A stretch of 63,993 nucleotides of DNA, the filler included, from a bacterium (GTDB lineage Bacteria > UBA9089 > CG2-30-40-21 > SBAY01), in assembly GCA_040757115.1 (NCBI GenBank). It is 8 parts of 8 records of this genome, joined end to end, with 100 filler letters (N's around TTAATTAATTAA, not from the genome) between each part and the next. Parts side by side here need not be neighbours in the genome. Positions count along the whole stretch, not along the records: positions 1 to 27,980 come from JBFLYA010000026.1; 7 more parts are not named here. The stretch is one strand, 5' to 3'. Shown here piece by piece: positions 1 through 63,993 of the stretch; the stretch's first letter is position 1, and each line of letters opens with the position of its first letter. The position numbers were made by a program, and so were the translations under genes. Under the pieces are notes generated by a model, which saw only the letters and a list, made by a program, of their open reading frames with translations, was not told where the DNA came from and searched no databases.

Positions 1-165
1 ACTAATAATTAATTTTTTAATTTTATTTTCAACCCCCACCCCCCAATCTTGGGGGCTTTAATAAGGAATTAGGATTGTGGCATTCAAAATGACCAACAAT
101 ATATATTATACGAGGACGATGAAAATGTAGTTTTGTAACTCAAGCAATTACAATAACTTACGAAC

Positions 166-217
166 ATTTTCAGGGGAAACGCTCATGAGTCTGCGACTCA
201 CAAATGACGATGAAAAT
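166..217 (+). repeat. ~52-bp junction repeat ATTTTCAGGGGAAAC-hairpin-CAAA..GATGAAAAT
   Basis: Related copies at 9354-9402, 23381-23432, 23528-23579, 50305-50351 and 50511-50561. The cargo that follows (218-345) recurs, with an internal insertion, at 50352-50506. Confidence 0.8.
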
Positions 218-398
218 TAATGGGACGCAGATTTACAGGATTTACAAGATAAAAACATCAAGAAACTCTAAGAAAATAACTATAGAAATACAATAATAAA
301 AAATTAATTTTAATCCTGTTCATCTGCGAAAATCTGCGTCCCATAAAATTAGAACCTGAAACACTGTAGATTGCGGATTAAAAAAGAGGTAAGGCTTG

Positions 399-3300
399 AT
401 GAAAAAGATGAATAAAACAGAAATAAAACTTGAGCTGAAGGAAAAATGGCAGACTTTTACAGAATGGTATGGATTGGCTGGTAATGCAATCTTTTCAATC
501 ATAGAGGATAGGCAGGGCAACTTATGGTTTGGAACTAATGGAGGGGTAACGATGTATGATGGGAAGGATTGGAAAACTTGGACAACCAGGGATGGATTGG
601 CTAGTGATGCAGTCCGGTCAATCATAGAGGACAGGAAAGGCAATCTATGGTTTGGAACTTGGGAAAAAGGGGTAAGCAGGTATGATGGAAGAAAGTGGAA
701 AACCTTTACAGAAAAGGATGGATTGGCTCATAATTGGGTCACTTCAATCCTAGAGGACAGGCAGGGCAATCTATGGTTTGGAACTGATAGAGGGGTAACG
801 ATGTATGATGGAAGGAAGTGGAAACCCTTTAGGAAAACCTTTACAGAAAAGGATGGATTGGCTAGTAATGCAGTCTGGTCAATCATAGAGGACAGGCAGG
901 GCAACCTATGGTTTGGGACCACTGGAGGGGTAAGTATGTATGATGGGAGGAATTGGAAAACCTGGACAACCAAGGATAGATTGGCTGGTGATAGAATCCT
1001 TTCAATCCTAGAGGACAGGCAAGGCAACCTATGGTTTGGAACTTGGAGAGGAGAGGTAAGGAGGTATGATGGGAAGGATTGGAAAACTTGGACAATCAAG
1101 GATGGATTGCATAGTAATAAAGTCCATTCAATCCTAGAGGACAGGCAGGGCAACCTATGGTTTGGAACTGATAGAGGAGAGGTAAAGAGGTATGATGGAA
1201 GGAATTGGAAAACTTGGACAACCAAGGATAGATTGGCTAGTAATGAAGTCCGGTCAATTATAGAGGACAGACAAGGCAATCTGTGGTTTGGAACTGATAG
1301 AGGGGTAAGTATGTATGACGGAAGGGATTGGAAAACCTGGACAACCAAGAATGGATTGGCTGGTAATATCATAGAGGACAAGCAGGGTAATCTGTGGTTT
1401 GGAACTTGGGGAGGAGGGGTAACGATGTACGATGGAAAGGAGTGGAAAACCTGGACAACCAAGGATGGATTGGCTGGTAATATAGTCCTTTCAATCATAG
1501 AGGACAGAAAGGCTAATCTATGGTTTGGAACTTATGGAGAAGGGGTAAGCAGATACACCCCAACCCATATCCTGGCAAAGGGCTACATGGATGATAACAA
1601 AGGCTTGCTTTATCCGGTTATCTACCAAATATTTGAGGAGGCAAAAGAGCCTTCCTCTTCTCTCAAAGACCTTTGTGAGCTTTACCAGCAGGAAGGCAAT
1701 CAACAATTTGTCAATATCCTTAATGTCTATTACCAACTAAGCTTGTTTACAGAGACCAGCAGAGTAGGTGGAATGATTGCCAGACTAACCCAGAATCCCA
1801 AACCTATTCTATCAAGGCTGGTTGAGATACTTGCAGAGGCTAAAGGGCTTCCTCATGGTGATGAGGTTTATCTTACCTACAAAGTCTTCTATCAGCTTAC
1901 CAATTGCCGGGCAATTGAGGATATTATCATCACCAGGGTTGATCTAAATAAGCTGTTTAAATGTGAAGATGTATTGCGGAAAGGGACAATGAATGCTTTC
2001 AAGGGATTGAATGAGATTATAGAAGCCCTATCTAAGTATGAAGAGGTAGAAGAGGTTGAGGCTAAATCAAGCTATCTTACAGGTTCAATAAGTTTATGTG
2101 AGGAGGCAACAAGGTTTGTTGATAAGGGGGTTTTAGAGCCAGAAAGGACACTTTTGCTCTATCTCCTTCCCCAGATTAGGGAAATCATTGGAAGGGCACT
2201 TAAAGCCCTTACCGGAAGGGCAGAGATTGTATGTGAGCTTAAGACAAAAGAGATGCCATTCAGGGATGAGATAGAGGTAGTCTTAGAGGTTAGGAACATA
2301 GGAAATAGTGTAGCAGATGATATAGATATTGAGATTTTAACCTCTAATGATTATAAGTTTGGGATGACGGGGATAGCTGTATCTCCTATTTCTCCCAGGA
2401 AAGCTAGACAGGTCTCCTTTAGACTTAACCCTCTGAAAAAAGGGCAAATTAGATTGCAATTCAGGATTACCTACAGCGACTTTGAGGCAAAGGGAAAGAC
2501 AATAGATTTTGCTGACCAGATAAGTTTTATTGAAAGGCAGGAGACAGAATTTAGGGAGATTGAAAGTCCTTATATAACTGGTCTTCCTCTTGCTCCCCAG
2601 AGCACGCTTTTCGTTGGTCGAAGTGAAGCGTTTGACTTCATAGAGCGATACTTAAAATCGGTCTCCAAAAAGAATATTTTAGTTCTTACTGGCCAGCGAA
2701 GATTAGGAAAAACCTCTTTGCTTAATCAAGTAATCGTCAAATTTAGCTCTAATTATCTCCCTGTATTAATAGATGTTCAGGGAATAGACAGTGATTCAAC
2801 AGAGGCTAAGTTTCTGCTTACGCTTTCAGAAAAGATTCAAGAGTCAGCAGAAAATCAGGGAATTGAGCTTGAGCTACCCCCAAAAGAAGAATTTTATGAA
2901 AGACCCGCTTCTACCTTTGAGCGATTGTTCCTAAAAAAGGTCTATAAGCTATTGGGAGAAAAACAAATTCTTCTTATGTTTGATGAATTTGAGAGTTTTG
3001 AAAAAAAGGATGGATTGATGAGGGAAGATATATTCGATTATCTTCGCCACTTAATGCAACATACTCAGATTTCCTTTATCTTTACGGGCACCCATCGTTT
3101 AGAAGAAATGACTGGTAATTACTGGAATGTTTTATTTAATATAGGACTTTACCATCAGATTGGGGTTTTGAAAGAAAAAGAGAGTATCTCTTTAATCGTT
3201 AATCCAACAAAACAAGCTATGACATACGATAAGTTAGCTATTGACCGGATACTCAACCTGACTGCAGGACATCCTTACTTTATCCAGCTCATCTGTGATG

Positions 3301-3719
3301 AATTGGTCCATTTGCATAACAGAGAAAGAAAAAGTTATATAACCATTGAAGATGTAAATAATCAACTGGCAGAGATTATTAAATCAGGCTATAATCATTT
3401 TAAATTTATCTGGGATACAACTTCAAATAGAGAAAAGCTCTTACTCTCATTACTTCCCAAACTTCTTCCAATGTGGGAATCAAAAATTACCCTGTCAAAT
3501 ATTATCATTGCTTTAGCCGAAAATAAAATCCAGGCTAAAAAAGAGGATGTTACAGAAACATTAAGAAATCTTATGGCTAAAGAGATTGTCCAGGATATCT
3601 CAATAGATGGCATATCCGGTCATTATCGGTTCAAGGGGGATATTTACCGGGTGTGGTTAGAAAGGTATAAAAAGAGGGCGATAGATGAAGAAAAGATTAC
3701 CTGGGAGGAAAATGATTGA
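399..3719 (+). CDS. Reg_prop-type beta-propeller (9 repeats) + helical/Ig-like region + C-terminal STAND/AAA ATPase with wHTH
   Basis: 9x IEDRQGNLWFGT repeats. SPYITGLP..FVGR, Walker A GQRRLGKTS, Walker B LLMFDEFE and TAGHPYFIQ motifs. GAGG 8 nt before ATG 399. No signal peptide. Confidence 0.85.
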   Translation: MKKMNKTEIKLELKEKWQTFTEWYGLAGNAIFSIIEDRQGNLWFGTNGGVTMYDGKDWKTWTTRDGLASDAVRSIIEDRKGNLWFGTWEKGVSRYDGRKWKTFTEKDGLAHNWVTSILEDRQGNLWFGTDRGVTMYDGRKWKPFRKTFTEKDGLASNAVWSIIEDRQGNLWFGTTGGVSMYDGRNWKTWTTKDRLAGDRILSILEDRQGNLWFGTWRGEVRRYDGKDWKTWTIKDGLHSNKVHSILEDRQGNLWFGTDRGEVKRYDGRNWKTWTTKDRLASNEVRSIIEDRQGNLWFGTDRGVSMYDGRDWKTWTTKNGLAGNIIEDKQGNLWFGTWGGGVTMYDGKEWKTWTTKDGLAGNIVLSIIEDRKANLWFGTYGEGVSRYTPTHILAKGYMDDNKGLLYPVIYQIFEEAKEPSSSLKDLCELYQQEGNQQFVNILNVYYQLSLFTETSRVGGMIARLTQNPKPILSRLVEILAEAKGLPHGDEVYLTYKVFYQLTNCRAIEDIIITRVDLNKLFKCEDVLRKGTMNAFKGLNEIIEALSKYEEVEEVEAKSSYLTGSISLCEEATRFVDKGVLEPERTLLLYLLPQIREIIGRALKALTGRAEIVCELKTKEMPFRDEIEVVLEVRNIGNSVADDIDIEILTSNDYKFGMTGIAVSPISPRKARQVSFRLNPLKKGQIRLQFRITYSDFEAKGKTIDFADQISFIERQETEFREIESPYITGLPLAPQSTLFVGRSEAFDFIERYLKSVSKKNILVLTGQRRLGKTSLLNQVIVKFSSNYLPVLIDVQGIDSDSTEAKFLLTLSEKIQESAENQGIELELPPKEEFYERPASTFERLFLKKVYKLLGEKQILLMFDEFESFEKKDGLMREDIFDYLRHLMQHTQISFIFTGTHRLEEMTGNYWNVLFNIGLYHQIGVLKEKESISLIVNPTKQAMTYDKLAIDRILNLTAGHPYFIQLICDELVHLHNRERKSYITIEDVNNQLAEIIKSGYNHFKFIWDTTSNREKLLLSLLPKLLPMWESKITLSNIIIALAENKIQAKKEDVTETLRNLMAKEIVQDISIDGISGHYRFKGDIYRVWLERYKKRAIDEEKITWEEND

Positions 3720-5278
3720 TGGAAGATAAAGAGACCTTAAGATGGTATCTTCAAAGGAAAGACAACAAACTCTATCGTAAATTTGCTTCCATTGTTGATG
3801 ACCTTAAGCCAATTCTTAATAGAGCAAACCAACGCTACTATTCTGACCATGGGGAGGAGCACTGTAAAAATGTAGAGAAGAACTTAGATGAGCTTCTGCC
3901 AAAAAAGATAAAGAATGATATGCCTCCTGAGGAAATATTCTGCCTTCTTCTTTCTATCTGGTTTCATGACATTGGTTTGATTGTTGAAATGAAAGAGGAA
4001 GAACCCTACAAGGAAAGGAGAGCTACTCATTCAGAGAGGACATACAACTATATCCATCAAAATTATGAATACTGGAGATTAGATGAGCCTTATGCTTTTG
4101 CCATAAAAGAGATATGCTATGCCCATTCGGGAAGTATAGAAAAAATGAAAGAGATTAGCCAAAGCCCAATAATTATTGGTCGTTCTTATGTCAGAACTAA
4201 GTTTTTGGCAGGACTTTTGAGAATTGCAGATGAACTTGATATTGGCTTTTGGAAGGTTCCTGCTGAATTACTAAGGCTTTGGAAGGTGCCTGAGCAAGAG
4301 ATGCCTTTTTTATTGAAAGACAGGCTAACCTCAGGAATAAAGATTGACCCTGACCTTTTTGAGATTAGAATTAACTTGCTCCTGAAGGAAAAAGATAGGG
4401 AATTTTCTGATAAGATTGAAGAAATGATAGAGAAAAAGATTAAGAATGAGCTTATCTGCCTTAGGGAGACTCTTAGAGAGAATAACTTAGGCTATAGGGA
4501 TGTAGATATAATTGTAACAAATTTTGGTCTGCCAAAGACTGCTATACCCGAAGAAAAACCATCGCCACCAAAAATCATACCGGAAAATCCCTATATCTCA
4601 GGGGTGCCAATAAGAGAACCAGAGGATTTCTTTGGACGGCAGGAAGAGATAAAAAGGATAATTATGCGTCTAAATAAAGGAGAATCTTCCTCTATTATTG
4701 GCCCGAGAAAAATAGGTAAGACATCCCTTCTTTATCAACTTATCCATCCTTCCAAACTAAAAGAAGAATATGGAGTAAATCCTGAAGAGTATATATTTGC
4801 TTTTATTGATTTGCAGGGGAAAAGAGAATATACAGAGGCAGAGATGGTTAATCTTTTCTCTACACAAATAGGTAGAAAAGAGAACAAAGCCTCCTTTGAA
4901 TCGCTTGCAAAAGGATTGAAAGGGCTTAAAAATAATGGGCAAAAGACAGTCTTTATCCTTGATGAATTTGAGAATATGTGTGAGAATAAGAAAATAACCT
5001 CCAATTTTTATGGGAATTTGCGGTCATTGAATCAGGCATTCTTATGCTCTTATGTAACCACTTCTATGAAATCATTGGCTGATTTGACAGATGATAAAGA
5101 GATAAAAGATTCTCCATTCTTTAATATCTTTGAATCCATCTACTTAGGGGTATTGACGATGGAAGAAGCAAAGGATTTAATAGTTCTTCCTGCAAAAAGA
5201 AGGGAATTGATTTATCTAAATACTCTCAGTTTATTCTGGGTTATACGGGTTATCACCCATTTTTTATTCAAGTTTTAG
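3719..5278 (+). CDS. HD (HD-CE-like) domain + STAND ATPase; 3' end frameshifted
   Basis: DHGEEH...FHDIG...H..R...AH...LLRIADELD HD motifs. NPYISGVP..FFGR, GPRKIGKTS and FILDEFE. TGATG coupling to the upstream gene. The GxP motif (TGYHPFFIQ) lies in the -1 frame after ~5195. Confidence 0.8.
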   Translation: MEDKETLRWYLQRKDNKLYRKFASIVDDLKPILNRANQRYYSDHGEEHCKNVEKNLDELLPKKIKNDMPPEEIFCLLLSIWFHDIGLIVEMKEEEPYKERRATHSERTYNYIHQNYEYWRLDEPYAFAIKEICYAHSGSIEKMKEISQSPIIIGRSYVRTKFLAGLLRIADELDIGFWKVPAELLRLWKVPEQEMPFLLKDRLTSGIKIDPDLFEIRINLLLKEKDREFSDKIEEMIEKKIKNELICLRETLRENNLGYRDVDIIVTNFGLPKTAIPEEKPSPPKIIPENPYISGVPIREPEDFFGRQEEIKRIIMRLNKGESSSIIGPRKIGKTSLLYQLIHPSKLKEEYGVNPEEYIFAFIDLQGKREYTEAEMVNLFSTQIGRKENKASFESLAKGLKGLKNNGQKTVFILDEFENMCENKKITSNFYGNLRSLNQAFLCSYVTTSMKSLADLTDDKEIKDSPFFNIFESIYLGVLTMEEAKDLIVLPAKRRELIYLNTLSLFWVIRVITHFLFKF

Positions 5279-5333
5279 CCTCTTATATATTTGATGAGAG
5301 AATTAAAGGAGAACTAAAGGAGTAAAAGCTAAA

Positions 5334-8300
5334 GTGGAACTAAAGGATATAAAGAGAAGATTTATGGAAGATATGGTTGGTTTCTTCCGATACGACTGGA
5401 AACACAGGAGTAGTCTTGAGAAGGAGATTATAAGGAGACTTGTGGAAAGCCCAGAGGAAGAAAAACAAAGAATTATTCAACACTATCTGGATAATCATAG
5501 AAAAGCAGTAGATGACCTGGTGCGTGGTGGATACATCATTTACGAAGAAGAAAAATATAAACTGGTGCCGGCTTTTATAGAAGGCGGCCTTGATTGGTCT
5601 GGGTATGATGAGGAAATAGATGAGAGGATATTAAAAGGAGCAGGAACAATTGAGTCACTCCTGAGAAGACGCAATGAGATTGACGAGATAATAAGGAAGG
5701 AATATAAACAGAAAATTACGGTTATGTTCACTGATATTGTTGGCTCAACTGAATATTTTCTCACAAAGGGTGATATTGCCGGAAGGGCAATGGTGCAAAG
5801 GCATAATGATATGCTTTTCCCGATAATTGAGAAACACAATGGTAAGATAATCAAGACAATTGGCGATGCGATTATGGCAGGGTTTGAGAAGGCACAAAAT
5901 GGGGTTCTTGTTGCAATTGAGATGCAGAAAGCTTTAGCAAAATATAACCAAGGGGCAGAGGATAAAATCCAGATTAGAATTGGTATTCACACAGGCTTGG
6001 CAATCACTGAGCCAGATGACATCTATGGCGATACAGTTCATATTGCCGCAAGGATTGAAGCATTGGCAGAAGGTGACCAAATTCTCATTTCTGGAGAAAT
6101 ATTCAAAGAGATTGAGCAAGAAGGGTTTAACCTCCGTTTCCATGGCAAATACCTGCTAAAAGGGCTGATAGAAGATGTGCCAATCTATGAGGTTCTTTGG
6201 GATGAGAGCCAAAAGCCAAGGAAACCTGAGATAAAGGTTAAGCCAGAAAAAGGACAGGTTAAAATGCCTCCCAGCCTGCATAACCAACTTCCACCTGAGC
6301 CAAATTTTGTGGGAAGGGTTGAAATGCTTAAGGCGATCACAGATTGGTACAAATCCCCTGAGGTAAAGATCGGCGCATTAGTTGGCTGGGGTGGGGTGGG
6401 AAAATCGGCATTAGTCAGAAAGTGGTATGATAGCTTAAAAGAAAATAACATCCATCCGGATGGCATATTCTGGTGGGATTTCTATAAGCTCCCTTCCCTT
6501 GACCATTTCATTGCCGCATTATTTGCTTATCTCTCTCAAGATAGATTCAAACTTGATGACTACAAGACATCATGGCAGAAGATAGACAAAATAAAAGAGC
6601 TTCTCCTTGAAAGGGAATATCTCATTATCTTAGATGGACTGGAACAGATGCAAAAATCGCAAACCGGCGAAGAATTTGGTAAGATGCAGCACCCAGAATT
6701 TACCGACTTACTCAAATACATTGCTGATGCAGATTTTAAAGGCTTGTGCCTGATCACTACAAGGTTCCCTTTAACTGACATCAAGAATTACCCAGGCTAT
6801 CAAAAGATTGAGATAGAGGAGTTACCAAAAGAGGATACCTGGCTATTGTTTCAAAGAATTGGTGTAAGAGGAACAGAGGATGAGATAGATGACATCTGGA
6901 AAGAATTTAAGGGCCATACCCTAAGCCTTGTTCTTTTGGCAAATTATTTAGGCCCTGGTGGTGATATTAAAAAAGCAAAGGAAATTCCTCCATTCTATTC
7001 TGACCAGAAGGCAGGGGGTAAGGCACATCGAATCCTTCTTTGGTATGATAAGCAATTAAATGAAGAACAAAGAAGATTTATGAAGATATTCTCCCTGTTT
7101 AGGGGTGCAGTCTCGGAAAGGGAGTTTAAGGAGGTATTCCAAACCAGGGTAGATTTTCATTTCCAGAGAATGCTAAATGACCTTTGCCAGAGAAGGCTCA
7201 TTACCAAAGGTTCTGATAATACCTACACCACCCATCCTTTAATCAAGGGCTACTTTGAGTCTATATTTGATAAAAAAGAAAAGAAGCTAACCCATAAAGC
7301 AATCTATGAATACTTTGGAAAGAAAGCGCCTGATAAGCCTGAAACATTAGACCAGATGCGCCCCCTGTTTGAGCAGGTATATCATGGATGTTCGGCTAGA
7401 CTTTATGATAAGGTGGATGAGGATGTTTATTGGGGGAAAATTCAACGGAGAGAAGAAGGTTTTCTGGTATACAAACTTGGTGTCTGGGAAACCGACCTAT
7501 CCCTTGTCAGAACCTTCTTTCCGGATGGTGATCTTTCAAAGATGCCCCTTGTAAGTGAGAAGAGGGTCCGGGGCTGGTTGCTCAATGAAGCAGGACTGGC
7601 ACTTCTTAATACAGGCCGGCCAAAAGAGGCAGAGGAGCTTTTCGTTCGAAAGACAAATATGCAAATCGAAGACAAAGACCGGAAAAACGCCTCTGCGGGT
7701 TATCAAAACCTGGCTGACCTCTGGTTTCGAGTAGGTAGGCTCAAGGAGGCAAATGAGAGTGCGAAAAAGGCCATTGAGATGGCAGAGAAAGCAGAGTCTG
7801 AGCAGTATATCGTAATTTCAAAAGCCTATCTTGCCTGGATACTTCATCTTGCGGGCAAGGATGAGGAGGCAGAAAAGGAGTTTCAGCAGGCAGATGAACT
7901 TTCAAGAAAGATCAGTGGGTATCAGCTTTATGCTATGCGGGGAATTTTCTATGCTGACTTCCTCCTCTCAATCAAGCAGATTGATGAGGCTTTTGAACTT
8001 ACCAAAGCAAACCTTAAGATCTGCCAGAGGAATAATTTTGTAAACGAGATCTCAAGATGTCACCGCTTACTGGGTGCAATTGAAAGGATAAAGGGGAAGC
8101 AGAAGGAAGCTGAGCCCCATCTTCAGGAGGCCCTTGAGATTGCCAGAAAAGTTGGCATGCCAGAGCTTGAAATCGAAGCCTTGCTTGAGTTGAGCAGGTT
8201 GTGGTTGGATATGAAAAGATATAAAGAGGCTATCTCTCAGGCAAACCAGGTCCTGAAGCTATGTGAAAGAACAGGCTTTTTACTCTACGAACCCGAGGCA

Positions 8301-8453
8301 GAGCTAATCTTAGCCAGGGCATATCTGGGGTTAAATGATCTTGACCAGACCAAAACCTTCGCCCAATCCGCTTACCAAAAAGCCAGCCAGATGCACTACC
8401 ACTGGCCCAGGGTTGAGGCTGAGCAGCTACTGCGAAATCTGAATCCGTGTTGA
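5334..8453 (+). CDS. wHTH remnant + class III adenylate/guanylate cyclase + STAND (NB-ARC-like) NTPase + TPR repeats
   Basis: Cyclase motifs VMFTDIVGST, KTIGDA, IRIGIHTG and DIYGDTVHIAAR. NTPase motifs GWGGVGKS, LIILDGLE and GHTLSL. C-terminal TPR-like helices. Confidence 0.85.
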   Translation: MELKDIKRRFMEDMVGFFRYDWKHRSSLEKEIIRRLVESPEEEKQRIIQHYLDNHRKAVDDLVRGGYIIYEEEKYKLVPAFIEGGLDWSGYDEEIDERILKGAGTIESLLRRRNEIDEIIRKEYKQKITVMFTDIVGSTEYFLTKGDIAGRAMVQRHNDMLFPIIEKHNGKIIKTIGDAIMAGFEKAQNGVLVAIEMQKALAKYNQGAEDKIQIRIGIHTGLAITEPDDIYGDTVHIAARIEALAEGDQILISGEIFKEIEQEGFNLRFHGKYLLKGLIEDVPIYEVLWDESQKPRKPEIKVKPEKGQVKMPPSLHNQLPPEPNFVGRVEMLKAITDWYKSPEVKIGALVGWGGVGKSALVRKWYDSLKENNIHPDGIFWWDFYKLPSLDHFIAALFAYLSQDRFKLDDYKTSWQKIDKIKELLLEREYLIILDGLEQMQKSQTGEEFGKMQHPEFTDLLKYIADADFKGLCLITTRFPLTDIKNYPGYQKIEIEELPKEDTWLLFQRIGVRGTEDEIDDIWKEFKGHTLSLVLLANYLGPGGDIKKAKEIPPFYSDQKAGGKAHRILLWYDKQLNEEQRRFMKIFSLFRGAVSEREFKEVFQTRVDFHFQRMLNDLCQRRLITKGSDNTYTTHPLIKGYFESIFDKKEKKLTHKAIYEYFGKKAPDKPETLDQMRPLFEQVYHGCSARLYDKVDEDVYWGKIQRREEGFLVYKLGVWETDLSLVRTFFPDGDLSKMPLVSEKRVRGWLLNEAGLALLNTGRPKEAEELFVRKTNMQIEDKDRKNASAGYQNLADLWFRVGRLKEANESAKKAIEMAEKAESEQYIVISKAYLAWILHLAGKDEEAEKEFQQADELSRKISGYQLYAMRGIFYADFLLSIKQIDEAFELTKANLKICQRNNFVNEISRCHRLLGAIERIKGKQKEAEPHLQEALEIARKVGMPELEIEALLELSRLWLDMKRYKEAISQANQVLKLCERTGFLLYEPEAELILARAYLGLNDLDQTKTFAQSAYQKASQMHYHWPRVEAEQLLRNLNPC

Positions 8454-8542
8454 TTTGTGGGAATAGAAATAGAAAAAGTGTAGCCCAACATTCTATGTTG
8501 GCGGATAGAAATGGGGGATGGACAACTCAGGATAGAATCTTG

Positions 8543-8797
8543 GTATGTGTTTAGCGTGAGGATATTTTTTCCCGACGCTGAAGGCGTCAAACTTCACATA
8601 ACCGTAGATGCAATCTACGGAAGAAACACATACATGCACTCTGCAACCCTGAAAGGGTCGAATTTTATCCCTCGTTTAAAATTCAACCCTTTCAGGGTTG
8701 AGAAACATCGTAGATGTCCATTTCCGTAGGTTTCACCTACGGTTATGTTCAAACCTTTCAGGTTTGTATCCAATGCATAAATACGCTAAACACATAC
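8543..8797. mobile_element. MITE with GTATGTGTTTAGCGT terminal inverted repeats carrying REP-like hairpins (CCCTGAAAGGG, ACCGTAG..CTACGG)
   Basis: 15-bp perfect TIR at 8543-8557 and 8783-8797. The right part recurs inverted at 38613-38721. The same REP cargo occurs at 49005-49200. Confidence 0.75.
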
Positions 8798-8843
8798 TGG
8801 GCTACCAAGCTAATGTCAAAATGAGAACCGCTTTATGCCAGCC

Positions 8844-9190
8844 TATAGCGGTTATTAACTGGAAGTTTACATAGGATAATACCCATAAATAAGGCATGAG
8901 AATAATCGTTCCGTTAGGAACATAATATCGGTAGAATAGATAGCTAAATCAATCAGTTCCGTAGGAACGATATATTGGTAGAAATTATATTAATAATCAG
9001 GAAGAACATCACAAAAAAAAGAGTTTCAGTGAAGAATATAAAGAATTTTTGCGAGCATTTAACATTAATTATGATGAACGATATATTTTTAAACCGATTG
9101 AATTTTAACTATCTCATGCCTACGGCATTTATGTTTGTATGATATTTATTTCTACCGATATATTGTCCCTATGGGACATTATTTGTATGA
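8844..9190. repeat. REP-like palindrome cluster (GTTCCGTAGGAAC / ATGCCTACGGCAT / GTCCCTATGGGAC) starting at a TATAGCG end
   Basis: Short palindromes in inverted arrangement around a transposase remnant. 8844-8977 recurs inverted at 59946-60080. Confidence 0.7.
8983..9108 (+). pseudogene. C-terminal remnant of IS200/IS605-type (Y1/RAYT-like) transposase
   Basis: Translates NYINNQEEHHKKKSFSEEYKEFLRAFNINYDERYIFKPIEF*, matching the YIxNQ catalytic-Tyr tail of Y1 transposases. Not in the ORF track. Confidence 0.8.
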
Positions 9191-9336
9191 TATTTATTTC
9201 TGCTCTAATAGACCAGGGTGAGGAAAAGTTGATAAAGGATTTGTTTGATTCTATGCTCGCAGGCTGGAAAAAGAAAATACTAAATATCCTGAAGAAATTT
9301 GGAGGAGAAAGGATATTAAACATCTTAGAGGAGTAA
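9190..9336 (+). pseudogene. Probable 3' remnant of an unidentified gene
   Basis: Protein-like helix ISALIDQGEEKLIKDLF...ILNILEE*. The 5' part of the listed ORF is repeat DNA. Confidence 0.3.
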
Positions 9337-9353
9337 AATCCATTAAGTGTGGA

Positions 9354-9523
9354 GGGGAAACGCTCATGCCCACAGGAAGTGGGCACAAACGAAGATGAAA
9401 ATAAGTAGTAAGCGGATTTAGCGGATTGAGCAGATAAAAAATCCGATTAATCCGCTCAATCCGATTACTAAAAAATAAAAATCTGTGTAATCTGCGAAAT
9501 CTGCGGATTATTTTCAGGGGAAA
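9354..9523 (+). repeat. Single unit of the GAAAC-hairpin-TGAAAAT...ATTTTCAGGGGAAA family with GCGGATT/AATCCG cargo
   Basis: GGGGAAA at both ends. The right end sits 9 nt before ATG 9533. Confidence 0.75.
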
Positions 9524-9532
9524 TAGAATACC

Positions 9533-11869
9533 ATGAACTACAGTAAAGCATATCCATATTTAAAGGCCCTTCTGGAGGCATTGATAGAGGTAATAAAGCT
9601 AATACCAGTGGTAGGGAACCCTCTTGCTAAGTTTATCTCATCCTTATTTGAACAACTCAAGGTTTGGGACAAGAAGGAGATTAAACAGTTCGAATCTAGT
9701 CTCCACAATCAGACTCCACCTGAACCAAACTTTGTAGGTAGAATTGAGATGTTAAAGGCGATCACAGATTGGTATGGCTCACCTAAGGTAAAGATAGGCG
9801 CATTAGTCGGCTGGGGTGGTGTAGGGAAATCGGCATTGGTCAGAAAGTGGTTTGATAGCCTGAAAGAAAATAACCTCCATCCGGATGGCATATTCTGGTG
9901 GGGATTCTATCGCAATCCTTATCTTGAGCGTTTCCTTGAGGCATTATTTGTCTATCTTTCCCAGGATAGATTCAAACTTGATGACTACAAGACATCCTGG
10001 CAGAAGACTGATAAAATAAAAGAGCTTCTTTTGGAAAGGGAATATCTCATTATCTTAGATGGCTTGGAGGAGATGCAGAAATCGCAAAGCGGTGAAGAAT
10101 TTGGTAAGCTGCAACACCCAGAATTTACCGACTTACTCAAATCCATTGCTGATGCAGATTTTAGAGGCTTGTGCCTGATAACTACAAGGTTTCCTTTGAC
10201 TGACATCAAGAATTACCCAGGCTATCAAAAGCTTGAGATAGAGGAATTATCCAGAGAGGATACCCGGCTATTGTTTCAAAGGATTGGGGTAAGAGGAACA
10301 GAGGATGAGATAGATGACCTCTGGAAAGAATTTAAAGGCCATACCCTGAGCCTTGTTCTCCTGGCAAATTATTTAGGCCCTGGGGGTGATATTAAGAGAG
10401 CAAAGGAAATACCGCCATTTTATTCAGACCAGGAGGCAGGAGGAAAGGCGCGCAGAATGCTTCTTTGGTATGATAAACAATTAAATGAAGAACAAAGAAG
10501 TTTTATGAAGATATTCTCCCTCTTTAGGGGTGCAGTCTCTGAAAGGGAGTTTAAGGGAGCATTCCAAACCAGGGTGGATTTTCATTTTCAGAGAATGCTA
10601 AATGACCTTTGCCAAAGAAGGCTCATTACCAAAGGCTCTGATAATACCTACACCACCCATCCCTTAATCAAGGGCTACTTTGAGTCTATCTTTGATGAAG
10701 AAGAAAAGAGGCTGACCCATAAGGCAATCTATGAATACTTTGGAAAGATGGCAAAAGATATGCCAGAGACACTGGAAGAAATGCAACCCCTGTTTGAGCA
10801 GGTATATCATGGATGTTCTGCTGAGCTTTATGATGAAGTGCTTTATGATGTTTATTGGGAGAAAATTCAACGGGGACAAAAAGGTTTCCTGGTATACAAA
10901 CTTGGTGCCTGGGAGACTGATTTATCTCTTATAAGAAACTTCTTCCCAGACGAAGACCTTTCAAAGATGCCGCTTGTAAGTGAAAAGAGCAAACAGAGCT
11001 GGCTGCTCAATGAAGCAGGACTGGCACTTCTTTCTACAGGCCGGCCAAAAGAGGCAGAGGAGCCATTTTTGACAGCAGTCCGGATGGGTGTTGAGGCAAA
11101 AGACTGGGAAAACGCCTCTACGGGTTATCAAAACTTGACTGGCCTCCGGTTTCGAGCAGGTAGGCTCAAGGAGGCAAATGAGGGTGCCAAAAAGGCACAT
11201 GATGCAGCAGAGAAGGCAGGGTCTGAGAAGAATATCCGTAATTCAAAAGCCTATCTTGCCTGGATACTTCATCTCTTAGGTAAAGATGAGGAGGCAGAAA
11301 AGGGGTTTCAGCAGGCAGATGAACTTGAAAGAAAGATCAGTGGGTATCGGGATTACAGTATAACTGGAGTTTTCTATGCTGACTTCCTGATCTCAATCAA
11401 GCAGATTGATGAGGCTTTTGAACTTACCAAAGCAAACCTTGAGATCTGCCAGAGTGAAAATTGGCCGGATGATATCTCAAGATGTCACCGCTGCTTAGCT
11501 GCCATTGAAAGGCTAAAGGGAAACCATAAAGAAGCTGAGACCCATCTTCAGCAGGCTTTTGAGATTGCTCGCAGGGTGGGCGTTCCTGATCTTGAAATCG
11601 AAGCCTTGCTTGAGTTGAGCAGGTTGTGGTTGGATATGAAAAGATATAAAGAGGCTATCTCTCAGGCAAACCAAATCCTGAAGCTATGTGAAAGAACAGG
11701 CTTTTTACTCTACGAACCCGATGCAGAGCTAATCTTAGCCAGGGCATATCTGGGGTTAAATGATTTTGACCAGACCAAAACCTTCGCCCAATCCGCTTAC
11801 CAAAAAGCCAGCCAGATGCACTACCACTGGCCCAGGGTTGGGGCTGAGCAGCTACTGCGAAATCTGTAA
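9533..11869 (+). CDS. STAND (NB-ARC-like) NTPase + TPR with short N-terminal helical domain; paralog of 5334-8453
   Basis: Aligns with 5334-8453 from SLHNQ onward (GWGGVGKS, LIILDGLE). Unique ~55-aa amphipathic N-terminus. Confidence 0.88.
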   Translation: MNYSKAYPYLKALLEALIEVIKLIPVVGNPLAKFISSLFEQLKVWDKKEIKQFESSLHNQTPPEPNFVGRIEMLKAITDWYGSPKVKIGALVGWGGVGKSALVRKWFDSLKENNLHPDGIFWWGFYRNPYLERFLEALFVYLSQDRFKLDDYKTSWQKTDKIKELLLEREYLIILDGLEEMQKSQSGEEFGKLQHPEFTDLLKSIADADFRGLCLITTRFPLTDIKNYPGYQKLEIEELSREDTRLLFQRIGVRGTEDEIDDLWKEFKGHTLSLVLLANYLGPGGDIKRAKEIPPFYSDQEAGGKARRMLLWYDKQLNEEQRSFMKIFSLFRGAVSEREFKGAFQTRVDFHFQRMLNDLCQRRLITKGSDNTYTTHPLIKGYFESIFDEEEKRLTHKAIYEYFGKMAKDMPETLEEMQPLFEQVYHGCSAELYDEVLYDVYWEKIQRGQKGFLVYKLGAWETDLSLIRNFFPDEDLSKMPLVSEKSKQSWLLNEAGLALLSTGRPKEAEEPFLTAVRMGVEAKDWENASTGYQNLTGLRFRAGRLKEANEGAKKAHDAAEKAGSEKNIRNSKAYLAWILHLLGKDEEAEKGFQQADELERKISGYRDYSITGVFYADFLISIKQIDEAFELTKANLEICQSENWPDDISRCHRCLAAIERLKGNHKEAETHLQQAFEIARRVGVPDLEIEALLELSRLWLDMKRYKEAISQANQILKLCERTGFLLYEPDAELILARAYLGLNDFDQTKTFAQSAYQKASQMHYHWPRVGAEQLLRNL

Positions 11870-12090
11870 CCGTTCAGGTAATCCTTTACCGCAGAGACGC
11901 AAGAGTTCGCAGAGAGGAAAATATCTTTTTTTTCGTGTTTTTCGCGTTTTTCGGTGTTTAAAAAGGCTTAAAAACAGTTAGTCGAAAGTAAGTATTAAAA
12001 GATTAATAAACAGGGAAAGACCCGAAATGCACAAAAAAAGGAAATTTCTGTCTCTGGTGAATAGATTTTAATTTTTTCTCTGCGTCTCTG

Positions 12091-12562
12091 GTAACCGTTC
12101 ACCGCAGAGACACAGAGACGCAGAGAAGAAAATTAAAATTTATGGACGATACGCTTAATCCCATCCTTGAGCACAGGAACATTAAAATTGATCAACAAAC
12201 CTACCCTTTTATTTATCATTTTTAAGTAGGTTAAAAGCTGTGCCTCATGAATTGGAAGTAATTGCTCCACAGTTTTTAATTCTACCACAACTTCTTCTTC
12301 AACAAGAAGATCTAACCGATAGCCACAATCTAATCTAACTCCTTTGTATCTTACAGGTAATTCAACCTGCCTTTTAAAATGTAACCCTAATATTGATAAC
12401 TCATAACATAAACATTCTTCATAGGCAGATTCCAACAAACCTGCTCCCAATGTTTTATGTATTTCAATGGCTGCACCAATAATCTTTTCTGTTATCTAAT
12501 TTATTTCCATGTCTTCTCTGTTCCTCTGCGTCTCTGCGGTAAATTACCACCTGAACGGTTAC
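12091..12562. mobile_element. GTAACCGTTCA...TGAACGGTTAC TIR element carrying a GxxExxY gene between ACCGCAGAGAC(A/G)CAGAG inverted repeats
   Basis: 11-bp TIRs. Deleted sister copies at 16478-16761, 31494-31804 and 57685-58014. Confidence 0.8.
12133..12510 (-). pseudogene. GxxExxY (PD-(D/E)XK-like) protein with nonsense codon at position 5
   Basis: [33 protein letters not shown]...RLDLLVE..VVVELK...GLLINF. The sister copy at 31752 has CAG where this copy has TAG. Confidence 0.85.
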
Positions 12563-12571
12563 AAAATTTGA

Positions 12572-12600
12572 TTGACAGAAATCAGAAACTGTGATAGAAT
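12572..12600 (+). promoter_or_regulatory. sigma70 promoter
   Basis: TTGACA-17-TAGAAT, with an AGGAGG RBS downstream. Confidence 0.8.
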
Positions 12601-12629
12601 AAACTTGTAAAGTTAATGAAATAGGAGGA

Positions 12630-13070
12630 ATGATAAAGATGATTAAGAAAATGATAGGTGGAGTAATATGTTTCCTTATTCTTACCCCTCAAGTTTATTC
12701 CGAGGAGGTTTATAAGATAGGAATTGAAGAGCGGCTCATTCGATTAGAAGAAGGACAGAAGGCATTGAATCAGAGATTTGATGATATGAATCAGAGATTT
12801 GATGATATGAATCAGAGATTGAACGATATGATGGGGATAATGCTTAGCGGTTTTGGGGTTTTGTTGGCTGGGATGTTTAGCCTGACTGGTTTTGTCATCT
12901 GGGACCGCAGAACGGCTATTGCCCCTGTGGCTAAGAAAACTCGAAAATTAGAAGAGGAAGAAGAGTTGATAGTAAAAGCTCTTTTAGAGTATGCAAATGT
13001 TGAACCAAAGATGCAAAAAGTACTCACCAGGTTAGGGCTTTATAAAAAGGAATTGCTTATCTCAACCTGA
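12630..13070 (+). CDS. Signal-peptide/coiled-coil/TM protein (WDRRT motif), copy 1
   Basis: Hydrophobic N-terminus, NQRFDDM heptads, TM helix, own promoter and RBS. Confidence 0.85.
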   Translation: MIKMIKKMIGGVICFLILTPQVYSEEVYKIGIEERLIRLEEGQKALNQRFDDMNQRFDDMNQRLNDMMGIMLSGFGVLLAGMFSLTGFVIWDRRTAIAPVAKKTRKLEEEEELIVKALLEYANVEPKMQKVLTRLGLYKKELLIST

Positions 13071-13088
13071 ACTTAGGTAAATAAACGG

Positions 13089-13390
13089 GTAACTATTCCC
13101 CACGAAGGGCACGGAGAGCACGAAGTGAAATTTGATGAATTATCGAATTCATGAAGCTCAAATATTAACATATATGGTAATACGTCAGTTATTTGGGGAA
13201 ATGAACATTAACCTGCGGAGGACAAAGCAATGAAAATAGTAGGCAAGTAGGTAGTAGGTAAGTAGGAAAGGGATAAAGGATGTGCACGGTATTCCTCTTC
13301 TGGGGGCAATGTCTCCCCCTTTCCTACTCTCCTACTTCCTACTTTCAGGAGAATCCCCCATTTCACTGACTCATTACCTTACAGGTCGAA
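13089..13390. mobile_element. Nested MITE composite (GTAACTATTC end > GxxExxY remnant > GGTAAT..ATTACC element 13176-13378)
   Basis: Nearly identical to 48081-48382. Confidence 0.75.
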
Positions 13391-13406
13391 AATATTTAAA
13401 ATTTGA

Positions 13407-13435
13407 TTGACAGAAATCAGAAACTGTGATAAAAT
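13407..13435 (+). promoter_or_regulatory. sigma70 promoter
   Basis: TTGACA-17-TAAAAT. Confidence 0.8.
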
Positions 13436-13464
13436 AAAATTGTAAAGTTAATGAAATAGGAGGA

Positions 13465-13926
13465 ATGATAAAGATGATTAAGAAAATGATAGGTGGAGTA
13501 ATATGTTTCCTTATTTTTACCCCTCAAGTTTATTCCGAGGAGGTTTATAAGATAGGGATTGAAGAACGGCTCATTCGATTAGAAGAAGGACAGAAGACAC
13601 TGAATCAAAGATTGGATGATATAAATCAGAGATTTAATGATATGAATCAGAGATTTGATGATATGAATCAGAGATTGAACGATATGATGGGGATAATGCT
13701 TAGCGGTTTTGGGGTTTTGTTGGCTGGGATGTTTAGCCTGACTGGTTTTGTCATCTGGGACCGCAGAACGGCTATTGCCCCTGTGGCTAAGAAAACTCGA
13801 AAATTAGAAGAGGAAGAAGAGTTGATAGTAAAAGCTCTTTTAGAGTATGCAAATGTTGAACCAAAGATGCAAAAAGTACTCACCAGGTTAGGGCTTTATA
13901 AAAGGGAATTGCTTATCTCAACCTGA
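13465..13926 (+). CDS. Signal-peptide/coiled-coil/TM protein, copy 2 (+7 aa)
   Basis: Near-identical to copy 1 with one extra heptad. Confidence 0.85.
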   Translation: MIKMIKKMIGGVICFLIFTPQVYSEEVYKIGIEERLIRLEEGQKTLNQRLDDINQRFNDMNQRFDDMNQRLNDMMGIMLSGFGVLLAGMFSLTGFVIWDRRTAIAPVAKKTRKLEEEEELIVKALLEYANVEPKMQKVLTRLGLYKRELLIST

Positions 13927-13945
13927 ACTTAGGTAAATAAACGGG

Positions 13946-14182
13946 GTAACCGTTCAGGCTATATATCAAAAGTGTAAGAAAGGGGATAAGGAGATAAGAG
14001 TGATATGGAGATAAGATAATAGAAATAGATTGAAATTTATAGAAATAGGTAGAAATTGATTGTGGAAAACAACAAATTTCCATAAATTTCTATTAGTTTC
14101 TATTAATTTCAATTTTTTTAATAATATCTCCCTATCTCCTTAATCTCCACATCTCCTTTTGTTACACCACCTGAACGCTTAC
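13946..14182. mobile_element. GTAAC-TIR MITE with GGAGATAA/TTATCTCC inverted cargo
   Basis: GTAACCGTTCAGG...CCTGAACGCTTAC. The right half is repeated at 33457-33575. Confidence 0.75.
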
Positions 14183-14191
14183 AAAATTTGA

Positions 14192-14220
14192 TTGACAGAA
14201 ATCAGAAACTGTGATAGAAT
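14192..14220 (+). promoter_or_regulatory. sigma70 promoter
   Basis: TTGACA-17-TAGAAT. Confidence 0.8.
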
Positions 14221-14249
14221 AAAATTGTAAAGTTAATGAAATAGGAGGA

Positions 14250-14744
14250 ATGATAAAGATGATTAAGAAAATGATAGGTGGAGTAATATGTTTCCTTATT
14301 CTTACCCCTCAAGTTTATTCCGAGGAGGTTTATAAGATAGGGATTGAAGAACGGCTCATTCGATTAGAAGAAGGACAGAAGACACTGAATCAGAGATTGG
14401 ATGATATAAATCAGAGATTTAATGATATGAATCAGAGATTTGATGATATGAATCAGAAATTTAATCAGAGATTTGATGATATGAATCAGAGATTGAACGA
14501 TATGATGGGGATAATGCTTAGCGGTTTTGGGGTTTTGTTGGCTGGGATGTTTAGCTTGACTGGTTTTGTCATCTGGGACCGCAGAACGGCTATTGCCCCT
14601 GTGGCTAAGAAAACTCGAAAATTAGAAGAGGAAGAAGAGTTGATAGTAAAAGCTCTTTTAGAGTATGCAAATGTTGAACCAAAGATGCAAAAAGTACTCA
14701 CCAGGTTAGGGCTTTATAAAAAGGAATTGCTTATCTCAACCTGA
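14250..14744 (+). CDS. Signal-peptide/coiled-coil/TM protein, copy 3 (+18 aa)
   Basis: Near-identical to copies 1 and 2, with an extra 7+11 residues. Confidence 0.85.
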   Translation: MIKMIKKMIGGVICFLILTPQVYSEEVYKIGIEERLIRLEEGQKTLNQRLDDINQRFNDMNQRFDDMNQKFNQRFDDMNQRLNDMMGIMLSGFGVLLAGMFSLTGFVIWDRRTAIAPVAKKTRKLEEEEELIVKALLEYANVEPKMQKVLTRLGLYKKELLIST

Positions 14745-14872
14745 ACTTAGGTAAATAAACGGTAAATATTGTTCCATAGCCAGCGGTTTTACTTTCCATC
14801 ATTATCCTGCCGTGGTAATCGTTCAGGCTCACCTGTAAAATCTGTATTTATCTGCGTCCAATATAATTTCCT

Positions 14873-15835
14873 ATGGATTCAAGAGAAAAAATGCAAATAC
14901 TTGAAATTAAAGATTTAAATGTGCAATATAAAACCTCCAGAGGCTGTGTTAAAGCAGTAGATGGAGTATCTTTTGGGCTAAAAAAAGGTGAAGCGATTGG
15001 ATTAGTCGGTGAATCTGGATGTGGAAAAACATCTGTGGCGATGGCAATTATGAAACTTTTACCAAACAACGCTCAAATAATCTCTGGTCAGATACTCTTT
15101 AAAGATGAAGACTTAATCCCAAAGACAGATAAACAGATGCAAAAAATACGCTCAAGGTGTATTTCTTTGATTTTTCAATCGGCAATGAATGCCTTAAATC
15201 CAGTATATCGGGTTGAAAATCAAATAATTGAGGTAATCAGAAGGCATATCGCAATCACTAAAAAAGACGCCAGGATAAGGGTAAAAGAATTGTATGATTT
15301 AGTTGGAATGGATTATAGTTTTGCCAGGCAGTATCCCCATGAATATAGTGGTGGGATGAAACAACGGGCAATAATAGCTATGGCACTTGCCTGTAATCCA
15401 GAGATTATTATTGCGGATGAGCCGACAACCGCTTTAGATGTTATTGTTCAAGACCAGATAATAAAAAAAATCGTTGAAATTCAACATAAACTTAATATGG
15501 CTCTTATTTACATCTCACATGATATTGGGGTTATTGCGGAAACCTGCAATCGAGTGGCCGTAATGTATGCGGGGAAAATAATGGAATATGCACCAACGAA
15601 AATGCTTTTTAATACCCCACTGCATCCCTATACTCAAGGGCTTTTATCTTCTTACCCCACTATATCTGGTGAGAAAAGAAAATTATCCTCAATTCCACTT
15701 GAGTCAATGAATAAGTTTAATTCTGATGTTATTTGTAGCTTTTACCAGAGATGTTCATTTTCAAAGGATATTTGTAGGGAACAAAAACCTGTGTATCGTG
15801 AGATTGAAAAGGAACACTGGGTTTTATGTCATTAA
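14873..15835 (+). CDS. Oligopeptide/dipeptide ABC transporter ATP-binding subunit (OppD/DppD-like)
   Basis: GESGCGKT, YSGGMKQR, IADEPTTALD, HPYTQGL and a C-terminal Cys cluster. Confidence 0.9.
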   Translation: MDSREKMQILEIKDLNVQYKTSRGCVKAVDGVSFGLKKGEAIGLVGESGCGKTSVAMAIMKLLPNNAQIISGQILFKDEDLIPKTDKQMQKIRSRCISLIFQSAMNALNPVYRVENQIIEVIRRHIAITKKDARIRVKELYDLVGMDYSFARQYPHEYSGGMKQRAIIAMALACNPEIIIADEPTTALDVIVQDQIIKKIVEIQHKLNMALIYISHDIGVIAETCNRVAVMYAGKIMEYAPTKMLFNTPLHPYTQGLLSSYPTISGEKRKLSSIPLESMNKFNSDVICSFYQRCSFSKDICREQKPVYREIEKEHWVLCH

Positions 15836-15851
15836 GGAGGTGAATTTAATA

Positions 15852-16187
15852 ATGGAAAGGGTTAATGAAAACGAAAAGGAATACCGCGGCGGTGATTCTG
15901 GGCCAAAATACCTATTTCGAGGGCAAAGAATGGAATGGGGGATTATCCGATTTAAGTCGGGGCAAACATTAGGGGCTCATTTTCATAATGAGGTAGAAGA
16001 AACCTTTTTTTTCATTTTCGGAACGCCTCAAATGGTGATTGATAACCAGAGTTATCGAGTTAAAGAAGGGGACGCATTTAAGATTTTACCAAAGGAAAAA
16101 CATGATATAATCAATGACACAGAAGAAACAATAAGAATTATCTTCATTAAAGTCCCTTATTTGCCAGAAGATAAGGTGAATTGTTGA
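15852..16187 (+). CDS. Cupin domain protein
   Basis: HFHNEVEETF..G...GD....P.EKH motif. AGGAGG RBS before ATG 15852. Confidence 0.85.
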   Translation: MERVNENEKEYRGGDSGPKYLFRGQRMEWGIIRFKSGQTLGAHFHNEVEETFFFIFGTPQMVIDNQSYRVKEGDAFKILPKEKHDIINDTEETIRIIFIKVPYLPEDKVNC

Positions 16188-16220
16188 GTTAACGACAACC
16201 CTTTAACTTGCTTATATTTC

Positions 16221-16888
16221 GTAACTATTCAGCCACTGATTAACACGGATTAGAACGGATAAATACAGAGAGCAGAGGGCAGAAAGCAGAGGACAACAGG
16301 AGAAAAAACCTTCAGCCTAATTACGGATACGGAAAACGGACACGATTTACGAATTTTGTAACCGTTCAGGTTATACATGAGAAGTGTAAGAAAGGAGATA
16401 AGGGGATTGGGGAGATGTGGAGATTATAAATTTCCTGGATAACTGGGCAAAATGGTCATGCAAAAAGACTAACTTTCGTAACCGTTCACCGCAGAGACAC
16501 AGAGACGCAGAGAAGAAAATTAAAATTTATGGACGATAGGCTTAACATCCCTGATTTTCATCAGTGCAAGCTCTTGAGTCCAACAACATTAAACTTGCCC
16601 TGATGAAAATCAGGGATGGATTAACAAATCTGGCTTGCCGGCTGAACATTCGGCAAGCAGGTCCTATGTATTTCAATGGCTACACCAATAATCTTTTCTG
16701 TTATCTGATTTCTTCTCTGTTCCTCTGCGTCTCTGCGGTAAATTACCACCTGAACGGTTACTAACTTTCATAACCCCTAAACCAAACCAGCCTCCTAATC
16801 GTAATCCTTTCACCAAAAAACTCCTAAATATATCCCCTTATCTCCTTTATCTCCATATCTCCTTTTCTTACACTACCTGAACGCTTAC
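16221..16888. mobile_element. Triple-nested GTAAC-TIR MITEs; the inner one (16478-16761) is a deleted GxxExxY element holding a CATCCCTGATTTTCATCAG TIR mini-element (16546-16618)
   Basis: Left ends at 16221, 16358 and 16478; right ends at 16761 and 16888. An 8-bp TSD TAACTTTC flanks 16478-16761. Confidence 0.8.
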
Positions 16889-16931
16889 AATATTTTTTAC
16901 CCATAAATTTTACACGCACCCAAAAAACCAG

Positions 16932-16960
16932 TTGACTTTTTAGAGATTGAGTGGTAAAAT
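16932..16960 (+). promoter_or_regulatory. sigma70 promoter
   Basis: TTGACT-17-TAAAAT. Confidence 0.65.
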
Positions 16961-16973
16961 GCTATGGTGTCAA

Positions 16974-19900
16974 ATGACCAGATTAAATATTTTATTATGT
17001 ATGCTAATAATTTTTATTGCCAGCGCTTCCTCTGCTCAGCAACCCAAAAATATAAAACATTCCAATATTACTGCCACACAGTTTTTTGTCTCGTGGATTA
17101 CTGATGGAGTCGGAACAGGGGCAATTAAATATGGAACAAATTCTGCCAATCTTAATCTCATTGCTTATGATGAGAGAGGGGAAGAGATTCCAGATGATGT
17201 CCATCATATACGAGCTGTTGGCGTAACCGCTGAAACAACTTATTACTATGATATTCTCAGCGATGGTATCACTTATAATAACGCAGGACAACATTATACA
17301 ATTACTACCGGGACTGAATCGATACCTCCAACTGGTGACAATCCAGGATTTGGCACGATTACCAAGTTCGGTAATCCGGTTCAAAATCGTAGTTGCATAG
17401 TTTATTTAAAGCTACAGGAGAAAAATACCAATAACATTTCTGCCCTTCAATCTATGCTTGTAACTCATCCAGAAGGAATATGGGTTACTTACTTAAATAG
17501 TTTTACCAAATCAGATTTATCAGGTGAGTTTAAATATACGGTTAATTCTAACTATCAGTTGATAATTTTTGCTGAAGGCGCAAATGAAGGGGCGGCGGGG
17601 ATGATTCTCGATATAAAAGACCCACCACTTCATCAACCTGCCCCGGATTTAGAAATTGGTTCGGATACAACCCCTCCTTTCATTGATGACCCAAAACCTG
17701 TTTTCAATGCGACTCAGGTTAATGTCAATAGCAATATTACCCTCCATCTTAAAGACACGGGCTATGGAGCAGATGTAAATACTTTAGTTATGAAGATAAA
17801 CAATACAACAGTCACCCCAACAAAGATTGGCACACCGCAAGATTATTATATATTTTATATCCCGGCTCAACCTTTTGAATTCGGCACGCAGGTAAAAGTA
17901 AGTATTTATGCCAGAGACTTAGCCACGTCTGCGAATACATTAGATACATTCTACACATTTACCACAACATCTGACCCTAATCCACCAGTTATTACCGGGC
18001 GAATACCTGCCCCAAATGCGACTGAAGTTGCGGTAGATACAAATATTACTATCTTTCTCCAGGATATGGATAGTGGTATTGCCACCTCAACGATTATTAT
18101 GAAGGTAAATGGTGAAAGGGTATATCCACAAATAAGTGGTACTTTACCTAAATATTGCACCCTTGTTTATGACCCTGCTCAAGATTTTAAATATAGTCAA
18201 CTGGTCAATGTTTCACTTGAGGTAGCTGATAATTCCTCAAATCCTCTACAATCTACATATACCTTTATGACTAAACTGGATAATACCCCCCCCCAGACTT
18301 CAGTCCATATCCCGCAAAAAAATGATACCAATGTGCCAATTAATATTCTTATTCTGTTTAATATTATTGATGAAGACGCCGGTGTAGCAAGTTCGACGAT
18401 TGTCTTCAGAGTAAATGGGGCAACGATTACGACCTATTTGTTAAATGAAATTCCACAGGGCTATTTTCTTTATTATGACCCGCCGGTTGATTTTGACTAT
18501 GGGCAAATAATTGATCTCTATTTACAGGTAGAAGATTTTGCCACAGTCCCCAATAAACTTATTGAAAACTATACATTTACCATAACTACAGATATTATTC
18601 CACCAAAGGTTATCTATCGTAAGCCTGATATAAGAGAAACTCAAGTCCCGGTTGAAACAAACATTACCGTCTATATTCGGGATGACGAATTGGGTGTAGA
18701 TAAAAATTCGATTGTCCTGTTTGTAAATGAAGAAAATGTAACTGGCAAACTCACCATTACCGGGACAAAAACAGAGTATTTAGTCAATTATGACCCGACG
18801 GTTCACTTTGACTATAACCAGGTTGTCCGTGTCCGTATCAATGCCAAAGATTTAGCCAATAACCCTATGCCACAAGATGCCTATACCTTCACGACTAAAA
18901 TAGATGATATAAAACCTTATGTAACTGACCATTTCCCGGCTAAAGGAACTCAAGGGGTTAAGGTCGATACCACAATTATGTTCAATCTAAAGGATAATGA
19001 ATCTGGTGTGAATATTTCTACTATGATTTTTTTCGTAGAAGGTATTGATGTGACCTTAGAGGTGAAAATTACAGGGACAAAATCAGCCTATAATATCTTT
19101 TATAAACCAAAAGATAATTTTTATTATGGACAGGTAGTAGATATAATGATTAAAACCTTTGATTTTGGTTCAAATACTGTTGAAGAGATTTACTCTTTCA
19201 CGAGTGAGCCAGATATGATAAAACCTGAGATTTCTGACCAATTTCCTCCTAAGTGGGCAACCCAAACCCCCAAAAATACTGATATTCGCTTCATCATCTC
19301 TGACAATGAATCTGGAATAAATCCTGAAACGATTATCCTGAAGGTTAATGGTCTGCCGATATACATTAATAAAACGCCAATAACTCCTCCAAAGGCATAT
19401 TTAATTGCTTCAAATCTCCTTAATTTTGGGTATAATGAGGTTGTAGAGATATATATTGAGGCAGGGGATAATTTTGGTAATATCGCCACTGAAACATATA
19501 CCTTTACGACTATCCAGGATAAGAAAAAACCCTATACCGCTGAACATTACCCTGCACCGGCGGCAATAGATGTGCCGGTAGATACAAATATTATCGTGAG
19601 TGTTTGTGATGATGAATCTGGAGTAGTCAGGGAGAATATTTTATTAAAGGTGAACAATAGCACCATAACGACGATGAGTGTTTTCCCAATATTAAATGGT
19701 TTTACCCTTATCTATGACCCGATAAAGAATTTTAATTATGGGGAGGAAGTGCTTATTTATATTAAAGTTGAAGATAAGGCTGGAAATTTAGCCACACAAA
19801 CTTATACCTTTACCATCACAAAAGATATTACCCCACCTTATACCTCAGATTATAACCCGACTCCGTTTGCCGCAGATGTGCCAATTAATACAGATGTTGT

Positions 19901-22094
19901 GCTTCATATTCGAGATGATGGGATAGGTGTGGATGATTCGTCCATTGTGATGAAGGTAAATGATGTCCGTGTTTTCCCCATAATTATCCAGCCAATACAA
20001 AATCTTACCTTGATTTATCGACCGCCAGTATATTTTGGTTTTAATGAAGTGGTGAAAATAAATGTCATAGCAACGGATTTAGCCGGCAATACAATGACTC
20101 CAGTATTTTACACATTCACGACTACACTGGATAATCTCAGTCCTTCTATGACAGATATGATTCCTGCCCCAAATGCCACACAGATAGCCGTAGATACAAA
20201 TATTTCCCTCCATATTAAAGACCTCGGTGCGGGTGTGAAAAAAGACTCAATTTTGATGAAGGTGAACGGTCAAATAGTCACTCCGCTGATAAGTGGGACT
20301 AAAGAGGATTATACCATTTTTTATAACCCAATTTATGATTTTGAGGCAAATAAGCGGGTTTATGTTTATATCTATGCTGTAGATTTAGCCCAGATGCCAA
20401 ATGTCTTAGAACAAGAATATTTCTTTACCACGATTGATACCCATCCACCGTATGTTACAGACCAGATGCCCGCACCAGATTCCATTAATGCTCAACCGCA
20501 AACGGATGTTTTATTTCATATTAAGGATGATGGAATTGGCATAGATAAAACAACGATTAAGGTGATAATAAATGGAGCAACCATACCTTATCCTAATTAT
20601 CAAATTGATGGTTCGATTACAGATTTTACCTTTAGTTATAATCCGCCAGTAGATTTTGATTATAATCAAACCGTCTGGGTCACTATTATAGCTCGTGATT
20701 TTGTAGGAAATAGTCTAAATACGACCTATAAATTTTTTATCACAGATACCATTCCTCCTTACACCACAGACCATAAACCTGAAAAAGGAACTACAGGCGT
20801 ATTGATAGCCACTGAAATCGAGTTTCATATAAAAGATATTGGAGCAGGGGTAGATAAGACCTCTATCAATCTCTGGATAAACGGAAATAAAGTAGATGCC
20901 TTAGATATTACAGGAAATACATATCATTACATCGTTAAGCATAAACCTCAAATACCTTTTCAAATTGGGCAAATAGTCACCATCACGATTGAGGTAAAGG
21001 ATTTAGCAGTTTTGCCCAATACCCTTTATGAGGTTTATACCTTTACAACTAAATTTGATTATGACCCGCCAATGCTTCTCTGGGTAGTTGGAAAAGATAA
21101 TAACCATCTCATTGCTTTCTTTGATGATGAAAATCCACCAATAAATATTGGTAATGCAATGTTTCTTCTCTTTGAATCCAGAGCCCCACAAAAAACGATA
21201 AAGGTGTATTCTGCCAGTTTAGATGGAGGAAAAAATGTTAATTTAACAACAGATATTTTAAAAAACGAGGTATTTTATACATTGGTGGTAAATAATGTAA
21301 CCGATGCGGCAGGAAATCCTATTTTACCACCCAATAACCATGCTGAATTCTCCTTAAAAGACACACTGGAAGGGATAATTGAAAAAACGGATAACACTAA
21401 GGTAGAATTTTCACCAAATACCTTCGCGGAGAACATAGCCACGATTGAAATATATTCTTTGTCAGAAATAGCCACAATCACCCAGCAGGCAAATGATAAT
21501 GCCAGACAGAATAAAGAAATAAAGGGATTAGTTCCAAATACCACGCGGGTATTTATTGCCAGAAAGACAAATGGTGCTGAGGCTTTACCTGATGAGTTTT
21601 TAGCCAGCCCTGAGATAACGATTCCGTATCCTCCATTAGTTTCTAATCAGGAAGAAAAGGTATTTTATCGGATTTATCAATTAATTAACAATCACTGGGT
21701 AATAGTTCCTGGCAAACAAGAGGTAGATACCTTTGCGAACACTGTTAGTGTTAAGGTGCCACATTTTGGTATTTATCGGATTGCCGGTTCAAGTCCGGCA
21801 CCACAATTACCAGCCGATAAACTTATCAGTCAAACAGAGGTTTTCCCCAATCCATTTAAACCCAATCATTCCTTTATCTATTTCAGGAATTTTGCTGGAG
21901 CAATTACAATCAGGATATTCAACATTGTGGGAGAATTAATGAAAACGATAGAAATTCCAGCCGATGTCCATCAGCCGTATCCCTGGGATGTTAAGGATGA
22001 TGATGGCAAAGACCTGGCAACAGGAATTTATATCTATGTTATTACCAATTCAGTCGGGGATAAAGTTACTGGAAAGGTATCGGTTATCAGGTGA
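16974..22094 (+). CDS. Large secreted surface protein: FN3-like N-terminus, ~11 tandem Ig-like (SbsA/Big_5-like) repeats, C-terminal FlgD-Ig/T9SS-CTD-like domain
   Basis: Signal peptide ending ASSA. ~103-aa repeats D..PP...P...A..V..NT.I...D..SG...YTFTT. C-terminus FPNPF...IFNI.GE...WD..D..G..LATGIYIY. Confidence 0.85.
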   Translation: MTRLNILLCMLIIFIASASSAQQPKNIKHSNITATQFFVSWITDGVGTGAIKYGTNSANLNLIAYDERGEEIPDDVHHIRAVGVTAETTYYYDILSDGITYNNAGQHYTITTGTESIPPTGDNPGFGTITKFGNPVQNRSCIVYLKLQEKNTNNISALQSMLVTHPEGIWVTYLNSFTKSDLSGEFKYTVNSNYQLIIFAEGANEGAAGMILDIKDPPLHQPAPDLEIGSDTTPPFIDDPKPVFNATQVNVNSNITLHLKDTGYGADVNTLVMKINNTTVTPTKIGTPQDYYIFYIPAQPFEFGTQVKVSIYARDLATSANTLDTFYTFTTTSDPNPPVITGRIPAPNATEVAVDTNITIFLQDMDSGIATSTIIMKVNGERVYPQISGTLPKYCTLVYDPAQDFKYSQLVNVSLEVADNSSNPLQSTYTFMTKLDNTPPQTSVHIPQKNDTNVPINILILFNIIDEDAGVASSTIVFRVNGATITTYLLNEIPQGYFLYYDPPVDFDYGQIIDLYLQVEDFATVPNKLIENYTFTITTDIIPPKVIYRKPDIRETQVPVETNITVYIRDDELGVDKNSIVLFVNEENVTGKLTITGTKTEYLVNYDPTVHFDYNQVVRVRINAKDLANNPMPQDAYTFTTKIDDIKPYVTDHFPAKGTQGVKVDTTIMFNLKDNESGVNISTMIFFVEGIDVTLEVKITGTKSAYNIFYKPKDNFYYGQVVDIMIKTFDFGSNTVEEIYSFTSEPDMIKPEISDQFPPKWATQTPKNTDIRFIISDNESGINPETIILKVNGLPIYINKTPITPPKAYLIASNLLNFGYNEVVEIYIEAGDNFGNIATETYTFTTIQDKKKPYTAEHYPAPAAIDVPVDTNIIVSVCDDESGVVRENILLKVNNSTITTMSVFPILNGFTLIYDPIKNFNYGEEVLIYIKVEDKAGNLATQTYTFTITKDITPPYTSDYNPTPFAADVPINTDVVLHIRDDGIGVDDSSIVMKVNDVRVFPIIIQPIQNLTLIYRPPVYFGFNEVVKINVIATDLAGNTMTPVFYTFTTTLDNLSPSMTDMIPAPNATQIAVDTNISLHIKDLGAGVKKDSILMKVNGQIVTPLISGTKEDYTIFYNPIYDFEANKRVYVYIYAVDLAQMPNVLEQEYFFTTIDTHPPYVTDQMPAPDSINAQPQTDVLFHIKDDGIGIDKTTIKVIINGATIPYPNYQIDGSITDFTFSYNPPVDFDYNQTVWVTIIARDFVGNSLNTTYKFFITDTIPPYTTDHKPEKGTTGVLIATEIEFHIKDIGAGVDKTSINLWINGNKVDALDITGNTYHYIVKHKPQIPFQIGQIVTITIEVKDLAVLPNTLYEVYTFTTKFDYDPPMLLWVVGKDNNHLIAFFDDENPPINIGNAMFLLFESRAPQKTIKVYSASLDGGKNVNLTTDILKNEVFYTLVVNNVTDAAGNPILPPNNHAEFSLKDTLEGIIEKTDNTKVEFSPNTFAENIATIEIYSLSEIATITQQANDNARQNKEIKGLVPNTTRVFIARKTNGAEALPDEFLASPEITIPYPPLVSNQEEKVFYRIYQLINNHWVIVPGKQEVDTFANTVSVKVPHFGIYRIAGSSPAPQLPADKLISQTEVFPNPFKPNHSFIYFRNFAGAITIRIFNIVGELMKTIEIPADVHQPYPWDVKDDDGKDLATGIYIYVITNSVGDKVTGKVSVIR

Positions 22095-22206
22095 GTGGTG
22101 TCCGGATAAAATCTGTATTTATTAGCCGGGTATCTATTTTCTTTATGTTAAAATCTTGAAAATCTGCGTTTATCTGCGTCCCCAAAAAGAGGAAGGAATA
22201 CATCTT

Positions 22207-22941
22207 ATGGTTAGCTGGTTAATATTTGTTAGTCTCTGGTTTATTGCATTGTCCTGCAGATTTAACTGGTGGAGAAAGGATAAACCAGGCATTCCTATTT
22301 TAATGTATCACAACATTGGTGTTGCACCCAAAACTGCAAATAATAAGAAATTATGGGTAACTGAACAAAAATTTAGACATCAGATGGCTTATTTGTATAA
22401 CTATGGCTATCAACCGATTACCTTTAAAGACCTTAGTTCTTTGCCAGATAACCCGGTGATTATTACCTTTGATGATGGGGCAAAAAATAATTATACGGTT
22501 GCCTTTCCCATTCTTAAGCAGTATAACTTTAAGGCATGTATGTTTTTATCTACCGCTCGCAGTGAACTCTCAACCGCAGAATTAAAAGAAATGCAAGATT
22601 TTGGAATAGAATTTGGCTCTCATACGAATACTCATCCAAATTTGCGCAAGATTAGTGAGGATACCGCAAAGGAAGAAATAACAGGCTCTAAAAAGATATT
22701 AGAAGAAAGATTGAACACACAAATCATTGCCTTTGCCTATCCTTATGGGGCAGGGGCTTATGATGAGAAAATTAACCAGATGGTCAAAGAGGCAGGATAT
22801 ACCTATGCCTGCGGCATCCGACAGGGAAAAGTAACTCTGCCCATAACAACTCCATATTGCTTAAAACGATTACTTATTCGGGGGGATGATTTAATGATTG
22901 ATTTTATACTTAACTTACGAAAAGGTCGAAGTCGATTTTAA
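22207..22941 (+). CDS. Polysaccharide deacetylase (CE4/NodB-like)
   Basis: ILMYH, ITFDDG, GSHTNTH and FAYPYG motifs. N-terminal TM. RBS before ATG 22207. Confidence 0.9.
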   Translation: MVSWLIFVSLWFIALSCRFNWWRKDKPGIPILMYHNIGVAPKTANNKKLWVTEQKFRHQMAYLYNYGYQPITFKDLSSLPDNPVIITFDDGAKNNYTVAFPILKQYNFKACMFLSTARSELSTAELKEMQDFGIEFGSHTNTHPNLRKISEDTAKEEITGSKKILEERLNTQIIAFAYPYGAGAYDEKINQMVKEAGYTYACGIRQGKVTLPITTPYCLKRLLIRGDDLMIDFILNLRKGRSRF

Positions 22942-22942
22942 G

Positions 22943-23688
22943 ATAAGTCCACGGCGTGAATACAAAGAACAATGAGAATAGCACGCTGATGACGCGGAGG
23001 TCGCGGATATTTCGCGGATAAAAAATATATTATACTCGATATTCAAGTTTTTTAAAGATATAAAGATTTAACCGCAAAGAGCGCAAAGGAAGATTTCGCA
23101 AAGGACGCAAAGGAAGAAAAGAAACACTCTGCGGTGAACGGTTACTCAGATGGTAAATGAGGATTGCTTATAAATTTCAATGTATTAAGACTCTAAGGAG
23201 GGAATTAAAAGGGTGGTGAACAACCTATAATCTTTGCGTTCTTTGCGGTTAATTTCTTTGCGTTCTTTGCGGTTAAAAAAGGATAAACCACTTAATGTTA
23301 AAAAAACTTGAATATCGAGTTATAGAAAAAATCAGCTAAAATCCCTTAAATCCGCGTTATCCGTGTGCTATTTTAACATTATTTTCAAGAAAAAACTCTC
23401 ATAACCTTTGGTTCACAAATGAGGATGAAAATAGTGGTAGGAGATAGAAGGTGGGAGGTAAGGAGATAGTCGTGAGGAGTGATGTTTTCTTTACTCTCTA
23501 CTTTCTACTCTCTACTCTCTACTTCCTATTTTCAGGGGAAACGGTCATGAACCGTGGGTTCACAAATGAGGATGAAAATAGTAGGTAGGAGATAGAAGGT
23601 GGGAGGTAAGGAGATAGTCGTGAGGAGTGATGTTTTCTTTACTCTCTACTTTCTACTCTCTACTCTCTACTTCCTATTTTCAGGAGAA
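22943..23688 (+). repeat. Tandem array of three TGAAAAT/ATTTTCAG units
   Basis: Junctions at 23381-23432 and 23528-23579. Units 2 and 3 share cargo, which is also inverted at 33137-33232. Confidence 0.75.
23035..23319. mobile_element. CTCGATATTCAAGTTTTTT TIR MITE carrying a GxxExxY 3' remnant between CGCAAAG/CTTTGCG repeats
   Basis: TIRs with 5-bp TSD TTATA. Remnant [20 protein letters not shown] at ~23160-23230. Confidence 0.75.
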
Positions 23689-23738
23689 CATCAGCGCTAA
23701 TCTGCGGTAAAATCTTGTAGGAAATAAAAGGTGATTTT

Positions 23739-26300
23739 ATGAGATTTGATAGATTAACATTGAAGGCTCAAGAGGCTGTTGCTCAGGCACAGGAAATTGC
23801 CCAGGAAGAAGGACATCAGGAAATAACACCAGAACATCTTTTACTTGCCCTGTTAAAACAGAAAGAAGGGATTGTTATTCCACTGCTTGGAAAATTGGGA
23901 ATAGACCCACATCAGTTGGCAGTTCAAGTTGAGGGAGAACTAAAGAAACTTCCCAGAGTTTCAGGTCCCGGGGCTGGCCAGATATATCTTTCTCCGCGGC
24001 TAAATCAGGTATTTAATGAAGCGACAAAGATAGCTAAAACACTTAAGGATGAATATATCAGCACCGAACATATCCTGATGGCAATTGTTCACGAAAATAA
24101 ACAATCTGGAATAAATAAAGATGATTTACTCAAAGCATTAGTAAGTCTTCGTGGGAGTCATCGTGTAGTTGACCAGACACCGGAAGATAAATATCAAGCC
24201 TTAAGTCGATACACTCGGGATTTGACTGATTTTGCCAGACGGGATAAACTTGACCCGGTCATTGGTCGGGATGAGGAAATAAGACGGGTGATGCAGGTTT
24301 TATCAAGGAGAACCAAAAACAACCCGGTGCTTATTGGTGAGGCTGGGGTAGGTAAAACGGCAATTGTTGAAGGATTAGCATTGCGAATTGCCTCTAATGA
24401 TATTCCGGAATCCTTGCGTGGGAAAAGGGTTTTGGCATTAGACATTGGTTCACTTATCGCGGGCACAAAATTCAGAGGTGAGTTTGAAGACCGTCTCAAG
24501 GCAGTTTTGAAGGAAATAGAAGATAGTGAAGGGGCAGTCATTCTTTTTATGGATGAACTGCATACCTTAGTTGGAGCTGGTGCGGCTGAAGGGGCAATTG
24601 ATGCCTCAAATATGCTTAAACCTGCCCTGGCAAGAGGAGAACTCCGCTGTATTGGTGCAACTACACTTGATGAATACCGCAAATATATTGAAAAAGATGC
24701 CGCTCTGGAGCGACGATTTCAACCGGTTTATGTCGATGAACCAACGGTTGAAGAAACTATTGGTATCCTGCGTGGGCTTAAGGAAAAATATGAGATTCAT
24801 CACGGCGTCAGGATAACCGATGCGGCTTTAGTTTCTGCCGCTAACCTCTCGGCACGCTATATCTCTGACCGTCAACTTCCTGATAAGGCAGTTGACCTGA
24901 TGGACGAAGCCGCTTCACGATTGAGAATCGAAATTGACTCACTCCCTGAAGAATTGGATGAAATTAGACGCAAGATTATGCAACTCGAAATCGAATCCGA
25001 GGCATTGAAAAAAGAAGATGATAAGAAATCCAGAGAACGACTGGAAGAAATTATCCAGGATTTAGCCAATCTTAAAGAAGATGAAAAAAAACTCACCACA
25101 CAATGGCAACTTGAAAAGGAGTCTATCTCCAGAATTCATCAGGTTAAATCTGAGTTAGAGGAAAAAAGATTTGAAGAACAACGGGCACAACAGATGGGAG
25201 ATTTAGAAAAAGCCGCAAAACTCAAATACGCCACCATTCCGGAATTACAAAAGAAATTAGAAGAAGAAAATAAAAAATTAGAACAAGCAAAAAGAATGTT
25301 AAAAGAAGAGGTGGATGAGGAAGATATTGCTGAAGTAGTCTCCAGATGGACAGGCATTCCCGTAGCAAAAATGCTGGAAACAGAAAAGGAAAAATTACTT
25401 CAAATGGAGGATAAACTTAAAAATCGGGTGATTGGTCAAGAAGAGGCAATTATGGCTGTAGCCAATGCTGTCCGTCGGGCAAGGGCTAATCTGGATGAAG
25501 AAAATCGGCCACTGGGTTCATTTATTTTTCTGGGTCCAACAGGCGTGGGCAAAACTGAACTGGCAAAAAGTCTTGCCTGGTTTTTATTTGACGCAGAAGA
25601 AGCAATGGTCAGAATCGATATGTCTGAATATATGGAAAAGCACTCAGTCGCAAGGTTGATAGGTGCACCACCAGGCTATGTTGGCTTTGAAGAAGGCGGA
25701 CAACTGACCGAAACTGCCCGCCGCAGACCTTACTGCGTTATCCTCTTTGATGAGATAGAAAAGGCACATCACGATGTCTTTAACATCCTTTTGCAGGTTT
25801 TGGATGATGGTCGGCTAACCGATGGTCAGGGAAGAACCGTCAATTTTAAGAATGCCATTATTATTATGACCTCCAATCTTGGCTCAAATTTAATTCAAGA
25901 AATAGAAGATGAATTTGAACTTAAACGCCAGATGAATGAAGTCTTACGAGCGAGTTTTAGACCTGAATTTCTGAATCGAATAGACGAAATTATCATCTTC
26001 CATCGGCTAAATAATGACCAGATAAAACAAATTGTTAACCTTCAGTTGAAAAGACTTGTGGATAAATTGGCAAAACAGGGGATTGGACTTAAGGTAACTG
26101 AATCAGCAAAAGAGTTATTGGCAAAAGAAGGATTCGACCCAACCTTTGGGGCAAGACCACTTAAACGCACGATTCAGCGACTTATTCAAAACCCATTAGC
26201 CCTAAAATTAATTCAAGGCGAATTCAAAGAAACAGATGTTGTGGTGGTTGATTATGACAACAAACTCCCAACTCAACTTAGCTTTTCCAGACAAAAATGA
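23739..26300 (+). CDS. clpB: ATP-dependent chaperone ClpB
   Basis: Clp N-domain, two AAA+ modules ([16 protein letters not shown]) and a long coiled-coil M domain. Confidence 0.97.
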
Positions 26301-26320
26301 TATTCTGATTAAAGGAAAAT

Positions 26321-27577
26321 ATGTTCACATTAAAGCAAATATTGCAACTTAGAAAATCCTTCAATGAGGTGAAGGAAAGAAAAAAGAAAAAAAGGTTTAA
26401 GATAAACAAAGGACTATTGCGAAGGTTTCGTGAAGAAAGTGTGGGCAACCAAAAATTACTCCAAAAAACAGTTGACCAGTTAAAATCCAATGGTATCAAA
26501 GTTATTTTAGCCGAAAAAAAAGATGATGCCTTAAATTTCTTAAAAGAAGAACTCAAAGATTATAATGTTATTGTCAAATCTAAATCAAATGTCTCCAAAG
26601 AACTTAAAATTACAGACTTTTTAAATGAGCTGGGAAAAACTGTTGTGGAAACCGACATTGGCGATAGACTTCTTCAGATTACAAATGAAAAGCCTTCTCA
26701 CCCAACCGGTCCCGCAAGTCATCTCTCCATAAATGATATTCAACTGGCTCTGGAAAATTACTTCGGACATAAAATAAGTAATGTTCCAGAAGAGATTGTG
26801 GCTGAGATAAAAAAGGATATAATTTCGTATATCAATAAGGCAGAAGTGGCAATTGTTGGAGCAAATGCGATTACCGCAGATGAAGGAGCAATTGTCATTA
26901 TCCATAATGAAGGGAATGTCTCGGAAATAATTCAAAAAACGAATAAATTGATTGTGGTTACTGGCGTGGAGAAGATATATAATAATTTGGAAAATGCCAT
27001 AACTATGGTTAAGGCTTTGACTTACAACGCCACTGGAGCAAAAACAACCTCATTTATCAACATTATCACGGCTCCAAGTAAAACTGCGGATATAGAGAAA
27101 AAGCTTATCAAGGGTGTTTATAGCCCACAAGAAATAGTCGTAATCCTCCTTAATAATAAAAGAGAACAGATTAGTCAAAGTAAGTTTAAAGAATTATTAT
27201 ATTGTATTGGTTGTGGTTTCTGCTTGGTTGCCTGTCCGATGTATTTAACTGTTGGAGATAGATACGGTGTGGATGAAAATATCGGCGGGAGAGGTATTTT
27301 ATTATCTTATTTAAGGGATGAAAACAAACAGGCGGCAAAAACAGCTAATCTTTGTCTGAGTTGTTTTAATTGTAAAAAAAACTGCCCGATAAATATTAAT
27401 ATTCCGAGGATGATGTGGCAGATACGGAAGATGGAGGGGCAAAATAATTTAGTTGCTTTTATATATGCTCATCTTGTCTATATAGTTAATTCATTTAAAC
27501 TAAATGTAACAAAATTGGGGAATTTTGATAGACAAAAAGCGTTAGTGGCGGAGAGGGTGGGATTCGAACCCACGTGA
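26321..27577 (+). CDS. LUD-domain 2x[4Fe-4S] protein (LutB-like)
   Basis: VKSKSN, ETDIGD, PSHPTGPA.H, NEGN and PSKTADIE motifs; two CxxCxxCxxxCP motifs. Confidence 0.85.
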   Translation: MFTLKQILQLRKSFNEVKERKKKKRFKINKGLLRRFREESVGNQKLLQKTVDQLKSNGIKVILAEKKDDALNFLKEELKDYNVIVKSKSNVSKELKITDFLNELGKTVVETDIGDRLLQITNEKPSHPTGPASHLSINDIQLALENYFGHKISNVPEEIVAEIKKDIISYINKAEVAIVGANAITADEGAIVIIHNEGNVSEIIQKTNKLIVVTGVEKIYNNLENAITMVKALTYNATGAKTTSFINIITAPSKTADIEKKLIKGVYSPQEIVVILLNNKREQISQSKFKELLYCIGCGFCLVACPMYLTVGDRYGVDENIGGRGILLSYLRDENKQAAKTANLCLSCFNCKKNCPININIPRMMWQIRKMEGQNNLVAFIYAHLVYIVNSFKLNVTKLGNFDRQKALVAERVGFEPT

Positions 27578-27640
27578 GACTTTTTAGAGCCCCAAACCGC
27601 TTTCGAGGCGGTCCCGTTATGACCACTTCGGTACCTCTCC
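27546..27640 (-). tRNA. tRNA-Ser(CGA)
   Basis: GGAGAGG acceptor stem, anticodon arm ACCGC-CTCGAAA-GCGGT, long variable arm, GGTTCGAATCC and encoded CCA. Confidence 0.95.
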
Positions 27641-27769
27641 TCTCTCCTCCGTTTTATCCGTGCTAATCCGTGTTAATCAGTAGTGGTGTCTGAAAATAAC
27701 TCTAATAGTGAAATCTATGCAGATTTGGTGTCCAAAAGGGATTTCCTCCAAAGAGCAAAATGCAAAACT

Positions 27770-27975
27770 CGTTTATAGTTTATAGTTGATAGTTTATGGT
27801 TTATAGTTTATGGTTTATAGTCCTTCAACTATCAACTATCTACTATCAACTATATTCCTCCAACTCTTTGAGAAACCCTGCTACTTCCTCTTTGAAATTT
27901 GATTTGTAATTTTGCATTTTGATATTTATATTTGATATTTAATATTTAATATTTGATATTTATTTGTTGTCTCCC
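27770..27975. repeat. Heptamer-periodic repeats (TTATAGT/AACTATC; ATATTTG)
   Basis: Inverted arms; related copies at 56030-56260. Confidence 0.7.
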
Positions 27976-27980
27976 TCAAA

Positions 27981-28080
27981 NNNNNNNNNNNNNNNNNNNN
28001 NNNNNNNNNNNNNNNNNNNNNNNNTTAATTAATTAANNNNNNNNNNNNNNNNNNNNNNNNNNNNNNNNNNNNNNNNNNNN
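27981..28080. other. Artificial contig linker (also 33357-33456, 38722-38821, 44037-44136, 49331-49430, 54599-54698, 59846-59945)
   Basis: Identical 100-nt N-TTAATTAATTAA-N spacers. Confidence 0.98.
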
Positions 28081-28084
28081 GGAT

Positions 28085-29500
28085 ATGAAAGAGGATAAAT
28101 TCAGAGACGAATGTGGCATTTTTGGCGTTTATGGTCATCCAAAGGCAGGCAGATTAACATATCTTGGTATATTTGCCTTACAACACCGTGGACAAGAAAG
28201 TGCCGGGATTGTTACTTCAAATGGGAAGGAATTAATTCCTCATCGTGGAATGGGGCTGGTGACAGAAGTATTTAACACCCCATCTCTCCGAGAATTACCT
28301 GGCAAAATAGCGATGGGGCATGTTAGATATTCTACGACTGGCGGTAGTCGAGCTGAAAATGCCCAACCACTGACGATATATTCTTCAAAAGGCCAATTAG
28401 CCATCGGACATAATGGTAACCTGGTTAATACTACACAGATACGCTCTAAATTAGGAAGAAAAGGGGCTACTTTTCAAACGACATCAGACTCAGAAGTTAT
28501 TATCCAGCTTATCACCCATTCTAAAATGCCACAATTACATGATGCCATAAGAGATGCCCTGTCAAATGTTAAAGGGGCATACTCGCTGTTATTAATGACC
28601 TCAGATGAATTAATTGGAATTCGTGACCCCTATGGAGTTAGACCGTTATGTATTGGCAAACTGGGAAAGGCATATATCTTTGCTTCAGAAACCTGTGCCT
28701 TAGATTTAATTGGAGCGGAATATCTTCGTGATGTCGAACCTGGGGAAATGGTTGTTATCAATCGCAAAGGATTGAAATCTTTACAGGCTATTCCTTCCTC
28801 TCAATGTGACCTCTTTGCTGAAGAAAAACTCCTGCCTAAAAAAGAGGCACAATGTATCTTTGAATTTATCTATTTTGCTCGACCTGATAGTAAGGTCTTT
28901 GGTGAAAATGTCTATCTGATAAGAAAAGAATTAGGCAGACAATTAGCGAAAGAATATCCCATAGAAGCAGATGTAGTTATTCCCATTCCGGATTCAGGGG
29001 TATCGGCGGCATTGGGTTTTGCTGAAGAATCTAAAATTCCGTATCAATTAGGATTGATGCGTAATCACTATGTCGGCCGCACATTTATTGACCCAAAACA
29101 ATCAATTCGAGAATTAGGTGTCCAGATAAAATTAAATCCAGTGCGTGAAGTGATAGGAGATAAAAGAGTGGTTGTGATTGATGATTCCATTGTTCGCGGA
29201 ACTACCTGTCAGAAAATAATGAATCTGCTTCACAAGGCAGGTGTAAAAGAAATACATCTCCGCATAAGCTCCCCACCTATCAGATTCCCTTGTGTTTATG
29301 GAATTGACACCCCAACGACAAAGGAATTAATCGCCGCAAATTACTCCCTTGAAGAAATAAAAAGATTTATGAATGTAGATACCCTGGGGTATTTAAGTAT
29401 TGAGGGACTTCTAAGACCTATTGAAGATTCTATTAAAACTTTTTGTCTGGCTTGTTTCAATGGAAAGTATCCGATTAAAGGAAAAGGTAAGCCTTTTTAA
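28085..29500 (+). CDS. purF: Amidophosphoribosyltransferase
   Basis: ECGIFG, LQHRGQESAG, GHVRYST and VIDDSIVRGTT motifs. Confidence 0.97.
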   Translation: MKEDKFRDECGIFGVYGHPKAGRLTYLGIFALQHRGQESAGIVTSNGKELIPHRGMGLVTEVFNTPSLRELPGKIAMGHVRYSTTGGSRAENAQPLTIYSSKGQLAIGHNGNLVNTTQIRSKLGRKGATFQTTSDSEVIIQLITHSKMPQLHDAIRDALSNVKGAYSLLLMTSDELIGIRDPYGVRPLCIGKLGKAYIFASETCALDLIGAEYLRDVEPGEMVVINRKGLKSLQAIPSSQCDLFAEEKLLPKKEAQCIFEFIYFARPDSKVFGENVYLIRKELGRQLAKEYPIEADVVIPIPDSGVSAALGFAEESKIPYQLGLMRNHYVGRTFIDPKQSIRELGVQIKLNPVREVIGDKRVVVIDDSIVRGTTCQKIMNLLHKAGVKEIHLRISSPPIRFPCVYGIDTPTTKELIAANYSLEEIKRFMNVDTLGYLSIEGLLRPIEDSIKTFCLACFNGKYPIKGKGKPF

Positions 29501-29534
29501 TGCTACCTGATTTCCATTACACATAACCTCAACG

Positions 29535-30542
29535 GTGTCTTACAGATTAAAAGAAATGATGAGGATTGAGATAAATGATAAGGGAATAAAATTAAATATG
29601 CTCTGGTTAAAATCTACGATTGGTTGGGATGATGTCCTTGGGCTTACGACTGAATATGACCAACGATCAGGACGGTTTATAACCACCATTACCACATCCG
29701 AGGTTAATATTACGGATATTTATCGGCCTGTATTTGATTCAAACACAAAAGGATATTGTCAAATTTTACATCAAATCCTGAATAATTCGCCTAATGCCAC
29801 GATAGATTTAACTACAGAAATCTTTGCCAATTTTCCTGACCCAGCCCTTAATGATGAAAAGGAGTATAGAGATAGATTAGGCTATAACCCGGCTGATGTT
29901 ATCTCACGGTTGAATTTAGCCTATATTTATCTTCAGCAAGTTGAATTAAAAAAAGCCATAAAACAACTTAAGGAAGTCATCAGGCAACTTTCGACTAATT
30001 TTGAGGCATATTTTGTGCTTGGTTGCATCTTTTTAATTAAAAAATCCGAAAAAAAGGCAATAATCTTTTTTGAGCAAGCATTTCAGTATAACCCCAATCA
30101 TCTGACGAACAAAAGATATTTATCACGGGCATATTTTTTGAATGGTAAAACAGCCAGAGCAATTACCTTACTTGAAAATAATATTAAAATAGACCCTTAC
30201 CATTTTGAATCTTATATAGACCTTTGCGAAAATCTTGTTGCGACGAATAAATATGACCAGGCTCTGGCTAAATTGAAAGAGGTTGCAGAAGCAATAAATA
30301 ATTATCGTCAAAGGGCGAAAGAGGAATTCCCCCCTGCTGAATTAGTTAGGTTAAAAAGAATTGAGAAGACCATTGAAGAAAAATCAGGTTATGTGGAAAG
30401 GATTAAAACAGATACATCTTTCCGGAGAAAAATAAAGGCAAAGAATATGTCCATAAAAATATTAACTATCCTGGCGATTATTGGGATGATAATTTCAATC
30501 CTGATGAAGATAATAGAGATATTCTTCCATTCACTTCCTTAA
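29535..30542 (+). CDS. TPR-containing protein with C-terminal membrane anchor
   Basis: Several TPR-like repeats and a hydrophobic C-terminus. The start codon is uncertain. Confidence 0.75.
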   Translation: MSYRLKEMMRIEINDKGIKLNMLWLKSTIGWDDVLGLTTEYDQRSGRFITTITTSEVNITDIYRPVFDSNTKGYCQILHQILNNSPNATIDLTTEIFANFPDPALNDEKEYRDRLGYNPADVISRLNLAYIYLQQVELKKAIKQLKEVIRQLSTNFEAYFVLGCIFLIKKSEKKAIIFFEQAFQYNPNHLTNKRYLSRAYFLNGKTARAITLLENNIKIDPYHFESYIDLCENLVATNKYDQALAKLKEVAEAINNYRQRAKEEFPPAELVRLKRIEKTIEEKSGYVERIKTDTSFRRKIKAKNMSIKILTILAIIGMIISILMKIIEIFFHSLP

Positions 30543-30567
30543 TCTCAGCCTGATAGTTCCCACGAAT

Positions 30568-31458
30568 TCAATCTTGAAGAGGCACTATTCTTCTGTATGC
30601 CTCAAGATATTTTTCAGAGGTCTTTTTTATTATGCTATCTGGAAGTGTTGGGGCAGGGGGATTTTTATCCCAGTTGATTTTTTCTAAGTAATCTCGGACA
30701 AATTGTTTATCAAAACTTACCTGAGCTCTACCTGAACAATAATCATCCATTGTCCAAAAACGGGATGAATCAGATGTCAAAAGTTCATCTATCAAAATAA
30801 TTTTATCTTCACAAATTCCAAACTCAAATTTCGTATCAGCCAGGATTAGTCCTTTTGCCTCTAACTCGTTACTGGCTAATTCAAAAATCTTCAAACTTAT
30901 CTCTTTTAAATATTTTGTCGTGTCAACTCCAACCATATCCTGGACATCCATCTCAGTTATATTAATATCATGTCCAAATGTTGCCTTTGTGGCTGGAGTA
31001 AAGATAGGTTCAGGTAATTTTGCGGATTCTGTAAGTCCTGTTGGCAGTTCAACTCCGCAGACAGATTGGGTTTGTTGATATTCCTTCCAGCCTGAACCAC
31101 TTAAATATCCCCGCACGACACACTCTACTGGTAATGGTTTCGCCTTTTTGACTAACATTGACCTTCCGGATAATAAATGCTTATAGGGAAAGAATTCTCC
31201 TGAAAATTTTTCTACATCGCCGGTAATTAAATGATTGTTGATAACATCCTTTGTCCGATTAAACCAATATAAAGAGAGGGCAGTCAACACTTTACCTTTA
31301 TGTGGGATACCATTTGGCAGAATGACATCAAAGGCTGAAATTCTATCCGTGGCGATGATTAGAAGTTTACCATCAAATTCATAAATATCCCTCACCTTAC
31401 CCTTAGAATAAGATTTTAAGTCTTTTAAATCAGTTTCCAAAATTATCAGTTCTTCCAT
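30568..31458 (-). CDS. purC: SAICAR synthetase
   Basis: GKVRDIY, DRISAFD, ADTKFEFG and DKQFVRDYL motifs. Confidence 0.97.
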   Translation of the reverse strand: MEELIILETDLKDLKSYSKGKVRDIYEFDGKLLIIATDRISAFDVILPNGIPHKGKVLTALSLYWFNRTKDVINNHLITGDVEKFSGEFFPYKHLLSGRSMLVKKAKPLPVECVVRGYLSGSGWKEYQQTQSVCGVELPTGLTESAKLPEPIFTPATKATFGHDINITEMDVQDMVGVDTTKYLKEISLKIFELASNELEAKGLILADTKFEFGICEDKIILIDELLTSDSSRFWTMDDYCSGRAQVSFDKQFVRDYLEKINWDKNPPAPTLPDSIIKKTSEKYLEAYRRIVPLQD

Positions 31459-31493
31459 TTCTCATTCACCTCAATTCCCTTATTTTGGATTTT

Positions 31494-31804
31494 GTAACCG
31501 TTCACCGCAAGATGCCACAGAGACGCAGAGAAGAAAATTAAAATTTATGGACGATACGCTTTAGTCACAATCTAATCTAACTCCTTTGTATCTTACAGGT
31601 AATTCAACCTGCCTTTTAAAATGTAACCCTAATATTGATAACTCATAACATAAACATTCTTCATAGGCAGATTCCAACAAACCTGCTCCCAATGTTTTAT
31701 GTATTTCAATGGCTGCACCAATAATCTTTTCTGTTATCTGATTTATTTCCATATCTTCTCTGTTCCTCTGCGTCTCTGCGGTAAAGGACCACCTGAACGG
31801 TTAC
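31494..31804 (-). mobile_element. GTAAC-TIR element with internally deleted GxxExxY gene (31561-31752)
   Basis: Same as 12091-12562 but jumps from RLDC to the last codons. Confidence 0.8.
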
Positions 31805-31837
31805 AAATATCAAAAATCAAAAGTCTAAACTACACAT

Positions 31838-33034
31838 TTACCCCTTCCGTTTAATTAATAATCCTTCCACAATCAACGAAAGCAAACCTTTTAATCGCGT
31901 CTTATCTTTAACTAAAATAAAAATGGTTAAGATTAAATAAAGGAAACTATAAATCAACCGTATTTCTTTTGAAGGGAGTAGTAATTGAGTAAAAAACAGG
32001 ATGAATATAATCAACGCCTCTTTTACCGACAGATGGAGATTAACCAGAATTGAGACTGCAAAGGCAGACTGTGCCGCGGTAAGGAATATCTCTTCTCTTT
32101 GTCGGTCATCTATGCACATCAATTCTATCTTCCCACTGGAGATACAGAAAATAACCGGTATTAGTCCAACAAGGAGTGTCCATTGATTTACTTTGGAGGA
32201 GATTAAAGTTCCTAATCCCATGGTAGGTTGTGCTTTGAGGACAAACAAAGAAGCGGCAATAAGCTCAGGCGCCTCAGAGGCAAGTGGGGCTATCCATTGG
32301 ACAAGGATAAACTCTTCTATCTTAAAGATTCTACCTGTAGTAATTAATCCCTCGGCAAAAGGTTTTGCGGAAATGAAAATAAGAAATCCCGCATATAAAA
32401 ATAAGGAGATAACTGTTATTCGTCTTGTCGTCTGAGGAAGATTACCAATATTTTCTGGCACACCAATGAGTTCTGGTTCGATTATTTTTGCCCTGGCGGC
32501 TGAGGTGATATACAGGACAAACAGTAATACAAAAATTATCGCATCAAATATAGCTAAAGAGCCTTTAATAGGAATAATAAAAGAATACAAAGTCGCCATA
32601 CACAGATATGATAACTCTATTTTATGTGATTCTTCCAATTCAATACCTGGAGCCTTTTTCGTTATCCAGTAAAGGATGACAACAAGAGACCAACCACATC
32701 CTATTAAGAGTCGATTGGCGCCGGTCATATTTGCGGTGGCATACGGAATATAAGATGGATTTTTCCCTCCCATCCATGTAAAATACATATCCACGGCGTA
32801 TTCAGGCAAGACGGCGATTAAGGCTAAAAAGGCTAAGGCTAAAACCTGGGAGACATCTTTTTGAGCGGATTCAGATGCCCAGCAGAGTAAAAATGCCGCA
32901 CAGACAATTCCTATGCCGGAAAGACACACGGTCAAAATCGAATAGACTTCCCAATCCCAGCCTGAAATTCTTAAGATTACCCAAATTATAGGCAGACAAA
33001 TTGTGCCCCAGAGTATAAACCAATTTCTTTTCAT
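31838..33034 (-). CDS. Sodium/calcium (cation) exchanger family membrane protein
   Basis: ~11 TM helices; AVLPEYAVD, ANMTGAN, PLASEAPE and SSKVNQWTL motifs. Confidence 0.85.
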   Translation of the reverse strand: MKRNWFILWGTICLPIIWVILRISGWDWEVYSILTVCLSGIGIVCAAFLLCWASESAQKDVSQVLALAFLALIAVLPEYAVDMYFTWMGGKNPSYIPYATANMTGANRLLIGCGWSLVVILYWITKKAPGIELEESHKIELSYLCMATLYSFIIPIKGSLAIFDAIIFVLLFVLYITSAARAKIIEPELIGVPENIGNLPQTTRRITVISLFLYAGFLIFISAKPFAEGLITTGRIFKIEEFILVQWIAPLASEAPELIAASLFVLKAQPTMGLGTLISSKVNQWTLLVGLIPVIFCISSGKIELMCIDDRQREEIFLTAAQSAFAVSILVNLHLSVKEALIIFILFFTQLLLPSKEIRLIYSFLYLILTIFILVKDKTRLKGLLSLIVEGLLIKRKG

Positions 33035-33652
33035 ACCTTCTCCTGAAAATAGTTAATTAGAGATTAGAGAATTAGTGAATTAGAACCTGCACTTTTGCTA
33101 ATCTCTAATCTCTATGCTCAATTTTCCCCTGAAAATAGGAAGTAGAAAGTAGAGAGTAGAGAGTAGAAAGTAAAGAAAACATCACTCCTCACGCCTATCT
33201 CCTTACCTCCCATCTTCTATCTCCTACCTACTATTTTCATCGTCCTCGTATAATATATATTGTTGGTCATTTTGAATGCCACAATCCTAATTCCTTATTA
33301 AAGCCCCCAAGATTGGGGGGTGGGGGTTGAAAATAAAATTAAAAAATTAATTATTANNNNNNNNNNNNNNNNNNNNNNNNNNNNNNNNNNNNNNNNNNNN
33401 TTAATTAATTAANNNNNNNNNNNNNNNNNNNNNNNNNNNNNNNNNNNNNNNNNNNNGGAAAACAACAAATTTCCATAAATTTCTATTAGTTTCTATTAAT
33501 TTCAATTTTTTTAATAATATCTCCCTATCTCCTTAATCTCCACATCTCCTTTTGTTACACCACCTGAACGCTTACAAAAAAAGATATTTTCCTCTCTGTT
33601 TCTCTGCGTCTCTGCGGTAAAGGATTACCTGAACGGTTACGAAACTTTTTAC

Positions 33653-33684
33653 TTGACAATAAAATAAGATTTATAGTAATATAT
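33653..33684 (+). promoter_or_regulatory. Probable sigma70 promoter
   Basis: TTGACA followed by TAGTAATAT upstream of an AGGAGG RBS. Confidence 0.55.
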
Positions 33685-33738
33685 ATTCAGAAGGAGTAAA
33701 GAGCAAATTTCTAACGAATGCAAAGGAGGTAAAGATTA

Positions 33739-35109
33739 ATGAAAGGGTTTTTAGAAAAGATATTCAATCTTCGGGAGAATAATACGACGGTGAGAAAGGA
33801 AATCATTGCGGGGTTAACCACATTTATGACAATGTCCTACATTATATTCGTTAACCCCATAATTTTGAGTGCAGGTCCTCTTGAAGGAGTAGGACCGGGT
33901 CTTGCACCTACCATTGCGGCAACATGCCTGGCGGCAAGTATTCTTTGCATTACAATGGGACTTTACACCAACTATCCCTTTGCCCTTGCCTCAGGAATGG
34001 GACTGAATGCGATTGTTGCCTTCCAACTTATATTGGGGATGAAACTTTCCTGGCAAGCCGCTATGGGTGTCATATTCATAGAAGGTGTGGTTATCACCAT
34101 ACTCGTGCTTACCGGATTAAGGGAGGCAATTATGAACGCCATACCAATGTCTTTGAAAAGAGCAATCGGTGTAGGTATTGGACTCTTTATTCTCTTTATT
34201 GGGATGTATGAAGCGGGACTGGTGAAACAAGGAACAGGCATACCAGTTACTTTAGGCGAATTAAACACCCCATCTGTCTTTGTTGCCATAATAGGCATTT
34301 TTATTACAGCCTACCTGATGGCAAACCGGGTTCTCGGTTCACTTCTCCTGGGTATCATCCTGACGACAATACTTGCTATCATCGTCAATTATACATCAGG
34401 ACTGACTGTATTCAAGAACGCCGCTGTCATACCTATATCGCTCATAAGCCTACCGGACTTTTCTACTTTTGGAGCAGGCATAAACTTCGAGGTATTTTCA
34501 AAAGTAGGATTCCTTACAGCCATACTCACTATATTCTCAATTATGATGTCAGATTTCTTCGACACGATGGGGACAGTCATTGGTGTTGGGGAAGGAGGTG
34601 GCTTTCTTAAAGATGGCAAGCTTCCACGCCTCAATCGGGTATTACTTGTTGATTCTCTTGGTGCTACCTTCGGCGGATTAGCATCGGCAAGTTCTGTAAC
34701 TACATACATAGAATCAGCCGCAGGTGTAGCCGAAGGTGGAAGAACAGGCTTGACATCCGTAATAGTTGGCATATTGTTTCTTCTTGGGCTCTTTTTATCA
34801 CCACTAATCAGTATCATACCTGTTCAGGCAACCGCGCCTGCCTTGATACTTGTAGGATTCTATATGTGCAGTATTATCCTGCAAATTCCCTTTGCTGACT
34901 TTGAGGAAGGCTTTCCAGCGCTTATGATACTCGTGACAATGCCTTTCACCTACAGCATAACAAATGGTATTGGCATAGGCTTCATTGTCTATACCTTCAT
35001 AAAGATTGTAAGAGGAAAATTCCGTGAAGTGCACTGGATGATGTATTTAGCATCCATAGCCTTCCTCATATACTTTACCACACCCCTTATTATGAGTCTT
35101 CTTCGTTAA
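33739..35109 (+). CDS. NCS2/AzgA-family purine permease
   Basis: AGLTTFMTMSYI..NP, GMGLNA, DFFDTMGT and ESAAGVAEGGRTGL motifs. Confidence 0.93.
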   Translation: MKGFLEKIFNLRENNTTVRKEIIAGLTTFMTMSYIIFVNPIILSAGPLEGVGPGLAPTIAATCLAASILCITMGLYTNYPFALASGMGLNAIVAFQLILGMKLSWQAAMGVIFIEGVVITILVLTGLREAIMNAIPMSLKRAIGVGIGLFILFIGMYEAGLVKQGTGIPVTLGELNTPSVFVAIIGIFITAYLMANRVLGSLLLGIILTTILAIIVNYTSGLTVFKNAAVIPISLISLPDFSTFGAGINFEVFSKVGFLTAILTIFSIMMSDFFDTMGTVIGVGEGGGFLKDGKLPRLNRVLLVDSLGATFGGLASASSVTTYIESAAGVAEGGRTGLTSVIVGILFLLGLFLSPLISIIPVQATAPALILVGFYMCSIILQIPFADFEEGFPALMILVTMPFTYSITNGIGIGFIVYTFIKIVRGKFREVHWMMYLASIAFLIYFTTPLIMSLLR

Positions 35110-35357
35110 TTTGGCAAAAAGAGGAAAGTGGAAAAAGAATGCTAATGGACTTTGCTCATCCGCAGACTGTCAAAATCTCATTTTTGTTAAAAAAATCTAC
35201 AAATTTTTTTAACAGATTAACTACTGATATCTCAAAGGGTTAACGCTATTCTGGTTAGCCTACTTGCCGATTGCAGGTTTATTTTTTATTTTTTTAGTTT
35301 GCTTTTTTTACAATGTGTGATATAATAAATATTGTACTATTAAATCCCCTCTAAAAC

Positions 35358-35613
35358 TTATTCACACCTGTGGATAACTATGTGTGTAACTTTTAAAGGA
35401 TTTGTGTGGATATAAAAAATTAAGTCCTTGCTTTTCAATTAACTAACTCACTTGTGGACAACCTGTGGATAAAAAATGAGGGAGGCTAACGAAATTTATT
35501 CACACCTGTGGATAACTATGTGTGTAACTTTTAAAGGATTTGTGTGGATATAAAAAATTAAGTCCTTGCTTTTCAATTAACTAACTCACTTGTGGATAAC
35601 CTGTGGATAAAAA
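35358..35613. promoter_or_regulatory. oriC upstream part: DnaA-box cluster present as a 118-bp direct duplication
   Basis: TTATTCACA and TGTGGATAA boxes. 35358-35475 is repeated at 35496-35613. Confidence 0.85.
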
Positions 35614-35675
35614 TAACCTCAAAAATCCAAAATCCGCAATCCAAAATTCGAAATAAAAAAGGGAGGGGGATTATA

Positions 35676-37031
35676 ATGGAAAGTGAATTATTCTGGAATG
35701 ATATTGTAACAGCCCTTAAAAAGAACTTAACAAAGGAAAGTTTTGAATTATGGATTAAACCTGTTTGTGTAAGTTCATTTAGTGATAATCTTTTAGAATT
35801 AGAGGTGCCAAATAAATTCTTTAAGGATAAATTAGATGATAATTATAAAAATATGATTGAGGTAGTCGCCAGTGAGACCGCTGGTAGGAAAATTGAGGTG
35901 AAATTTGTTGTTACTTCAAAATTTAAAGAGACTGAATTAAATAAAATACAACCTGTTTCAGAATATATTGAGCATTCTATATCTTCTATCCCGGAGCATG
36001 ATTTTCTAAATCCAAAATATACCTTTGAAAGTTTTGTTGTAGGTGAAAGCAATCGGTTTGCCCATGCGGCCTGCCAGGCAGTTGCCGACTCACCTTCTAA
36101 AGCTTATAACCCTTTATTTATCTATGGTGGTGTCGGATTGGGAAAAACTCATTTACTCCATGCAATTGGACATCAAATTAGAAATAATAAACCAAAGAAA
36201 AAAATAGTTTATGTTTCATCCGAGCAATTCATGAATGAGTTTATTGATTCGATTAGATATGGCTATGATAAAAGTATGAATTTTAAAAATAAATATAGAA
36301 ATGTTGACCTTTTGTTAGTCGATGATATTCAATTTTTTGAAGGTAAGGAAACAACTCAAGATGAATTTTTCCATACATTTAATACCCTTTATGAATCCCG
36401 CAAACAAATTGTTCTGACCAGTGATAGACCCCCAAGAGAAATACCAACACTTGAAGATAGATTAATTTCACGATTTGAACAAGGTTTAATTACTGACATT
36501 CAACCACCTGACCTTGAAACTCGAATGGCTATTTTAAAAAAAAGGGCTGAAAATGAAAAAGTTGATATTCCTGATGATGTTATCTATTTTATCGCAACTA
36601 AAATAAAGGCTAATATTAGAAAATTAGAAGGAGCACTTATTAGAATTATTGCCTATGCATCTTTCCATAATAAAATAATAGATACAGCATTAGTTAGCAG
36701 TGTTTTAGAAGATGTTCTCGTTAGTAGTGAACCTAAGAAAATATCGATGGAGATAATTCAAACGACTATCGCCAGGCAATTTAAGATTTCACCCGCTGAA
36801 TTAAAAGGGAAAAGAAGAGATGCAACCACTGCCTTGCCACGACAAATGGCAATGTATCTATGTCGAGAATTAACTCCACATTCTCTACCTGAAATTGGAA
36901 GAGAATTTGGAAAAGACCATACTACGGTCATTCATGCTTTTAATAAAATTAAAGATCTGATGGATAGTGATAAAAATATAAAGGAAACCATTGACCGACT
37001 TACAACAAATATTAAAAGCACAATCTTATAA
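35676..37031 (+). CDS. dnaA: Chromosomal replication initiator DnaA
   Basis: YNPLFIYGGVGLGKTHL, DDIQF and DHTTVIHA motifs. GGGAGG RBS before ATG 35676. Confidence 0.98.
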   Translation: MESELFWNDIVTALKKNLTKESFELWIKPVCVSSFSDNLLELEVPNKFFKDKLDDNYKNMIEVVASETAGRKIEVKFVVTSKFKETELNKIQPVSEYIEHSISSIPEHDFLNPKYTFESFVVGESNRFAHAACQAVADSPSKAYNPLFIYGGVGLGKTHLLHAIGHQIRNNKPKKKIVYVSSEQFMNEFIDSIRYGYDKSMNFKNKYRNVDLLLVDDIQFFEGKETTQDEFFHTFNTLYESRKQIVLTSDRPPREIPTLEDRLISRFEQGLITDIQPPDLETRMAILKKRAENEKVDIPDDVIYFIATKIKANIRKLEGALIRIIAYASFHNKIIDTALVSSVLEDVLVSSEPKKISMEIIQTTIARQFKISPAELKGKRRDATTALPRQMAMYLCRELTPHSLPEIGREFGKDHTTVIHAFNKIKDLMDSDKNIKETIDRLTTNIKSTIL

Positions 37032-37033
37032 AG

Positions 37034-37130
37034 TTATCCACAAAGTTATTAACATAGATATGTCATTGTAAATAATTAACTTAAAGTAGATATTAACACA
37101 ATTCACAGTATTATTAATACTACTAATTTT
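37034..37130. promoter_or_regulatory. oriC downstream part: DnaA boxes + DnaA-trio-like unwinding element
   Basis: TTATCCACA at 37034-37042 plus degenerate boxes, then TAT TAT TAA TAC TAC TAA at 37109-37126. Confidence 0.75.
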
Positions 37131-37149
37131 TAAATTTAAGGAGGATAAT

Positions 37150-38247
37150 ATGAAAATAAAAGGTAAAAAGGAAGCATTATTGGAGGGTATTCAATCAGCT
37201 CAAATAACCTCGCCAAAGACAACTTTACCAATTCTCTCTAATATCCTTATGTCTGCAGAGGAAGAAAATGAATTAACCGTAATTGCCACAGATTTAGAAC
37301 TAAGCATAAAGACCAAATTTGAAATAGAGGTATTAGAAAAAGGAAGTATCTGTGTTCCATTAAAAAAATTAATTGAGATTATCCGTGAGTTAGTAGATAA
37401 AGAAGATGTTTTAATTGAGGTAGAAGAAAATAATAGAGTGGTTATTTCATCTAAGGATTCCATATTTCATTTATTTGGTTTGCCTAAGGAAGATTTCCCA
37501 TTATTTCCTGAATATAGTCAAGAAAAATCATTTAATCTATCTTCTACTTTACTTAAAGAGATGATTAGAAAAACAATCTTTGCTACGGCAATGGATGAGA
37601 TTCGCTATGTTCTAAATGGGGTATTCTTTATTGTCAAAGAAAATGAATGTCGAATGGTAGCGACTGATGGACATCGTTTAGCTGTTATTAAAAAAACTCT
37701 ACCGGGGACAATAGGTGAAGAACAGGAGATAATTGTGCCAACAAAGGCATTAACTGAAGTAAATAGAATCATTCCTGAAGAACAAAATGTCCAAATATCA
37801 ATAGATAAGAATAAAATAGTGTTTCAAATAAATAATTTAATTATTGTTTCCAGATTAATCGAAGGCAAATTCCCTGATTATAAGAAAGTCATCCCTCAAG
37901 ACCAGGATAAAACTCTAAAAATCAATACCCAACAATTAATTTCTACGAGTCGGAGAGTATCTTTAATGACAACTGATTTCTTAAAGTTTAATATTTGTAA
38001 AAATAAATTAAAATTATTTTCAACTTCTGAGTTAGGCGATGCAAAAGAAGAATTAGATGTGAATTTCTCTGGAGGAGACATAGAAATTTGTTTCAATCCT
38101 AAATATCTAATGGATATTTTAAAAAATATTGAGGATGAAGAAATAGTAATTCTTCTTAAAACTCCATCAACCGCAGGGATTGTCCAACCACTGGAAGAAA
38201 AAGAAGGCGAGGAATATTTGTGTGTCCTTATGCCAGTCAGAACATAG
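37150..38247 (+). CDS. dnaN: DNA polymerase III beta clamp
   Basis: ATDLE, VATDGHRL, SRLIEGKFPDY and LMPVR motifs; follows dnaA. Confidence 0.97.
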   Translation: MKIKGKKEALLEGIQSAQITSPKTTLPILSNILMSAEEENELTVIATDLELSIKTKFEIEVLEKGSICVPLKKLIEIIRELVDKEDVLIEVEENNRVVISSKDSIFHLFGLPKEDFPLFPEYSQEKSFNLSSTLLKEMIRKTIFATAMDEIRYVLNGVFFIVKENECRMVATDGHRLAVIKKTLPGTIGEEQEIIVPTKALTEVNRIIPEEQNVQISIDKNKIVFQINNLIIVSRLIEGKFPDYKKVIPQDQDKTLKINTQQLISTSRRVSLMTTDFLKFNICKNKLKLFSTSELGDAKEELDVNFSGGDIEICFNPKYLMDILKNIEDEEIVILLKTPSTAGIVQPLEEKEGEEYLCVLMPVRT

Positions 38248-38311
38248 TGCTCTGTTAAACCTTAATTGATAGATAAATTGGGAAGGGAAAGAGATACTTG
38301 TCAGAAAAATA

Positions 38312-38483
38312 TCGACCTGTGCGATTAGACTAATTCATCGTAGAGACGCAAAGGAAAAATAAATGTAAAATGTAAAATAGGAAATGAAAAATGGGAAATT
38401 TTAGTAATTCGCAAGACTCATTACCTTTTAGTTATACATTTTCATTTTACATTATCCATTTTACATTTAACCACACAGGTGGA
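38312..38483. mobile_element. TCGACCTGTG-TIR MITE with heptamer cargo
   Basis: Ends match those of 48974-49238. Confidence 0.6.
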
Positions 38484-38821
38484 AAACTCCTAAATATATC
38501 CCCTTATTTTCTTTATCTTCATATCTCCTTTTTGGACACAGGTTAATAGGGTTCTGCAAAATGCCACTTTTTTGTCATCTCAGCCTCAAATTGTCATTCC
38601 CGCGAAAGCGGGGTATGTGTTTAGCGTATTTATGCATTGGATATAAACCTGAAAGGTTTAAATTTTACATAACCGTAGGTGAAACCTACGGAAATGGACA
38701 TCTACGATGTCTCTCAACCCTNNNNNNNNNNNNNNNNNNNNNNNNNNNNNNNNNNNNNNNNNNNNTTAATTAATTAANNNNNNNNNNNNNNNNNNNNNNN
38801 NNNNNNNNNNNNNNNNNNNNN

Positions 38822-38870
38822 AAGTTCTTTCTTCTAAATCATATTGTTTGGAATTTTGAATTTTGGTCAT
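38822..38870 (-). CDS. 5' end of four-helix-bundle (23S rRNA-IVP-like) protein, cut by contig end
   Basis: MTKIQNSKQYDLEERT. The YDLEERT start is typical of this family, and it is preceded by heptamer repeats. Confidence 0.6.
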
Positions 38871-39064
38871 TGGAATTTATTTGTATTTTGGAATTTGTGA
38901 TTTGGAATTTTGCCACTCACTCCGCTCTCCTGCAATCTCTAATCTCCCATTCATAGTTTATCCTTGCTTACCTCATCTTGTTACCCAACTTGTGGGTAAG
39001 GATTAGACCCCCGCCAGCGGGGGACAACGGCCAATCAATCACTTGAATGGCGACAGAGCACTAG
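38822..39064 (-). mobile_element. CTAGTGCTCTGTCGC-ended element (partial)
   Basis: Reverse complement of 54378-54598. The same ends occur at 41470-41620. Confidence 0.75.
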
Positions 39065-39191
39065 TATAGCGTTCTCTAAGTAGATATAACAAATATTATA
39101 GTAAGTATTAACCAAAAGTTCACATTAGGATTGTTGATAGTTGATATTTGCATTAAACTCCTTGTGGAATATTTCGCACCGGTATATCTTT

Positions 39192-39453
39192 CTATATTTT
39201 ATAAATCTTGCTCCGATGTTCAATAGCATAAACAGTGATTATTTGAGAAGAATGTTCAATTGAATATATTATTCGCCAATCACCAACCCTCAGTTTATAC
39301 TTACCTTTAAATTTCCCTGTTAGTGGTTCACTGATAATATGTCCTATATTTTGACAAAACCATTCTATCTTTATCAACAATCCGTTTTGCAATAGTTTTA
39401 TCAATGCAAGATAAATCTTCTTCGGCTTGAGGTGTAAATTCAACTTTGTACAT
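39192..39453 (-). pseudogene. RelE/ParE toxin with 1-nt frameshift
   Basis: MYKVEFTPQAEEDLSCID.. in one frame and YKLRVGDWRIIY in another. Extra A near 39370. TGATG coupling to the antitoxin. Confidence 0.8.
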
Positions 39454-39650
39454 CAAACCAACCCGAGTTTTTTCTTCACATCTTCAAAGGGAACTCTTTC
39501 TTTAGATGCGATTGAGTTTTCCAATCTTTGAACAAATTCGTTTTGTAATTCAAGCCCATAGTCAGGATCAAAGAATCCCTTAAATTTTTCTTCAATTACC
39601 TCACCCATTAACACCTTGAACTCTTCTTTGCTTAAATCGGCTACTTTCAT
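39453..39650 (-). CDS. Putative antitoxin
   Basis: 65-aa acidic protein (DPDYGLEL..EF; FEDVKKKLGL) directly upstream of RelE. Confidence 0.75.
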   Translation of the reverse strand: MKVADLSKEEFKVLMGEVIEEKFKGFFDPDYGLELQNEFVQRLENSIASKERVPFEDVKKKLGLV

Positions 39651-39767
39651 AAAATTTCTTCCTTCTTAAATAAGTAGTATTGTCAAAAATTTCAGTTCAA
39701 ATTTTCCTTATATATTTGTATTTTCAAGTAATTCTGTCCACTCAACTTTCCACCCTTGTTCCTTTCT

Positions 39768-39826
39768 GACTAACGACAGAGTTGAGCGGCGTGCGTTAGC
39801 ACATCCACTCCAACGACTTGTTGAAC
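39768..39826 (-). other. Integron attC-like recombination site (59 bp)
   Basis: Minus strand GTTCAAC-5-GTTGGAGT-[hairpin]-GCTCAAC-6-GTTAGTC gives the R''/L''/L'/R' layout with an extrahelical base. Confidence 0.7.
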
Positions 39827-39933
39827 AAAGCCACTTTGTGGCAGTTTTTTTGACAGCTTTGTAGAGTTATTTTAAGTTTATCATATTAGGATATTTGATG
39901 TCAAGAAGAAAAAGATACATTTTCAGGAAAATT

Positions 39934-40265
39934 GTAACTATTCAGCCACGGATTAGCACGGATAAATAGCAGAAGGCAGAGAGCAGAGGACAGAGAGCAG
40001 AAGGCAGAGAGCAGAAGGCAGAGAGCAGAGGACAGAGAGCAGAAGGCAGAGGACAGAAGATAGAGGTCAGAGGTGGGTTGTCCCCCGCTGGCGGGGGTTG
40101 GGGGGTGGAAATTTCCTCCAGTGGCAGAGAATCAAGAAGGATAGAAAATAAAAGTCAGAAAGAGAAAAACCCTTCAGCCTTCAACCTGATTACGGACACG
40201 GAAAACGGATACGATTCACGAATTTTCAGTGTTTCATCCGTGTCCATCTGTGGCTGAATAATTAC
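39934..40265. mobile_element. GTAACTATTCAGCC-TIR MITE with CAGA(G/A)(A/G)G heptamer array
   Basis: GTAACTATTCAGCC...GGCTGAATAATTAC. Relatives at 16221 and 57799-57967. Confidence 0.75.
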
Positions 40266-40567
40266 TCTGGATTAAAGCGGACTATAGAAGTCTCAAAAAT
40301 AGATAACTAAACCTACCAAATACAAAATAGCCTTTTATTCAAATTCCAAATAATACTCCATTGCGTTAGTTCAACCCAGAATTGTGTGTCGGCGTTACTC
40401 CACACAAATTTTTAATTCGTTAGGCAAAAGATTTGCTCCGCCGTCTTTTTCTTTACTTCTTAATCTTCTCTTTTTTGTAAATTCTATATTCGAGGTTTGC
40501 TCCTAATTTATAAAAAGGACATGGGCTGTCCTGAGTTCTAATTGAATTGGAGATGTTTTATTGAGGT

Positions 40568-41035
40568 TCATTTTCTTCTACTCTTCGTAGCCTTCAGTGG
40601 ATTTATAACCTCCAGGAATTCAAATTGCTTAAAGTGAGCCTCATTTGTGGTGTAAATGCCTTTTATGTTATTGTCCATCATTGTGGCTACCAAAACCAGA
40701 TCAAAAACGCTTTGTTTTGAAACAGAATATTTCTTGAGCAGGTTTATAACGGTCTTTAGGGTATTGCTCAATGGGAATATCTTCTTTAAGTTAACCGCTT
40801 TTTGGCAGGATTCAATAATTTCTCTTGCCTTGTCTGATTCTAATGGTGAACCAACTCTTCTGGAATCAGTAATGACCGCATAAAATTCATAGAGGACCTG
40901 ATGGGATACACAGGCATTTATCTTTCCTGAAAGGACCTTTTTATCTATTATCTCCTTGGCCTTTTTATGGTAATGGCTATCTAAATCATAGGCATAAACA
41001 AGAATATTAGAATCTATCAGATAGGTAGTCGCCAT
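40568..41035 (-). CDS. PIN-domain (VapC-like) toxin
   Basis: YLIDSNILVYA, QVLYEFYAVIT, FDLVLVATM and IYTTN motifs. Confidence 0.88.
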   Translation of the reverse strand: MATTYLIDSNILVYAYDLDSHYHKKAKEIIDKKVLSGKINACVSHQVLYEFYAVITDSRRVGSPLESDKAREIIESCQKAVNLKKIFPLSNTLKTVINLLKKYSVSKQSVFDLVLVATMMDNNIKGIYTTNEAHFKQFEFLEVINPLKATKSRRK

Positions 41036-41324
41036 AGATTGCCTTCCTATTGATGAGTTCTTCATTTATTTTACCAAGATGTCCAGTGGGAAATTGTTTC
41101 AGGACAAATGGTTTTCCCATTGCCTCATCCACCTCAATCTTTTCCTTATATCCCTGCCATGCCTTCATCTTAAGCCATTGCAGAATAACATCCCTGGGAA
41201 AGAGTATATTCTTGCCTACTTTTACTGATGGTATCTTACCTTTACTTACACTTCGATAAATGGTTAGAGGTTCCACTTCCAATATTTTTGCCATTTCCTC
41301 GACATTATAGACTATCTTTTCCAT
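41007..41324 (-). CDS. Excisionase-type HTH protein, probable antitoxin
   Basis: YNVEEMAKIL.V...TIYR...GKIP.VKVG. GGAGG RBS; overlaps the PIN gene start. Confidence 0.8.
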   Translation of the reverse strand: MEKIVYNVEEMAKILEVEPLTIYRSVSKGKIPSVKVGKNILFPRDVILQWLKMKAWQGYKEKIEVDEAMGKPFVLKQFPTGHLGKINEELINRKAIYGDYLSDRF

Positions 41325-41469
41325 CTTTTCAAAACCTCCTTTTTATTTTCATCTGGCTACTATTATATAACATTGAATACAATAAATCCCCTGCTGTCCA
41401 CGCGAGGTAGATAAGTGTCTTCATCCCCCTTGCCCCCGTCAAAAGATTCAACAACCAATAGTATCAGAC

Positions 41470-41620
41470 TATTGCTCTGTCGCCATTCAAGTGATTGATT
41501 GGCCGTTGTCCTCCGCTGGCGGGGGTAGGGGGGTGGATTCTTCTATTTCAGATTTCATATTCCATCCCCTTAATCCCCCGCCAGCGGGGGACATCAATTG
41601 AGTAGCGACAGAGCACTAGA
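41470..41620. mobile_element. CTAGTGCTCTGTCGC-TIR MITE with CCCCCGCCAGCGGGGG palindromes
   Basis: CTATTGCTCTGTCGC...GCGACAGAGCACTAG. Confidence 0.75.
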
Positions 41621-41719
41621 TTAAGACACCACCCGGATTTCGGGATTCGGGGATTTTTTCATTCCCGAATCCCGAACCCCGAATCCCGCGCCCCAAACCT
41701 ACACTCTTGATGCATAGAC

Positions 41720-43798
41720 CTATCTTCGTTCGTGAAGCAGTGCCTTTCGGCTTAAACTGATTCTATCATGCTCATCAATCCCAATCACCTTAACCATTAT
41801 TTCGTCTCCTTCATTAACTACATCCTCAACTTTTTTGACATGATAATCGGCTAATTGAGATATATGAAGCAATCCTTCTTTGCCGGGTAGTATTTCTACA
41901 AATGCACCGAAGGTGGTAACTCTCATCACCTTGCCGCGATAATTTTTGCCTACTTCAGCTTCTTCAATTAAATACTCAATCATCCCTACTGCTTGTGAGG
42001 TGGATTCTTTATCCGGTCCAGAGATATTTACCGACCCATCATCTTTAATATTAATTTTTGCTCCAGTAGTCTCTGTGATATTTTTGATTACCTTTCCGCC
42101 AGGGCCAATAACATCTTTAATCTTTCTCACCGGGATAGTCATCATAACAATATTAGGGGCATAGTCAGAAACCTCTTTTTTAGGTCGAGAAATAGCCTTT
42201 TCCATTTCGGATAAGATGAATAATCTTCCTTGTTTAGCCTGTTCTAATGTTGCTTTTATTATTTCATTAGTTATCCCTGGAATCTTTATATCCAATTGAA
42301 TACCCGTAATGCCATTTTTCGTTCCAGCAACCTTAAAATCCATATCACCATAAGCATCTTCTAATCCGGTAATATCCGTCATTAAGGCGAAGTTGTTATT
42401 TTCTTTAACCAAGCCAATACTGATTCCTGCAACCGGGTCAGTAATTGGGACTCCCGCGTCCATTAAAGACAATGAACCACCACATACCGAAGCCATAGAA
42501 GTAGAACCATTTGATTCTAAAATATCTGATACAACCCGAATGGTATAAGGGAATTTTTCTTTAGGTGGAACGACCGGGAAAAGTGAGCGTTCGGCTAAAG
42601 CACCATGTCCTACCTCGCGTCTGCCAGGACCTCGCATTGATTTAATCTCCCCAACGCTAAACGGCGGGAAATTGTAATGCAACATAAACTGTTTGAATTT
42701 CTTCCCCTCAATGTTATCTAACATTTGTTCATCATCTGGCGTTCCTAATGTCGTTATGACTAAACCCTGTGTTTGTCCTCTGGTAAATAATGCAGAACCA
42801 TGTGTTCTTGGTAATATCCCTACCTGACATTCTATGGGTCTGATTGAAGTAAGGTTGCGACCATCAACCCTTTTGCTATCTTTTAATATAGAGGTTCGAA
42901 TAATCTCTCCACTAATAATGTCTATTACTTTACGAATTTGTGGTTCCTGTTCAGAAGAAATTGATTCAAAATGTGAAATTGTTTGGGATATAGCCTCCTT
43001 AATTTTTTTATTCCTTAAAGTTTTATCTGGAATAAACAGAGCCTCTTTAAGTAAATTAGTTGCAAATTCTCGAACCTGGCGGTCAAGTTCCTTATCAATC
43101 ATAAATATAGGAACTTCCACCTTTTCTTTTCCTGCTTTTTGTCTCAAATTCTCTTGTAAATCAATAATTTGACAAATAATCGGTTGAGCAAACTCAATTG
43201 CATCTAAAATCACCCTTTCATCTAACTGATTGGCTGATGCCTCAAGCATCATAATCGTATCTTTGGTTCCTGCAACAATAATATCCAGGTCAGATTCATC
43301 TTTTTCTTGATAGGTAGGATTGACGATGAACTCCTGATTAATCCTTCCTATTCTCACGGCTCCAATGGGTGTGGTAAAAGGAATATCAGAGATATAAAGT
43401 GATGCAGATGCGCCGATGATACCAAAAATATCTGGTGGGGTATCATCTGCAGATAAAACGGTAGGAACTATCTGGACTTCATTTAAAAATCCTTCAGGAA
43501 ATAGGGGACGAAGTGGACGGTCAATAAGTCTGCTACTTAAGATTTCACGCTCGGATGGTTTTCCTTCTCGTCTGAAAAATCCTCCAGGTATTCTACCCGC
43601 CGCATAAAATCTTTCTTGATACTCAACGGTTAATGGGAAAAAGTCCGTTTCTTTATCTACCTCTGGACTTACAACTGAGGTAACTAAAACAGAAGTGTCT
43701 CCACATTTTACCCAGACACCACCGTTGGCTTGTTTAGCTACCTTCCCTGTTTCTAATGTCAGGTTTTTCTTACCTATTTTGCATTCAACTGTAAACAT
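41720..43798 (-). CDS. pnp: Polyribonucleotide nucleotidyltransferase
   Basis: Two RNase PH domains (SRLIDRPLRP, GDMDFKVAG), KH and S1. Confidence 0.98.
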   Translation of the reverse strand: MFTVECKIGKKNLTLETGKVAKQANGGVWVKCGDTSVLVTSVVSPEVDKETDFFPLTVEYQERFYAAGRIPGGFFRREGKPSEREILSSRLIDRPLRPLFPEGFLNEVQIVPTVLSADDTPPDIFGIIGASASLYISDIPFTTPIGAVRIGRINQEFIVNPTYQEKDESDLDIIVAGTKDTIMMLEASANQLDERVILDAIEFAQPIICQIIDLQENLRQKAGKEKVEVPIFMIDKELDRQVREFATNLLKEALFIPDKTLRNKKIKEAISQTISHFESISSEQEPQIRKVIDIISGEIIRTSILKDSKRVDGRNLTSIRPIECQVGILPRTHGSALFTRGQTQGLVITTLGTPDDEQMLDNIEGKKFKQFMLHYNFPPFSVGEIKSMRGPGRREVGHGALAERSLFPVVPPKEKFPYTIRVVSDILESNGSTSMASVCGGSLSLMDAGVPITDPVAGISIGLVKENNNFALMTDITGLEDAYGDMDFKVAGTKNGITGIQLDIKIPGITNEIIKATLEQAKQGRLFILSEMEKAISRPKKEVSDYAPNIVMMTIPVRKIKDVIGPGGKVIKNITETTGAKINIKDDGSVNISGPDKESTSQAVGMIEYLIEEAEVGKNYRGKVMRVTTFGAFVEILPGKEGLLHISQLADYHVKKVEDVVNEGDEIMVKVIGIDEHDRISLSRKALLHERR

Positions 43799-43920
43799 AA
43801 AATTTTTATCCTCCTTTTTTATGTTCCTCTAAATTGCTTAAAATTATAGTATATTTTGTTAATTATGTCAAGAAAAACTTATCCTTGACTTTTTTTTTAA
43901 CTCGTGATATAATCTTTTCT

Positions 43921-44036
43921 ATGGGAGAAATTAAAAGAATAAAAGTTGGTTTAATCTGGAGAGAAAGTTTTAAGATGATGGTTAAACAGCCCAGAATTTT
44001 TCTTCCCTATTTTACTTTAATTTTGTTAGAAATTAT
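43921..44036 (+). CDS. 5' fragment of probable membrane protein (contig end), apparently leaderless
   Basis: A TTGACT..TATAAT promoter ends 7 nt before ATG 43921. Confidence 0.5.
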
Positions 44037-44136
44037 NNNNNNNNNNNNNNNNNNNNNNNNNNNNNNNNNNNNNNNNNNNNTTAATTAATTAANNNNNNNN
44101 NNNNNNNNNNNNNNNNNNNNNNNNNNNNNNNNNNNN

Positions 44137-44465
44137 TGAAAAAATTTATTGAGGAACTCCCGAGTATAAAGAAAGCCAATCACCCCATAGAATATTCTGC
44201 TTTATTACACAAGGAATTTGTAGGAATACATCCATTTATTGATGGAAATGGAAGGATAGCCAGGCTCTTAATGAATCTTGCCTTACTACAAGCAGGCTAT
44301 ACAATTGTAATAATTCCTCCTATCCTCAGGCAAGACTATATAAATTTATTAGAGATTGCCCATACAAAGGCTGATGTTCAACCCTTTATAAACTTTATTT
44401 CTTGTATGCTATATGAAAGTCTAAGTGAATATCTTCGTCTAATTAAGGGGTATGAAGATGAATGA
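44137..44465 (+). CDS. Fic family protein, 3' part (5' cut by contig start)
   Basis: HPFIDGNGRIARLLMN Fic motif in frame upstream of the listed ATG. Confidence 0.9.
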
Positions 44466-44676
44466 AAAAGAGACATCAAAAGAAAGGTTTAAAAGATTAG
44501 CTACAGCAAGGACAAATACAGTCCTAAAGAGGCTTAGTGTGCTTGGAAACTGCGCCAATAGGCAGGTTTATGAATATACCAGAGAAGATATAGAAAAAAT
44601 CTTCGCCACAATTGAAAAGAAGACAAAAGAGATAAAGGCAAGATTTTATTTTCCAGATGAGGAGTTTAAGTTGTAG
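44452..44676 (+). CDS. Small conserved helical hypothetical protein
   Basis: ERFKRLA.ARTN..L..L..LGNC.N...YEY...D..KIF pattern; overlaps the Fic stop. Confidence 0.8.
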   Translation: MKMNEKETSKERFKRLATARTNTVLKRLSVLGNCANRQVYEYTREDIEKIFATIEKKTKEIKARFYFPDEEFKL

Positions 44677-44685
44677 GAGAAAGAA

Positions 44686-45291
44686 ATGAACAAGGAATTA
44701 TCCAATGTGGATATAGCTGTATATGCTCTTTATCTCTTAGATGGGTGGCAAAAGCGTGTTCATGCAGAAGACATTGCTTTAAAATGTTACAATCTTGCTC
44801 CCTCCAAATTTTCTTGGATAAAATATCCAGATTATCCCGATATTCTGGTTACTTACCAAGCATTAGGGGATGCTAAAAAACCAAAATATGGAACATTAGT
44901 TAAAGGGGAAAGCGAAAGAAAAAATCCTCCTGGAGGATGGATGCTAACATCTAACGGGTTTCAATGGATAAAAGCAAATAAGCCACGAATAGAACAATAT
45001 TTAGGTAGACATATACCAATGGGAGACCGCTTGCCTGCAGACAGAAAACTAAAAGAGTTATTTGGAACTGTAGCCTTTAGAAAATTCAGGGAGTATGGAG
45101 AACAAGCAGAAATTTCACATCCTGAATTTGCTGAATCACTTGTCTGCACAGTAAATACTAAAGCTGAGATATTGAACGACCGATTAGCTCAACTTTATTC
45201 AATAGCCGAAGAACTAAAAAAAGAGGAGGTTAAAAAATATGTGAATTTTTGTAACAGCAAGTTTGCCTTGCTGTTAAAAAAGGAGGTGTAA
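44686..45291 (+). CDS. Hypothetical protein, predicted winged-helix N-terminus
   Basis: AGGAG RBS. VHAEDIALKC...P.KFSW...PD...WMLT.NG pattern. Confidence 0.75.
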   Translation: MNKELSNVDIAVYALYLLDGWQKRVHAEDIALKCYNLAPSKFSWIKYPDYPDILVTYQALGDAKKPKYGTLVKGESERKNPPGGWMLTSNGFQWIKANKPRIEQYLGRHIPMGDRLPADRKLKELFGTVAFRKFREYGEQAEISHPEFAESLVCTVNTKAEILNDRLAQLYSIAEELKKEEVKKYVNFCNSKFALLLKKEV

Positions 45292-45294
45292 GAA

Positions 45295-47574
45295 ATGCCA
45301 AAGTTTGAAATTCCTCAAGAATGGAATTTGAGTACAAATCGGCGATATATACGCCAAAATATGGAAAGAGCAATGAGGGGAAAAATAGACCGGGGGTTAG
45401 TAGAGCTGATTACAAACTCTGATGGCAGTTATCAAGATTTAGAAGATTTAGAGGAAAAAAGGGGAAAGATTTTAGGAAAAATACGAATAGAGATTGAAAG
45501 GCGGAAAAAAGGACAACCTTCAATTGTGAAAGTGCGAGATAGAGCAGGTGGAATGAATAGAATGGAAATGTATGAGAAACTTGGTGAATTGGGTAAAAGA
45601 ACATCAGGATTTGAAAGAGGAAAGATGCGCCGTGGACTTCATGGACGAGGTGCAAGGGATGTTGCCGTTTTTGGAACTGTTCATTTTGAAAGCATTAAAG
45701 ATGAGGAATATAACCACCTAATTATTCCTCCTTCCCTAAAATGTAGGTTCACGGAACCTAAACCTAAGAAAGCCACTGAGGAAATACGAAAGAAACTTGG
45801 GATTCCAAGAGGTAACGGCACAGTAGTTACTATTGGGGTTGAGGGCAGGTTTGAAGTTCCACAACATCAAACTCTATTATACGAATTTTCACGATATTAC
45901 AGTCTGCGAGAGATATTTTCTAATCCTGATAGAGAAGTAAAATTGGTAGATCTGAATAAAAATAGAGAGGATCCCTTGTCTTATCCTTATCGCCATCGCC
46001 CTGGCGAAGAAATATTTAATGAAAGTTTTTCAGTTCCTAAATATCCAGAAGCTACAGCCCACCTTATGATCTATAAGCACATAAGTTCTTTTGAGCAAGG
46101 CATCCTTCCTTCTCGGGAGGGAATCTTGATTAAAAGTGGAGCAGCAATACACGACTGTACCTATTTTGGGTTAGAATCAGAACCATTTTCTTGGAGATTT
46201 ACAGGCGAGTTATGTTGTAAATTTATTGATAATTTAATTCGTGAATATGACGATAGGGAAGAAGCAAATCCTGATAATCCTAATCATCCTGAAGACAATC
46301 CAATACGATTATTAGACCCATTCCGTGATGGCTTAATACTTGAACACCCTTTCGCACAGGAGCTTTACAAAAGAGGCAAAGAAATTTTACGGCCTTTTAT
46401 TGAGGAATTAAAATCTGCTGAAGCCCATCCCAAACAAAATGTTACAAATGAAGACCTTGAAAGGAAATTAGATAATCTTTCTAAAGAAGTTTCAAGGGTT
46501 TTTGAAAGAAAACTAATTGAGATAGAAAAAGAAATCCCAACAGGAGATATTGCTGACCAAACAATTATAAGCCGTCCTAATGGTTTGCATATCATTCCAC
46601 TCAGCGAGAAAGAGGAAATATCTATTTTAGTGGATCAACCTAAAACATTTTCTATCATAGTGAAGCACTATGAAGATTTGGATGAATCCCTACCAATAGA
46701 TATTAAAAGCAGTGACCCTGATAATATAAGAGTTCGCACATCTCCAGTTTTTTTGAAAAAATTTTCAGAAGATAAAAAAGTTGGAAGGGCAACATTTACA
46801 GTAGAAGGTTCTAAAATTGGTGCAGAGGCATTTATTGAAGTCCGTTATAATGGATACGATAAATTGATGCTTGTAAAAGTTATTGAAGCCTCACCACCTG
46901 CCGAAGTTCCTGAAGGCTTTTCTTTTGAGAAACCTCTGTATCATCTACAACTTGGTAAAGAGAAAACCTTAACTTTACAGTTAAAAACTGCAACAAAAAA
47001 ATTAGATAATCAAATTCCTGTAGAAATAACCTCTGACCATCCTGAAGAGATTGTTGTAAAAGGGGGAGGAAGATATCTATTACGAGAAACTGATATTCTG
47101 GGAGTATTAGTTGGAAATTGTAGAATTATTGGACGCCAGTTAAAAGTAAAAGGAATTATAACCGCTCGAGTGAAAGGATTTGAACCTGCACATACAAGCG
47201 TTATAGTAGAGGAACGCAGCCCCCGGAGTGGAATTAACCTTAAATCTAAGCCTATAGATGATGATTTCGGTGTACTAAGATACAAATGGGACGATAAAGA
47301 ACCATATCTCTTGCTCATTGCAGCAAGGCACCCATCAATTGAGAGGTATTTGGGGGAGCTAACTGAACAAGGATATCCTGGGATAAATGATCCACGCTAT
47401 CATATAATTCTTGCTGAGATTATTGCTGAAGCATTAGCCTTTCGGATATTAGAAAAGCAATTTCCAAAAGAAGGAGTTGAGGGAAGATTAGATTATACTT
47501 CTACAGATGCTTACTATCACAAACACTTTTCTGAATTTCTTGCAATTACCCATAAACATCTTGTTACGGTTTAA
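45295..47574 (+). CDS. GHKL (MORC/Hsp90-like) ATPase with long beta-rich C-terminus
   Basis: ELITNSD (N box), VRDRAGGM (G1), GLHGRG (G2) and GNGTVVTI. Confidence 0.8.
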   Translation: MPKFEIPQEWNLSTNRRYIRQNMERAMRGKIDRGLVELITNSDGSYQDLEDLEEKRGKILGKIRIEIERRKKGQPSIVKVRDRAGGMNRMEMYEKLGELGKRTSGFERGKMRRGLHGRGARDVAVFGTVHFESIKDEEYNHLIIPPSLKCRFTEPKPKKATEEIRKKLGIPRGNGTVVTIGVEGRFEVPQHQTLLYEFSRYYSLREIFSNPDREVKLVDLNKNREDPLSYPYRHRPGEEIFNESFSVPKYPEATAHLMIYKHISSFEQGILPSREGILIKSGAAIHDCTYFGLESEPFSWRFTGELCCKFIDNLIREYDDREEANPDNPNHPEDNPIRLLDPFRDGLILEHPFAQELYKRGKEILRPFIEELKSAEAHPKQNVTNEDLERKLDNLSKEVSRVFERKLIEIEKEIPTGDIADQTIISRPNGLHIIPLSEKEEISILVDQPKTFSIIVKHYEDLDESLPIDIKSSDPDNIRVRTSPVFLKKFSEDKKVGRATFTVEGSKIGAEAFIEVRYNGYDKLMLVKVIEASPPAEVPEGFSFEKPLYHLQLGKEKTLTLQLKTATKKLDNQIPVEITSDHPEEIVVKGGGRYLLRETDILGVLVGNCRIIGRQLKVKGIITARVKGFEPAHTSVIVEERSPRSGINLKSKPIDDDFGVLRYKWDDKEPYLLLIAARHPSIERYLGELTEQGYPGINDPRYHIILAEIIAEALAFRILEKQFPKEGVEGRLDYTSTDAYYHKHFSEFLAITHKHLVTV

Positions 47575-47608
47575 AGTGAGTATGCTTACTTTAAAGATTA
47601 ATTGATAA

Positions 47609-47968
47609 ATGGAAAGGGGGATCACCATGAATTCATATTCCATAAAATTAAGAGCCTTATCTGAAAAAGAGGTGAATTGGGGACATTTTGTTCCAGAAAT
47701 TACTTTTGTCCTTTACCTCTGTGATGCCATTAAAGAATATGTTGATACAGAAGAAATAGCAAACAAGGCAGCAAGAACTTATCCAGATATATTTTCACTT
47801 CTGGGTGGCCCGGATACATATTTTACAGTAATGGCTCTTAAAGAAGCGAAATCTATTAACTGGCGTTATGCAAGGGGAGATGTGATAAAAGGGTGGAAAC
47901 TTACACAGCAAGGTATTTTATTTGCAAAAGATGTTGAGAGAAGAAAATTAAAAAAATACAAAACATAA
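47609..47968 (+). CDS. Small predicted winged-helix protein similar to N-terminus of 44686-45291
   Basis: VDTEEIANKA...PDIFSL...PD...ALKEAK...GWKLTQQG. The start may be 47627. Confidence 0.7.
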   Translation: MERGITMNSYSIKLRALSEKEVNWGHFVPEITFVLYLCDAIKEYVDTEEIANKAARTYPDIFSLLGGPDTYFTVMALKEAKSINWRYARGDVIKGWKLTQQGILFAKDVERRKLKKYKT

Positions 47969-48080
47969 CATTAACTGGACTTTCGTGAATTTTATGCTGT
48001 TGTTGAGGCTATCTGAATTATAAATCTAATGATGTTAAAACCCTTCTTATCCTCTCATTAATCGTTTATCTTGCCAAAAG

Positions 48081-48513
48081 GTAACTATTCATCACGCACG
48101 AAGGGCACGGAGAGCACGAAGTGAAATTTGATGAATTATCGAATTCATGAAGCTCAAATATTAACCTATATGGTAATACGTCAGTTATTTGGGGGAATGA
48201 ACATTAACCTGCGGAGGACAAAGCAATGAAAATAGTAGGCAAGTAGGTAGTAGGTAAGTAGGAAAGGGATAAAGGATGTGCACGGTATTCCTCTTCTGGG
48301 GGCAATGTCTCCCCCTTTCCTACTTTCCTACTCTCCTACTTCCTACTTTCAGGAGAATCCCCCATTTCACTGACCCATTACCATATATGAAATTGGCAAA
48401 TATCAAGGTTGGTCTATTGATAAATTTCAATGTGGAAAGATTAAAAGAAGGCATAAAGAGATTTGTTCTGTAACATCTCCCTGCCCTTCGTGCTCTTCGT
48501 GGTGAATAGTGAC
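48081..48513 (+). mobile_element. GTAAC-TIR element with deleted GxxExxY gene interrupted by a GGTAAT..ATTACC MITE (48172-48382)
   Basis: MKFDELSN/HEAQILTYM[insert][29 protein letters not shown]. (C/A)TATAT duplication. CACGAAG/CTTCGTG inverted flanks. Confidence 0.8.
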
Positions 48514-48514
48514 A

Positions 48515-48916
48515 CTAAAAGAATCTCTCCAGCAATTTAACAAATGCAGGATTACAAAGGGTTAAGGCAAGAAGGGCAATGGCAATAAAGATATTTAACC
48601 TGAAATTGAGGCTTTTAAATCTTTCATCAACCACATTAAACCTTTCCTCAATCCAATTTTTCATACCATTAAATCTTTCATCAACCATATTAAATCTTTC
48701 CTCAAAAATCTCTCTCGTAACAAGCTCTTTCTTTAACTCTTCTCTAACTTCTACCTTTATCATCTCTTTCTTTTCAACAATTACCTCTTTTGCCTTCTCG
48801 TCAATCGCGATTATAGCCTGTTCTATTGCCTTAGCAAATATCTCTGCCTTCCCATTATCCCCAAATGCCTCTTTTAATAGTTCAAAACAACTTCTTGGTA
48901 ATGTATATGCAATCAT
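48515..48916 (-). CDS. Coiled-coil protein with C-terminal TM (DUF1640/Bdr-like)
   Basis: ELVTRE, repeated ERF motifs and a hydrophobic C-terminus. Confidence 0.75.
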   Translation of the reverse strand: MIAYTLPRSCFELLKEAFGDNGKAEIFAKAIEQAIIAIDEKAKEVIVEKKEMIKVEVREELKKELVTREIFEERFNMVDERFNGMKNWIEERFNVVDERFKSLNFRLNIFIAIALLALTLCNPAFVKLLERFF

Positions 48917-48973
48917 CTTTTCACCTTCAATTATATTAAAACATAAAACTCAATCTTTGTCAAGAGAAATTTA

Positions 48974-49238
48974 TCGACCTGTGCGGTTGGGTTTTAGGTT
49001 ATTGACGCTGAAGGCGTCGAATTTTAAATAACCGTAGATGCAATCTACGGAAATAAACGCCCGCAAAACTCGACCCTGAAAGGGTCGAATGTAATCCATG
49101 GTTAGAATTCAACCCTTTCAGGGTTGAGTAGTAAGCAGGAGATTTTCTTCTCTCCGTAGATTTTATCTACGGTTATGTAAAAGTCAACTCTTTCAGGTTT
49201 GAGGAAATTTGCTTGTAATTTCTAACCGCACAGGTCGA
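48974..49238. mobile_element. TCGACCTGTGCGGTT-TIR MITE with REP-like cargo
   Basis: 15-bp TIR. Cargo shared with 8543-8797. Confidence 0.75.
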
Positions 49239-49431
49239 ATTTTTCCGTAATTTCGTGATTCTATTGAATAAATTGACAAAATTCCAACTTATTAAAGAAG
49301 CACAAATTAATTAGAATTGATATTATATCANNNNNNNNNNNNNNNNNNNNNNNNNNNNNNNNNNNNNNNNNNNNTTAATTAATTAANNNNNNNNNNNNNN
49401 NNNNNNNNNNNNNNNNNNNNNNNNNNNNNNC

Positions 49432-50247
49432 TTGAAGGCAATTTCTTATGGCACAGATTGCTATCCCAGAAAAGAACTTGATACCTGGATTAATATTAAA
49501 GACTTAAATGAGGCAGTGCTATTTAATCCAAGAAATTGCTACCAGAACTATAATGTTGCAGTAAATCTTTCAAATAAAGTTATCTATACCTATATGGGAG
49601 TATTACAACCCAAATTGGGTAATGCTAATTACTGTAGTGCCGGCCAGCTGTCTCCTTTATTCAACGACCCATTGTATTTAACCATAGGTGTTGGCACAAG
49701 GATATTTTTAGGCGGTGGGACAGGTTATGTTATCTGGCAGGGAACACAGCATAATCCTAATGTTCCTCGAGGTAAAAATGATGTCCCTAAATGTTCAGCC
49801 GGCACTCTATCAGTATTAGGAGATTTAAAACAAATGAGTCCAGAATGGTTGAGGGGAGTAAGTATGACTGGTTATGGCGTATCATTAGCCGTAGGAATTG
49901 GCATACCTATTCCAATACTTAATGAAGAAATTTGCCGATATACCGCAGTTAAAGACGAAGAAATATATACCCAGATTGTAGATTACAGTTCTGCATACCC
50001 GCAGGCAAAACCAGAAAGTTTAGGTGAAGTAAATTATGCCCAACTCAAAAGTGGAAAAATATTCCTTGATGGTAAAGAAATACCAACGGGTGGGCTGTCA
50101 AGCTATGCTAAAGCCAGAGAAATCGCCAATATACTTAAAGAATGGATTCTTAAAGGTAAATTTTTCCTGAGCGAACCGGTTCAGATGCTCCCATCTGTTG
50201 GCTCTACGGTTAACTTTAAGCCACTTAAGGAAATCGTAACTGTTTAG
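49432..50247 (+). CDS. Homocysteine biosynthesis protein (aspartate-semialdehyde sulfurtransferase, DUF39), 3' part
   Basis: GTDCYPR, NPRNCYQNY, GQLSPLFNDP and IGVGTRIFLGG motifs. Confidence 0.85.
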   Translation: MKAISYGTDCYPRKELDTWINIKDLNEAVLFNPRNCYQNYNVAVNLSNKVIYTYMGVLQPKLGNANYCSAGQLSPLFNDPLYLTIGVGTRIFLGGGTGYVIWQGTQHNPNVPRGKNDVPKCSAGTLSVLGDLKQMSPEWLRGVSMTGYGVSLAVGIGIPIPILNEEICRYTAVKDEEIYTQIVDYSSAYPQAKPESLGEVNYAQLKSGKIFLDGKEIPTGGLSSYAKAREIANILKEWILKGKFFLSEPVQMLPSVGSTVNFKPLKEIVTV

Positions 50248-50304
50248 CCACTGATTAGCATGGATAAAATGGAGGAGAAGGTAAAAACTAAGAAGTAAAA
50301 AATA

Positions 50305-50661
50305 GGCGAAACCCTCCTGCCCACAGCGTGGACACAAACGACGATGAAAATTAATGGGACGCAGATTTACAGGATTTACAAGATTTTAAAGAAAAACCAC
50401 TAAGGCACTATAAAAACATCAAGAAACTCTAAAGAAATAACTATAGAAATACAATAATAAAAAATTAATTTTAATCCTGTTCATCTGCGAAAATCTGCGT
50501 CCCATAACCTATTTTCAGGGGAAACGGACATGAGCCAAGGCTCACAAAGGGCAATGAAAATGGGAGAAGGACAACCCCCTAACCCCCTTTATTAAGGGGG
50601 AATTGCTGAGAGTTTCTTTCTTCCCGAATCCCGAGTCCCGAGTCCCGATTTTCAGGGGAAA
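50305..50661 (+). repeat. Two-unit array of the TGAAAAT/ATTTTCAGGGGAAA family with different cargos
   Basis: Junction at 50511-50561. Ends 1 nt before ATG 50663. Confidence 0.78.
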
Positions 50662-50662
50662 C

Positions 50663-51970
50663 ATGAAAAGATGTTCGGGTTTGATTTCTGCCATAAGTCT
50701 TGGTTGTCCAAAGAATTTGGTTGATACAGAAGTGATGCTTGGGTTGTTAGAAAACGCCGGCTATGAGATTACTTTCAATCCAGAAAGGTCTCAAATACTG
50801 ATTATTAATACCTGTGCTTTTATTCAGCCCGCGGTCAACGAAGCAAAAATAATTATCCAGAATTCATTGAATAAAAATCAAAAGATAATTGTTGCTGGTT
50901 GTCTTGTTCAACGAGATGGAGATAAACTTTTAGAGGAGTTCCCGGAGGTATCTTATTTAATTGCCCCAGGACAGATTCATAAAATTGACAAAATACTTAA
51001 TACCTCTCAAAAGGTCTATTGCAATAGACCTGAATTTATCTATTCGTCTCAGACCCCTCGATTGCGGACGACCATTAATTTTACTGCATACATCAAGATA
51101 GCGGAGGGATGTAATAATTGGTGTTCTTATTGCCTTATTCCAAAACTACGGGGGAAATTTAGAAGTCGTCCCATCGAAGATATTGTCAAAGAGGTAGAAA
51201 ATTTATCCGGCGTTGGGGTAAAAGAGATTATTTTGATTGCCCAGGATACAACCTTGTATGGGGTGGATATTTACGGTGAGGCAAAATTAGCTCAACTTCT
51301 AAAAAGATTAGTAAAAATCGAGCCAATAAAATGGATAAGGATTATGTATAGTCACCCGGAGCATCTGACCGATGATGTGATTTCGATAATGAGCAATTCT
51401 GCAAAAATTTGCCCATACATTGATATACCGATACAACATATTGACGATGAAATCCTTAACAGAATGAATCGGCCATTGCCAGGTCAAAAGATTTACGAAT
51501 TGATAAAAAAAATAAGGGAAACAATCCCGGATGTTGCCTTAAGAACTTCGCTAATGGTAGGATTTCCTGGAGAAACTGACAAAGATTTTAAAAAATTAGT
51601 GGATTTTGTCAAGGAAATAGAGTTTGACCGATTAGGTTTGTTCAAATATTCACCTGAGAAAGGGACTTTAGCCTATTCTATGCCAGACCAGATTCCAGAA
51701 CAAATTAAGGAAGAAAGATGGCTAATACTTTTAACACTCCAGCAGAAGATATCATCTAAAAAATTAAAGAATAGTATTGGAAAGAATCTGGAGGTAGTGA
51801 TAGAAAAAACAACAGACCAAATAACTTATGCCCGCAGTAAATACGATGCCCCAGACATCGATGGATTGGTCATTATTCATCAAAAAACAGGTAAAGTTGG
51901 TGAATTTATAGAAGTCAAGATAATTGATTCTAAAGAATATGACCTGATTGGAAGACCAACAAGACGCTGA
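50663..51970 (+). CDS. rimO: Ribosomal protein S12 methylthiotransferase
   Basis: SLGCPKNLVD, NTCAFI, KIAEGCNNWCSYC and APDIDG TRAM motifs. Confidence 0.95.
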   Translation: MKRCSGLISAISLGCPKNLVDTEVMLGLLENAGYEITFNPERSQILIINTCAFIQPAVNEAKIIIQNSLNKNQKIIVAGCLVQRDGDKLLEEFPEVSYLIAPGQIHKIDKILNTSQKVYCNRPEFIYSSQTPRLRTTINFTAYIKIAEGCNNWCSYCLIPKLRGKFRSRPIEDIVKEVENLSGVGVKEIILIAQDTTLYGVDIYGEAKLAQLLKRLVKIEPIKWIRIMYSHPEHLTDDVISIMSNSAKICPYIDIPIQHIDDEILNRMNRPLPGQKIYELIKKIRETIPDVALRTSLMVGFPGETDKDFKKLVDFVKEIEFDRLGLFKYSPEKGTLAYSMPDQIPEQIKEERWLILLTLQQKISSKKLKNSIGKNLEVVIEKTTDQITYARSKYDAPDIDGLVIIHQKTGKVGEFIEVKIIDSKEYDLIGRPTRR

Positions 51971-51981
51971 AGGAGGTTACT

Positions 51982-52446
51982 ATGTTAATCATTACGACAA
52001 GGGCTCCTGAACAAACAAAGTTATGGGGAGAGAGATTAGGCAAGTATTTAGAAAAAAGTGATATTGTTTGTCTATTCGGTGGTTTAGGCGCGGGGAAAAC
52101 CGTATTTACTCAGGGAATAGCCAGAGGACTTGGCGTGGCGGATGAATATGTCAATTCGCCTACCTTCTTAATGCTCCGTGAATACCGTCAGGCTCGATTA
52201 CCACTTTTTCACTTTGACCTGTATCGATTAGAGTCCCTGAACGAATTGTATGACCTGGGTTATGAAGAATATTTCTTTGGAGATGGTATCACCGTAATTG
52301 AATGGCCGGAAAAGGTGGAAGAACTAATACCACCTGAATACCTGAGAGTGGAAATTGAGTGGATTGATTCTCATAGCCGTGAGATTAACTTTATCCCTTA
52401 TGGAAACCATTACCAGCAAATTGTTGCTCAATTGAAAAGAAAATAG
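51982..52446 (+). CDS. tsaE: t6A biosynthesis ATPase TsaE
   Basis: GAGKT, SPTF, HFDLYRL and IEWPE motifs. Confidence 0.95.
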   Translation: MLIITTRAPEQTKLWGERLGKYLEKSDIVCLFGGLGAGKTVFTQGIARGLGVADEYVNSPTFLMLREYRQARLPLFHFDLYRLESLNELYDLGYEEYFFGDGITVIEWPEKVEELIPPEYLRVEIEWIDSHSREINFIPYGNHYQQIVAQLKRK

Positions 52447-52449
52447 AAA

Positions 52450-53115
52450 ATGACGATGAAGGTTTTAGGTATAGAAACATCAACACCAGCAGGAAGTATT
52501 GCCTTAATTGATGAGGAAGAGATAATCTCTGAATACACTTATCAAGGTAAATTAGAGCATTCTACCTGGCTAATACCTGCTATTGACACGGTTCTGAAAG
52601 ATGCAGGTTTATCTGTTAGGGAGATAGAGGGGATAGCCGTTTCTTCGGGGCCAGGCTCTTTTACCGGGCTACGAATTGGGGTTAGCACGGCGAAAGGATT
52701 AGCGTATGGACTAAACATTCCGTTAGTCGGTATTTCTACATTAGATAGCCTTGCTTTAAATCTGCTTTATACCGAAAAGATTATCTGCCCGATATTAGAT
52801 GCAAGGAAAAATGAGATTTATACTGCTTTCTATCAAGGTCAACCCCCTCAACGGCTAACGGATTATTTACTTATTTCTCCTCAAAGATTAATTGAGATGA
52901 TTTCTCAACCAACTATCTTTTTAGGTCAGGGGCTTAAATTATATCAGGAACAACTTAAAGAGGCATTGAAAAATAGAGAAGTCTATTTTGCTCCATTATC
53001 TTTATGGTTACTACGGGCAAGTAACCTGGCGATATTGGGGCTAAAAGAACTAAAAGCAGGCAATCAGGTAGATATTTATTCTTTTACTCCATTCTATCTC
53101 AGAATGGCACTGTGA
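52450..53115 (+). CDS. tsaB: t6A biosynthesis protein TsaB
   Basis: LGIETST, GPGSFTGLRIG and DARKNEIY motifs. Confidence 0.95.
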   Translation: MTMKVLGIETSTPAGSIALIDEEEIISEYTYQGKLEHSTWLIPAIDTVLKDAGLSVREIEGIAVSSGPGSFTGLRIGVSTAKGLAYGLNIPLVGISTLDSLALNLLYTEKIICPILDARKNEIYTAFYQGQPPQRLTDYLLISPQRLIEMISQPTIFLGQGLKLYQEQLKEALKNREVYFAPLSLWLLRASNLAILGLKELKAGNQVDIYSFTPFYLRMAL

Positions 53116-53134
53116 GTTACAGAAAGGGAGAAAA

Positions 53135-53785
53135 ATGATATTAATCATTGATAATTACGATTCCTTTACTTATAATCTTGTTCAATATTTAGGGGAAATA
53201 GGATTAAGTGGAGATAATATCGCGGACAAATTAACGGTTTATCGAAATGATAAAATCACAATTGATATGATTTATAAATTATCTCCTGAGGCTATTTTAA
53301 TCTCTCCAGGCCCCTGCACACCGTTACAAGCCGGGATATCTAATGAGATAATTAAAGAATTTGCCGGTAAGATACCTATGTTAGGTGTTTGTCTTGGACA
53401 TCAGTGTATGGGATATGTCTTTGGTGGAGAAATCGTTCGAGCAGATAGACTTATGCATGGTAAAACATCCTTGATCTATCACAATGGCAAAAGGATATAC
53501 GAGGGTATTGAAAACCCATTTGTCGCTACCCGTTACCACTCCTTAATAATCAAAAAGGATACTTTTCCAGATTGCTTAGAAATAACTGCCTGGACACAAG
53601 AAGAAGAGATAATGGGTATCCGACATAAAGAATATGATGTCGAAGGAATACAATTTCACCCCGAATCTATATTAACTAAAGTTGGAAAAGACATATTAAG
53701 GAAATGGGTAAAAATAGCAAGTAAAATTGCGGGTGTAGATACCATTCAAAATTCAGGCATAAAAAAAATTAAAAAAAATAGTTGA
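53135..53785 (+). CDS. Anthranilate/aminodeoxychorismate synthase component II (TrpG/PabA)
   Basis: IDNYDSFTYN, SPGP, GVCLGHQ, RYHSL and QFHPES motifs. Confidence 0.93.
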   Translation: MILIIDNYDSFTYNLVQYLGEIGLSGDNIADKLTVYRNDKITIDMIYKLSPEAILISPGPCTPLQAGISNEIIKEFAGKIPMLGVCLGHQCMGYVFGGEIVRADRLMHGKTSLIYHNGKRIYEGIENPFVATRYHSLIIKKDTFPDCLEITAWTQEEEIMGIRHKEYDVEGIQFHPESILTKVGKDILRKWVKIASKIAGVDTIQNSGIKKIKKNS

Positions 53786-53810
53786 CAAAATTATGAAGTA
53801 ATGGTATATT
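53782..53810 (+). promoter_or_regulatory. sigma70 promoter upstream of rpsL
   Basis: TTGACA-17-TATATT. Confidence 0.7.
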
Positions 53811-53926
53811 TATATATCATAATTTTTTTTGTAGAGTTTTAGTAATAATCTCTTAAAAAAGGAGGGAGAGAAGAGAAAAAGATATTTTAAATTTCCTCTA
53901 AGTTTTTAAGAGTCCTATTTTTTTAC

Positions 53927-53959
53927 AAAAAAAGCAGGCTTACTAAGGCTTGCTTTTTT
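53927..53959. terminator. Intrinsic terminator-like hairpin
   Basis: A-run-GCAGGC-loop-GCTTGC-T6. Confidence 0.5.
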
Positions 53960-53996
53960 ATTCTCACTAAACTCTACCGAAAGGATGGAGGATAAA

Positions 53997-54377
53997 GTGC
54001 CAACGGTTAATCAATTAGTTAGATTTGAAAGGGAGAAAATGATAAGCAGGAAAAAAACTCCGGCTTTAGGAGGATGTCCGCAGGCTAAAGGGGTGTGCAC
54101 ACGCGTCTATACGACTACACCCAAAAAACCAAATTCTGCTTTAAGAAAAGTAGCCCGAGTCCGATTATCTAAAGGGGGCGAAGTAACATCTTATATCCCG
54201 GGTATTGGACATAATCTCCAGGAACATTCCATTGTTTTAATCCGTGGGGGTAGGGTAAAAGATTTACCCGGCGTTCGATACCATATTATTCGAGGCACTT
54301 TAGATACTATAGGCGTTACGGATAGAAGAAAAGCAAGGTCTAAATATGGAACTAAAAGACCGAAAACAGGAAAGTAG
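53997..54377 (+). CDS. rpsL: 30S ribosomal protein S12
   Basis: [21 protein letters not shown] and RVKDLPG motifs. GGAGG before GTG 53997. Confidence 0.98.
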
Positions 54378-54598
54378 CTAGTGCTCTGTCGCCATTCAAG
54401 TGATTGATTGGCCGTTGTCCCCCGCTGGCAGGGGTCTAATCCTTACCCACAAATTGGGTAACAAGATGAGATAAGCAAGGATAAACTATAAACGGGAGAT
54501 TAGAGATTGCAGGAGAGCGGAGTGAGTGGCAAAATTCCAAATCACAAATTCCAAAATACAAATAAATTCCAATGACCAAAATTCAAAATTCCAAACAA
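54378..54598 (+). mobile_element. CTAGTGCTCTGTCGC-ended element immediately after rpsL (partial)
   Basis: Matches the inverted 38843-39064. Runs into MTKIQNSKQ at 54572. Confidence 0.75.
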
Positions 54599-54846
54599 NN
54601 NNNNNNNNNNNNNNNNNNNNNNNNNNNNNNNNNNNNNNNNNNTTAATTAATTAANNNNNNNNNNNNNNNNNNNNNNNNNNNNNNNNNNNNNNNNNNNNTT
54701 CTCGGTGAATTTTTAGAGACTGAATTCACCTATGTTTAGGAGAGATAGAAAAAAATATTTTTCGTAAAGATTTTGAGAGGAAAATAAGGAATAATGAGTC
54801 TCTATCTAATTTTTCACCGAGAATTCCTGAGAGTTACTAAATTTTG

Positions 54847-54875
54847 TTGACATAATGAGGGAAAAGGTGTAAAAT
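54847..54875 (+). promoter_or_regulatory. sigma70 promoter
   Basis: TTGACA-17-TAAAAT. Confidence 0.7.
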
Positions 54876-54886
54876 AATATATTAAA

Positions 54887-56017
54887 GTGATAAGTAGATT
54901 ATTTATCTTTTTTATGATATTATTTGTTCCTTATGTTTTTGCTCAGGAGTTACTACCAACGGTCGCGGATGTAGTTAATGAAGTCAGCCCAGCGGTAGTA
55001 TTGATAAAAGGTGAAAAAATCTCCCAAACATATCAACCAGGCAGGGTGATTGTCAAGCATGATTATCGAATAGGCTCCGGGTTCATTATTGACCCGGCAG
55101 GCTATATCCTCACCTGCCACCATATTATTAGTGATGCCGATAATATCGAGGTAGAACTTAAATCTGGTGAAAAATATGAGGCAAAAATACTTAAAATAGA
55201 TAAGAAAACAGATATTAGTCTACTTAAAATTTCTCACAGAAAACCTTTACCTCAAGTCAAGATAGGGGACCCGACAAAGGTCCGAGAGGGAAATCCCATT
55301 ATTATCATCGGCAATCCATTACCGCAACAGGTAAATATGCCCCCAAAGGCATTTAAACATTCAGTTGCTTGTGGCGTAATTGGTTCTACAGAACGGGTAA
55401 GTAATAATAACCTGCATCTATTTCAACTAAGTTTGCCAGTTAATTTTGGTAATAGTGGAGGTCCTTTATTCAATGAGTATGGCGAAGTCATTGGAATAGT
55501 TAATTCTAAAATGCTTACATTTAACGGCTATCCTCTGGAAGGAGTTGGGTTTGCTCTCTCTATTGAAGAAGCAAAGGGAATATTTAATGAATTTACTGTT
55601 TATAAAAGAAAAGAAAAACTCACTCTGTCTGATGATTTATCAAAAGACAAGGTTAAATTACTGATTCTTTTAGCCATTATCGCCGTTCTATTAACTTCCA
55701 TATTATTTTTCAGGATATCTCAAAATAGATGGCGGCAATATAAGTTTATCAAGAAAAAACTCTATAAATGTGTTTATGCTGGTGACTATCAAGGGTTTTC
55801 TACAATTATTCATAAAATATTGAAGAACTCCTTTATCAAAGATAAAAATTATAGTCTTGAACCATTAATGAATGATTTATTTCTTTTACAAACCAGACAG
55901 CCATGGATAGTAACAGAATTGAGTAACCAACTAAAAGATTTAAGCACCCGGTTAGATGGGAGATTAGATTTGCAGAGAGAGATAATGAAATATCAGGTAA
56001 AATGCAAGGTAAAATAG
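54887..56017 (+). CDS. HtrA-like trypsin serine protease without PDZ, with internal TM
   Basis: Signal peptide; GSGFII, TCHH, DISLLK and GNSGGPL motifs; TM after the protease domain. Confidence 0.88.
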   Translation: MISRLFIFFMILFVPYVFAQELLPTVADVVNEVSPAVVLIKGEKISQTYQPGRVIVKHDYRIGSGFIIDPAGYILTCHHIISDADNIEVELKSGEKYEAKILKIDKKTDISLLKISHRKPLPQVKIGDPTKVREGNPIIIIGNPLPQQVNMPPKAFKHSVACGVIGSTERVSNNNLHLFQLSLPVNFGNSGGPLFNEYGEVIGIVNSKMLTFNGYPLEGVGFALSIEEAKGIFNEFTVYKRKEKLTLSDDLSKDKVKLLILLAIIAVLLTSILFFRISQNRWRQYKFIKKKLYKCVYAGDYQGFSTIIHKILKNSFIKDKNYSLEPLMNDLFLLQTRQPWIVTELSNQLKDLSTRLDGRLDLQREIMKYQVKCKVK

Positions 56018-56069
56018 GATTTGGGGGAAACAACAAATAAATATCAAATATCAAATATTAAATATCAAA

Positions 56070-56136
56070 ATGCAAAATTACAAATCAAATTTCAAAAAGG
56101 ACTTCAAGTATTTTAACGCTGAAAGGAAAGAGATAA
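56070..56136 (+). pseudogene. Internally deleted four-helix-bundle gene
   Basis: MQNYKSNFKK joined out of frame to TSSILTLKGKR*, preceded by AAATATC heptamers. Confidence 0.55.
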
Positions 56137-56291
56137 TTTTACTGAACTTTGGCAAATTTGCAAATTCTCTGAAAAACTTAAAACTAAAAACCGTTGATAG
56201 TTGATAGTTGAAGGACTATAAACTATAAACTATACACTATCAACTATAAACTATACACTACTCTAAGAGTTCCATTTCAAAGGAGACGAAG

Positions 56292-56861
56292 ATGTTATAT
56301 TCGCCAGTTTTAATTTTAAATTCAGGAATGACGCCCATAGACATCTGTCGGGTAAAGGATGCAATTGTGCTTCAGATATTGGAGAAGGCAAATGCGATTA
56401 GAGTCGAAGAAGATAAGAAAATCAGGTCACAATATCTGTCATTCCCACTACCCCGGGTGATAACTCTAATTAATTACTATAAAATTCCGCGTAAAAAGGT
56501 AGTTTATTCGAGGTTAAATATTATTTATCGGGATGATATGAAATGTATGTATTGTGGAAAAAGGTATGCAATAGATTTTCTAACAGTTGACCATCTTATT
56601 CCGCGTTCAAGATGGGATAGTGTTCCTCCACAGAAGCGGCCGCCGGCAATTAACTGTTGGGAGAATCAGGTTTGTGCCTGCCGCAGCTGTAATGCTATCA
56701 AAGGCAATAAACTCTTACACGAATGTGGCTTAACACTAAGAAAACAACCTTATGAGCCCAAATATGTCCCTCATTTAATCATCTCAAGACCAAAGGCAGA
56801 AAAATATGGTTGGTTAGAATTTTTAACGCACAATGTGAAGATAGTAGATTTTATCGTGTAA
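56292..56861 (+). CDS. HNH endonuclease (McrA-like)
   Basis: VLILN, RDDMKCMYCG, TVDHLIPRS and ACRSCNAIKG motifs. Confidence 0.9.
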   Translation: MLYSPVLILNSGMTPIDICRVKDAIVLQILEKANAIRVEEDKKIRSQYLSFPLPRVITLINYYKIPRKKVVYSRLNIIYRDDMKCMYCGKRYAIDFLTVDHLIPRSRWDSVPPQKRPPAINCWENQVCACRSCNAIKGNKLLHECGLTLRKQPYEPKYVPHLIISRPKAEKYGWLEFLTHNVKIVDFIV

Positions 56862-56938
56862 GCATTCAGTTGCAGTCCGCTTTAACTGGATGTAAAATGT
56901 ATGTGACTGTTGATACCTAATGGCTGGACGATTACCGA

Positions 56939-57661
56939 TTATCGGACATAATTCCTCAAAGTCCCAATACCCTTAATCTTAATTTCAATTATATCCCCGG
57001 GATTCATTGGACCAATACCCGCAGGCGTGCCAGTCGTAATTACATCCCCGGGTAATAAAGTCATCACTTTTGAAATAAAACTCACCAATTCTTCTACTTT
57101 AAAAATAAGATTTTGGGTATTAGATGATTGTTTTAATGTGCCATTCAAATATGATTCAATCTGCAGGTTATTGGGATTGATGTCATTGACGACAAAAGGA
57201 CCAATTGGCGAGAAGGTATCAAATGATTTTGCCCTTGTCCATTGGCCATCTTTTTTCTGAAGGTCTCTGGCGGTTACATCATTAAAACAGGTAAATCCTA
57301 ATATTTTGTCCCAGACATTATCAGGCTCTAAATCTTTAGCCCTGTCTTTTATAATCACGGCTAATTCTGCCTCGTAGTCTAATTGTTTTGTTTGAGGAGG
57401 ATAGATGATAGAGTCTTCATGACCAATAATCGAACTGGGCGGTTTCATAAACAGGACTGGTTCATCGGGAATAGGTAGATTTAGTTCTCTGGCGTGATCT
57501 TTATAATTCAATCCGACCGCGATAATCTTTGACGGCTGGGATGGAGGTAAAATCTTCACTTCATTCAGGTTATAACTCATTCCATCCGCACAACTAATAA
57601 TGTCTTTTTCAACTATTCCTTTTTTACTCTCTTTCCCATCAAAAAACATAACCCATTTCAT
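56939..57661 (-). CDS. Fumarylacetoacetate hydrolase family protein
   Basis: VGLNY..H, FMKP, DYEAEL, NDVTARD, KSFDTF and TGTP motifs. Confidence 0.93.
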   Translation of the reverse strand: MKWVMFFDGKESKKGIVEKDIISCADGMSYNLNEVKILPPSQPSKIIAVGLNYKDHARELNLPIPDEPVLFMKPPSSIIGHEDSIIYPPQTKQLDYEAELAVIIKDRAKDLEPDNVWDKILGFTCFNDVTARDLQKKDGQWTRAKSFDTFSPIGPFVVNDINPNNLQIESYLNGTLKQSSNTQNLIFKVEELVSFISKVMTLLPGDVITTGTPAGIGPMNPGDIIEIKIKGIGTLRNYVR

Positions 57662-57684
57662 AATACTTCAGATAACCCCAAGGA

Positions 57685-58014
57685 GTAATCGTTCAGGTGG
57701 TAATTTACCGCAGAGACGCAGAGGAACAGAGAAGACATAGAAATAAATCAGATAACAGAAAAGATTATTGAGGCAATCATAGTAATACATAGGACATCGT
57801 AACTATTCAGCCACAGATGGACACGGATGAAACACTGAAAATTCGTAAATCGTATCCGTTTTCCGTGTCCGTAATTAGGCTGAAGGTTTTTCCTCCTGTT
57901 GTCCTCTGCCTTCTCCCCTCTGTATTTATCCGTGCTAATCCGTGTTAATCAGTGGCTGAATAATTACTTTAATTTTTTTCTCTGCGTCTCTGCGTCTCTG
58001 CGGTGAACAGTTAC
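57685..58014. mobile_element. Deleted GxxExxY element with nested MITE (57799-57967)
   Basis: GTAATCGTTCA...TGAACAGTTAC ends and an [10 protein letters not shown] remnant. Confidence 0.75.
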
Positions 58015-59007
58015 CTATTTTTTAATCCAATTCATCATTTTTCGTAGTTGAGCCCCTATTTTTTCAATGAGATGTTCGGAGTCTTTTTTAAGTAAGGCAT
58101 TGAATACAGGGCGATTAGCCTGGTTTTCTAAAACCCATTCTTTAGCAAAATGTCCATCCTGAATATATTTTAAAATCTCTTTCATCTTTTTGCGTGTCTC
58201 ATCAGTAACAATCATTCTTCCTCTTGTTACATCACCATATTTAGCCGTATCGCTAATTGCCTGACGCATACCCATAATTCCTCGTTCATAAATCAAGTCA
58301 ACAATAAGTTTTAACTCATGACAGCATTCAAAATAGGCTATTTCTGGCTGGTAGCCTGCCTCAACTAAGGTATCAAAGCTTGCCCTGATTAATTCTGATG
58401 TTCCGCCGCATAAAACTACCTGTTCTCCAAACAGGTCTGTTTCGGTTTCTTCGGCAAATGTTGTTTCAATCACACCCGCACGAGTTCCGCCAATACCTTT
58501 CGCATAAGATAAGGCAAGTGGTTTTGCCTGTCCTGAGGCATCCTGATAAATAGCAATTAGATTAGGCACTCCACCACCTTCCACAAATACCTGTCTTACC
58601 AGCCGACCAGGACCTTTTGGAGCAATCATCACCACATCAATGTTCTTTGGAGGAACTATCTGTCCAAAGTGGATATTAAATCCATGAGAAAAACCCAATA
58701 CCTTCCCTGTCTTAAGGTTATCTGCAATCTCAGATTTATATACCTGAGCCTGAAACTGGTCAGGAACTAATAATTGGATATAATCGGCTACATCAGAAGC
58801 ATCTTTAGCCAATACGGGTTTAAATCCATCTTCAATTGCCTTTTCGTAATTAGGACTGCCCTTTACCTCAGCGACAATTACTTCTAAGCCGCTATCTCGT
58901 AGATTTTGGGCATGGGCATGTCCTTGTGCTCCATAGCCAATGATAGCAATTTTCTTCCCTTTTAGAACTTGTAAATCTGCATCCCTGTCATAATAAATTG
59001 TTGCCAT
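58015..59007 (-). CDS. ilvC: Ketol-acid reductoisomerase
   Basis: [20 protein letters not shown] and [10 protein letters not shown] motifs. Confidence 0.97.
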
Positions 59008-59054
59008 TTTTTTCCTCCTTTTTATTCTGGCGCTCTTTGCACCTTTGCGAGAGA

Positions 59055-59845
59055 TTATTTGATAATCCCTAATTTACCTGTTTTTGTCATCTTGCCATCC
59101 GATAAAATATAAATGTAAATCCCGGATGAGACCCTTTCGTTATCTTTGTTGATACAACCCCAGTCCCAGCCATCAATAATCTCCTCTTTCTCAAATACCT
59201 CTTCTCCAGCAATATTATAAATTTTTATCCTGAACTTCCCAGCAGGCAATCTAAAGATTATTTTATCACCTCTTGTTGGATTAGGATAACAAAATGCCTC
59301 CTGTAGAGAAGAAGGTGCTTTAATCTCTGGAAGTGGGGTCTCTGCCACTATCAGGCTAAACTCCCTTTTATCCTGGGCGGATTTATATTGATAAAAATTC
59401 ACCTTTCGCAGGTCAATTATTTTCGAGGTGAGTTTATCTTTTAAATAGAGATAATATCCCTCTGGCACCTCATCAATCTGCCAATTTATCTCCATATCCC
59501 CTGATTTACTACTTTCTACTGTAAATTCCCATATCTGTTCTTTTTCTATCTTACTTCTATAATCGAAAGCGTATTTGCCAGTAAAGTAAAGATTTATAAA
59601 GGGATATGTCGCAAATTGCCCGCCACTAACAGATAACATTGGTATTTCTCTTAGATGGACAGCATTTTTACTTACACCGATGAAATTAAACTCATCTGTC
59701 AGGCTACCAGCTTTAACGGATAGCTGAATTGCCCAGCCATCTTTATGCTTAAGTGGGTTAAATTCATCCACTTCACTCTCACTACGAACTTCATTATTCA
59801 CCACCCACTCCTCTATCGGGCAGAAACTCTTCCCCTCTTGAGAGG
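59055..59845 (-). CDS. 3' part of secreted protein with FlgD-Ig/T9SS-CTD-like C-terminus
   Basis: YPNP...IKIYNIAGE...WDW...SSGIYIY. Probably cut by the contig end. Confidence 0.75.
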
Positions 59846-60290
59846 NNNNNNNNNNNNNNNNNNNNNNNNNNNNNNNNNNNNNNNNNNNNTTAATTAATTA
59901 ANNNNNNNNNNNNNNNNNNNNNNNNNNNNNNNNNNNNNNNNNNNNCAATATATCGTTCCTACGGAACTGATTGATTTGTCTATCTATTCCTACCGATATT
60001 ATGTTCCTAACGGAACGATTATTCTCATGCCTTATTTATGGGTATTATCCTATGTAAACTTCCAGTTAATAATCGCTATATGTATTTCAATAGCTGCACC
60101 AATAATCTTTTCTGATATCTGATTTATTTCTATGTCTTCTGTGTTCCTCTGCGTCTCTGCGGTAAATTACCACCTGAACGGTTACAAATTCAGGGAGTGA
60201 AGTTTTGAGGATGGTTTCCCAAATGTCACTAATTCCCTGCATAAATAGAGTCTATAGTCTTGTGTCTGATGTCCAGTGTCTGAATTACAG

Positions 60291-60319
60291 TTGACATAAA
60301 TGATATTCTTTGCTATACT
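60291..60319 (+). promoter_or_regulatory. sigma70 promoter
   Basis: TTGACA-17-TATACT. Confidence 0.75.
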
Positions 60320-60328
60320 TTCACCAGG

Positions 60329-62617
60329 ATGTTTAATAAAAAGGATATATCAATCCTATTAATTTTAATTGGCGTAACACTACTCTTTTTTGCCAGAGTA
60401 TTAGTAACGGATTTTACCTTTGGATATGGTGATATTCATCGGTATTTTTATCCAATTCGCTATTTTAGTGCCTCTGCCATAAAGGAAGGTATCATCCCTT
60501 TCTGGAATCCTTATTTATTTGCTGGCATTCCAAATTTAGCCGCTTTACAACCAGCAGTATTTTATCCTATGTCTATCTTAACCTACATCTTTCCTTTCTT
60601 CTTTGGAATTAAACTATTTATCATTTCCCATTTTACATTAGCCTCAATTTTTACCTATCTATTGATGCGTAATTTCAATATCAGTAGAACTGGGTCTTTA
60701 ATCTCAAGCGTTACCTACGGGTTTGGTGGATTTGTTTTATCCGTAGTTGATATGCTTACCACTCTAAGTGCCGCTACCTGGACGCCACTTATCCTTTTAT
60801 TCTATACTAAAGCATTAACAAACAAACATAACATTTATCTTATGTTAACCGGGTTATTTTTAGCCGTCCAATTTTTAGCCGGCGAACCAACGCAATTGTA
60901 TGGAAGTTTAATTATGTTAGTCCTATTCTGGTTATTTCAACCACAACCTTTAAAAAAATGGATATTTCAAGGGATTACTCCATGGGTAATTTGTATCGGA
61001 TTAGTCCTTTTCCAGATATTGCCTTTTTTAGAGATGGGTTTATTTTCAACCCGCACCGGCGGAGTTAAGTTCACCCATGCCACAAGTCTATCATTAGGAC
61101 CGCATGAATTATTAAATTTAGTCTTACCTTATTTTACAGGTAATTTTATTGACGAGAGTCATTTCTGGTTTGGTCAATCCTGGCTTGAGAGCATCTATAT
61201 GGGCATTTTGCCTTTATTATTTGTGTTTACGGCAGTGCTTTTTATAAGAAAAAACCACCTCGTTATCTTCTTTACCTCAATTATCCTTATTTTTCTTATC
61301 CTTTCTTTAGGTCGGCTTCTTCCAATCTATGAGTTACTTTATAAATATTTACCTGGTTTTAGTATGATTAGATACCCGGTTAAATTTTTCTCTTTTGCCG
61401 CATTTGGATGTAGTATCTTAGCGGGTTTTGGATATGACTACTTTCGGGGTCAAACCTTGAAAATAGAATTTAAAAATAAATTCTATTTTCAAGGTCTAAC
61501 CCCATTAATCCTATTTCCCTTTTTAAAAAAGATTTATTTTCCAGATGCAACTGACCTTCAGATAGATACATGGGCAAATAGCATTTTTTTAAATTTTATT
61601 ATCGTCTGCTTAATTATTATCTCCTGTATTTTGCTTATCTCTTTGTTATTTAAAAACAAAATTCCAATATCCGCATTTAATTTTGGGATAGTTAGTTTTG
61701 TTATCCTCGACTTATTTCTGTTTGGGAGCAGAATTAATCCCTTTGTTCCTCAAAAGATTTATGGATATAAATCAGAGGGTTTAAGATTTATCTTGCAAGA
61801 TAGGGATTTTTATCGTATCTTATTAGAGCCGAAAAGTGAAAAGTATTTCCATATCATTCGTGGAGCGACATTGGAAGAGGCACTGATAAATGTCCAGCAA
61901 TCTTTAGTCCCAAATTCAGGGCTTTTCTACAAAATTTTTGATGCCGAAGGCTATGAATCTTTAACCCTGAATGATTACAACCATGTTTTAGAATTGATTA
62001 AAAAAGAAGGAAGGTTAAATTTATTAGACTTATTGAATGTTAAATATCTTATCTCTAAGTTTGAATTAAAAATGCCGCACTTAAAACTTGTGTATGAAGA
62101 TGCCGCAATTAAAATATACCAGAATATGACCTGTCTGCCAAGGGCATTTTTTGTCTCAAAGATACGAGTAATCGAAAATAGGGCTAAAATTTTAGAGGTA
62201 ATGAACAGATTGAATTTTAATCCAATGAGAGAGGTAATTATAGAAGAAGGAATCCAACATAAATCCAAAATTTTGCCTTGCAACAATCTTCGAATTCAAA
62301 ATCCAAAATCCAAAATAAAAATTATAGATTACCAACCTAACAAAATTATCCTTGAAGCGTCTTCTAAGGGAAATTGTCTTTTATTTTTAAGCGATACCTA
62401 TTATCCTGGCTGGCAGGCTTACATAGATGGTAAGTTAACAAAGATTTATCGGGCAAACTATGCCTTTCGGGCAATTAGTTTCCCGGCAGGTAATCATAAA
62501 GTAGAATTTATCTATTTTCCATTTAGTTTTTTAGTGGGGATAATTGGAAGCATTGTCAGTGGATTTATATCAGCAACTCTACTTATGACAACCTTCGTGG
62601 TCAAACCTTCAAAATAG
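60329..62617 (+). CDS. YfhO-family membrane protein (GT-C-like)
   Basis: GD...YFYP, PFWNPYLFAG.P, multiple TMs, DTYYPGWQAYIDG and RANYAFRA motifs. Confidence 0.9.
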   Translation: MFNKKDISILLILIGVTLLFFARVLVTDFTFGYGDIHRYFYPIRYFSASAIKEGIIPFWNPYLFAGIPNLAALQPAVFYPMSILTYIFPFFFGIKLFIISHFTLASIFTYLLMRNFNISRTGSLISSVTYGFGGFVLSVVDMLTTLSAATWTPLILLFYTKALTNKHNIYLMLTGLFLAVQFLAGEPTQLYGSLIMLVLFWLFQPQPLKKWIFQGITPWVICIGLVLFQILPFLEMGLFSTRTGGVKFTHATSLSLGPHELLNLVLPYFTGNFIDESHFWFGQSWLESIYMGILPLLFVFTAVLFIRKNHLVIFFTSIILIFLILSLGRLLPIYELLYKYLPGFSMIRYPVKFFSFAAFGCSILAGFGYDYFRGQTLKIEFKNKFYFQGLTPLILFPFLKKIYFPDATDLQIDTWANSIFLNFIIVCLIIISCILLISLLFKNKIPISAFNFGIVSFVILDLFLFGSRINPFVPQKIYGYKSEGLRFILQDRDFYRILLEPKSEKYFHIIRGATLEEALINVQQSLVPNSGLFYKIFDAEGYESLTLNDYNHVLELIKKEGRLNLLDLLNVKYLISKFELKMPHLKLVYEDAAIKIYQNMTCLPRAFFVSKIRVIENRAKILEVMNRLNFNPMREVIIEEGIQHKSKILPCNNLRIQNPKSKIKIIDYQPNKIILEASSKGNCLLFLSDTYYPGWQAYIDGKLTKIYRANYAFRAISFPAGNHKVEFIYFPFSFLVGIIGSIVSGFISATLLMTTFVVKPSK
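61446..61503. repeat. Palindromic element inside the YfhO CDS
   Basis: GGGGTCAAACCTTGAAAATAGAATTT-6-AAATTCTATTTTCAAGGTCTAACCCC. A second copy lies at ~62598-62652. Confidence 0.8.
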
Positions 62618-62661
62618 AATTTATTTTTAAATTCTATTTTCAAGGTTTGCCATTAATCCGT

Positions 62662-63195
62662 TCAACCTTTAATTAAAATAAAGATTATTCCTGTGATTAC
62701 AGAAATAACCAATGGAGCGAATAATCCCATTGTCCAGTAGAAATGGCTGTCAACTTTCTTAGTTAAATTATCTATCCTGGCATTTAAACGCTGGTCTAAC
62801 CCATCTATTCGCTTATCTAACCCATCTATCCTGGCACTTAGACGCTGGTCTAACCCCTCTATCCGCTTATCTAACCCATCTATCCTGGCATTTACACTCT
62901 TATCTAACCCATCTATCCGCTTATCCGTCTCATCAAACCGCATTATGACATATTCTTTCAATTCATCTATCCGCTTATTTGTCTCATCTATTCTGGTATG
63001 TAAACCATCTATCCTAGCATCTAATCGTTGTGTATTTATTGCTATTATGGTTTCTAATTGCTGTGTATTTCGCCTTATCTCAGACCGCATTGCTTCTATT
63101 TCTGTAACAAAGCGTTTTTCTCGCTCATCTAAATAGCGGTCATAGTAAGGTGGGATTATCTCTTCTGATTTTATTGCATGGGCTGGCATAGCCAT
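62662..63195 (-). CDS. Coiled-coil repeat protein with C-terminal TM
   Basis: Repeated RIDGLD 7/11-residue units and a hydrophobic C-terminus. AGAGGAG RBS. Confidence 0.8.
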   Translation of the reverse strand: MAMPAHAIKSEEIIPPYYDRYLDEREKRFVTEIEAMRSEIRRNTQQLETIIAINTQRLDARIDGLHTRIDETNKRIDELKEYVIMRFDETDKRIDGLDKSVNARIDGLDKRIEGLDQRLSARIDGLDKRIDGLDQRLNARIDNLTKKVDSHFYWTMGLFAPLVISVITGIIFILIKG

Positions 63196-63229
63196 TATTA
63201 TCTCCTCTGGTATTTGGTAACCAATTTTT

Positions 63230-63425
63230 GTAACCGTTCAGGGATATAGCCACAGAGTCACAGAGAGAATATATAACCCCGAATGAATACGAATAATAAA
63301 AAACAGGAAAGCGAACCTAAAGGTTCCCCCTACACTTATCGAATGTCACAGGTTAATTTGTGTCTATTTGTGGCTAATTTTCCTAATTCTCTGCGAACTC
63401 TGTGCCTCTGTGGCTGAACGTTTAC
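63230..63425. mobile_element. GTAAC-TIR MITE between promoter and gene
   Basis: 8-bp TSD CAATTTTT. A minus-strand TTGACA-17-TATAAT lies just beyond, at ~63454-63482. Confidence 0.8.
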
Positions 63426-63993
63426 CAATTTTTTAATTTTCTAAGGTGATATTATTATATTATACAATCAATAATTTGTCAAGAAAAAGTTACCACGAAT
63501 TAAACGAATTTTACGAATGAATACTAATTATTAGAATAATGTAATCGTTCAGGTGGTCTGGTGTCTGGGTGTCTATGTGTCTGGGTTACATAGACTACCT
63601 GACACTTAGACACATTTTTATTCGTCCAATTCGTGAAATTCGTGGTATATTATACTTTCCTATATGATCAAGAAAAAAAAGGGATAATTTTTCCACCGCA
63701 AGATGCCACAGAGAACGCAAAGAATAAAAAAACAATTGGATTGACACCACTTGTGGTATAGCACTTATTAATCGAAATTTGACATAGATATAGCTATGAA
63801 ATTCCAAATCACAAATTCCAAATTCCAAACAAATTCGAATGACCAAAATTCAAAACATTACCCCCACTATAGTTTCGTGATTTTTAGAAGATTGAAATCC
63901 CCTGAAAACACAAGGAAGAGGAATTATTGCAAAGTTATGGCTAAACCATGAGTTGCAAAAAATAGTGAGTGAATTACAAAATTCCAAATCACA

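Follow-up and report, generated by a model that had tools for sequence, protein, structure and literature searches.

What is the ~52-bp site, a variable hairpin set between the motifs ATTTTCA and TGAAAAT, that recurs in the stretch of bacterial DNA analysed here (the window, 63,993 nucleotides)? The ATTTTCA-N-TGAAAAT pattern was found five times in the window, against 0.12 expected. One match, at 16554, is an unrelated palindrome, while the four units reported in the initial annotation hold up at 166-217, 23381-23432, 23528-23579 and 50511-50561. A covariance model of the kind suggested there, built from 61 distinct copies, detected a 45-52-nt box in eight copies, all on the + strand (166, 9347, 13188, 23381, 23528, 48184, 50298 and 50511; E 2.6e-18 to 1.1e-4), and further copies in relatives of this genome. 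A degenerate copy at 22943 was recognised by eye only. The box forms a left end with the layout GAAAC-N4-ATG-hairpin-CACAAA-N5-ATGAAAAT, and each box is followed by a differing hairpin cargo (39-395 nt) and then by ATTTTCAGGRGAA. With up to three mismatches, ATTTTCAGGGGAAAC matched the window 15 times against 4.74 expected, a count reached in none of 100 shuffles. The half-sites of the initial annotation are likewise real: boxes lacking an upstream ATTTTCA open arrays at 9354, 13195, 48192 and 50305, and a lone ATTTTCAGGRGAA closes them at 9510, 13341, 23676, 48345 and 50648 on the + strand and at 33136-33122 and 33050-33036 on the minus strand. Its cargo range of 90-400 bp needs correction, since the shortest cargo in the window is 39 nt and the longest ~395 nt.

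Table 1. Units, junction sites and cargos in the window, in order of position.
Feature	Position	Strand	Remarks
Repeated module	1-126	+	Recurs at 33233-33356 (-), there ending a contig
39-nt hairpin cargo	127..165	+	Between TGAAAAT (120-126) and first right end
Junction site	166..217	+	ATTTTCA right end, GGGGAAA core, left-end box ending TGAAAAT; 74.9 bits
Stem of this junction site	166..217	+	TGAGTC/GACTCA
Cargo with inverted arms (GGGACGCAGATTT...) and decayed right end (ATTAGAACCTGAAAC)	218..372	+	Precedes ORF starting at 396
First box of array, no upstream ATTTTCA	9354..9402	+	Stem TGCCCAC/GTGGGCA; 54.4 bits
107-nt cargo and right end ATTTTCAGGGGAAAT (9510-9524)	9403..9524	+	ATG of ORF 9533-11869 lies 8 nt beyond
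Diverged unit	13195..13353	+	Box GGGGAAAT...ATGAAAAT, weak stem, 103-nt cargo, right end ACTTTCAGGAGAA; 29.3 bits
Decayed box (22943-22985) and long composite cargo, ~395 nt	22943..23380	+	Adjoins stop of ORF 22156-22941
Unit with decayed core (ATTTTCAAGAAAAAAC), stem AACC/GGTT, 95-nt cargo	23381..23527	+	50.2 bits
Intact junction site (23528-23579), stem TGAACC/GGTTCA, 96-nt cargo	23528..23689	+	73.8 bits
Closing right end ATTTTCAGGAGAAC	23676-23689	+	ClpB-like ORF starts at 23739
Array	33036..33239	-	TGAAAAT (33239-33233), cargo, right end and core (33136-33122)
Same array, continued	33121-33036	-	Box-less unit (33121-33051), right end and core (33050-33036)
Diverged unit, second copy (first at 13195)	48192..48357	+	27.6 bits
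First box of array (GGCGAAAC..., CTG replacing ATG)	50305..50351	+	45.4 bits
159-nt cargo	50352..50510	+	Cargo family shared with 218-358
Junction site, stem TGAGCC/GGCTCA	50511..50561	+	68.5 bits
86-nt cargo and right end ATTTTCA, core GGGGAAAC (50648-50662)	50562..50662	+	ATG of downstream ORF at 50663

The diverged unit at 13195 lies inside a 236-nt repeat whose second copy occupies 48097-48332. The box at 50305..50351 has a hybrid stem, TGCCCAC/GTGGACA, with one C.A mismatch. On the minus strand, the ATG of ORF 33034-31838 is 1 nt beyond the right-end match at 33050-33036. The best matches of the ClpB-like ORF at 23739 are 64% identical and scattered across many phyla.

It had also been claimed that the inner stem changes but stays paired, and the alignment bears this out. 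Among the 61 distinct copies, 92.9% of the stem cells are paired, and both sides change in four of the seven pairs (73 cells). The covariation score is 0.248, compared with 0.086 after shuffling (reached by 0 of 500 shuffles) and at most 0.08 when the partners are slid. The companion claim, a constant outer pair, stood in part: ATTTTCA/TGAAAAT never covaries, but it is either constant or, in some copies, missing. Across phyla, 31 different arms occur in 77 copies among the matches listed. This covariation suggests that the site may be recognised through its structure. Stem mismatches in the nearest genome (G001) are 43 A.C vs. 7 G.T, which hinted at folding of the bottom strand; the excess is gone across phyla (16 A.C vs. 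18 G.T among the matches listed), and we drew no conclusion from it.

Outside the window, the covariance model found at least 150 copies in G001, where the pattern search gave 125 matches against one for the control, as well as 49 copies in G004 and 37 in G003. Within the phylum, 10 of 24 genomes contain copies, and a species-wide scan returned at least 123 loci from many phyla, with the box sequence kept. The left flank of these cross-phylum copies ends in AT in 59 of 84 cases among the matches listed. Where other genera carry the box at low copy number, its neighbours are ordinary genes, with no recombinase. Rfam 15 returned only tRNA at gathering score over the whole window; in the region 22900-23760 at E<=10, only microRNA-precursor models and one sRNA model appeared, all far under their gathering scores. 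A ribozyme or riboswitch was considered and rejected, as GAAAC and GAUGA are unlike the hammerhead core by eye and Rfam gave nothing else at gathering score.

Within arrays the units lie head to tail in one orientation, as had been proposed, with up to five boxes. We counted 92 arrays in the G001 DNA examined and the window together: 48 single, 36 double, seven triple and one with five boxes. The cargos of 111 units measure 39-371 nt and contain no transposase, and both IS ends are retained. Box types and cargo families (~20, all non-coding hairpins) occur mixed, which agrees with the idea of swappable cargo; the units are not gene cassettes, however, but MITE-like derivatives (box, hairpin cargo, ATTTTCA) that have kept both ends and lack a transposase. 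In 70 of 101 cases the sense strand gives the more stable fold of the cargo hairpin (mean -36.4 vs. -31.0 kcal/mol). All units match the orientation of the downstream gene, and the arrays precede many unrelated genes rather than a single platform. A box comes next after 78 of 155 distinct right ends; of the remaining 77, 36 precede an ORF start that lies 3-16 nt past GGRG, mostly 5-6 nt, and at these 36 array ends the closing right end is a predicted ribosome-binding site for the gene downstream. Insertions are not always at gene starts: in G004 an ORF of at least 60 aa follows 4 of 9 right ends, and across phyla it does so for 13 of 43 copies among the matches listed. A small peptide starting at the ATG of the box was rejected, as frames and sequences vary among copies.

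Long copies that enclose a transposase, the kind of evidence to which the initial annotation had pointed, were found in other phyla. At three loci (L450, L454 and L461) the box forms the left end and an ORF starts 35-42 nt further on. Where the contig reaches it, the right end is ATTTTCAG-GAAA, with ATTTTCAGAAGAAA 1405 and 1485 nt past the box. The L450 ORF matched PF01548 (1.1e-27), PF02371 (1.5e-22) and NF033542, 'IS110 family RNA-guided transposase' (7.6e-77; 258.7 bits, cut-off 140), and the L454 ORF matched both PF01548 and PF02371. Profile scans covered L450 and L454; in L461 we noted only the N-terminal GLDVHK motif. A protein with DEDD_Tnp_IS110 and Transposase_20 (Pfam) is thus found between the ends in L450 and L454, and both ORFs are predicted IS110-family RNA-guided transposases. 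Because the same box and ATTTTCAG bound these transposase-bearing copies, the 52-bp site is one unit's right end meeting the next unit's left end across a shared core. The original suggestion of a mobile-element end is therefore supported, and of the enzyme types it offered, IS110 is backed by the transposases in relatives, while the HUH and integrase types are not. From the stop codon to the right tip, non-coding stretches of 141 nt (L450) and 211 nt (L461) align with each other. They repeat the left junction (AAAAGAAAC and ATAGAAAC, a difference that mirrors the one between the two flanks) and also the right end (CAGAAGAAA); these guide-like matches comprise 3-4 variable bases in two elements only.

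Long elements are also seen in the window's own lineage. Ten identical left ends in G001 each lie directly after another unit's (A/C)TTTCAGGRGAA, so that insertion behind an existing right end, in line with the insertion into its own junction proposed at the outset, is seen in 10 of 10 cases; all ten reach contig ends. In G004, 12 identical left ends lead into a promoter-like sequence, then AAGGAGG and the start of an ORF with 15 codons visible, and nine identical right ends finish in ATTTTCAGATGAAA, the ends again reaching contig ends. GAAA comes first in the right flank of all nine. By eye, at least 240 nt of the G004 right end appear non-coding, and some G004 copies seem to lie within coding sequence; against the L450 and L461 non-coding regions this right end gives a loose alignment, from which guides are not callable. 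At both junctions the core reads AGATGAAA in G004; in G001 and the window it reads GGRGAAA.

No transposase of IS110 type associated with the ends was found by tblastn in the window or in the G001 and G004 DNA examined, and the IS110 genes of G001 (C212, C586 and C578) and G004 (C12) have no adjoining box. Exact-pattern scans for the long-element interior in genome, metagenome and viral contigs returned only two contigs, both from G004 itself, a pattern search of 11 genomes of the order returned only the ten left ends of G001, and contig walks from the long-element ends of G001 and G004 met further contig ends only. An unrelated insertion sequence was encountered in the G001 walk. A 1726-nt contig from a public run carries a G001-type left end at 1585-1712 with ~1.6 kb beyond it. 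Three groundwater runs of one study contained 0.13-0.19 of the sampled words, in contigs of related organisms; depths in these public runs reflect many repeats and not copy numbers. Since the long-element ends all reach contig ends, the link between this lineage and its enzyme rests on ends shared with the elements of other phyla, from which we infer that the lineage's long element probably encodes a transposase.

How might such units spread? Steps taken from published work on the IS110 family can be applied here. A DEDD transposase, together with a guide RNA from the non-coding region, would recombine the junction of a circular intermediate with a core-bearing target, leaving the core on both sides of the insert and new targets with every insertion. 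The core comprises 6-8 nt: GGRGAAA, a Shine-Dalgarno sequence, in the window's lineage, and mostly (A/G)TGAAA elsewhere, where it often coincides with a start codon and Lys. As each insertion would remake the core, head-to-tail arrays in a single orientation would result; as the right end would leave a ribosome-binding site at the correct spacing to the downstream gene, insertions before genes would be tolerable. RNA guidance, mobilisation in trans and circle formation are the parts of this scheme that we infer. Insertion is site- and orientation-specific; a short core borders the element left and right, and the tips have no inverted repeats. The subterminal repeat TGAAAAT/ATTTTCA measures 7 bp, or 9 bp in some units of G001; its left copy is set 36-43 nt in from the left tip, its right copy ~3-7 nt in from the right tip. 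Junctions in tandem arrays have the sequence expected of a circle junction, and by its sequence the 52-bp site appears to share the arrangement of the circle junction (donor site) of an IS110/IS1111-like element. Strain differences between the window and G001, with flanks 97-99% identical, were observed directly. At one, the window has an extra unit, which is box-less; at another, an array is replaced, the change starting in the hairpin loop of a box rather than in the core. Neither fits simple excision and insertion at the core. Taken as a whole, abutting IS110-type ends, MITE-like units and core-regenerating insertion in front of genes very probably account for the locus.

Could the boxes and hairpins instead be cis-acting 5' untranslated RNA modules of translation or attenuation, with TGAAAAT, for example, pairing alternately with the ATTTTCA on either side, that spread by duplication and selection rather than transposition? 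The shared orientation of all units with the downstream gene, the Shine-Dalgarno spacing between the last ATTTTCAGGRGAA and a start codon at 36 of 77 array ends, the better sense folding of 70 of 101 cargo hairpins and the preservation of the box across phyla all speak for such modules. However, the box and ATTTTCAG are the ends of transposase-bearing elements, identical long copies lie at unrelated sites (10 in G001, 12 in G004), and some G004 copies seem, by eye, to fall within coding sequence; moreover, no Rfam family reaches gathering score and no peptide or frame is conserved through the box. We regard RNA modules as the sole explanation as very unlikely, and a secondary role of the units in expression is compatible with their being mobile elements.

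A covarying hairpin set a few bases in from the left tip, tips without inverted repeats and a target-like sequence recurring at the right end are features of hairpin-ended units moved single-stranded by an HUH (Y1) transposase, as in IS200/IS605 PATE or REP/RAYT, which insert 3' of a short target, and G001 has nine Y1_Tnp matches. REP/BIME and PATE sequences are likewise high-copy intergenic hairpins in modular combinations. Yet at ten Y1 loci (eight of the nine G001 matches, C230 being left out, and both in G003) neither a box nor a right end occurs within 1.4-2.8 kb, so there is no link to a Y1 gene, and the ends are of IS110 type. The right flank is constrained (GAAA in 9 of 9 G004 right ends), which a solely 5' target does not predict, the right end has no matching hairpin, and the A.C excess of G001 (43 vs. 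7) is gone in the cross-phylum set (16 vs. 18 among the matches listed). With boxes missing from these ten Y1 loci and IS110 transposases encoded in the full-length copies, we dropped this reading, whose probability is smaller still. attC-like cassette sites served by an integron-type tyrosine recombinase seem the least credible. Like attC arrays, the units stand in one orientation, head to tail, with imperfect palindromes of variable centre and mixed contents, but those contents are non-coding hairpins of 39-395 nt and not cassette genes, the arrays precede many unrelated genes instead of occupying one platform, and the ends are those of IS110-type elements, a different enzyme family. The integron core site, GTTRRRY, is absent here.

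IS110-type ends invite comparison with described members of the family. In IS621, RNA guides recombination of the donor junction and the target around a shared core. The L450 transposase matches that of IS621 (PDB 8wt6) distantly, with E 7.2e-14 over the C-terminal part; unlike the elements here, IS621 has its non-coding RNA upstream of the gene and lacks set-back inverted repeats. Of the systems compared, ISPpu9/MITEPpu9 and ISEc11 come nearest. In published work, ISEc11 targets GTGAAAATACTG, a mini-IS with an 84 bp left end and a 71 bp right end moves with transposase and seekRNA in trans, and the inverted repeats of IS1111 elements are subterminal, 11-13 bp long and extended by 7 bp (left) and 3 bp (right) (PMC11187229). 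The elements here are like ISEc11 and IS1111 in their DEDD transposase, the long non-coding region downstream of the gene (here L450 and L461), site- and orientation-specific insertion and short inverted repeats that lie inward of the tips, and like ISEc11 in a short A-rich target (GTGAAAATACTG there, (A/G)TGAAA here); the comparison with ISEc11 is one of layout. They differ from IS1111 in the length of the repeats (7-9 bp) and in the position of the left one, which stands 36-43 nt inward with a conserved covarying hairpin in front of it.

ISPpu9 of Pseudomonas putida is an IS110-family element with a MITE-like partner, MITEPpu9 (the ssr9 module), that is bounded, like our units, by copies of the IS ends. 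MITEPpu9 modules occur singly, in tandem and next to the IS, downstream of it; each can form a circle of its own, and a short palindrome lies near the left end; eight copies sit in REP sequences, and there is one kind of module, encoding an sRNA (PMC12288879). The units here are unlike MITEPpu9 in their numbers (at least 150 copies, ~20 families of cargo, up to five boxes per array), in their targets (ribosome-binding sites and start codons) and in a hairpin that covaries across phyla.

A literature search of a partial library returned no IS110 elements that target start regions. We raise only tentatively, as somewhat less probable than its converse, the possibility of an undescribed, widespread IS110/IS1111 branch with a translation-start landing pad, a portable ribosome-binding site and the covarying left-end hairpin as an extra part of the machinery. 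If this is true, the hairpin would be a structured DNA or RNA recombination part not described for IS621 or ISEc11, and the arrays would be natural multi-cargo mini-elements moved in trans. As IS110-type recombinases are under development as programmable tools, natural variants are of practical interest, with the left-end hairpin, conserved and covarying, as a candidate for a new functional part. For annotation, these units account for a large class of intergenic repeats and for many assembly breaks of the lineage, in which G001, at 4.7 Mb, is in 770 contigs. For the biology of the family, they indicate that an IS110-type element can give rise to hundreds of units that lack a transposase and pile up before genes, with the shared core showing how the arrays grow, and that such an element may be tolerable by substituting the ribosome-binding site it interrupted.

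Using the pattern ATTTTCA-N-TGAAAAT, we found five matches in the window (37% G+C) vs. 0.12 expected, and the four full sites reported in the initial annotation, at 166, 23381, 23528 and 50511, were borne out. A covariance model trained on 61 distinct copies located eight sites in the window, all on the plus strand. The closing half-sites, ATTTTCAGGRGAA, hold up too, with 15 near-matches in the window vs. 4.7 expected. Below, the 45–52-nt left-end site with its hairpin is called the box, and a box with its cargo and right end is called a unit. The initial annotation had described an inner stem that changes while staying paired, and this observation is confirmed: across the 61 copies, 92.9% of the inner helix is paired, four of its seven pairs show two-sided changes, and the covariation score is 0.248, compared with 0.086 in shuffles (0 of 500 reaching 0.248) and no more than 0.08 in slid controls. 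Covariation was never seen in the outer helix, ATTTTCA/TGAAAAT, of the same copies. The six-pair stem is perfect in 90 of 141 copies. In 77 distinct copies found outside the phylum, the variable arms are of 31 different kinds, with Watson-Crick pairs in 399 of 462 cells. The covariation and the Watson-Crick pairing across phyla together show that stem pairing is under selection. Mismatches are 43 A.C vs. 7 G.U in the nearest genome (G001), but 16 A.C vs. 18 G.U in the cross-phylum set; either strand may be the one that folds, as DNA or as RNA.

G001 shares 42% of sampled words with the window, and the genes flanking the sites are 97–99% identical between the two. The pattern matched 125 times in G001 vs. 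once for the control. The covariance model found at least 150 copies there, 49 and 37 in two other genomes of the phylum (G004 and G003, respectively), one to four in each of seven further genomes, and none in 14 of the phylum's 24 genomes. Boxes present in low copy number have ordinary genes on either side. A box-core scan of one genome per species returned at least 123 loci; among the matches listed, record titles name Nitrospirota, Bacteroidota, Syntrophales, Cloacimonadota, Nitrospinota and others.

An array starts at a flank carrying a purine-rich, Shine-Dalgarno-like GRRGAA, and each unit then reads (A)AC-N4-ATG, hairpin, CACAAA-N5-(G/A)ATGAAAAT, hairpin cargo and ATTTTCAGGRGAA(A). Units follow one another, the first without ATTTTCA upstream and the last ATTTTCAGGRGAA standing alone with no box after it, and the array ends only a few bases 5' of the downstream gene, whose orientation every unit shares. 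Among 155 distinct right ends in G001 and the window, another box follows 78, an ORF start lies 3–16 nt (most commonly 5–6 nt) 3' of GGRG in 36, and 41 are followed by other sequence, including variant boxes and box-less units. The 92 arrays comprise 48 single, 36 double and 7 triple arrays and one with five boxes, sizes that are lower bounds since contigs break inside arrays. Cargos (39–371 nt in 111 units) form about 20 families, many with arms of heptamer repeats, and the sense strand folds better in 70 of 101 cases. Box types tend to go with particular cargo families, yet the two are plainly mixed, so the earlier label of "swappable cargo" is a fair one. Heptamer-repeat runs (AGCAGAG-like, GTTTATA-like), frequently arranged in two complementary arms in the style of the cargo arms, are a general feature of intergenic DNA in the window (39954–40079, 27764–27859, 56179–56260 and 16257–16312).

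Which enzyme could move such units? The initial annotation had read the sites as ends of a mobile element of IS110, HUH or integrase type. The mobile-element reading is supported, and the enzyme type it points to is IS110. The HUH reading is not supported at ten Y1 transposase loci of G001 and G003, none of which has a box or right end nearby, and the integron reading is not supported by the arrays, which carry non-coding hairpins at many loci. The evidence comes from three loci in other phyla (L450, L454 and L461), among the matches listed in the species-wide scan, where full-length elements enclose an ORF, the kind of long copy that had been anticipated. An ORF of ~410 aa starts 35–42 nt 3' of the box and carries the N-terminal motif G(M/L)DVH(R/K). 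The L450 protein matches NF033542 (7.6e-77; 258.7 bits, cut-off 140), PF01548 and PF02371, and is distantly like IS621 (8wt6, 7.2e-14); by these matches it is a predicted IS110-family RNA-guided transposase. The L454 protein likewise matches PF01548 and PF02371, and the L461 ORF is a candidate by its N-terminal motif. ATTTTCAGAAGAAA closes the full-length elements, lying 1405 and 1485 nt past the box. Non-coding stretches of 141 nt (L450) and 211 nt (L461) follow the ORF, align with each other, and carry copies of both the left junction and the right end. Between the two stretches, the left-junction copy varies in its flank part as the flanks themselves do, which is how a guide RNA would look, judged from two elements and 3–4 variable bases. 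IS110 membership is found in the full-length relatives; in the window's own lineage it is suggested by the shared ends.

Long elements in that lineage appear as ends. G001 holds ten copies of an identical left end, a box with the stem CCCC/GGGG and 75 nt or more beyond it, each directly behind the right end of a different unit and each reaching a contig end ~126 nt into the repeat. A 1726-nt contig from a public run extends ~1.6 kb past a left end of this type. In G004, 12 identical left ends lead into a promoter-like stretch, then AAGGAGG and the start of an ORF, and nine identical right ends all finish in AAAAGGGGATTTTCAGATGAAA. ATTTT(C/T)AGAT precedes six of the 12 left ends; the others follow unrelated sequence, mostly with a terminal AT. 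An unrelated high-copy element of G001 (L041–L052), its end starting GAGGGTTGGACCTATTAACTCC, lies at 13 contig ends, with one copy inserted 75 nt into the long element (C255). Other IS110-family transposase genes occur without a box in G001 (C212, C586, C578) and G004 (C12) (L505, L506, L510, L511); the C586 gene has ~415 nt of non-coding sequence upstream, an IS110-type layout.

AT nearly always precedes GAAAC in the ~200-nt units of G004. Across phyla, the last two bases of the left flank are AT in 59 of 84 copies and GT in eight, and a start codon directly follows ATTTTCAG in 24 of 43 copies, 13 of these 24 opening an ORF of at least 60 aa; such ORFs also follow four of the nine G004 right ends. 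The usual core is thus (A/G)TGAAA, in many cases, though not all, a start codon; the window's lineage has seen it turn into GGRGAAA, a Shine-Dalgarno sequence.

Two sites fit poorly. At one, the window has two units vs. one of another family at the orthologous site in G001; the two sequences part within the first box's loop, the stem of that box being a mismatched hybrid in the window, and the orthologous position in the sister genus (G002) carries no element. At the other, the window has an extra box-less unit (GGGGAAAAT plus cargo) relative to G001, and the sequence upstream of GGACGATGAAAAT differs. Within the box, the 3' portion (G)ATGAAAAT contains the ancestral core, ATGAAA; we infer that recombination between the two cores would delete the hairpin part and leave exactly such box-less units. 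Ordinary recombination exchanging boxes is an alternative for these sites.

A separate module (...CCCCCACCCCCCAATCTTGGGGG...TATATTATACGAGGACGA), repeated at 1–126 and 33233–33356 (minus strand) and in G001 C53 (L071) and C414 (L072), adjoins TGAAAAT in place of a box, and two contigs terminate with it. It may be one end of a different repeat or insertion sequence landing in the box 3' part. About 13 nt of it resemble, in reverse, the start of a G001 IS110 element (C586, L510). The 300 nt upstream of the module at L071 hold a cluster of TTATCCACA and variants, which we take to be DnaA-box-like, possibly a replication origin.

Other features are collected in the table. From 27981 on, the window consists of short contigs chained by N-linkers, and genes across a linker may not be genomic neighbors. 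Only the second of the two large paralogous ORFs has a unit upstream. The tRNA gene overlaps the end of a mechanically listed ORF (26321–27577), and the dispersed repeat family is separate from the box units.

Other features of the window
Feature	Positions	Strand	Details
Linkers	27981–28080, 33357–33456, 38722–38821, 44037–44136, 49331–49430, 54599–54698, 59846–59945		N44-TTAATTAATTAA-N44; n=7; ~5.3 kb spacing
Tandem-repeat ORF	396–3719		126-nt repeats, at least 8 copies
Three paralogous ORFs	12630–14744		146–164 aa; 21-nt repeats; blocks 92–100% identical
Two large paralogous ORFs	5334–8453, 9533–11869		82–84% identical over compared stretches
tRNA gene	27549–27640	-	92 nt; Rfam RF00005, 56.7 bits
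Dispersed repeat family	12456–12565, 16655–16774, 31698–31807, 60079–60188, 33590–33647		...CTCTGCGTCTCTGCGGTAAA...CCTGAACGGTTAC; 5–6 window copies

The following mechanism is drawn by analogy with published family members (PMC11187229; PMC12288879). The element would exit as a circle with its right end abutting its left end, the circle junction being exactly the 52-bp site, and the transposase and an RNA encoded in the non-coding region would together recombine this junction with a target having the same core. Integration would leave the core on both sides of the insert, so that each insertion makes fresh adjacent targets; combined with the clear preference of the G001 long element for positions behind a right end already in place (10 of 10), this would build arrays in one orientation. 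Units lacking a transposase would keep both ends and be moved in trans, as a mini-IS of ISEc11 with 84 and 71 bp of ends is (PMC11187229). The right end would supply a ribosome-binding site upstream of the gene.

In this the units would work like IS110/IS1111 elements with MITE-like partners. The ends do not follow the IS1111 layout (11–13-bp repeats with 7- and 3-bp extensions), but the non-coding region downstream of the transposase gene is shared with IS1111. The closest described case is ISPpu9/MITEPpu9 (PMC12288879), with modules bounded by IS110 ends that occur alone and in tandem. The novelty lies in the scale (over 150 copies and ~20 cargo families), in the targeting of translation start regions by an element that brings a portable ribosome-binding site, and in the covarying left-end hairpin conserved across phyla.

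Follow-up and report, generated by a model that had tools for sequence, protein, structure and literature searches.

The window, by which we mean the whole 63,993-nucleotide stretch of bacterial DNA analysed, contains a cluster that we read, at a probability of about one half, as a STAND system in which two proteins act as sensor and executor and to which an NLR-like receptor has been joined. Systems of this kind would be little-studied relatives, built from two proteins, of the immune receptors of bacteria and plants. An immune role is plausible, and the copy in the present strain is probably decaying.

Domain anatomy of the cluster

ORF calling and a domain scan of the window place four STAND NTPase modules in co-oriented plus-strand ORFs between 399 and 11869, as originally predicted. 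The features are as follows.

399..3719 (start 396/399), + strand: gene A, 1106-1107 aa; Reg_prop propeller, helical linker, CARDB-like Ig domain, C-terminal active-type STAND NTPase
447..1566, + strand: Reg_prop propeller repeats (PF07494; 8 Pfam stretches, 192 bits against a cut-off of 20.4)
2250..2468, + strand: CARDB-like beta-sandwich preceding the STAND module (CARDB 19.1 bits, below the cut-off of 22.7)
2559..3716, + strand: A-type STAND NTPase (ATPase_2 40.2 bits, AAA_22 41.1 bits; AAA_35 also matched)
3717..3721, + strand: A/B stop-start overlap TGATG (TGA 3717-3719, ATG 3719-3721)
3719..5278 (start 3716/3719), + strand: ORF B, 519-520 aa; HD-CE and P-loop core of nSTAND2
3836..4393, + strand: HD-CE phosphohydrolase domain (PF24391, 104 bits)
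4583..5218, + strand: nSTAND2 NTPase core (profile positions 2-221, 63.5 bits; Walker A GPRKIGKTSL, Walker B DEFE)
5194..5198, + strand: frameshift 1, a run of five A that is one A longer in a strain from run X2 (~97% identity)
5194..5325, + strand: nSTAND2 middle piece in a second frame (...GYTGYHPFFIQ...IKGELKE; profile positions 218-267; stop TAA 5323-5325)
5307..5322, + strand: frameshift 2, placed between the final stop in the C frame and the stop that ends the middle frame
5334..8453, + strand: ORF C, 1039 aa from GTG 5334; nSTAND2 winged-helix end, class III cyclase, NB-ARC, TPR
5334..5645, + strand: C residues 1-104, C-terminal winged helix of nSTAND2 (profile positions 260-332)
5697..6164, + strand: class III nucleotide cyclase domain (Guanylate_cyc 82 bits)
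6303..6890, + strand: NB-ARC NTPase of C (45.6 bits against a cut-off of 23.5)
7560..8390, + strand: TPR sensor region of C (Pfam scan)
8454..9532, no strand: C-D spacer with hairpin and inverted repeats
9533..11869, + strand: gene D, 778 aa; ~55-aa N-terminal part, then NB-ARC and TPR

Nine LWFGT motifs can be counted by eye in the gene A propeller, against the eight stretches found by Pfam. Ahead of the STAND, A-type proteins share a conserved region that includes the CARDB-like stretch, and homologues align with ~95% of gene A residues 560-1107 at 35-41% identity. Gene A retains every column that is invariant in the family alignment, and its motifs are Walker A GQRRLGKTSL, Walker B DEFE, and GHPYF. 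BLASTP aligns 231 aa of the A and B STAND modules at 29% identity (E 2e-12), marking them as a single type, and both carry xPYIxGxP...FxGR, G(x)R(x)xGKTSLL, and DEFE; this likeness and the TGATG coupling of the two genes had both been foreseen. A GGAGGA lies ten bases 5' of the B start codon at 3719-3721.

In the HD-CE domain of B, the invariant columns H49, H84 (of the HD motif), and D175 are all kept. Its predicted model, at a pLDDT of 87, matches only the general HD fold. Among 16 scanned proteins, HD-CE is N-terminal to nSTAND1-HEAT in nine (P0326, P0329, P0330, P0342, P0344, P0346, P0358, P0375, and P0423) and stands beside CHAT in one (P0328). The cyclase of C has the metal Asp residues and the Lys/Asp pair, while residue 236 (6039-6041) is His where all eight aligned homologues have Asn; we presume catalytic roles for these residues after other class III cyclases.

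Consistent with the prediction that the last two modules are NB-ARC-like with TPRs, the NB-ARC of D scores 35.6 bits and is followed by TPRs. Over the C-terminal 74% of C, D matches it at 80% identity and by this likeness is a paralogue of that part. Its ~55-aa N-terminal part had no family match. Judged by its matches, the NB-ARC-TPR half falls in a large family whose N-terminal effectors are exchanged: the heads in 119 non-self rows include HNH (17), DUF4062 (8), cyclase (7), TIR (1), and trypsin (1). The repeats of the C-D spacer are multi-copy in the nearest genome, G001.

An executor gene cut by two frameshifts

ORFs B and C together derive from a single ancestral frame of ~1,578 aa, ordered HD-CE, nSTAND2, class III cyclase, NB-ARC, and TPR. 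The nSTAND2 profile runs colinearly across three frames (positions 2-221, 218-267, and 260-332), so two 1-nt shifts cut the gene, leaving the last ~25 residues of ORF B out of frame. The middle piece is colinear with an intact homologue from G011, a genome of the same order, in which one ORF spans the whole stretch. Likewise, all 42 partner rows of the nSTAND2 alignment hold a near-complete module (profile end at least 330) in a single ORF. The single HD-STAND-cyclase-STAND-TPR protein of the original prediction thus survives as the ancestral frame, with a parallel in G011, but is not one open frame here.

The two shifts behave differently in the X2 strain. An extra A behind 5193 restores the frame at frameshift 1 (one contig, depth 8.3), whereas the single X2 contig across frameshift 2 shows no polymorphism there (record 3, 5303-5683, no gaps; 27 unlike letters before 5303). 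Each shift involves a single base in an A-rich context, and one falls in a homopolymer, as would be expected if they were sequencing or assembly errors and the gene were intact in the cell. We consider this highly improbable. An independent Logan assembly of X1 is identical to the window (word depth 316), albeit X1 may be the window's own source; further long ORFs of the window are intact (1715, 853, and 1107 aa), and frameshift 2 recurs in X2.

The two frameshifts and the lost cyclase Asn suggest an executor that, in the present strain, is probably inactive, decaying, or produced in separate pieces. X2 and the window differ by 12 synonymous and 12 non-synonymous changes and an in-frame 3-nt indel, fewer amino-acid changes than expected without selection, by a rough expectation of ~1:3.

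It is also conceivable, but unlikely, that the cluster has no functional coupling: a variable island in which an A-B pair, a cyclase-NLR, and a second NLR lie independently side by side, B::C being a decaying chimeric pseudogene left by a deletion that joined neighbours. Relatives have stand-alone cyclase-NB-ARC-TPR genes (934-1131 aa) that lack C residues 1-104, homology to C beginning only at residue 105, and the full HD-CE-nSTAND2-cyclase-NB-ARC-TPR order was seen in none of the 59 partners surveyed below and in no other homologue match. An accidental fusion is therefore conceivable. The frameshifts, the His at the conserved Asn, the repeat-rich locus, and an NB-ARC-TPR copy that is likewise broken in G001 fit the same picture. 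Against it, one frame leads from the winged helix into the pre-cyclase helix, with no stop or intergenic remnant at the junction. G011 has a three-gene cluster of a Reg_prop A-type gene, an nSTAND2-X-NB-ARC gene (X a weak CHAT) in one intact 937-aa ORF beside it, and an NB-ARC-TPR gene; its proteins are 27-34% identical to those of the window, and so it is not a recent copy. Further STAND-effector-STAND chains occur in P0331, P0456, P0333, P0388, and P0405, and the ratio of changes between X2 and the window likewise argues against a free pseudogene.

Conserved pairing and variable outputs

Pairing with the next gene, as predicted for the propeller-STAND protein, is conserved among its homologues. 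In 80 loci selected by A-type similarity alone, mostly from Chloroflexota MAGs and so kin rather than independent cases, 78 yielded 79 A-type ORFs, 59 of them with an adjacent nSTAND2 gene. Where at least 1.5 kb of flank was present on both sides, 45 of 52 A-type genes had such a neighbour, either co-oriented within 400 bp (40) or divergent within 700 bp (5); for the other seven, five partners lie at 0.7-2.4 kb and two genes are without one. Walker A and B are intact in all 43 rows of the A-type and all 43 of the nSTAND2 alignment.

A co-fold of the STAND modules of a homologous pair (locus L012), rather than of the window proteins, scored 0.56 (runs 0.56, 0.54, and 0.58), with 0.00 for the best of three controls. 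Contacts agree between runs to 78% or more, and the partner pLDDT does not fall below 82. The mark it passes is reached by 58 of 80 solved complexes and two of 110 mismatched pairs, but at scores of 0.60 or less by only seven of the 80 and by both passing mismatches. The model thus lends weak backing to an A-type/nSTAND2 partnership, and its score may stem from resemblance to AAA+/STAND rings already solved.

The two sides of the pair divide their labour. A-type proteins carry propellers, GAF, Cache-HAMP, HEAT, Ank, or TPR, and no enzyme output among the homologues scanned; the nSTAND2 partners scanned carry outputs instead and no repeats. These outputs are largely regulatory: the 59 partners include Pkinase (25), Trans_reg_C (10), BTAD (2), GerE (1), and HD_5 (1), beside CHAT (2), caspase (1), and TIR (1), with 16 having no further domain. 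In 26 further representatives we found SpoIIE (4), a sigma-54 activator (1), and a cyclase (1); EAD7 is also carried on this chassis.

Such outputs raise the possibility, which we hold as a lesser but serious one, that the pair serves ordinary signal transduction rather than immunity, as a two-protein version of MalT/AfsR-like STAND regulators. A ligand of environmental or cellular origin on the sensor repeats would then act through a kinase, phosphatase, transcription factor or, here, a cyclase with a cAMP-like messenger, and the HD domain would reset the signal. The Cache-HAMP-GAF and GAF sensors suit this, as do the genomic neighbours: the 92 nearest flanking ORFs are mostly housekeeping or without family (48 had no Pfam match at 1e-8), with few conflict-like genes (caspase, PIN, XPB-like helicase), and in G007 and G009 a solo A-type gene has cheW directly upstream. 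Homologues do co-occur, as the original prediction had it, but most of their nearest neighbours are housekeeping genes or of no known family, and most partner outputs are regulatory. The PADLOC models matched no known defence system in the cluster, giving weak hits to PycC (29.6 bits), TPR, and PDC-S. No NCBIfam model reached its cut-off for the cluster proteins, and the best partial matches of C and D were AfsR-type TPR regions, far below it.

Other evidence counts against ordinary signalling. TIR, caspase, CHAT, and EAD7 ride on the same chassis, and the outputs in the window are HD-CE and an NB-ARC-TPR half whose relatives bear HNH, DUF4062, TIR, and trypsin. The locus also varies between strains. 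G001 is 98% identical to the window in the oppD-like flanking gene and lacks A and B (best matches 36% and 31% identity); in their place are a PIN gene and an HNH-NB-ARC-TPR gene broken by a nonsense mutation, followed by the same repeats as in the C-D spacer. Copies broken in both strains fit dispensable, costly genes. The variability of the locus between strains, and the exchange of nuclease, NADase, and protease heads within the NB-ARC-TPR family, make a conflict or defence-like role appear most likely.

Proposed mechanism and relation to known systems

In the sensor-executor reading, the beta-propeller of A would bind a ligand and thereby switch on its active STAND NTPase. The nSTAND2 of the executor, a paralogue of the A module, would co-assemble with it into a mixed oligomer, bringing the attached enzyme domains together and so activating them. 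Class III cyclases act as dimers, and proximity would therefore suit the cyclase. The NB-ARC-TPR half would give the executor cyclase a second, TPR-based input, and D would be a paralogous receptor with a different N-terminus. This reading is weakened by the mainly regulatory partner outputs, by neighbours that are mostly housekeeping or without family, and by the solo A-type genes next to cheW. With two frameshifts and the Asn-to-His change, it is doubtful that the present copy works in this way.

The original prediction called the system undescribed, which is too strong. Kaur, Iyer, Burroughs, and Aravind (2021; PMC8195603) predict a two-gene nSTAND2 counter-invader operon, with a hetero-multimer proposed. 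One of its STANDs has eroded NTP-binding motifs and bears the effector, GT4 or HEPN being the most frequent. The present pair resembles that operon, as described there, in its adjacent nSTAND2-kind STAND genes and fused, variable effector modules. It differs, going by the text description, in that both STANDs keep Walker A and B across their alignments, in that one partner holds the sensor repeats and the other the output, and in that GT4 or HEPN occurs in none of the 59 partners.

C and D follow the order of Avs/AVAST and bNACHT proteins (10.1101/2023.09.22.558884; 10.64898/2026.01.04.697583), with an N-terminal effector, a STAND, and C-terminal TPRs, and their family likewise swaps N-terminal effectors. 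Unlike those single-chain systems, the cluster matched no PADLOC Avs or bNACHT model, A-B splits sensor from effector, and C is additionally fused behind another STAND. Like Pycsar/Pucsar and CBASS-type cyclase signalling, it could make a nucleotide signal on activation, here through a class III-type cyclase domain, with the PycC match at E 1e-7. Here, in contrast, the cyclase lies between two STANDs, the conserved cyclase Asn is His, and a search adjoining the cluster found no cNMP-binding TM, TIR, or other downstream effector gene. The original idea that one protein could both make and hydrolyse a nucleotide signal gains no support from these neighbours or from the general HD fold of the HD-CE model.

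The side-by-side encoding of a sensor-bearing and an effector-bearing STAND protein may be likened to plant paired or helper NLRs, where a sensor NLR works with an executor NLR. STAND clades, domains, and orientation differ, and we intend the comparison as an analogy that implies neither common descent nor the same assembly. MalT and AfsR/SARP are single-chain STAND transcription regulators, and the pair resembles them in its NTP-switched STANDs, repeat sensors, and regulatory outputs, with BTAD, GerE, and wHTH present in the pair family. It departs from them in placing sensor and output on two paralogous STAND proteins and, in the window copy, in bearing an HD-CE domain, a cyclase, and an NLR module.

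The four-gene cluster and its proposed executor reading frame

The window is chromosomal, carrying dnaA and dnaN at 35.6-38.2 kb as well as clpB, pnp and purine genes, and its host is an uncultured bacterium from a groundwater metagenome. ORF calling gave four co-oriented STAND-bearing genes, A to D.

STAND-bearing genes of the cluster
399-11869, + strand: four STAND-bearing ORFs, all co-oriented
396/399-3719, + strand: A, 1107 aa; Reg_prop propeller, helical linker, CARDB-like stretch, C-terminal P-loop module
3716/3719-5278, + strand: B, 520 aa; HD-CE (PF24391, 104 bits), nSTAND2 (PF20702, 63.5 bits)
5334-8453, + strand: C, 1039 aa; class III cyclase (82 bits), NB-ARC (45.6 bits), TPRs
9533-11869, + strand: D, 778 aa; NB-ARC (35.6 bits) and TPRs behind a head of ~55 aa

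The propeller of A matches PF07494 at 192 bits, in eight stretches by Pfam and with nine LWFGT motifs by eye. Its CARDB-like stretch (19.1 bits) is below the Pfam cut-off, and its P-loop module is matched by ATPase_2, AAA_22 and AAA_35, with PF20702 not among the Pfam matches of A. B passes the PF20702 gathering cut-off (24 bits), over profile positions 15-201 of 279 only. The STAND modules of A and B align by BLASTP at 29% identity over 231 aa (E 2e-12) and have the motifs PYxxGxP...FxGR, GKTSLL and DEFE in common; A-type ORFs, those with the STAND kind of A, score about 100-130 bits with a profile built for this analysis. The two modules are paralogues. The stop codon of A overlaps the start codon of B in the sequence TGATG, preceded by GGAGGA. 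C and D both pass the NB-ARC cut-off (PF00931, 23.5 bits), and D shares 80% identity with the C-terminal 74% of C. The head of D is without a family match, Pfam rows up to E 1 being at chance level, and a protein search with D residues 1-66 gave no usable match. The original prediction had described four co-oriented STANDs, TGATG coupling of the first two genes, motifs shared by that pair and NB-ARC-TPR architecture in the last two, and all of this was borne out; the cluster holds up, with a more elaborate anatomy than was then seen. A 256-aa antisense ORF (728-1498, minus strand) within the propeller repeats of A is repetitive too and most likely reflects the repeat structure rather than a gene. 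A tRNA scan of 1-24000 for an island landmark found none, and promoter and terminator scans were near shuffle expectation.

An nSTAND2 profile that we built from 25 nSTAND2 proteins is colinear across three reading frames of the window, and therefore a single nSTAND2 module has been cut here by two single-base shifts.

nSTAND2 profile segments and frameshifts in B-C
Profile positions 2-221: frame of B
Profile positions 218-267: second frame (…GYTGYHPFFIQ…IKGELKE), with a stop at 5323-5325
Profile positions 260-332: frame of C, first ~100 residues
5194-5198, a run of five A: frameshift 1
Within 5307-5322: frameshift 2

A read-through product would be about 1,578 aa long, with HD-CE, nSTAND2, cyclase, NB-ARC and TPR. 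A Logan contig of sequencing run X1, which may be the window's own source, carries the window sequence at a word depth of 316. A second run of the same study, X2, holds a ~97% identical strain with one extra A at the first shift, restoring the frame. A single X2 contig covers 5303-5683 and is free of gaps there, so the second shift appears to be common to X2, with the caveat that this contig has 27 unlike letters upstream of 5303. On this evidence the shifts do not look like assembly errors. X2 and the window differ by 24 substitutions, 12 synonymous and 12 non-synonymous, plus an in-frame 3-nt indel, suggesting that the B-C gene was under some constraint until recently. Programmed ribosomal frameshifting was rejected at either site, no slippery heptamer being visible by eye and one site being polymorphic in X2.

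The HD-CE domain of B scores well over its 27-bit cut-off, and none of H49, H84 and D175 (the columns of His, His-Asp and Asp) varies among 21 sequences including B. Foldseek of its predicted model (pLDDT 87) against the PDB returned no match at E 0.001 or better. A wider structure comparison aligned the model with the GppA/PPX C-terminal domain (Z 14.0, rmsd 3.4, 179 residues), PDE1B (Z 10.8, rmsd 5.0, 226 residues), HD-GYP (Z 8.7) and Cas3-HD (Z 8.1, rmsd 3.5, 130 residues), where Z below about 13 may carry little meaning for helical folds; for that reason the substrate cannot be read from these matches. The model points to a general HD fold, and its nearest enzyme is not telling.

The cyclase of C matches PF00211 at 82.3 bits against a domain cut-off of 21.9, and it retains the metal-binding Asp residues and the Lys/Asp pair. 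His236 stands where all eight aligned homologues have Asn. This Asn is a transition-state residue of class III cyclases, so C departs from their full catalytic set, and the cyclase of this copy is probably impaired.

We read the cluster as a pair of STANDs, one sensor and one executor, fused to an NLR module that bears a cyclase; it would be of conflict type, with the executor broken in this strain, a reading that we hold at a probability of about one half.

Proposed sensor and executor genes as a conserved pair

For the C-terminal 548 residues of A, the search gave relatives at 30-41% identity and about 95% coverage. The N-termini of A-type proteins vary and include VCBS/FG-GAP, Reg_prop or WD40 propellers, GAF, Cache-HAMP-GAF, HEAT, ankyrin and TPR. 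In the nSTAND2 relatives of B, the other domains are outputs (Ser/Thr kinase, GerE, wHTH, cyclase, REC). The layout is complementary, with sensor repeats and a STAND but no enzyme in the A-type protein, and a STAND and an output but no repeats in its partner. In all 43 rows of each alignment, window A and B included, both partners show full conservation of the Walker A Gly and Lys and of the first Walker B Asp, and the remaining Walker A/B columns are invariant or nearly so.

A set of 80 loci was drawn solely on similarity to the A-type module, and two profiles served to class their ORFs. A-type ORFs, 79 in all, turned up in 78 of these loci (none in L048 or L074), and 59 of the 79 have an adjacent nSTAND2-type gene. 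Among the 52 A-type ORFs with at least 1.5 kb on both sides, the partner is adjacent in 45: co-oriented within 400 bp and often overlapping in 40, divergent within 700 bp in five. Five more have a partner 0.7-2.4 kb off, and the two without one are tandem A-types of a single locus (L076). The loci come mostly from Chloroflexota MAGs, with some from Thermoplasmata or Methanomassiliicoccales, Acidobacteriota and Bacillota, and are kin, not independent samples. Solo Reg_prop A-type genes (1235-1274 aa) lie directly downstream of cheW in two congeneric genomes (L121, G007:C442, 1716-6052; L122, G009:C134, 6963-11191), with no nSTAND2 partner nearby and an AMP-binding enzyme gene further upstream in both. 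Similarity searches of the genome contigs found no relative with B alone and one distant cyclase only with C residues 1-355.

The STAND modules of one homologous pair (L012) co-folded with a score of 0.56 (runs 0.56, 0.54 and 0.58; best of three controls 0.00), a range, 0.60 or under, that holds only 7 of 80 solved complexes together with both mismatched pairs that pass. The co-fold mark itself was reached by 58 of the 80 solved complexes and by 2 of 110 mismatched pairs. Contacts agree between runs by at least 78%, and partner pLDDT is at least 82. The predicted complex lends weak support to contact within the pair, for a homologous pair and not the window's own proteins, and its score may mirror likeness to solved STAND or AAA+ rings.

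Further domains in the 59 adjacent partners
Pkinase: 25/59
Trans_reg_C: 10/59
BTAD: 2/59
GerE: 1/59
HD_5: 1/59
CHAT (one with EAD7): 2/59
Caspase: 1/59
TIR_2: 1/59
No further domain (two truncated): 16/59

An extra set of 26 mostly long proteins with N-terminal nSTAND2, hand-picked and non-random, adds SpoIIE phosphatase (four), CHAT (five), a second STAND (three) and one each of sigma-54 activator, cyclase, TIR and BTAD. We also scanned the 92 nearest ORFs, one of 130-700 aa per side of a pair where present. Of these, 48 have no Pfam match at 1e-8 and the rest are mostly housekeeping (e.g. SecDF, adenylosuccinate synthetase, cytidylate and guanylate kinases, peptidases); conflict-like ORFs are few (a caspase, a PIN, an XPB-like helicase). 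The pair family looks like a general two-protein switch with mostly regulatory and sometimes death-type outputs. The main rival to our reading, that the cluster serves ordinary signalling, sits well with the kinases, transcription factors and housekeeping flanks, and less well with the CHAT, caspase and TIR outputs; we regard it as a serious contender, if somewhat unlikely. In the pair family, one chassis serves regulatory (kinase, phosphatase, transcription factors) and death-type (TIR, caspase, CHAT) outputs alike, and this mixture bears on how immune receptors and signalling switches interconvert.

Fusion and strain variability in the NB-ARC-TPR half

C matches more than 500 proteins, and among the 119 non-self matches listed identity over NB-ARC-TPR is 47-85%. 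Pfam domains in these 119 are HNH (17), DUF4062 (8), cyclase (7) and one each of TIR, trypsin, methyltransferase and HTH. DUF4062 is, according to a 2026 preprint, a TIR-like NADase of an antiphage system. Stand-alone cyclase-NB-ARC-TPR genes occur among the relatives (P0004, from G018:C34, and in G005), with homology to C beginning at residue 105. The first 104 residues of C belong to nSTAND2, and the junction is therefore a lineage-specific fusion. At L109 (G018:C34, 11394-16911), the stand-alone gene (12831-16085, minus strand) has an upstream-overlapping 288-aa ORF without a Pfam family and a PLDc_2 gene beside it.

A genome of the same order (G011) carries a run of three genes: a Reg_prop A-type gene with 33% identity to A across 823 aa, an overlapping intact 937-aa ORF with nSTAND2 (34% identical to the core of B) followed by NB-ARC, and an NB-ARC-TPR gene. 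The middle of the 937-aa ORF is weakly CHAT-like (20.7 bits, below cut-off). Five further proteins (P0331, P0456, P0333, P0388, P0405) carry an effector between two STANDs in a single chain. Judged from these architectures, the nSTAND2-X-NB-ARC fusion is not a lone oddity. A smaller rival holds that the cluster is an accidental chimera of independent neighbours; the lineage-specific junction could be taken that way, and the G011 cluster and the other STAND-effector-STAND chains argue against it; we consider it quite improbable.

Of the window's 31-mers, 42% recur in the nearest genome (G001), whose oppD-like gene is 98% identical. Orthologues of A and B are absent from G001, where the best matches (36% and 31% identity) are to other STANDs. 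The single G001 copy of the NB-ARC-TPR family has an HNH head and an in-frame TAG, lies downstream of a PIN gene and an oppC-like permease, and is followed by repeats matching those of the C-D spacer. In this stretch (L110, G001:C76, 4555-7463), a PIN_3 gene precedes the HNH-NB-ARC-TPR gene, which the TAG splits into 610 and 224 aa. Its identity to D is 80% from residue 53 onward, and therefore the N-terminal head has been swapped between close strains. The order in G001 is oppC-like gene then island, and in the window island then oppD-like gene. The contrast is in keeping with a variable site where effectors are swapped and genes often die, where identity of the two sites is not provable because the G001 contigs end in repeats.

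Repeats and small genes surround the cluster. The C-D spacer (8454-9532) consists of hairpin and inverted-repeat units (e.g. 8596-8622/8722-8748 and 8956-8985/9148-9177), with copies elsewhere in G001. A PDDEXK_3 gene (12133-12450, minus strand, 130 bits) lies within 11860-12568, flanked by 42-nt inverted repeats (11860-11901/12527-12568, 86% complementary); parts of this element recur in dozens of G001 places at 80-97% identity, suggestive of a family of small mobile elements. Short repeats of about 240-300 nt at about 13926-14190 and 16475-16762 have at least 20 copies at 93-100% identity in G001, which probably accounts for the division of that genome into 770 contigs. At 12630-14744 lie three small paralogous genes in tandem (146, 153 and 164 aa). 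Each begins like a signal peptide and has a single hydrophobic helix and a coiled coil, in which NQRFDDMNQR-type repeats vary in number; the middle gene matches XhlA weakly (24 bits, below cut-off). Overlapping + strand ORFs at 14873-15835 (ABC_tran/oligo_HPY ATPase) and 15726-16187 could be a frameshift or two genes, and the whole stretch (14873-16187) is 98% identical to G001:C72. GC skew over 1-20000 is positive to about 16 kb and negative at 16-19 kb, with dnaA at 35.6 kb.

Paired STANDs and known systems

STAND/NLR receptors are central to plant, animal and bacterial immunity. To our knowledge, the bacterial ones studied to date are mostly single chains that combine sensor, switch and effector. 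A pair that is widespread and conserved, and that divides sensing and output between two paralogous NTPases, both apparently active, would be the prokaryotic equivalent of the sensor/helper NLR pairs of plants. The fullest version of this idea, which we put forward as speculative and on balance unlikely, is that bacteria and archaea have paired NLRs in which neighbouring genes encode a sensor STAND with repeats but no effector and an executor STAND with an effector but no repeats, and the two proteins form one mixed ring; in this lineage, an effector sandwiched between two different STANDs would let one cyclase or HD output integrate two independent sensors, the propeller via the partner and the TPRs in cis. 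If true, three NTPase switches would together make up a logic gate. The window copy is of limited use because its executor gene is broken and its cyclase probably impaired. The cluster is a lead to bacterial paired NLRs, and intact homologues (the L012 pair, the G011 cluster) are better cases that make the idea directly testable.

At E 0.01 or better, none of the four proteins was matched by a PADLOC model of Avs or bNACHT; weak PycC, TPR and PDC-S matches were the only ones, and no NCBIfam model scored above any cut-off. The effector, STAND, repeat-sensor order of Avs/AVAST and bNACHT is found in C, and in D with its short unmatched head, but not in A (sensor, then STAND) or B (effector and STAND, no sensor). 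Pycsar combines PycC with a neighbouring cNMP-sensing effector; the PycC matches here are weak (at most 29.6 bits), and among the scanned cluster neighbours no cNMP-binding, TIR or comparable effector was found. Against sequences of solved structures, D matched only the PH0952 TPR (E 5e-7) and the wheat Sr35/CNL9 NB-ARC (E 0.003), and the A-type profile only 2fna (E 4e-4), so neither appears to have a close solved relative in this PDB sequence search. None of the papers searched combines HD-CE, STAND and effector, and among the matches listed on nSTAND/conflict systems and on bacterial antiphage/helper NLRs we found no active-active sensor/executor pair described, which is no proof of absence. 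A 2026 survey of 589 STAND clades counts 198 as defence-associated, with defence and non-defence clades interspersed (10.64898/2026.01.04.697583).

The closest printed description found for the A-B pair, by Kaur et al. 2021 (PMC8195603), is a two-gene nSTAND2 operon of adjacent STAND genes with a proposed hetero-multimer. There, one STAND has eroded NTP-binding motifs and carries the effector, mostly GT4 or HEPN. In contrast, both STANDs here keep their Walker motifs, none of the 59 partners has GT4 or HEPN, and the window effectors are HD-CE and a cyclase. What the two have in common is the proposed hetero-multimer and the pair of adjacent STAND genes, joined here by the TGATG overlap and adjacent in 45 of 52 well-flanked cases.
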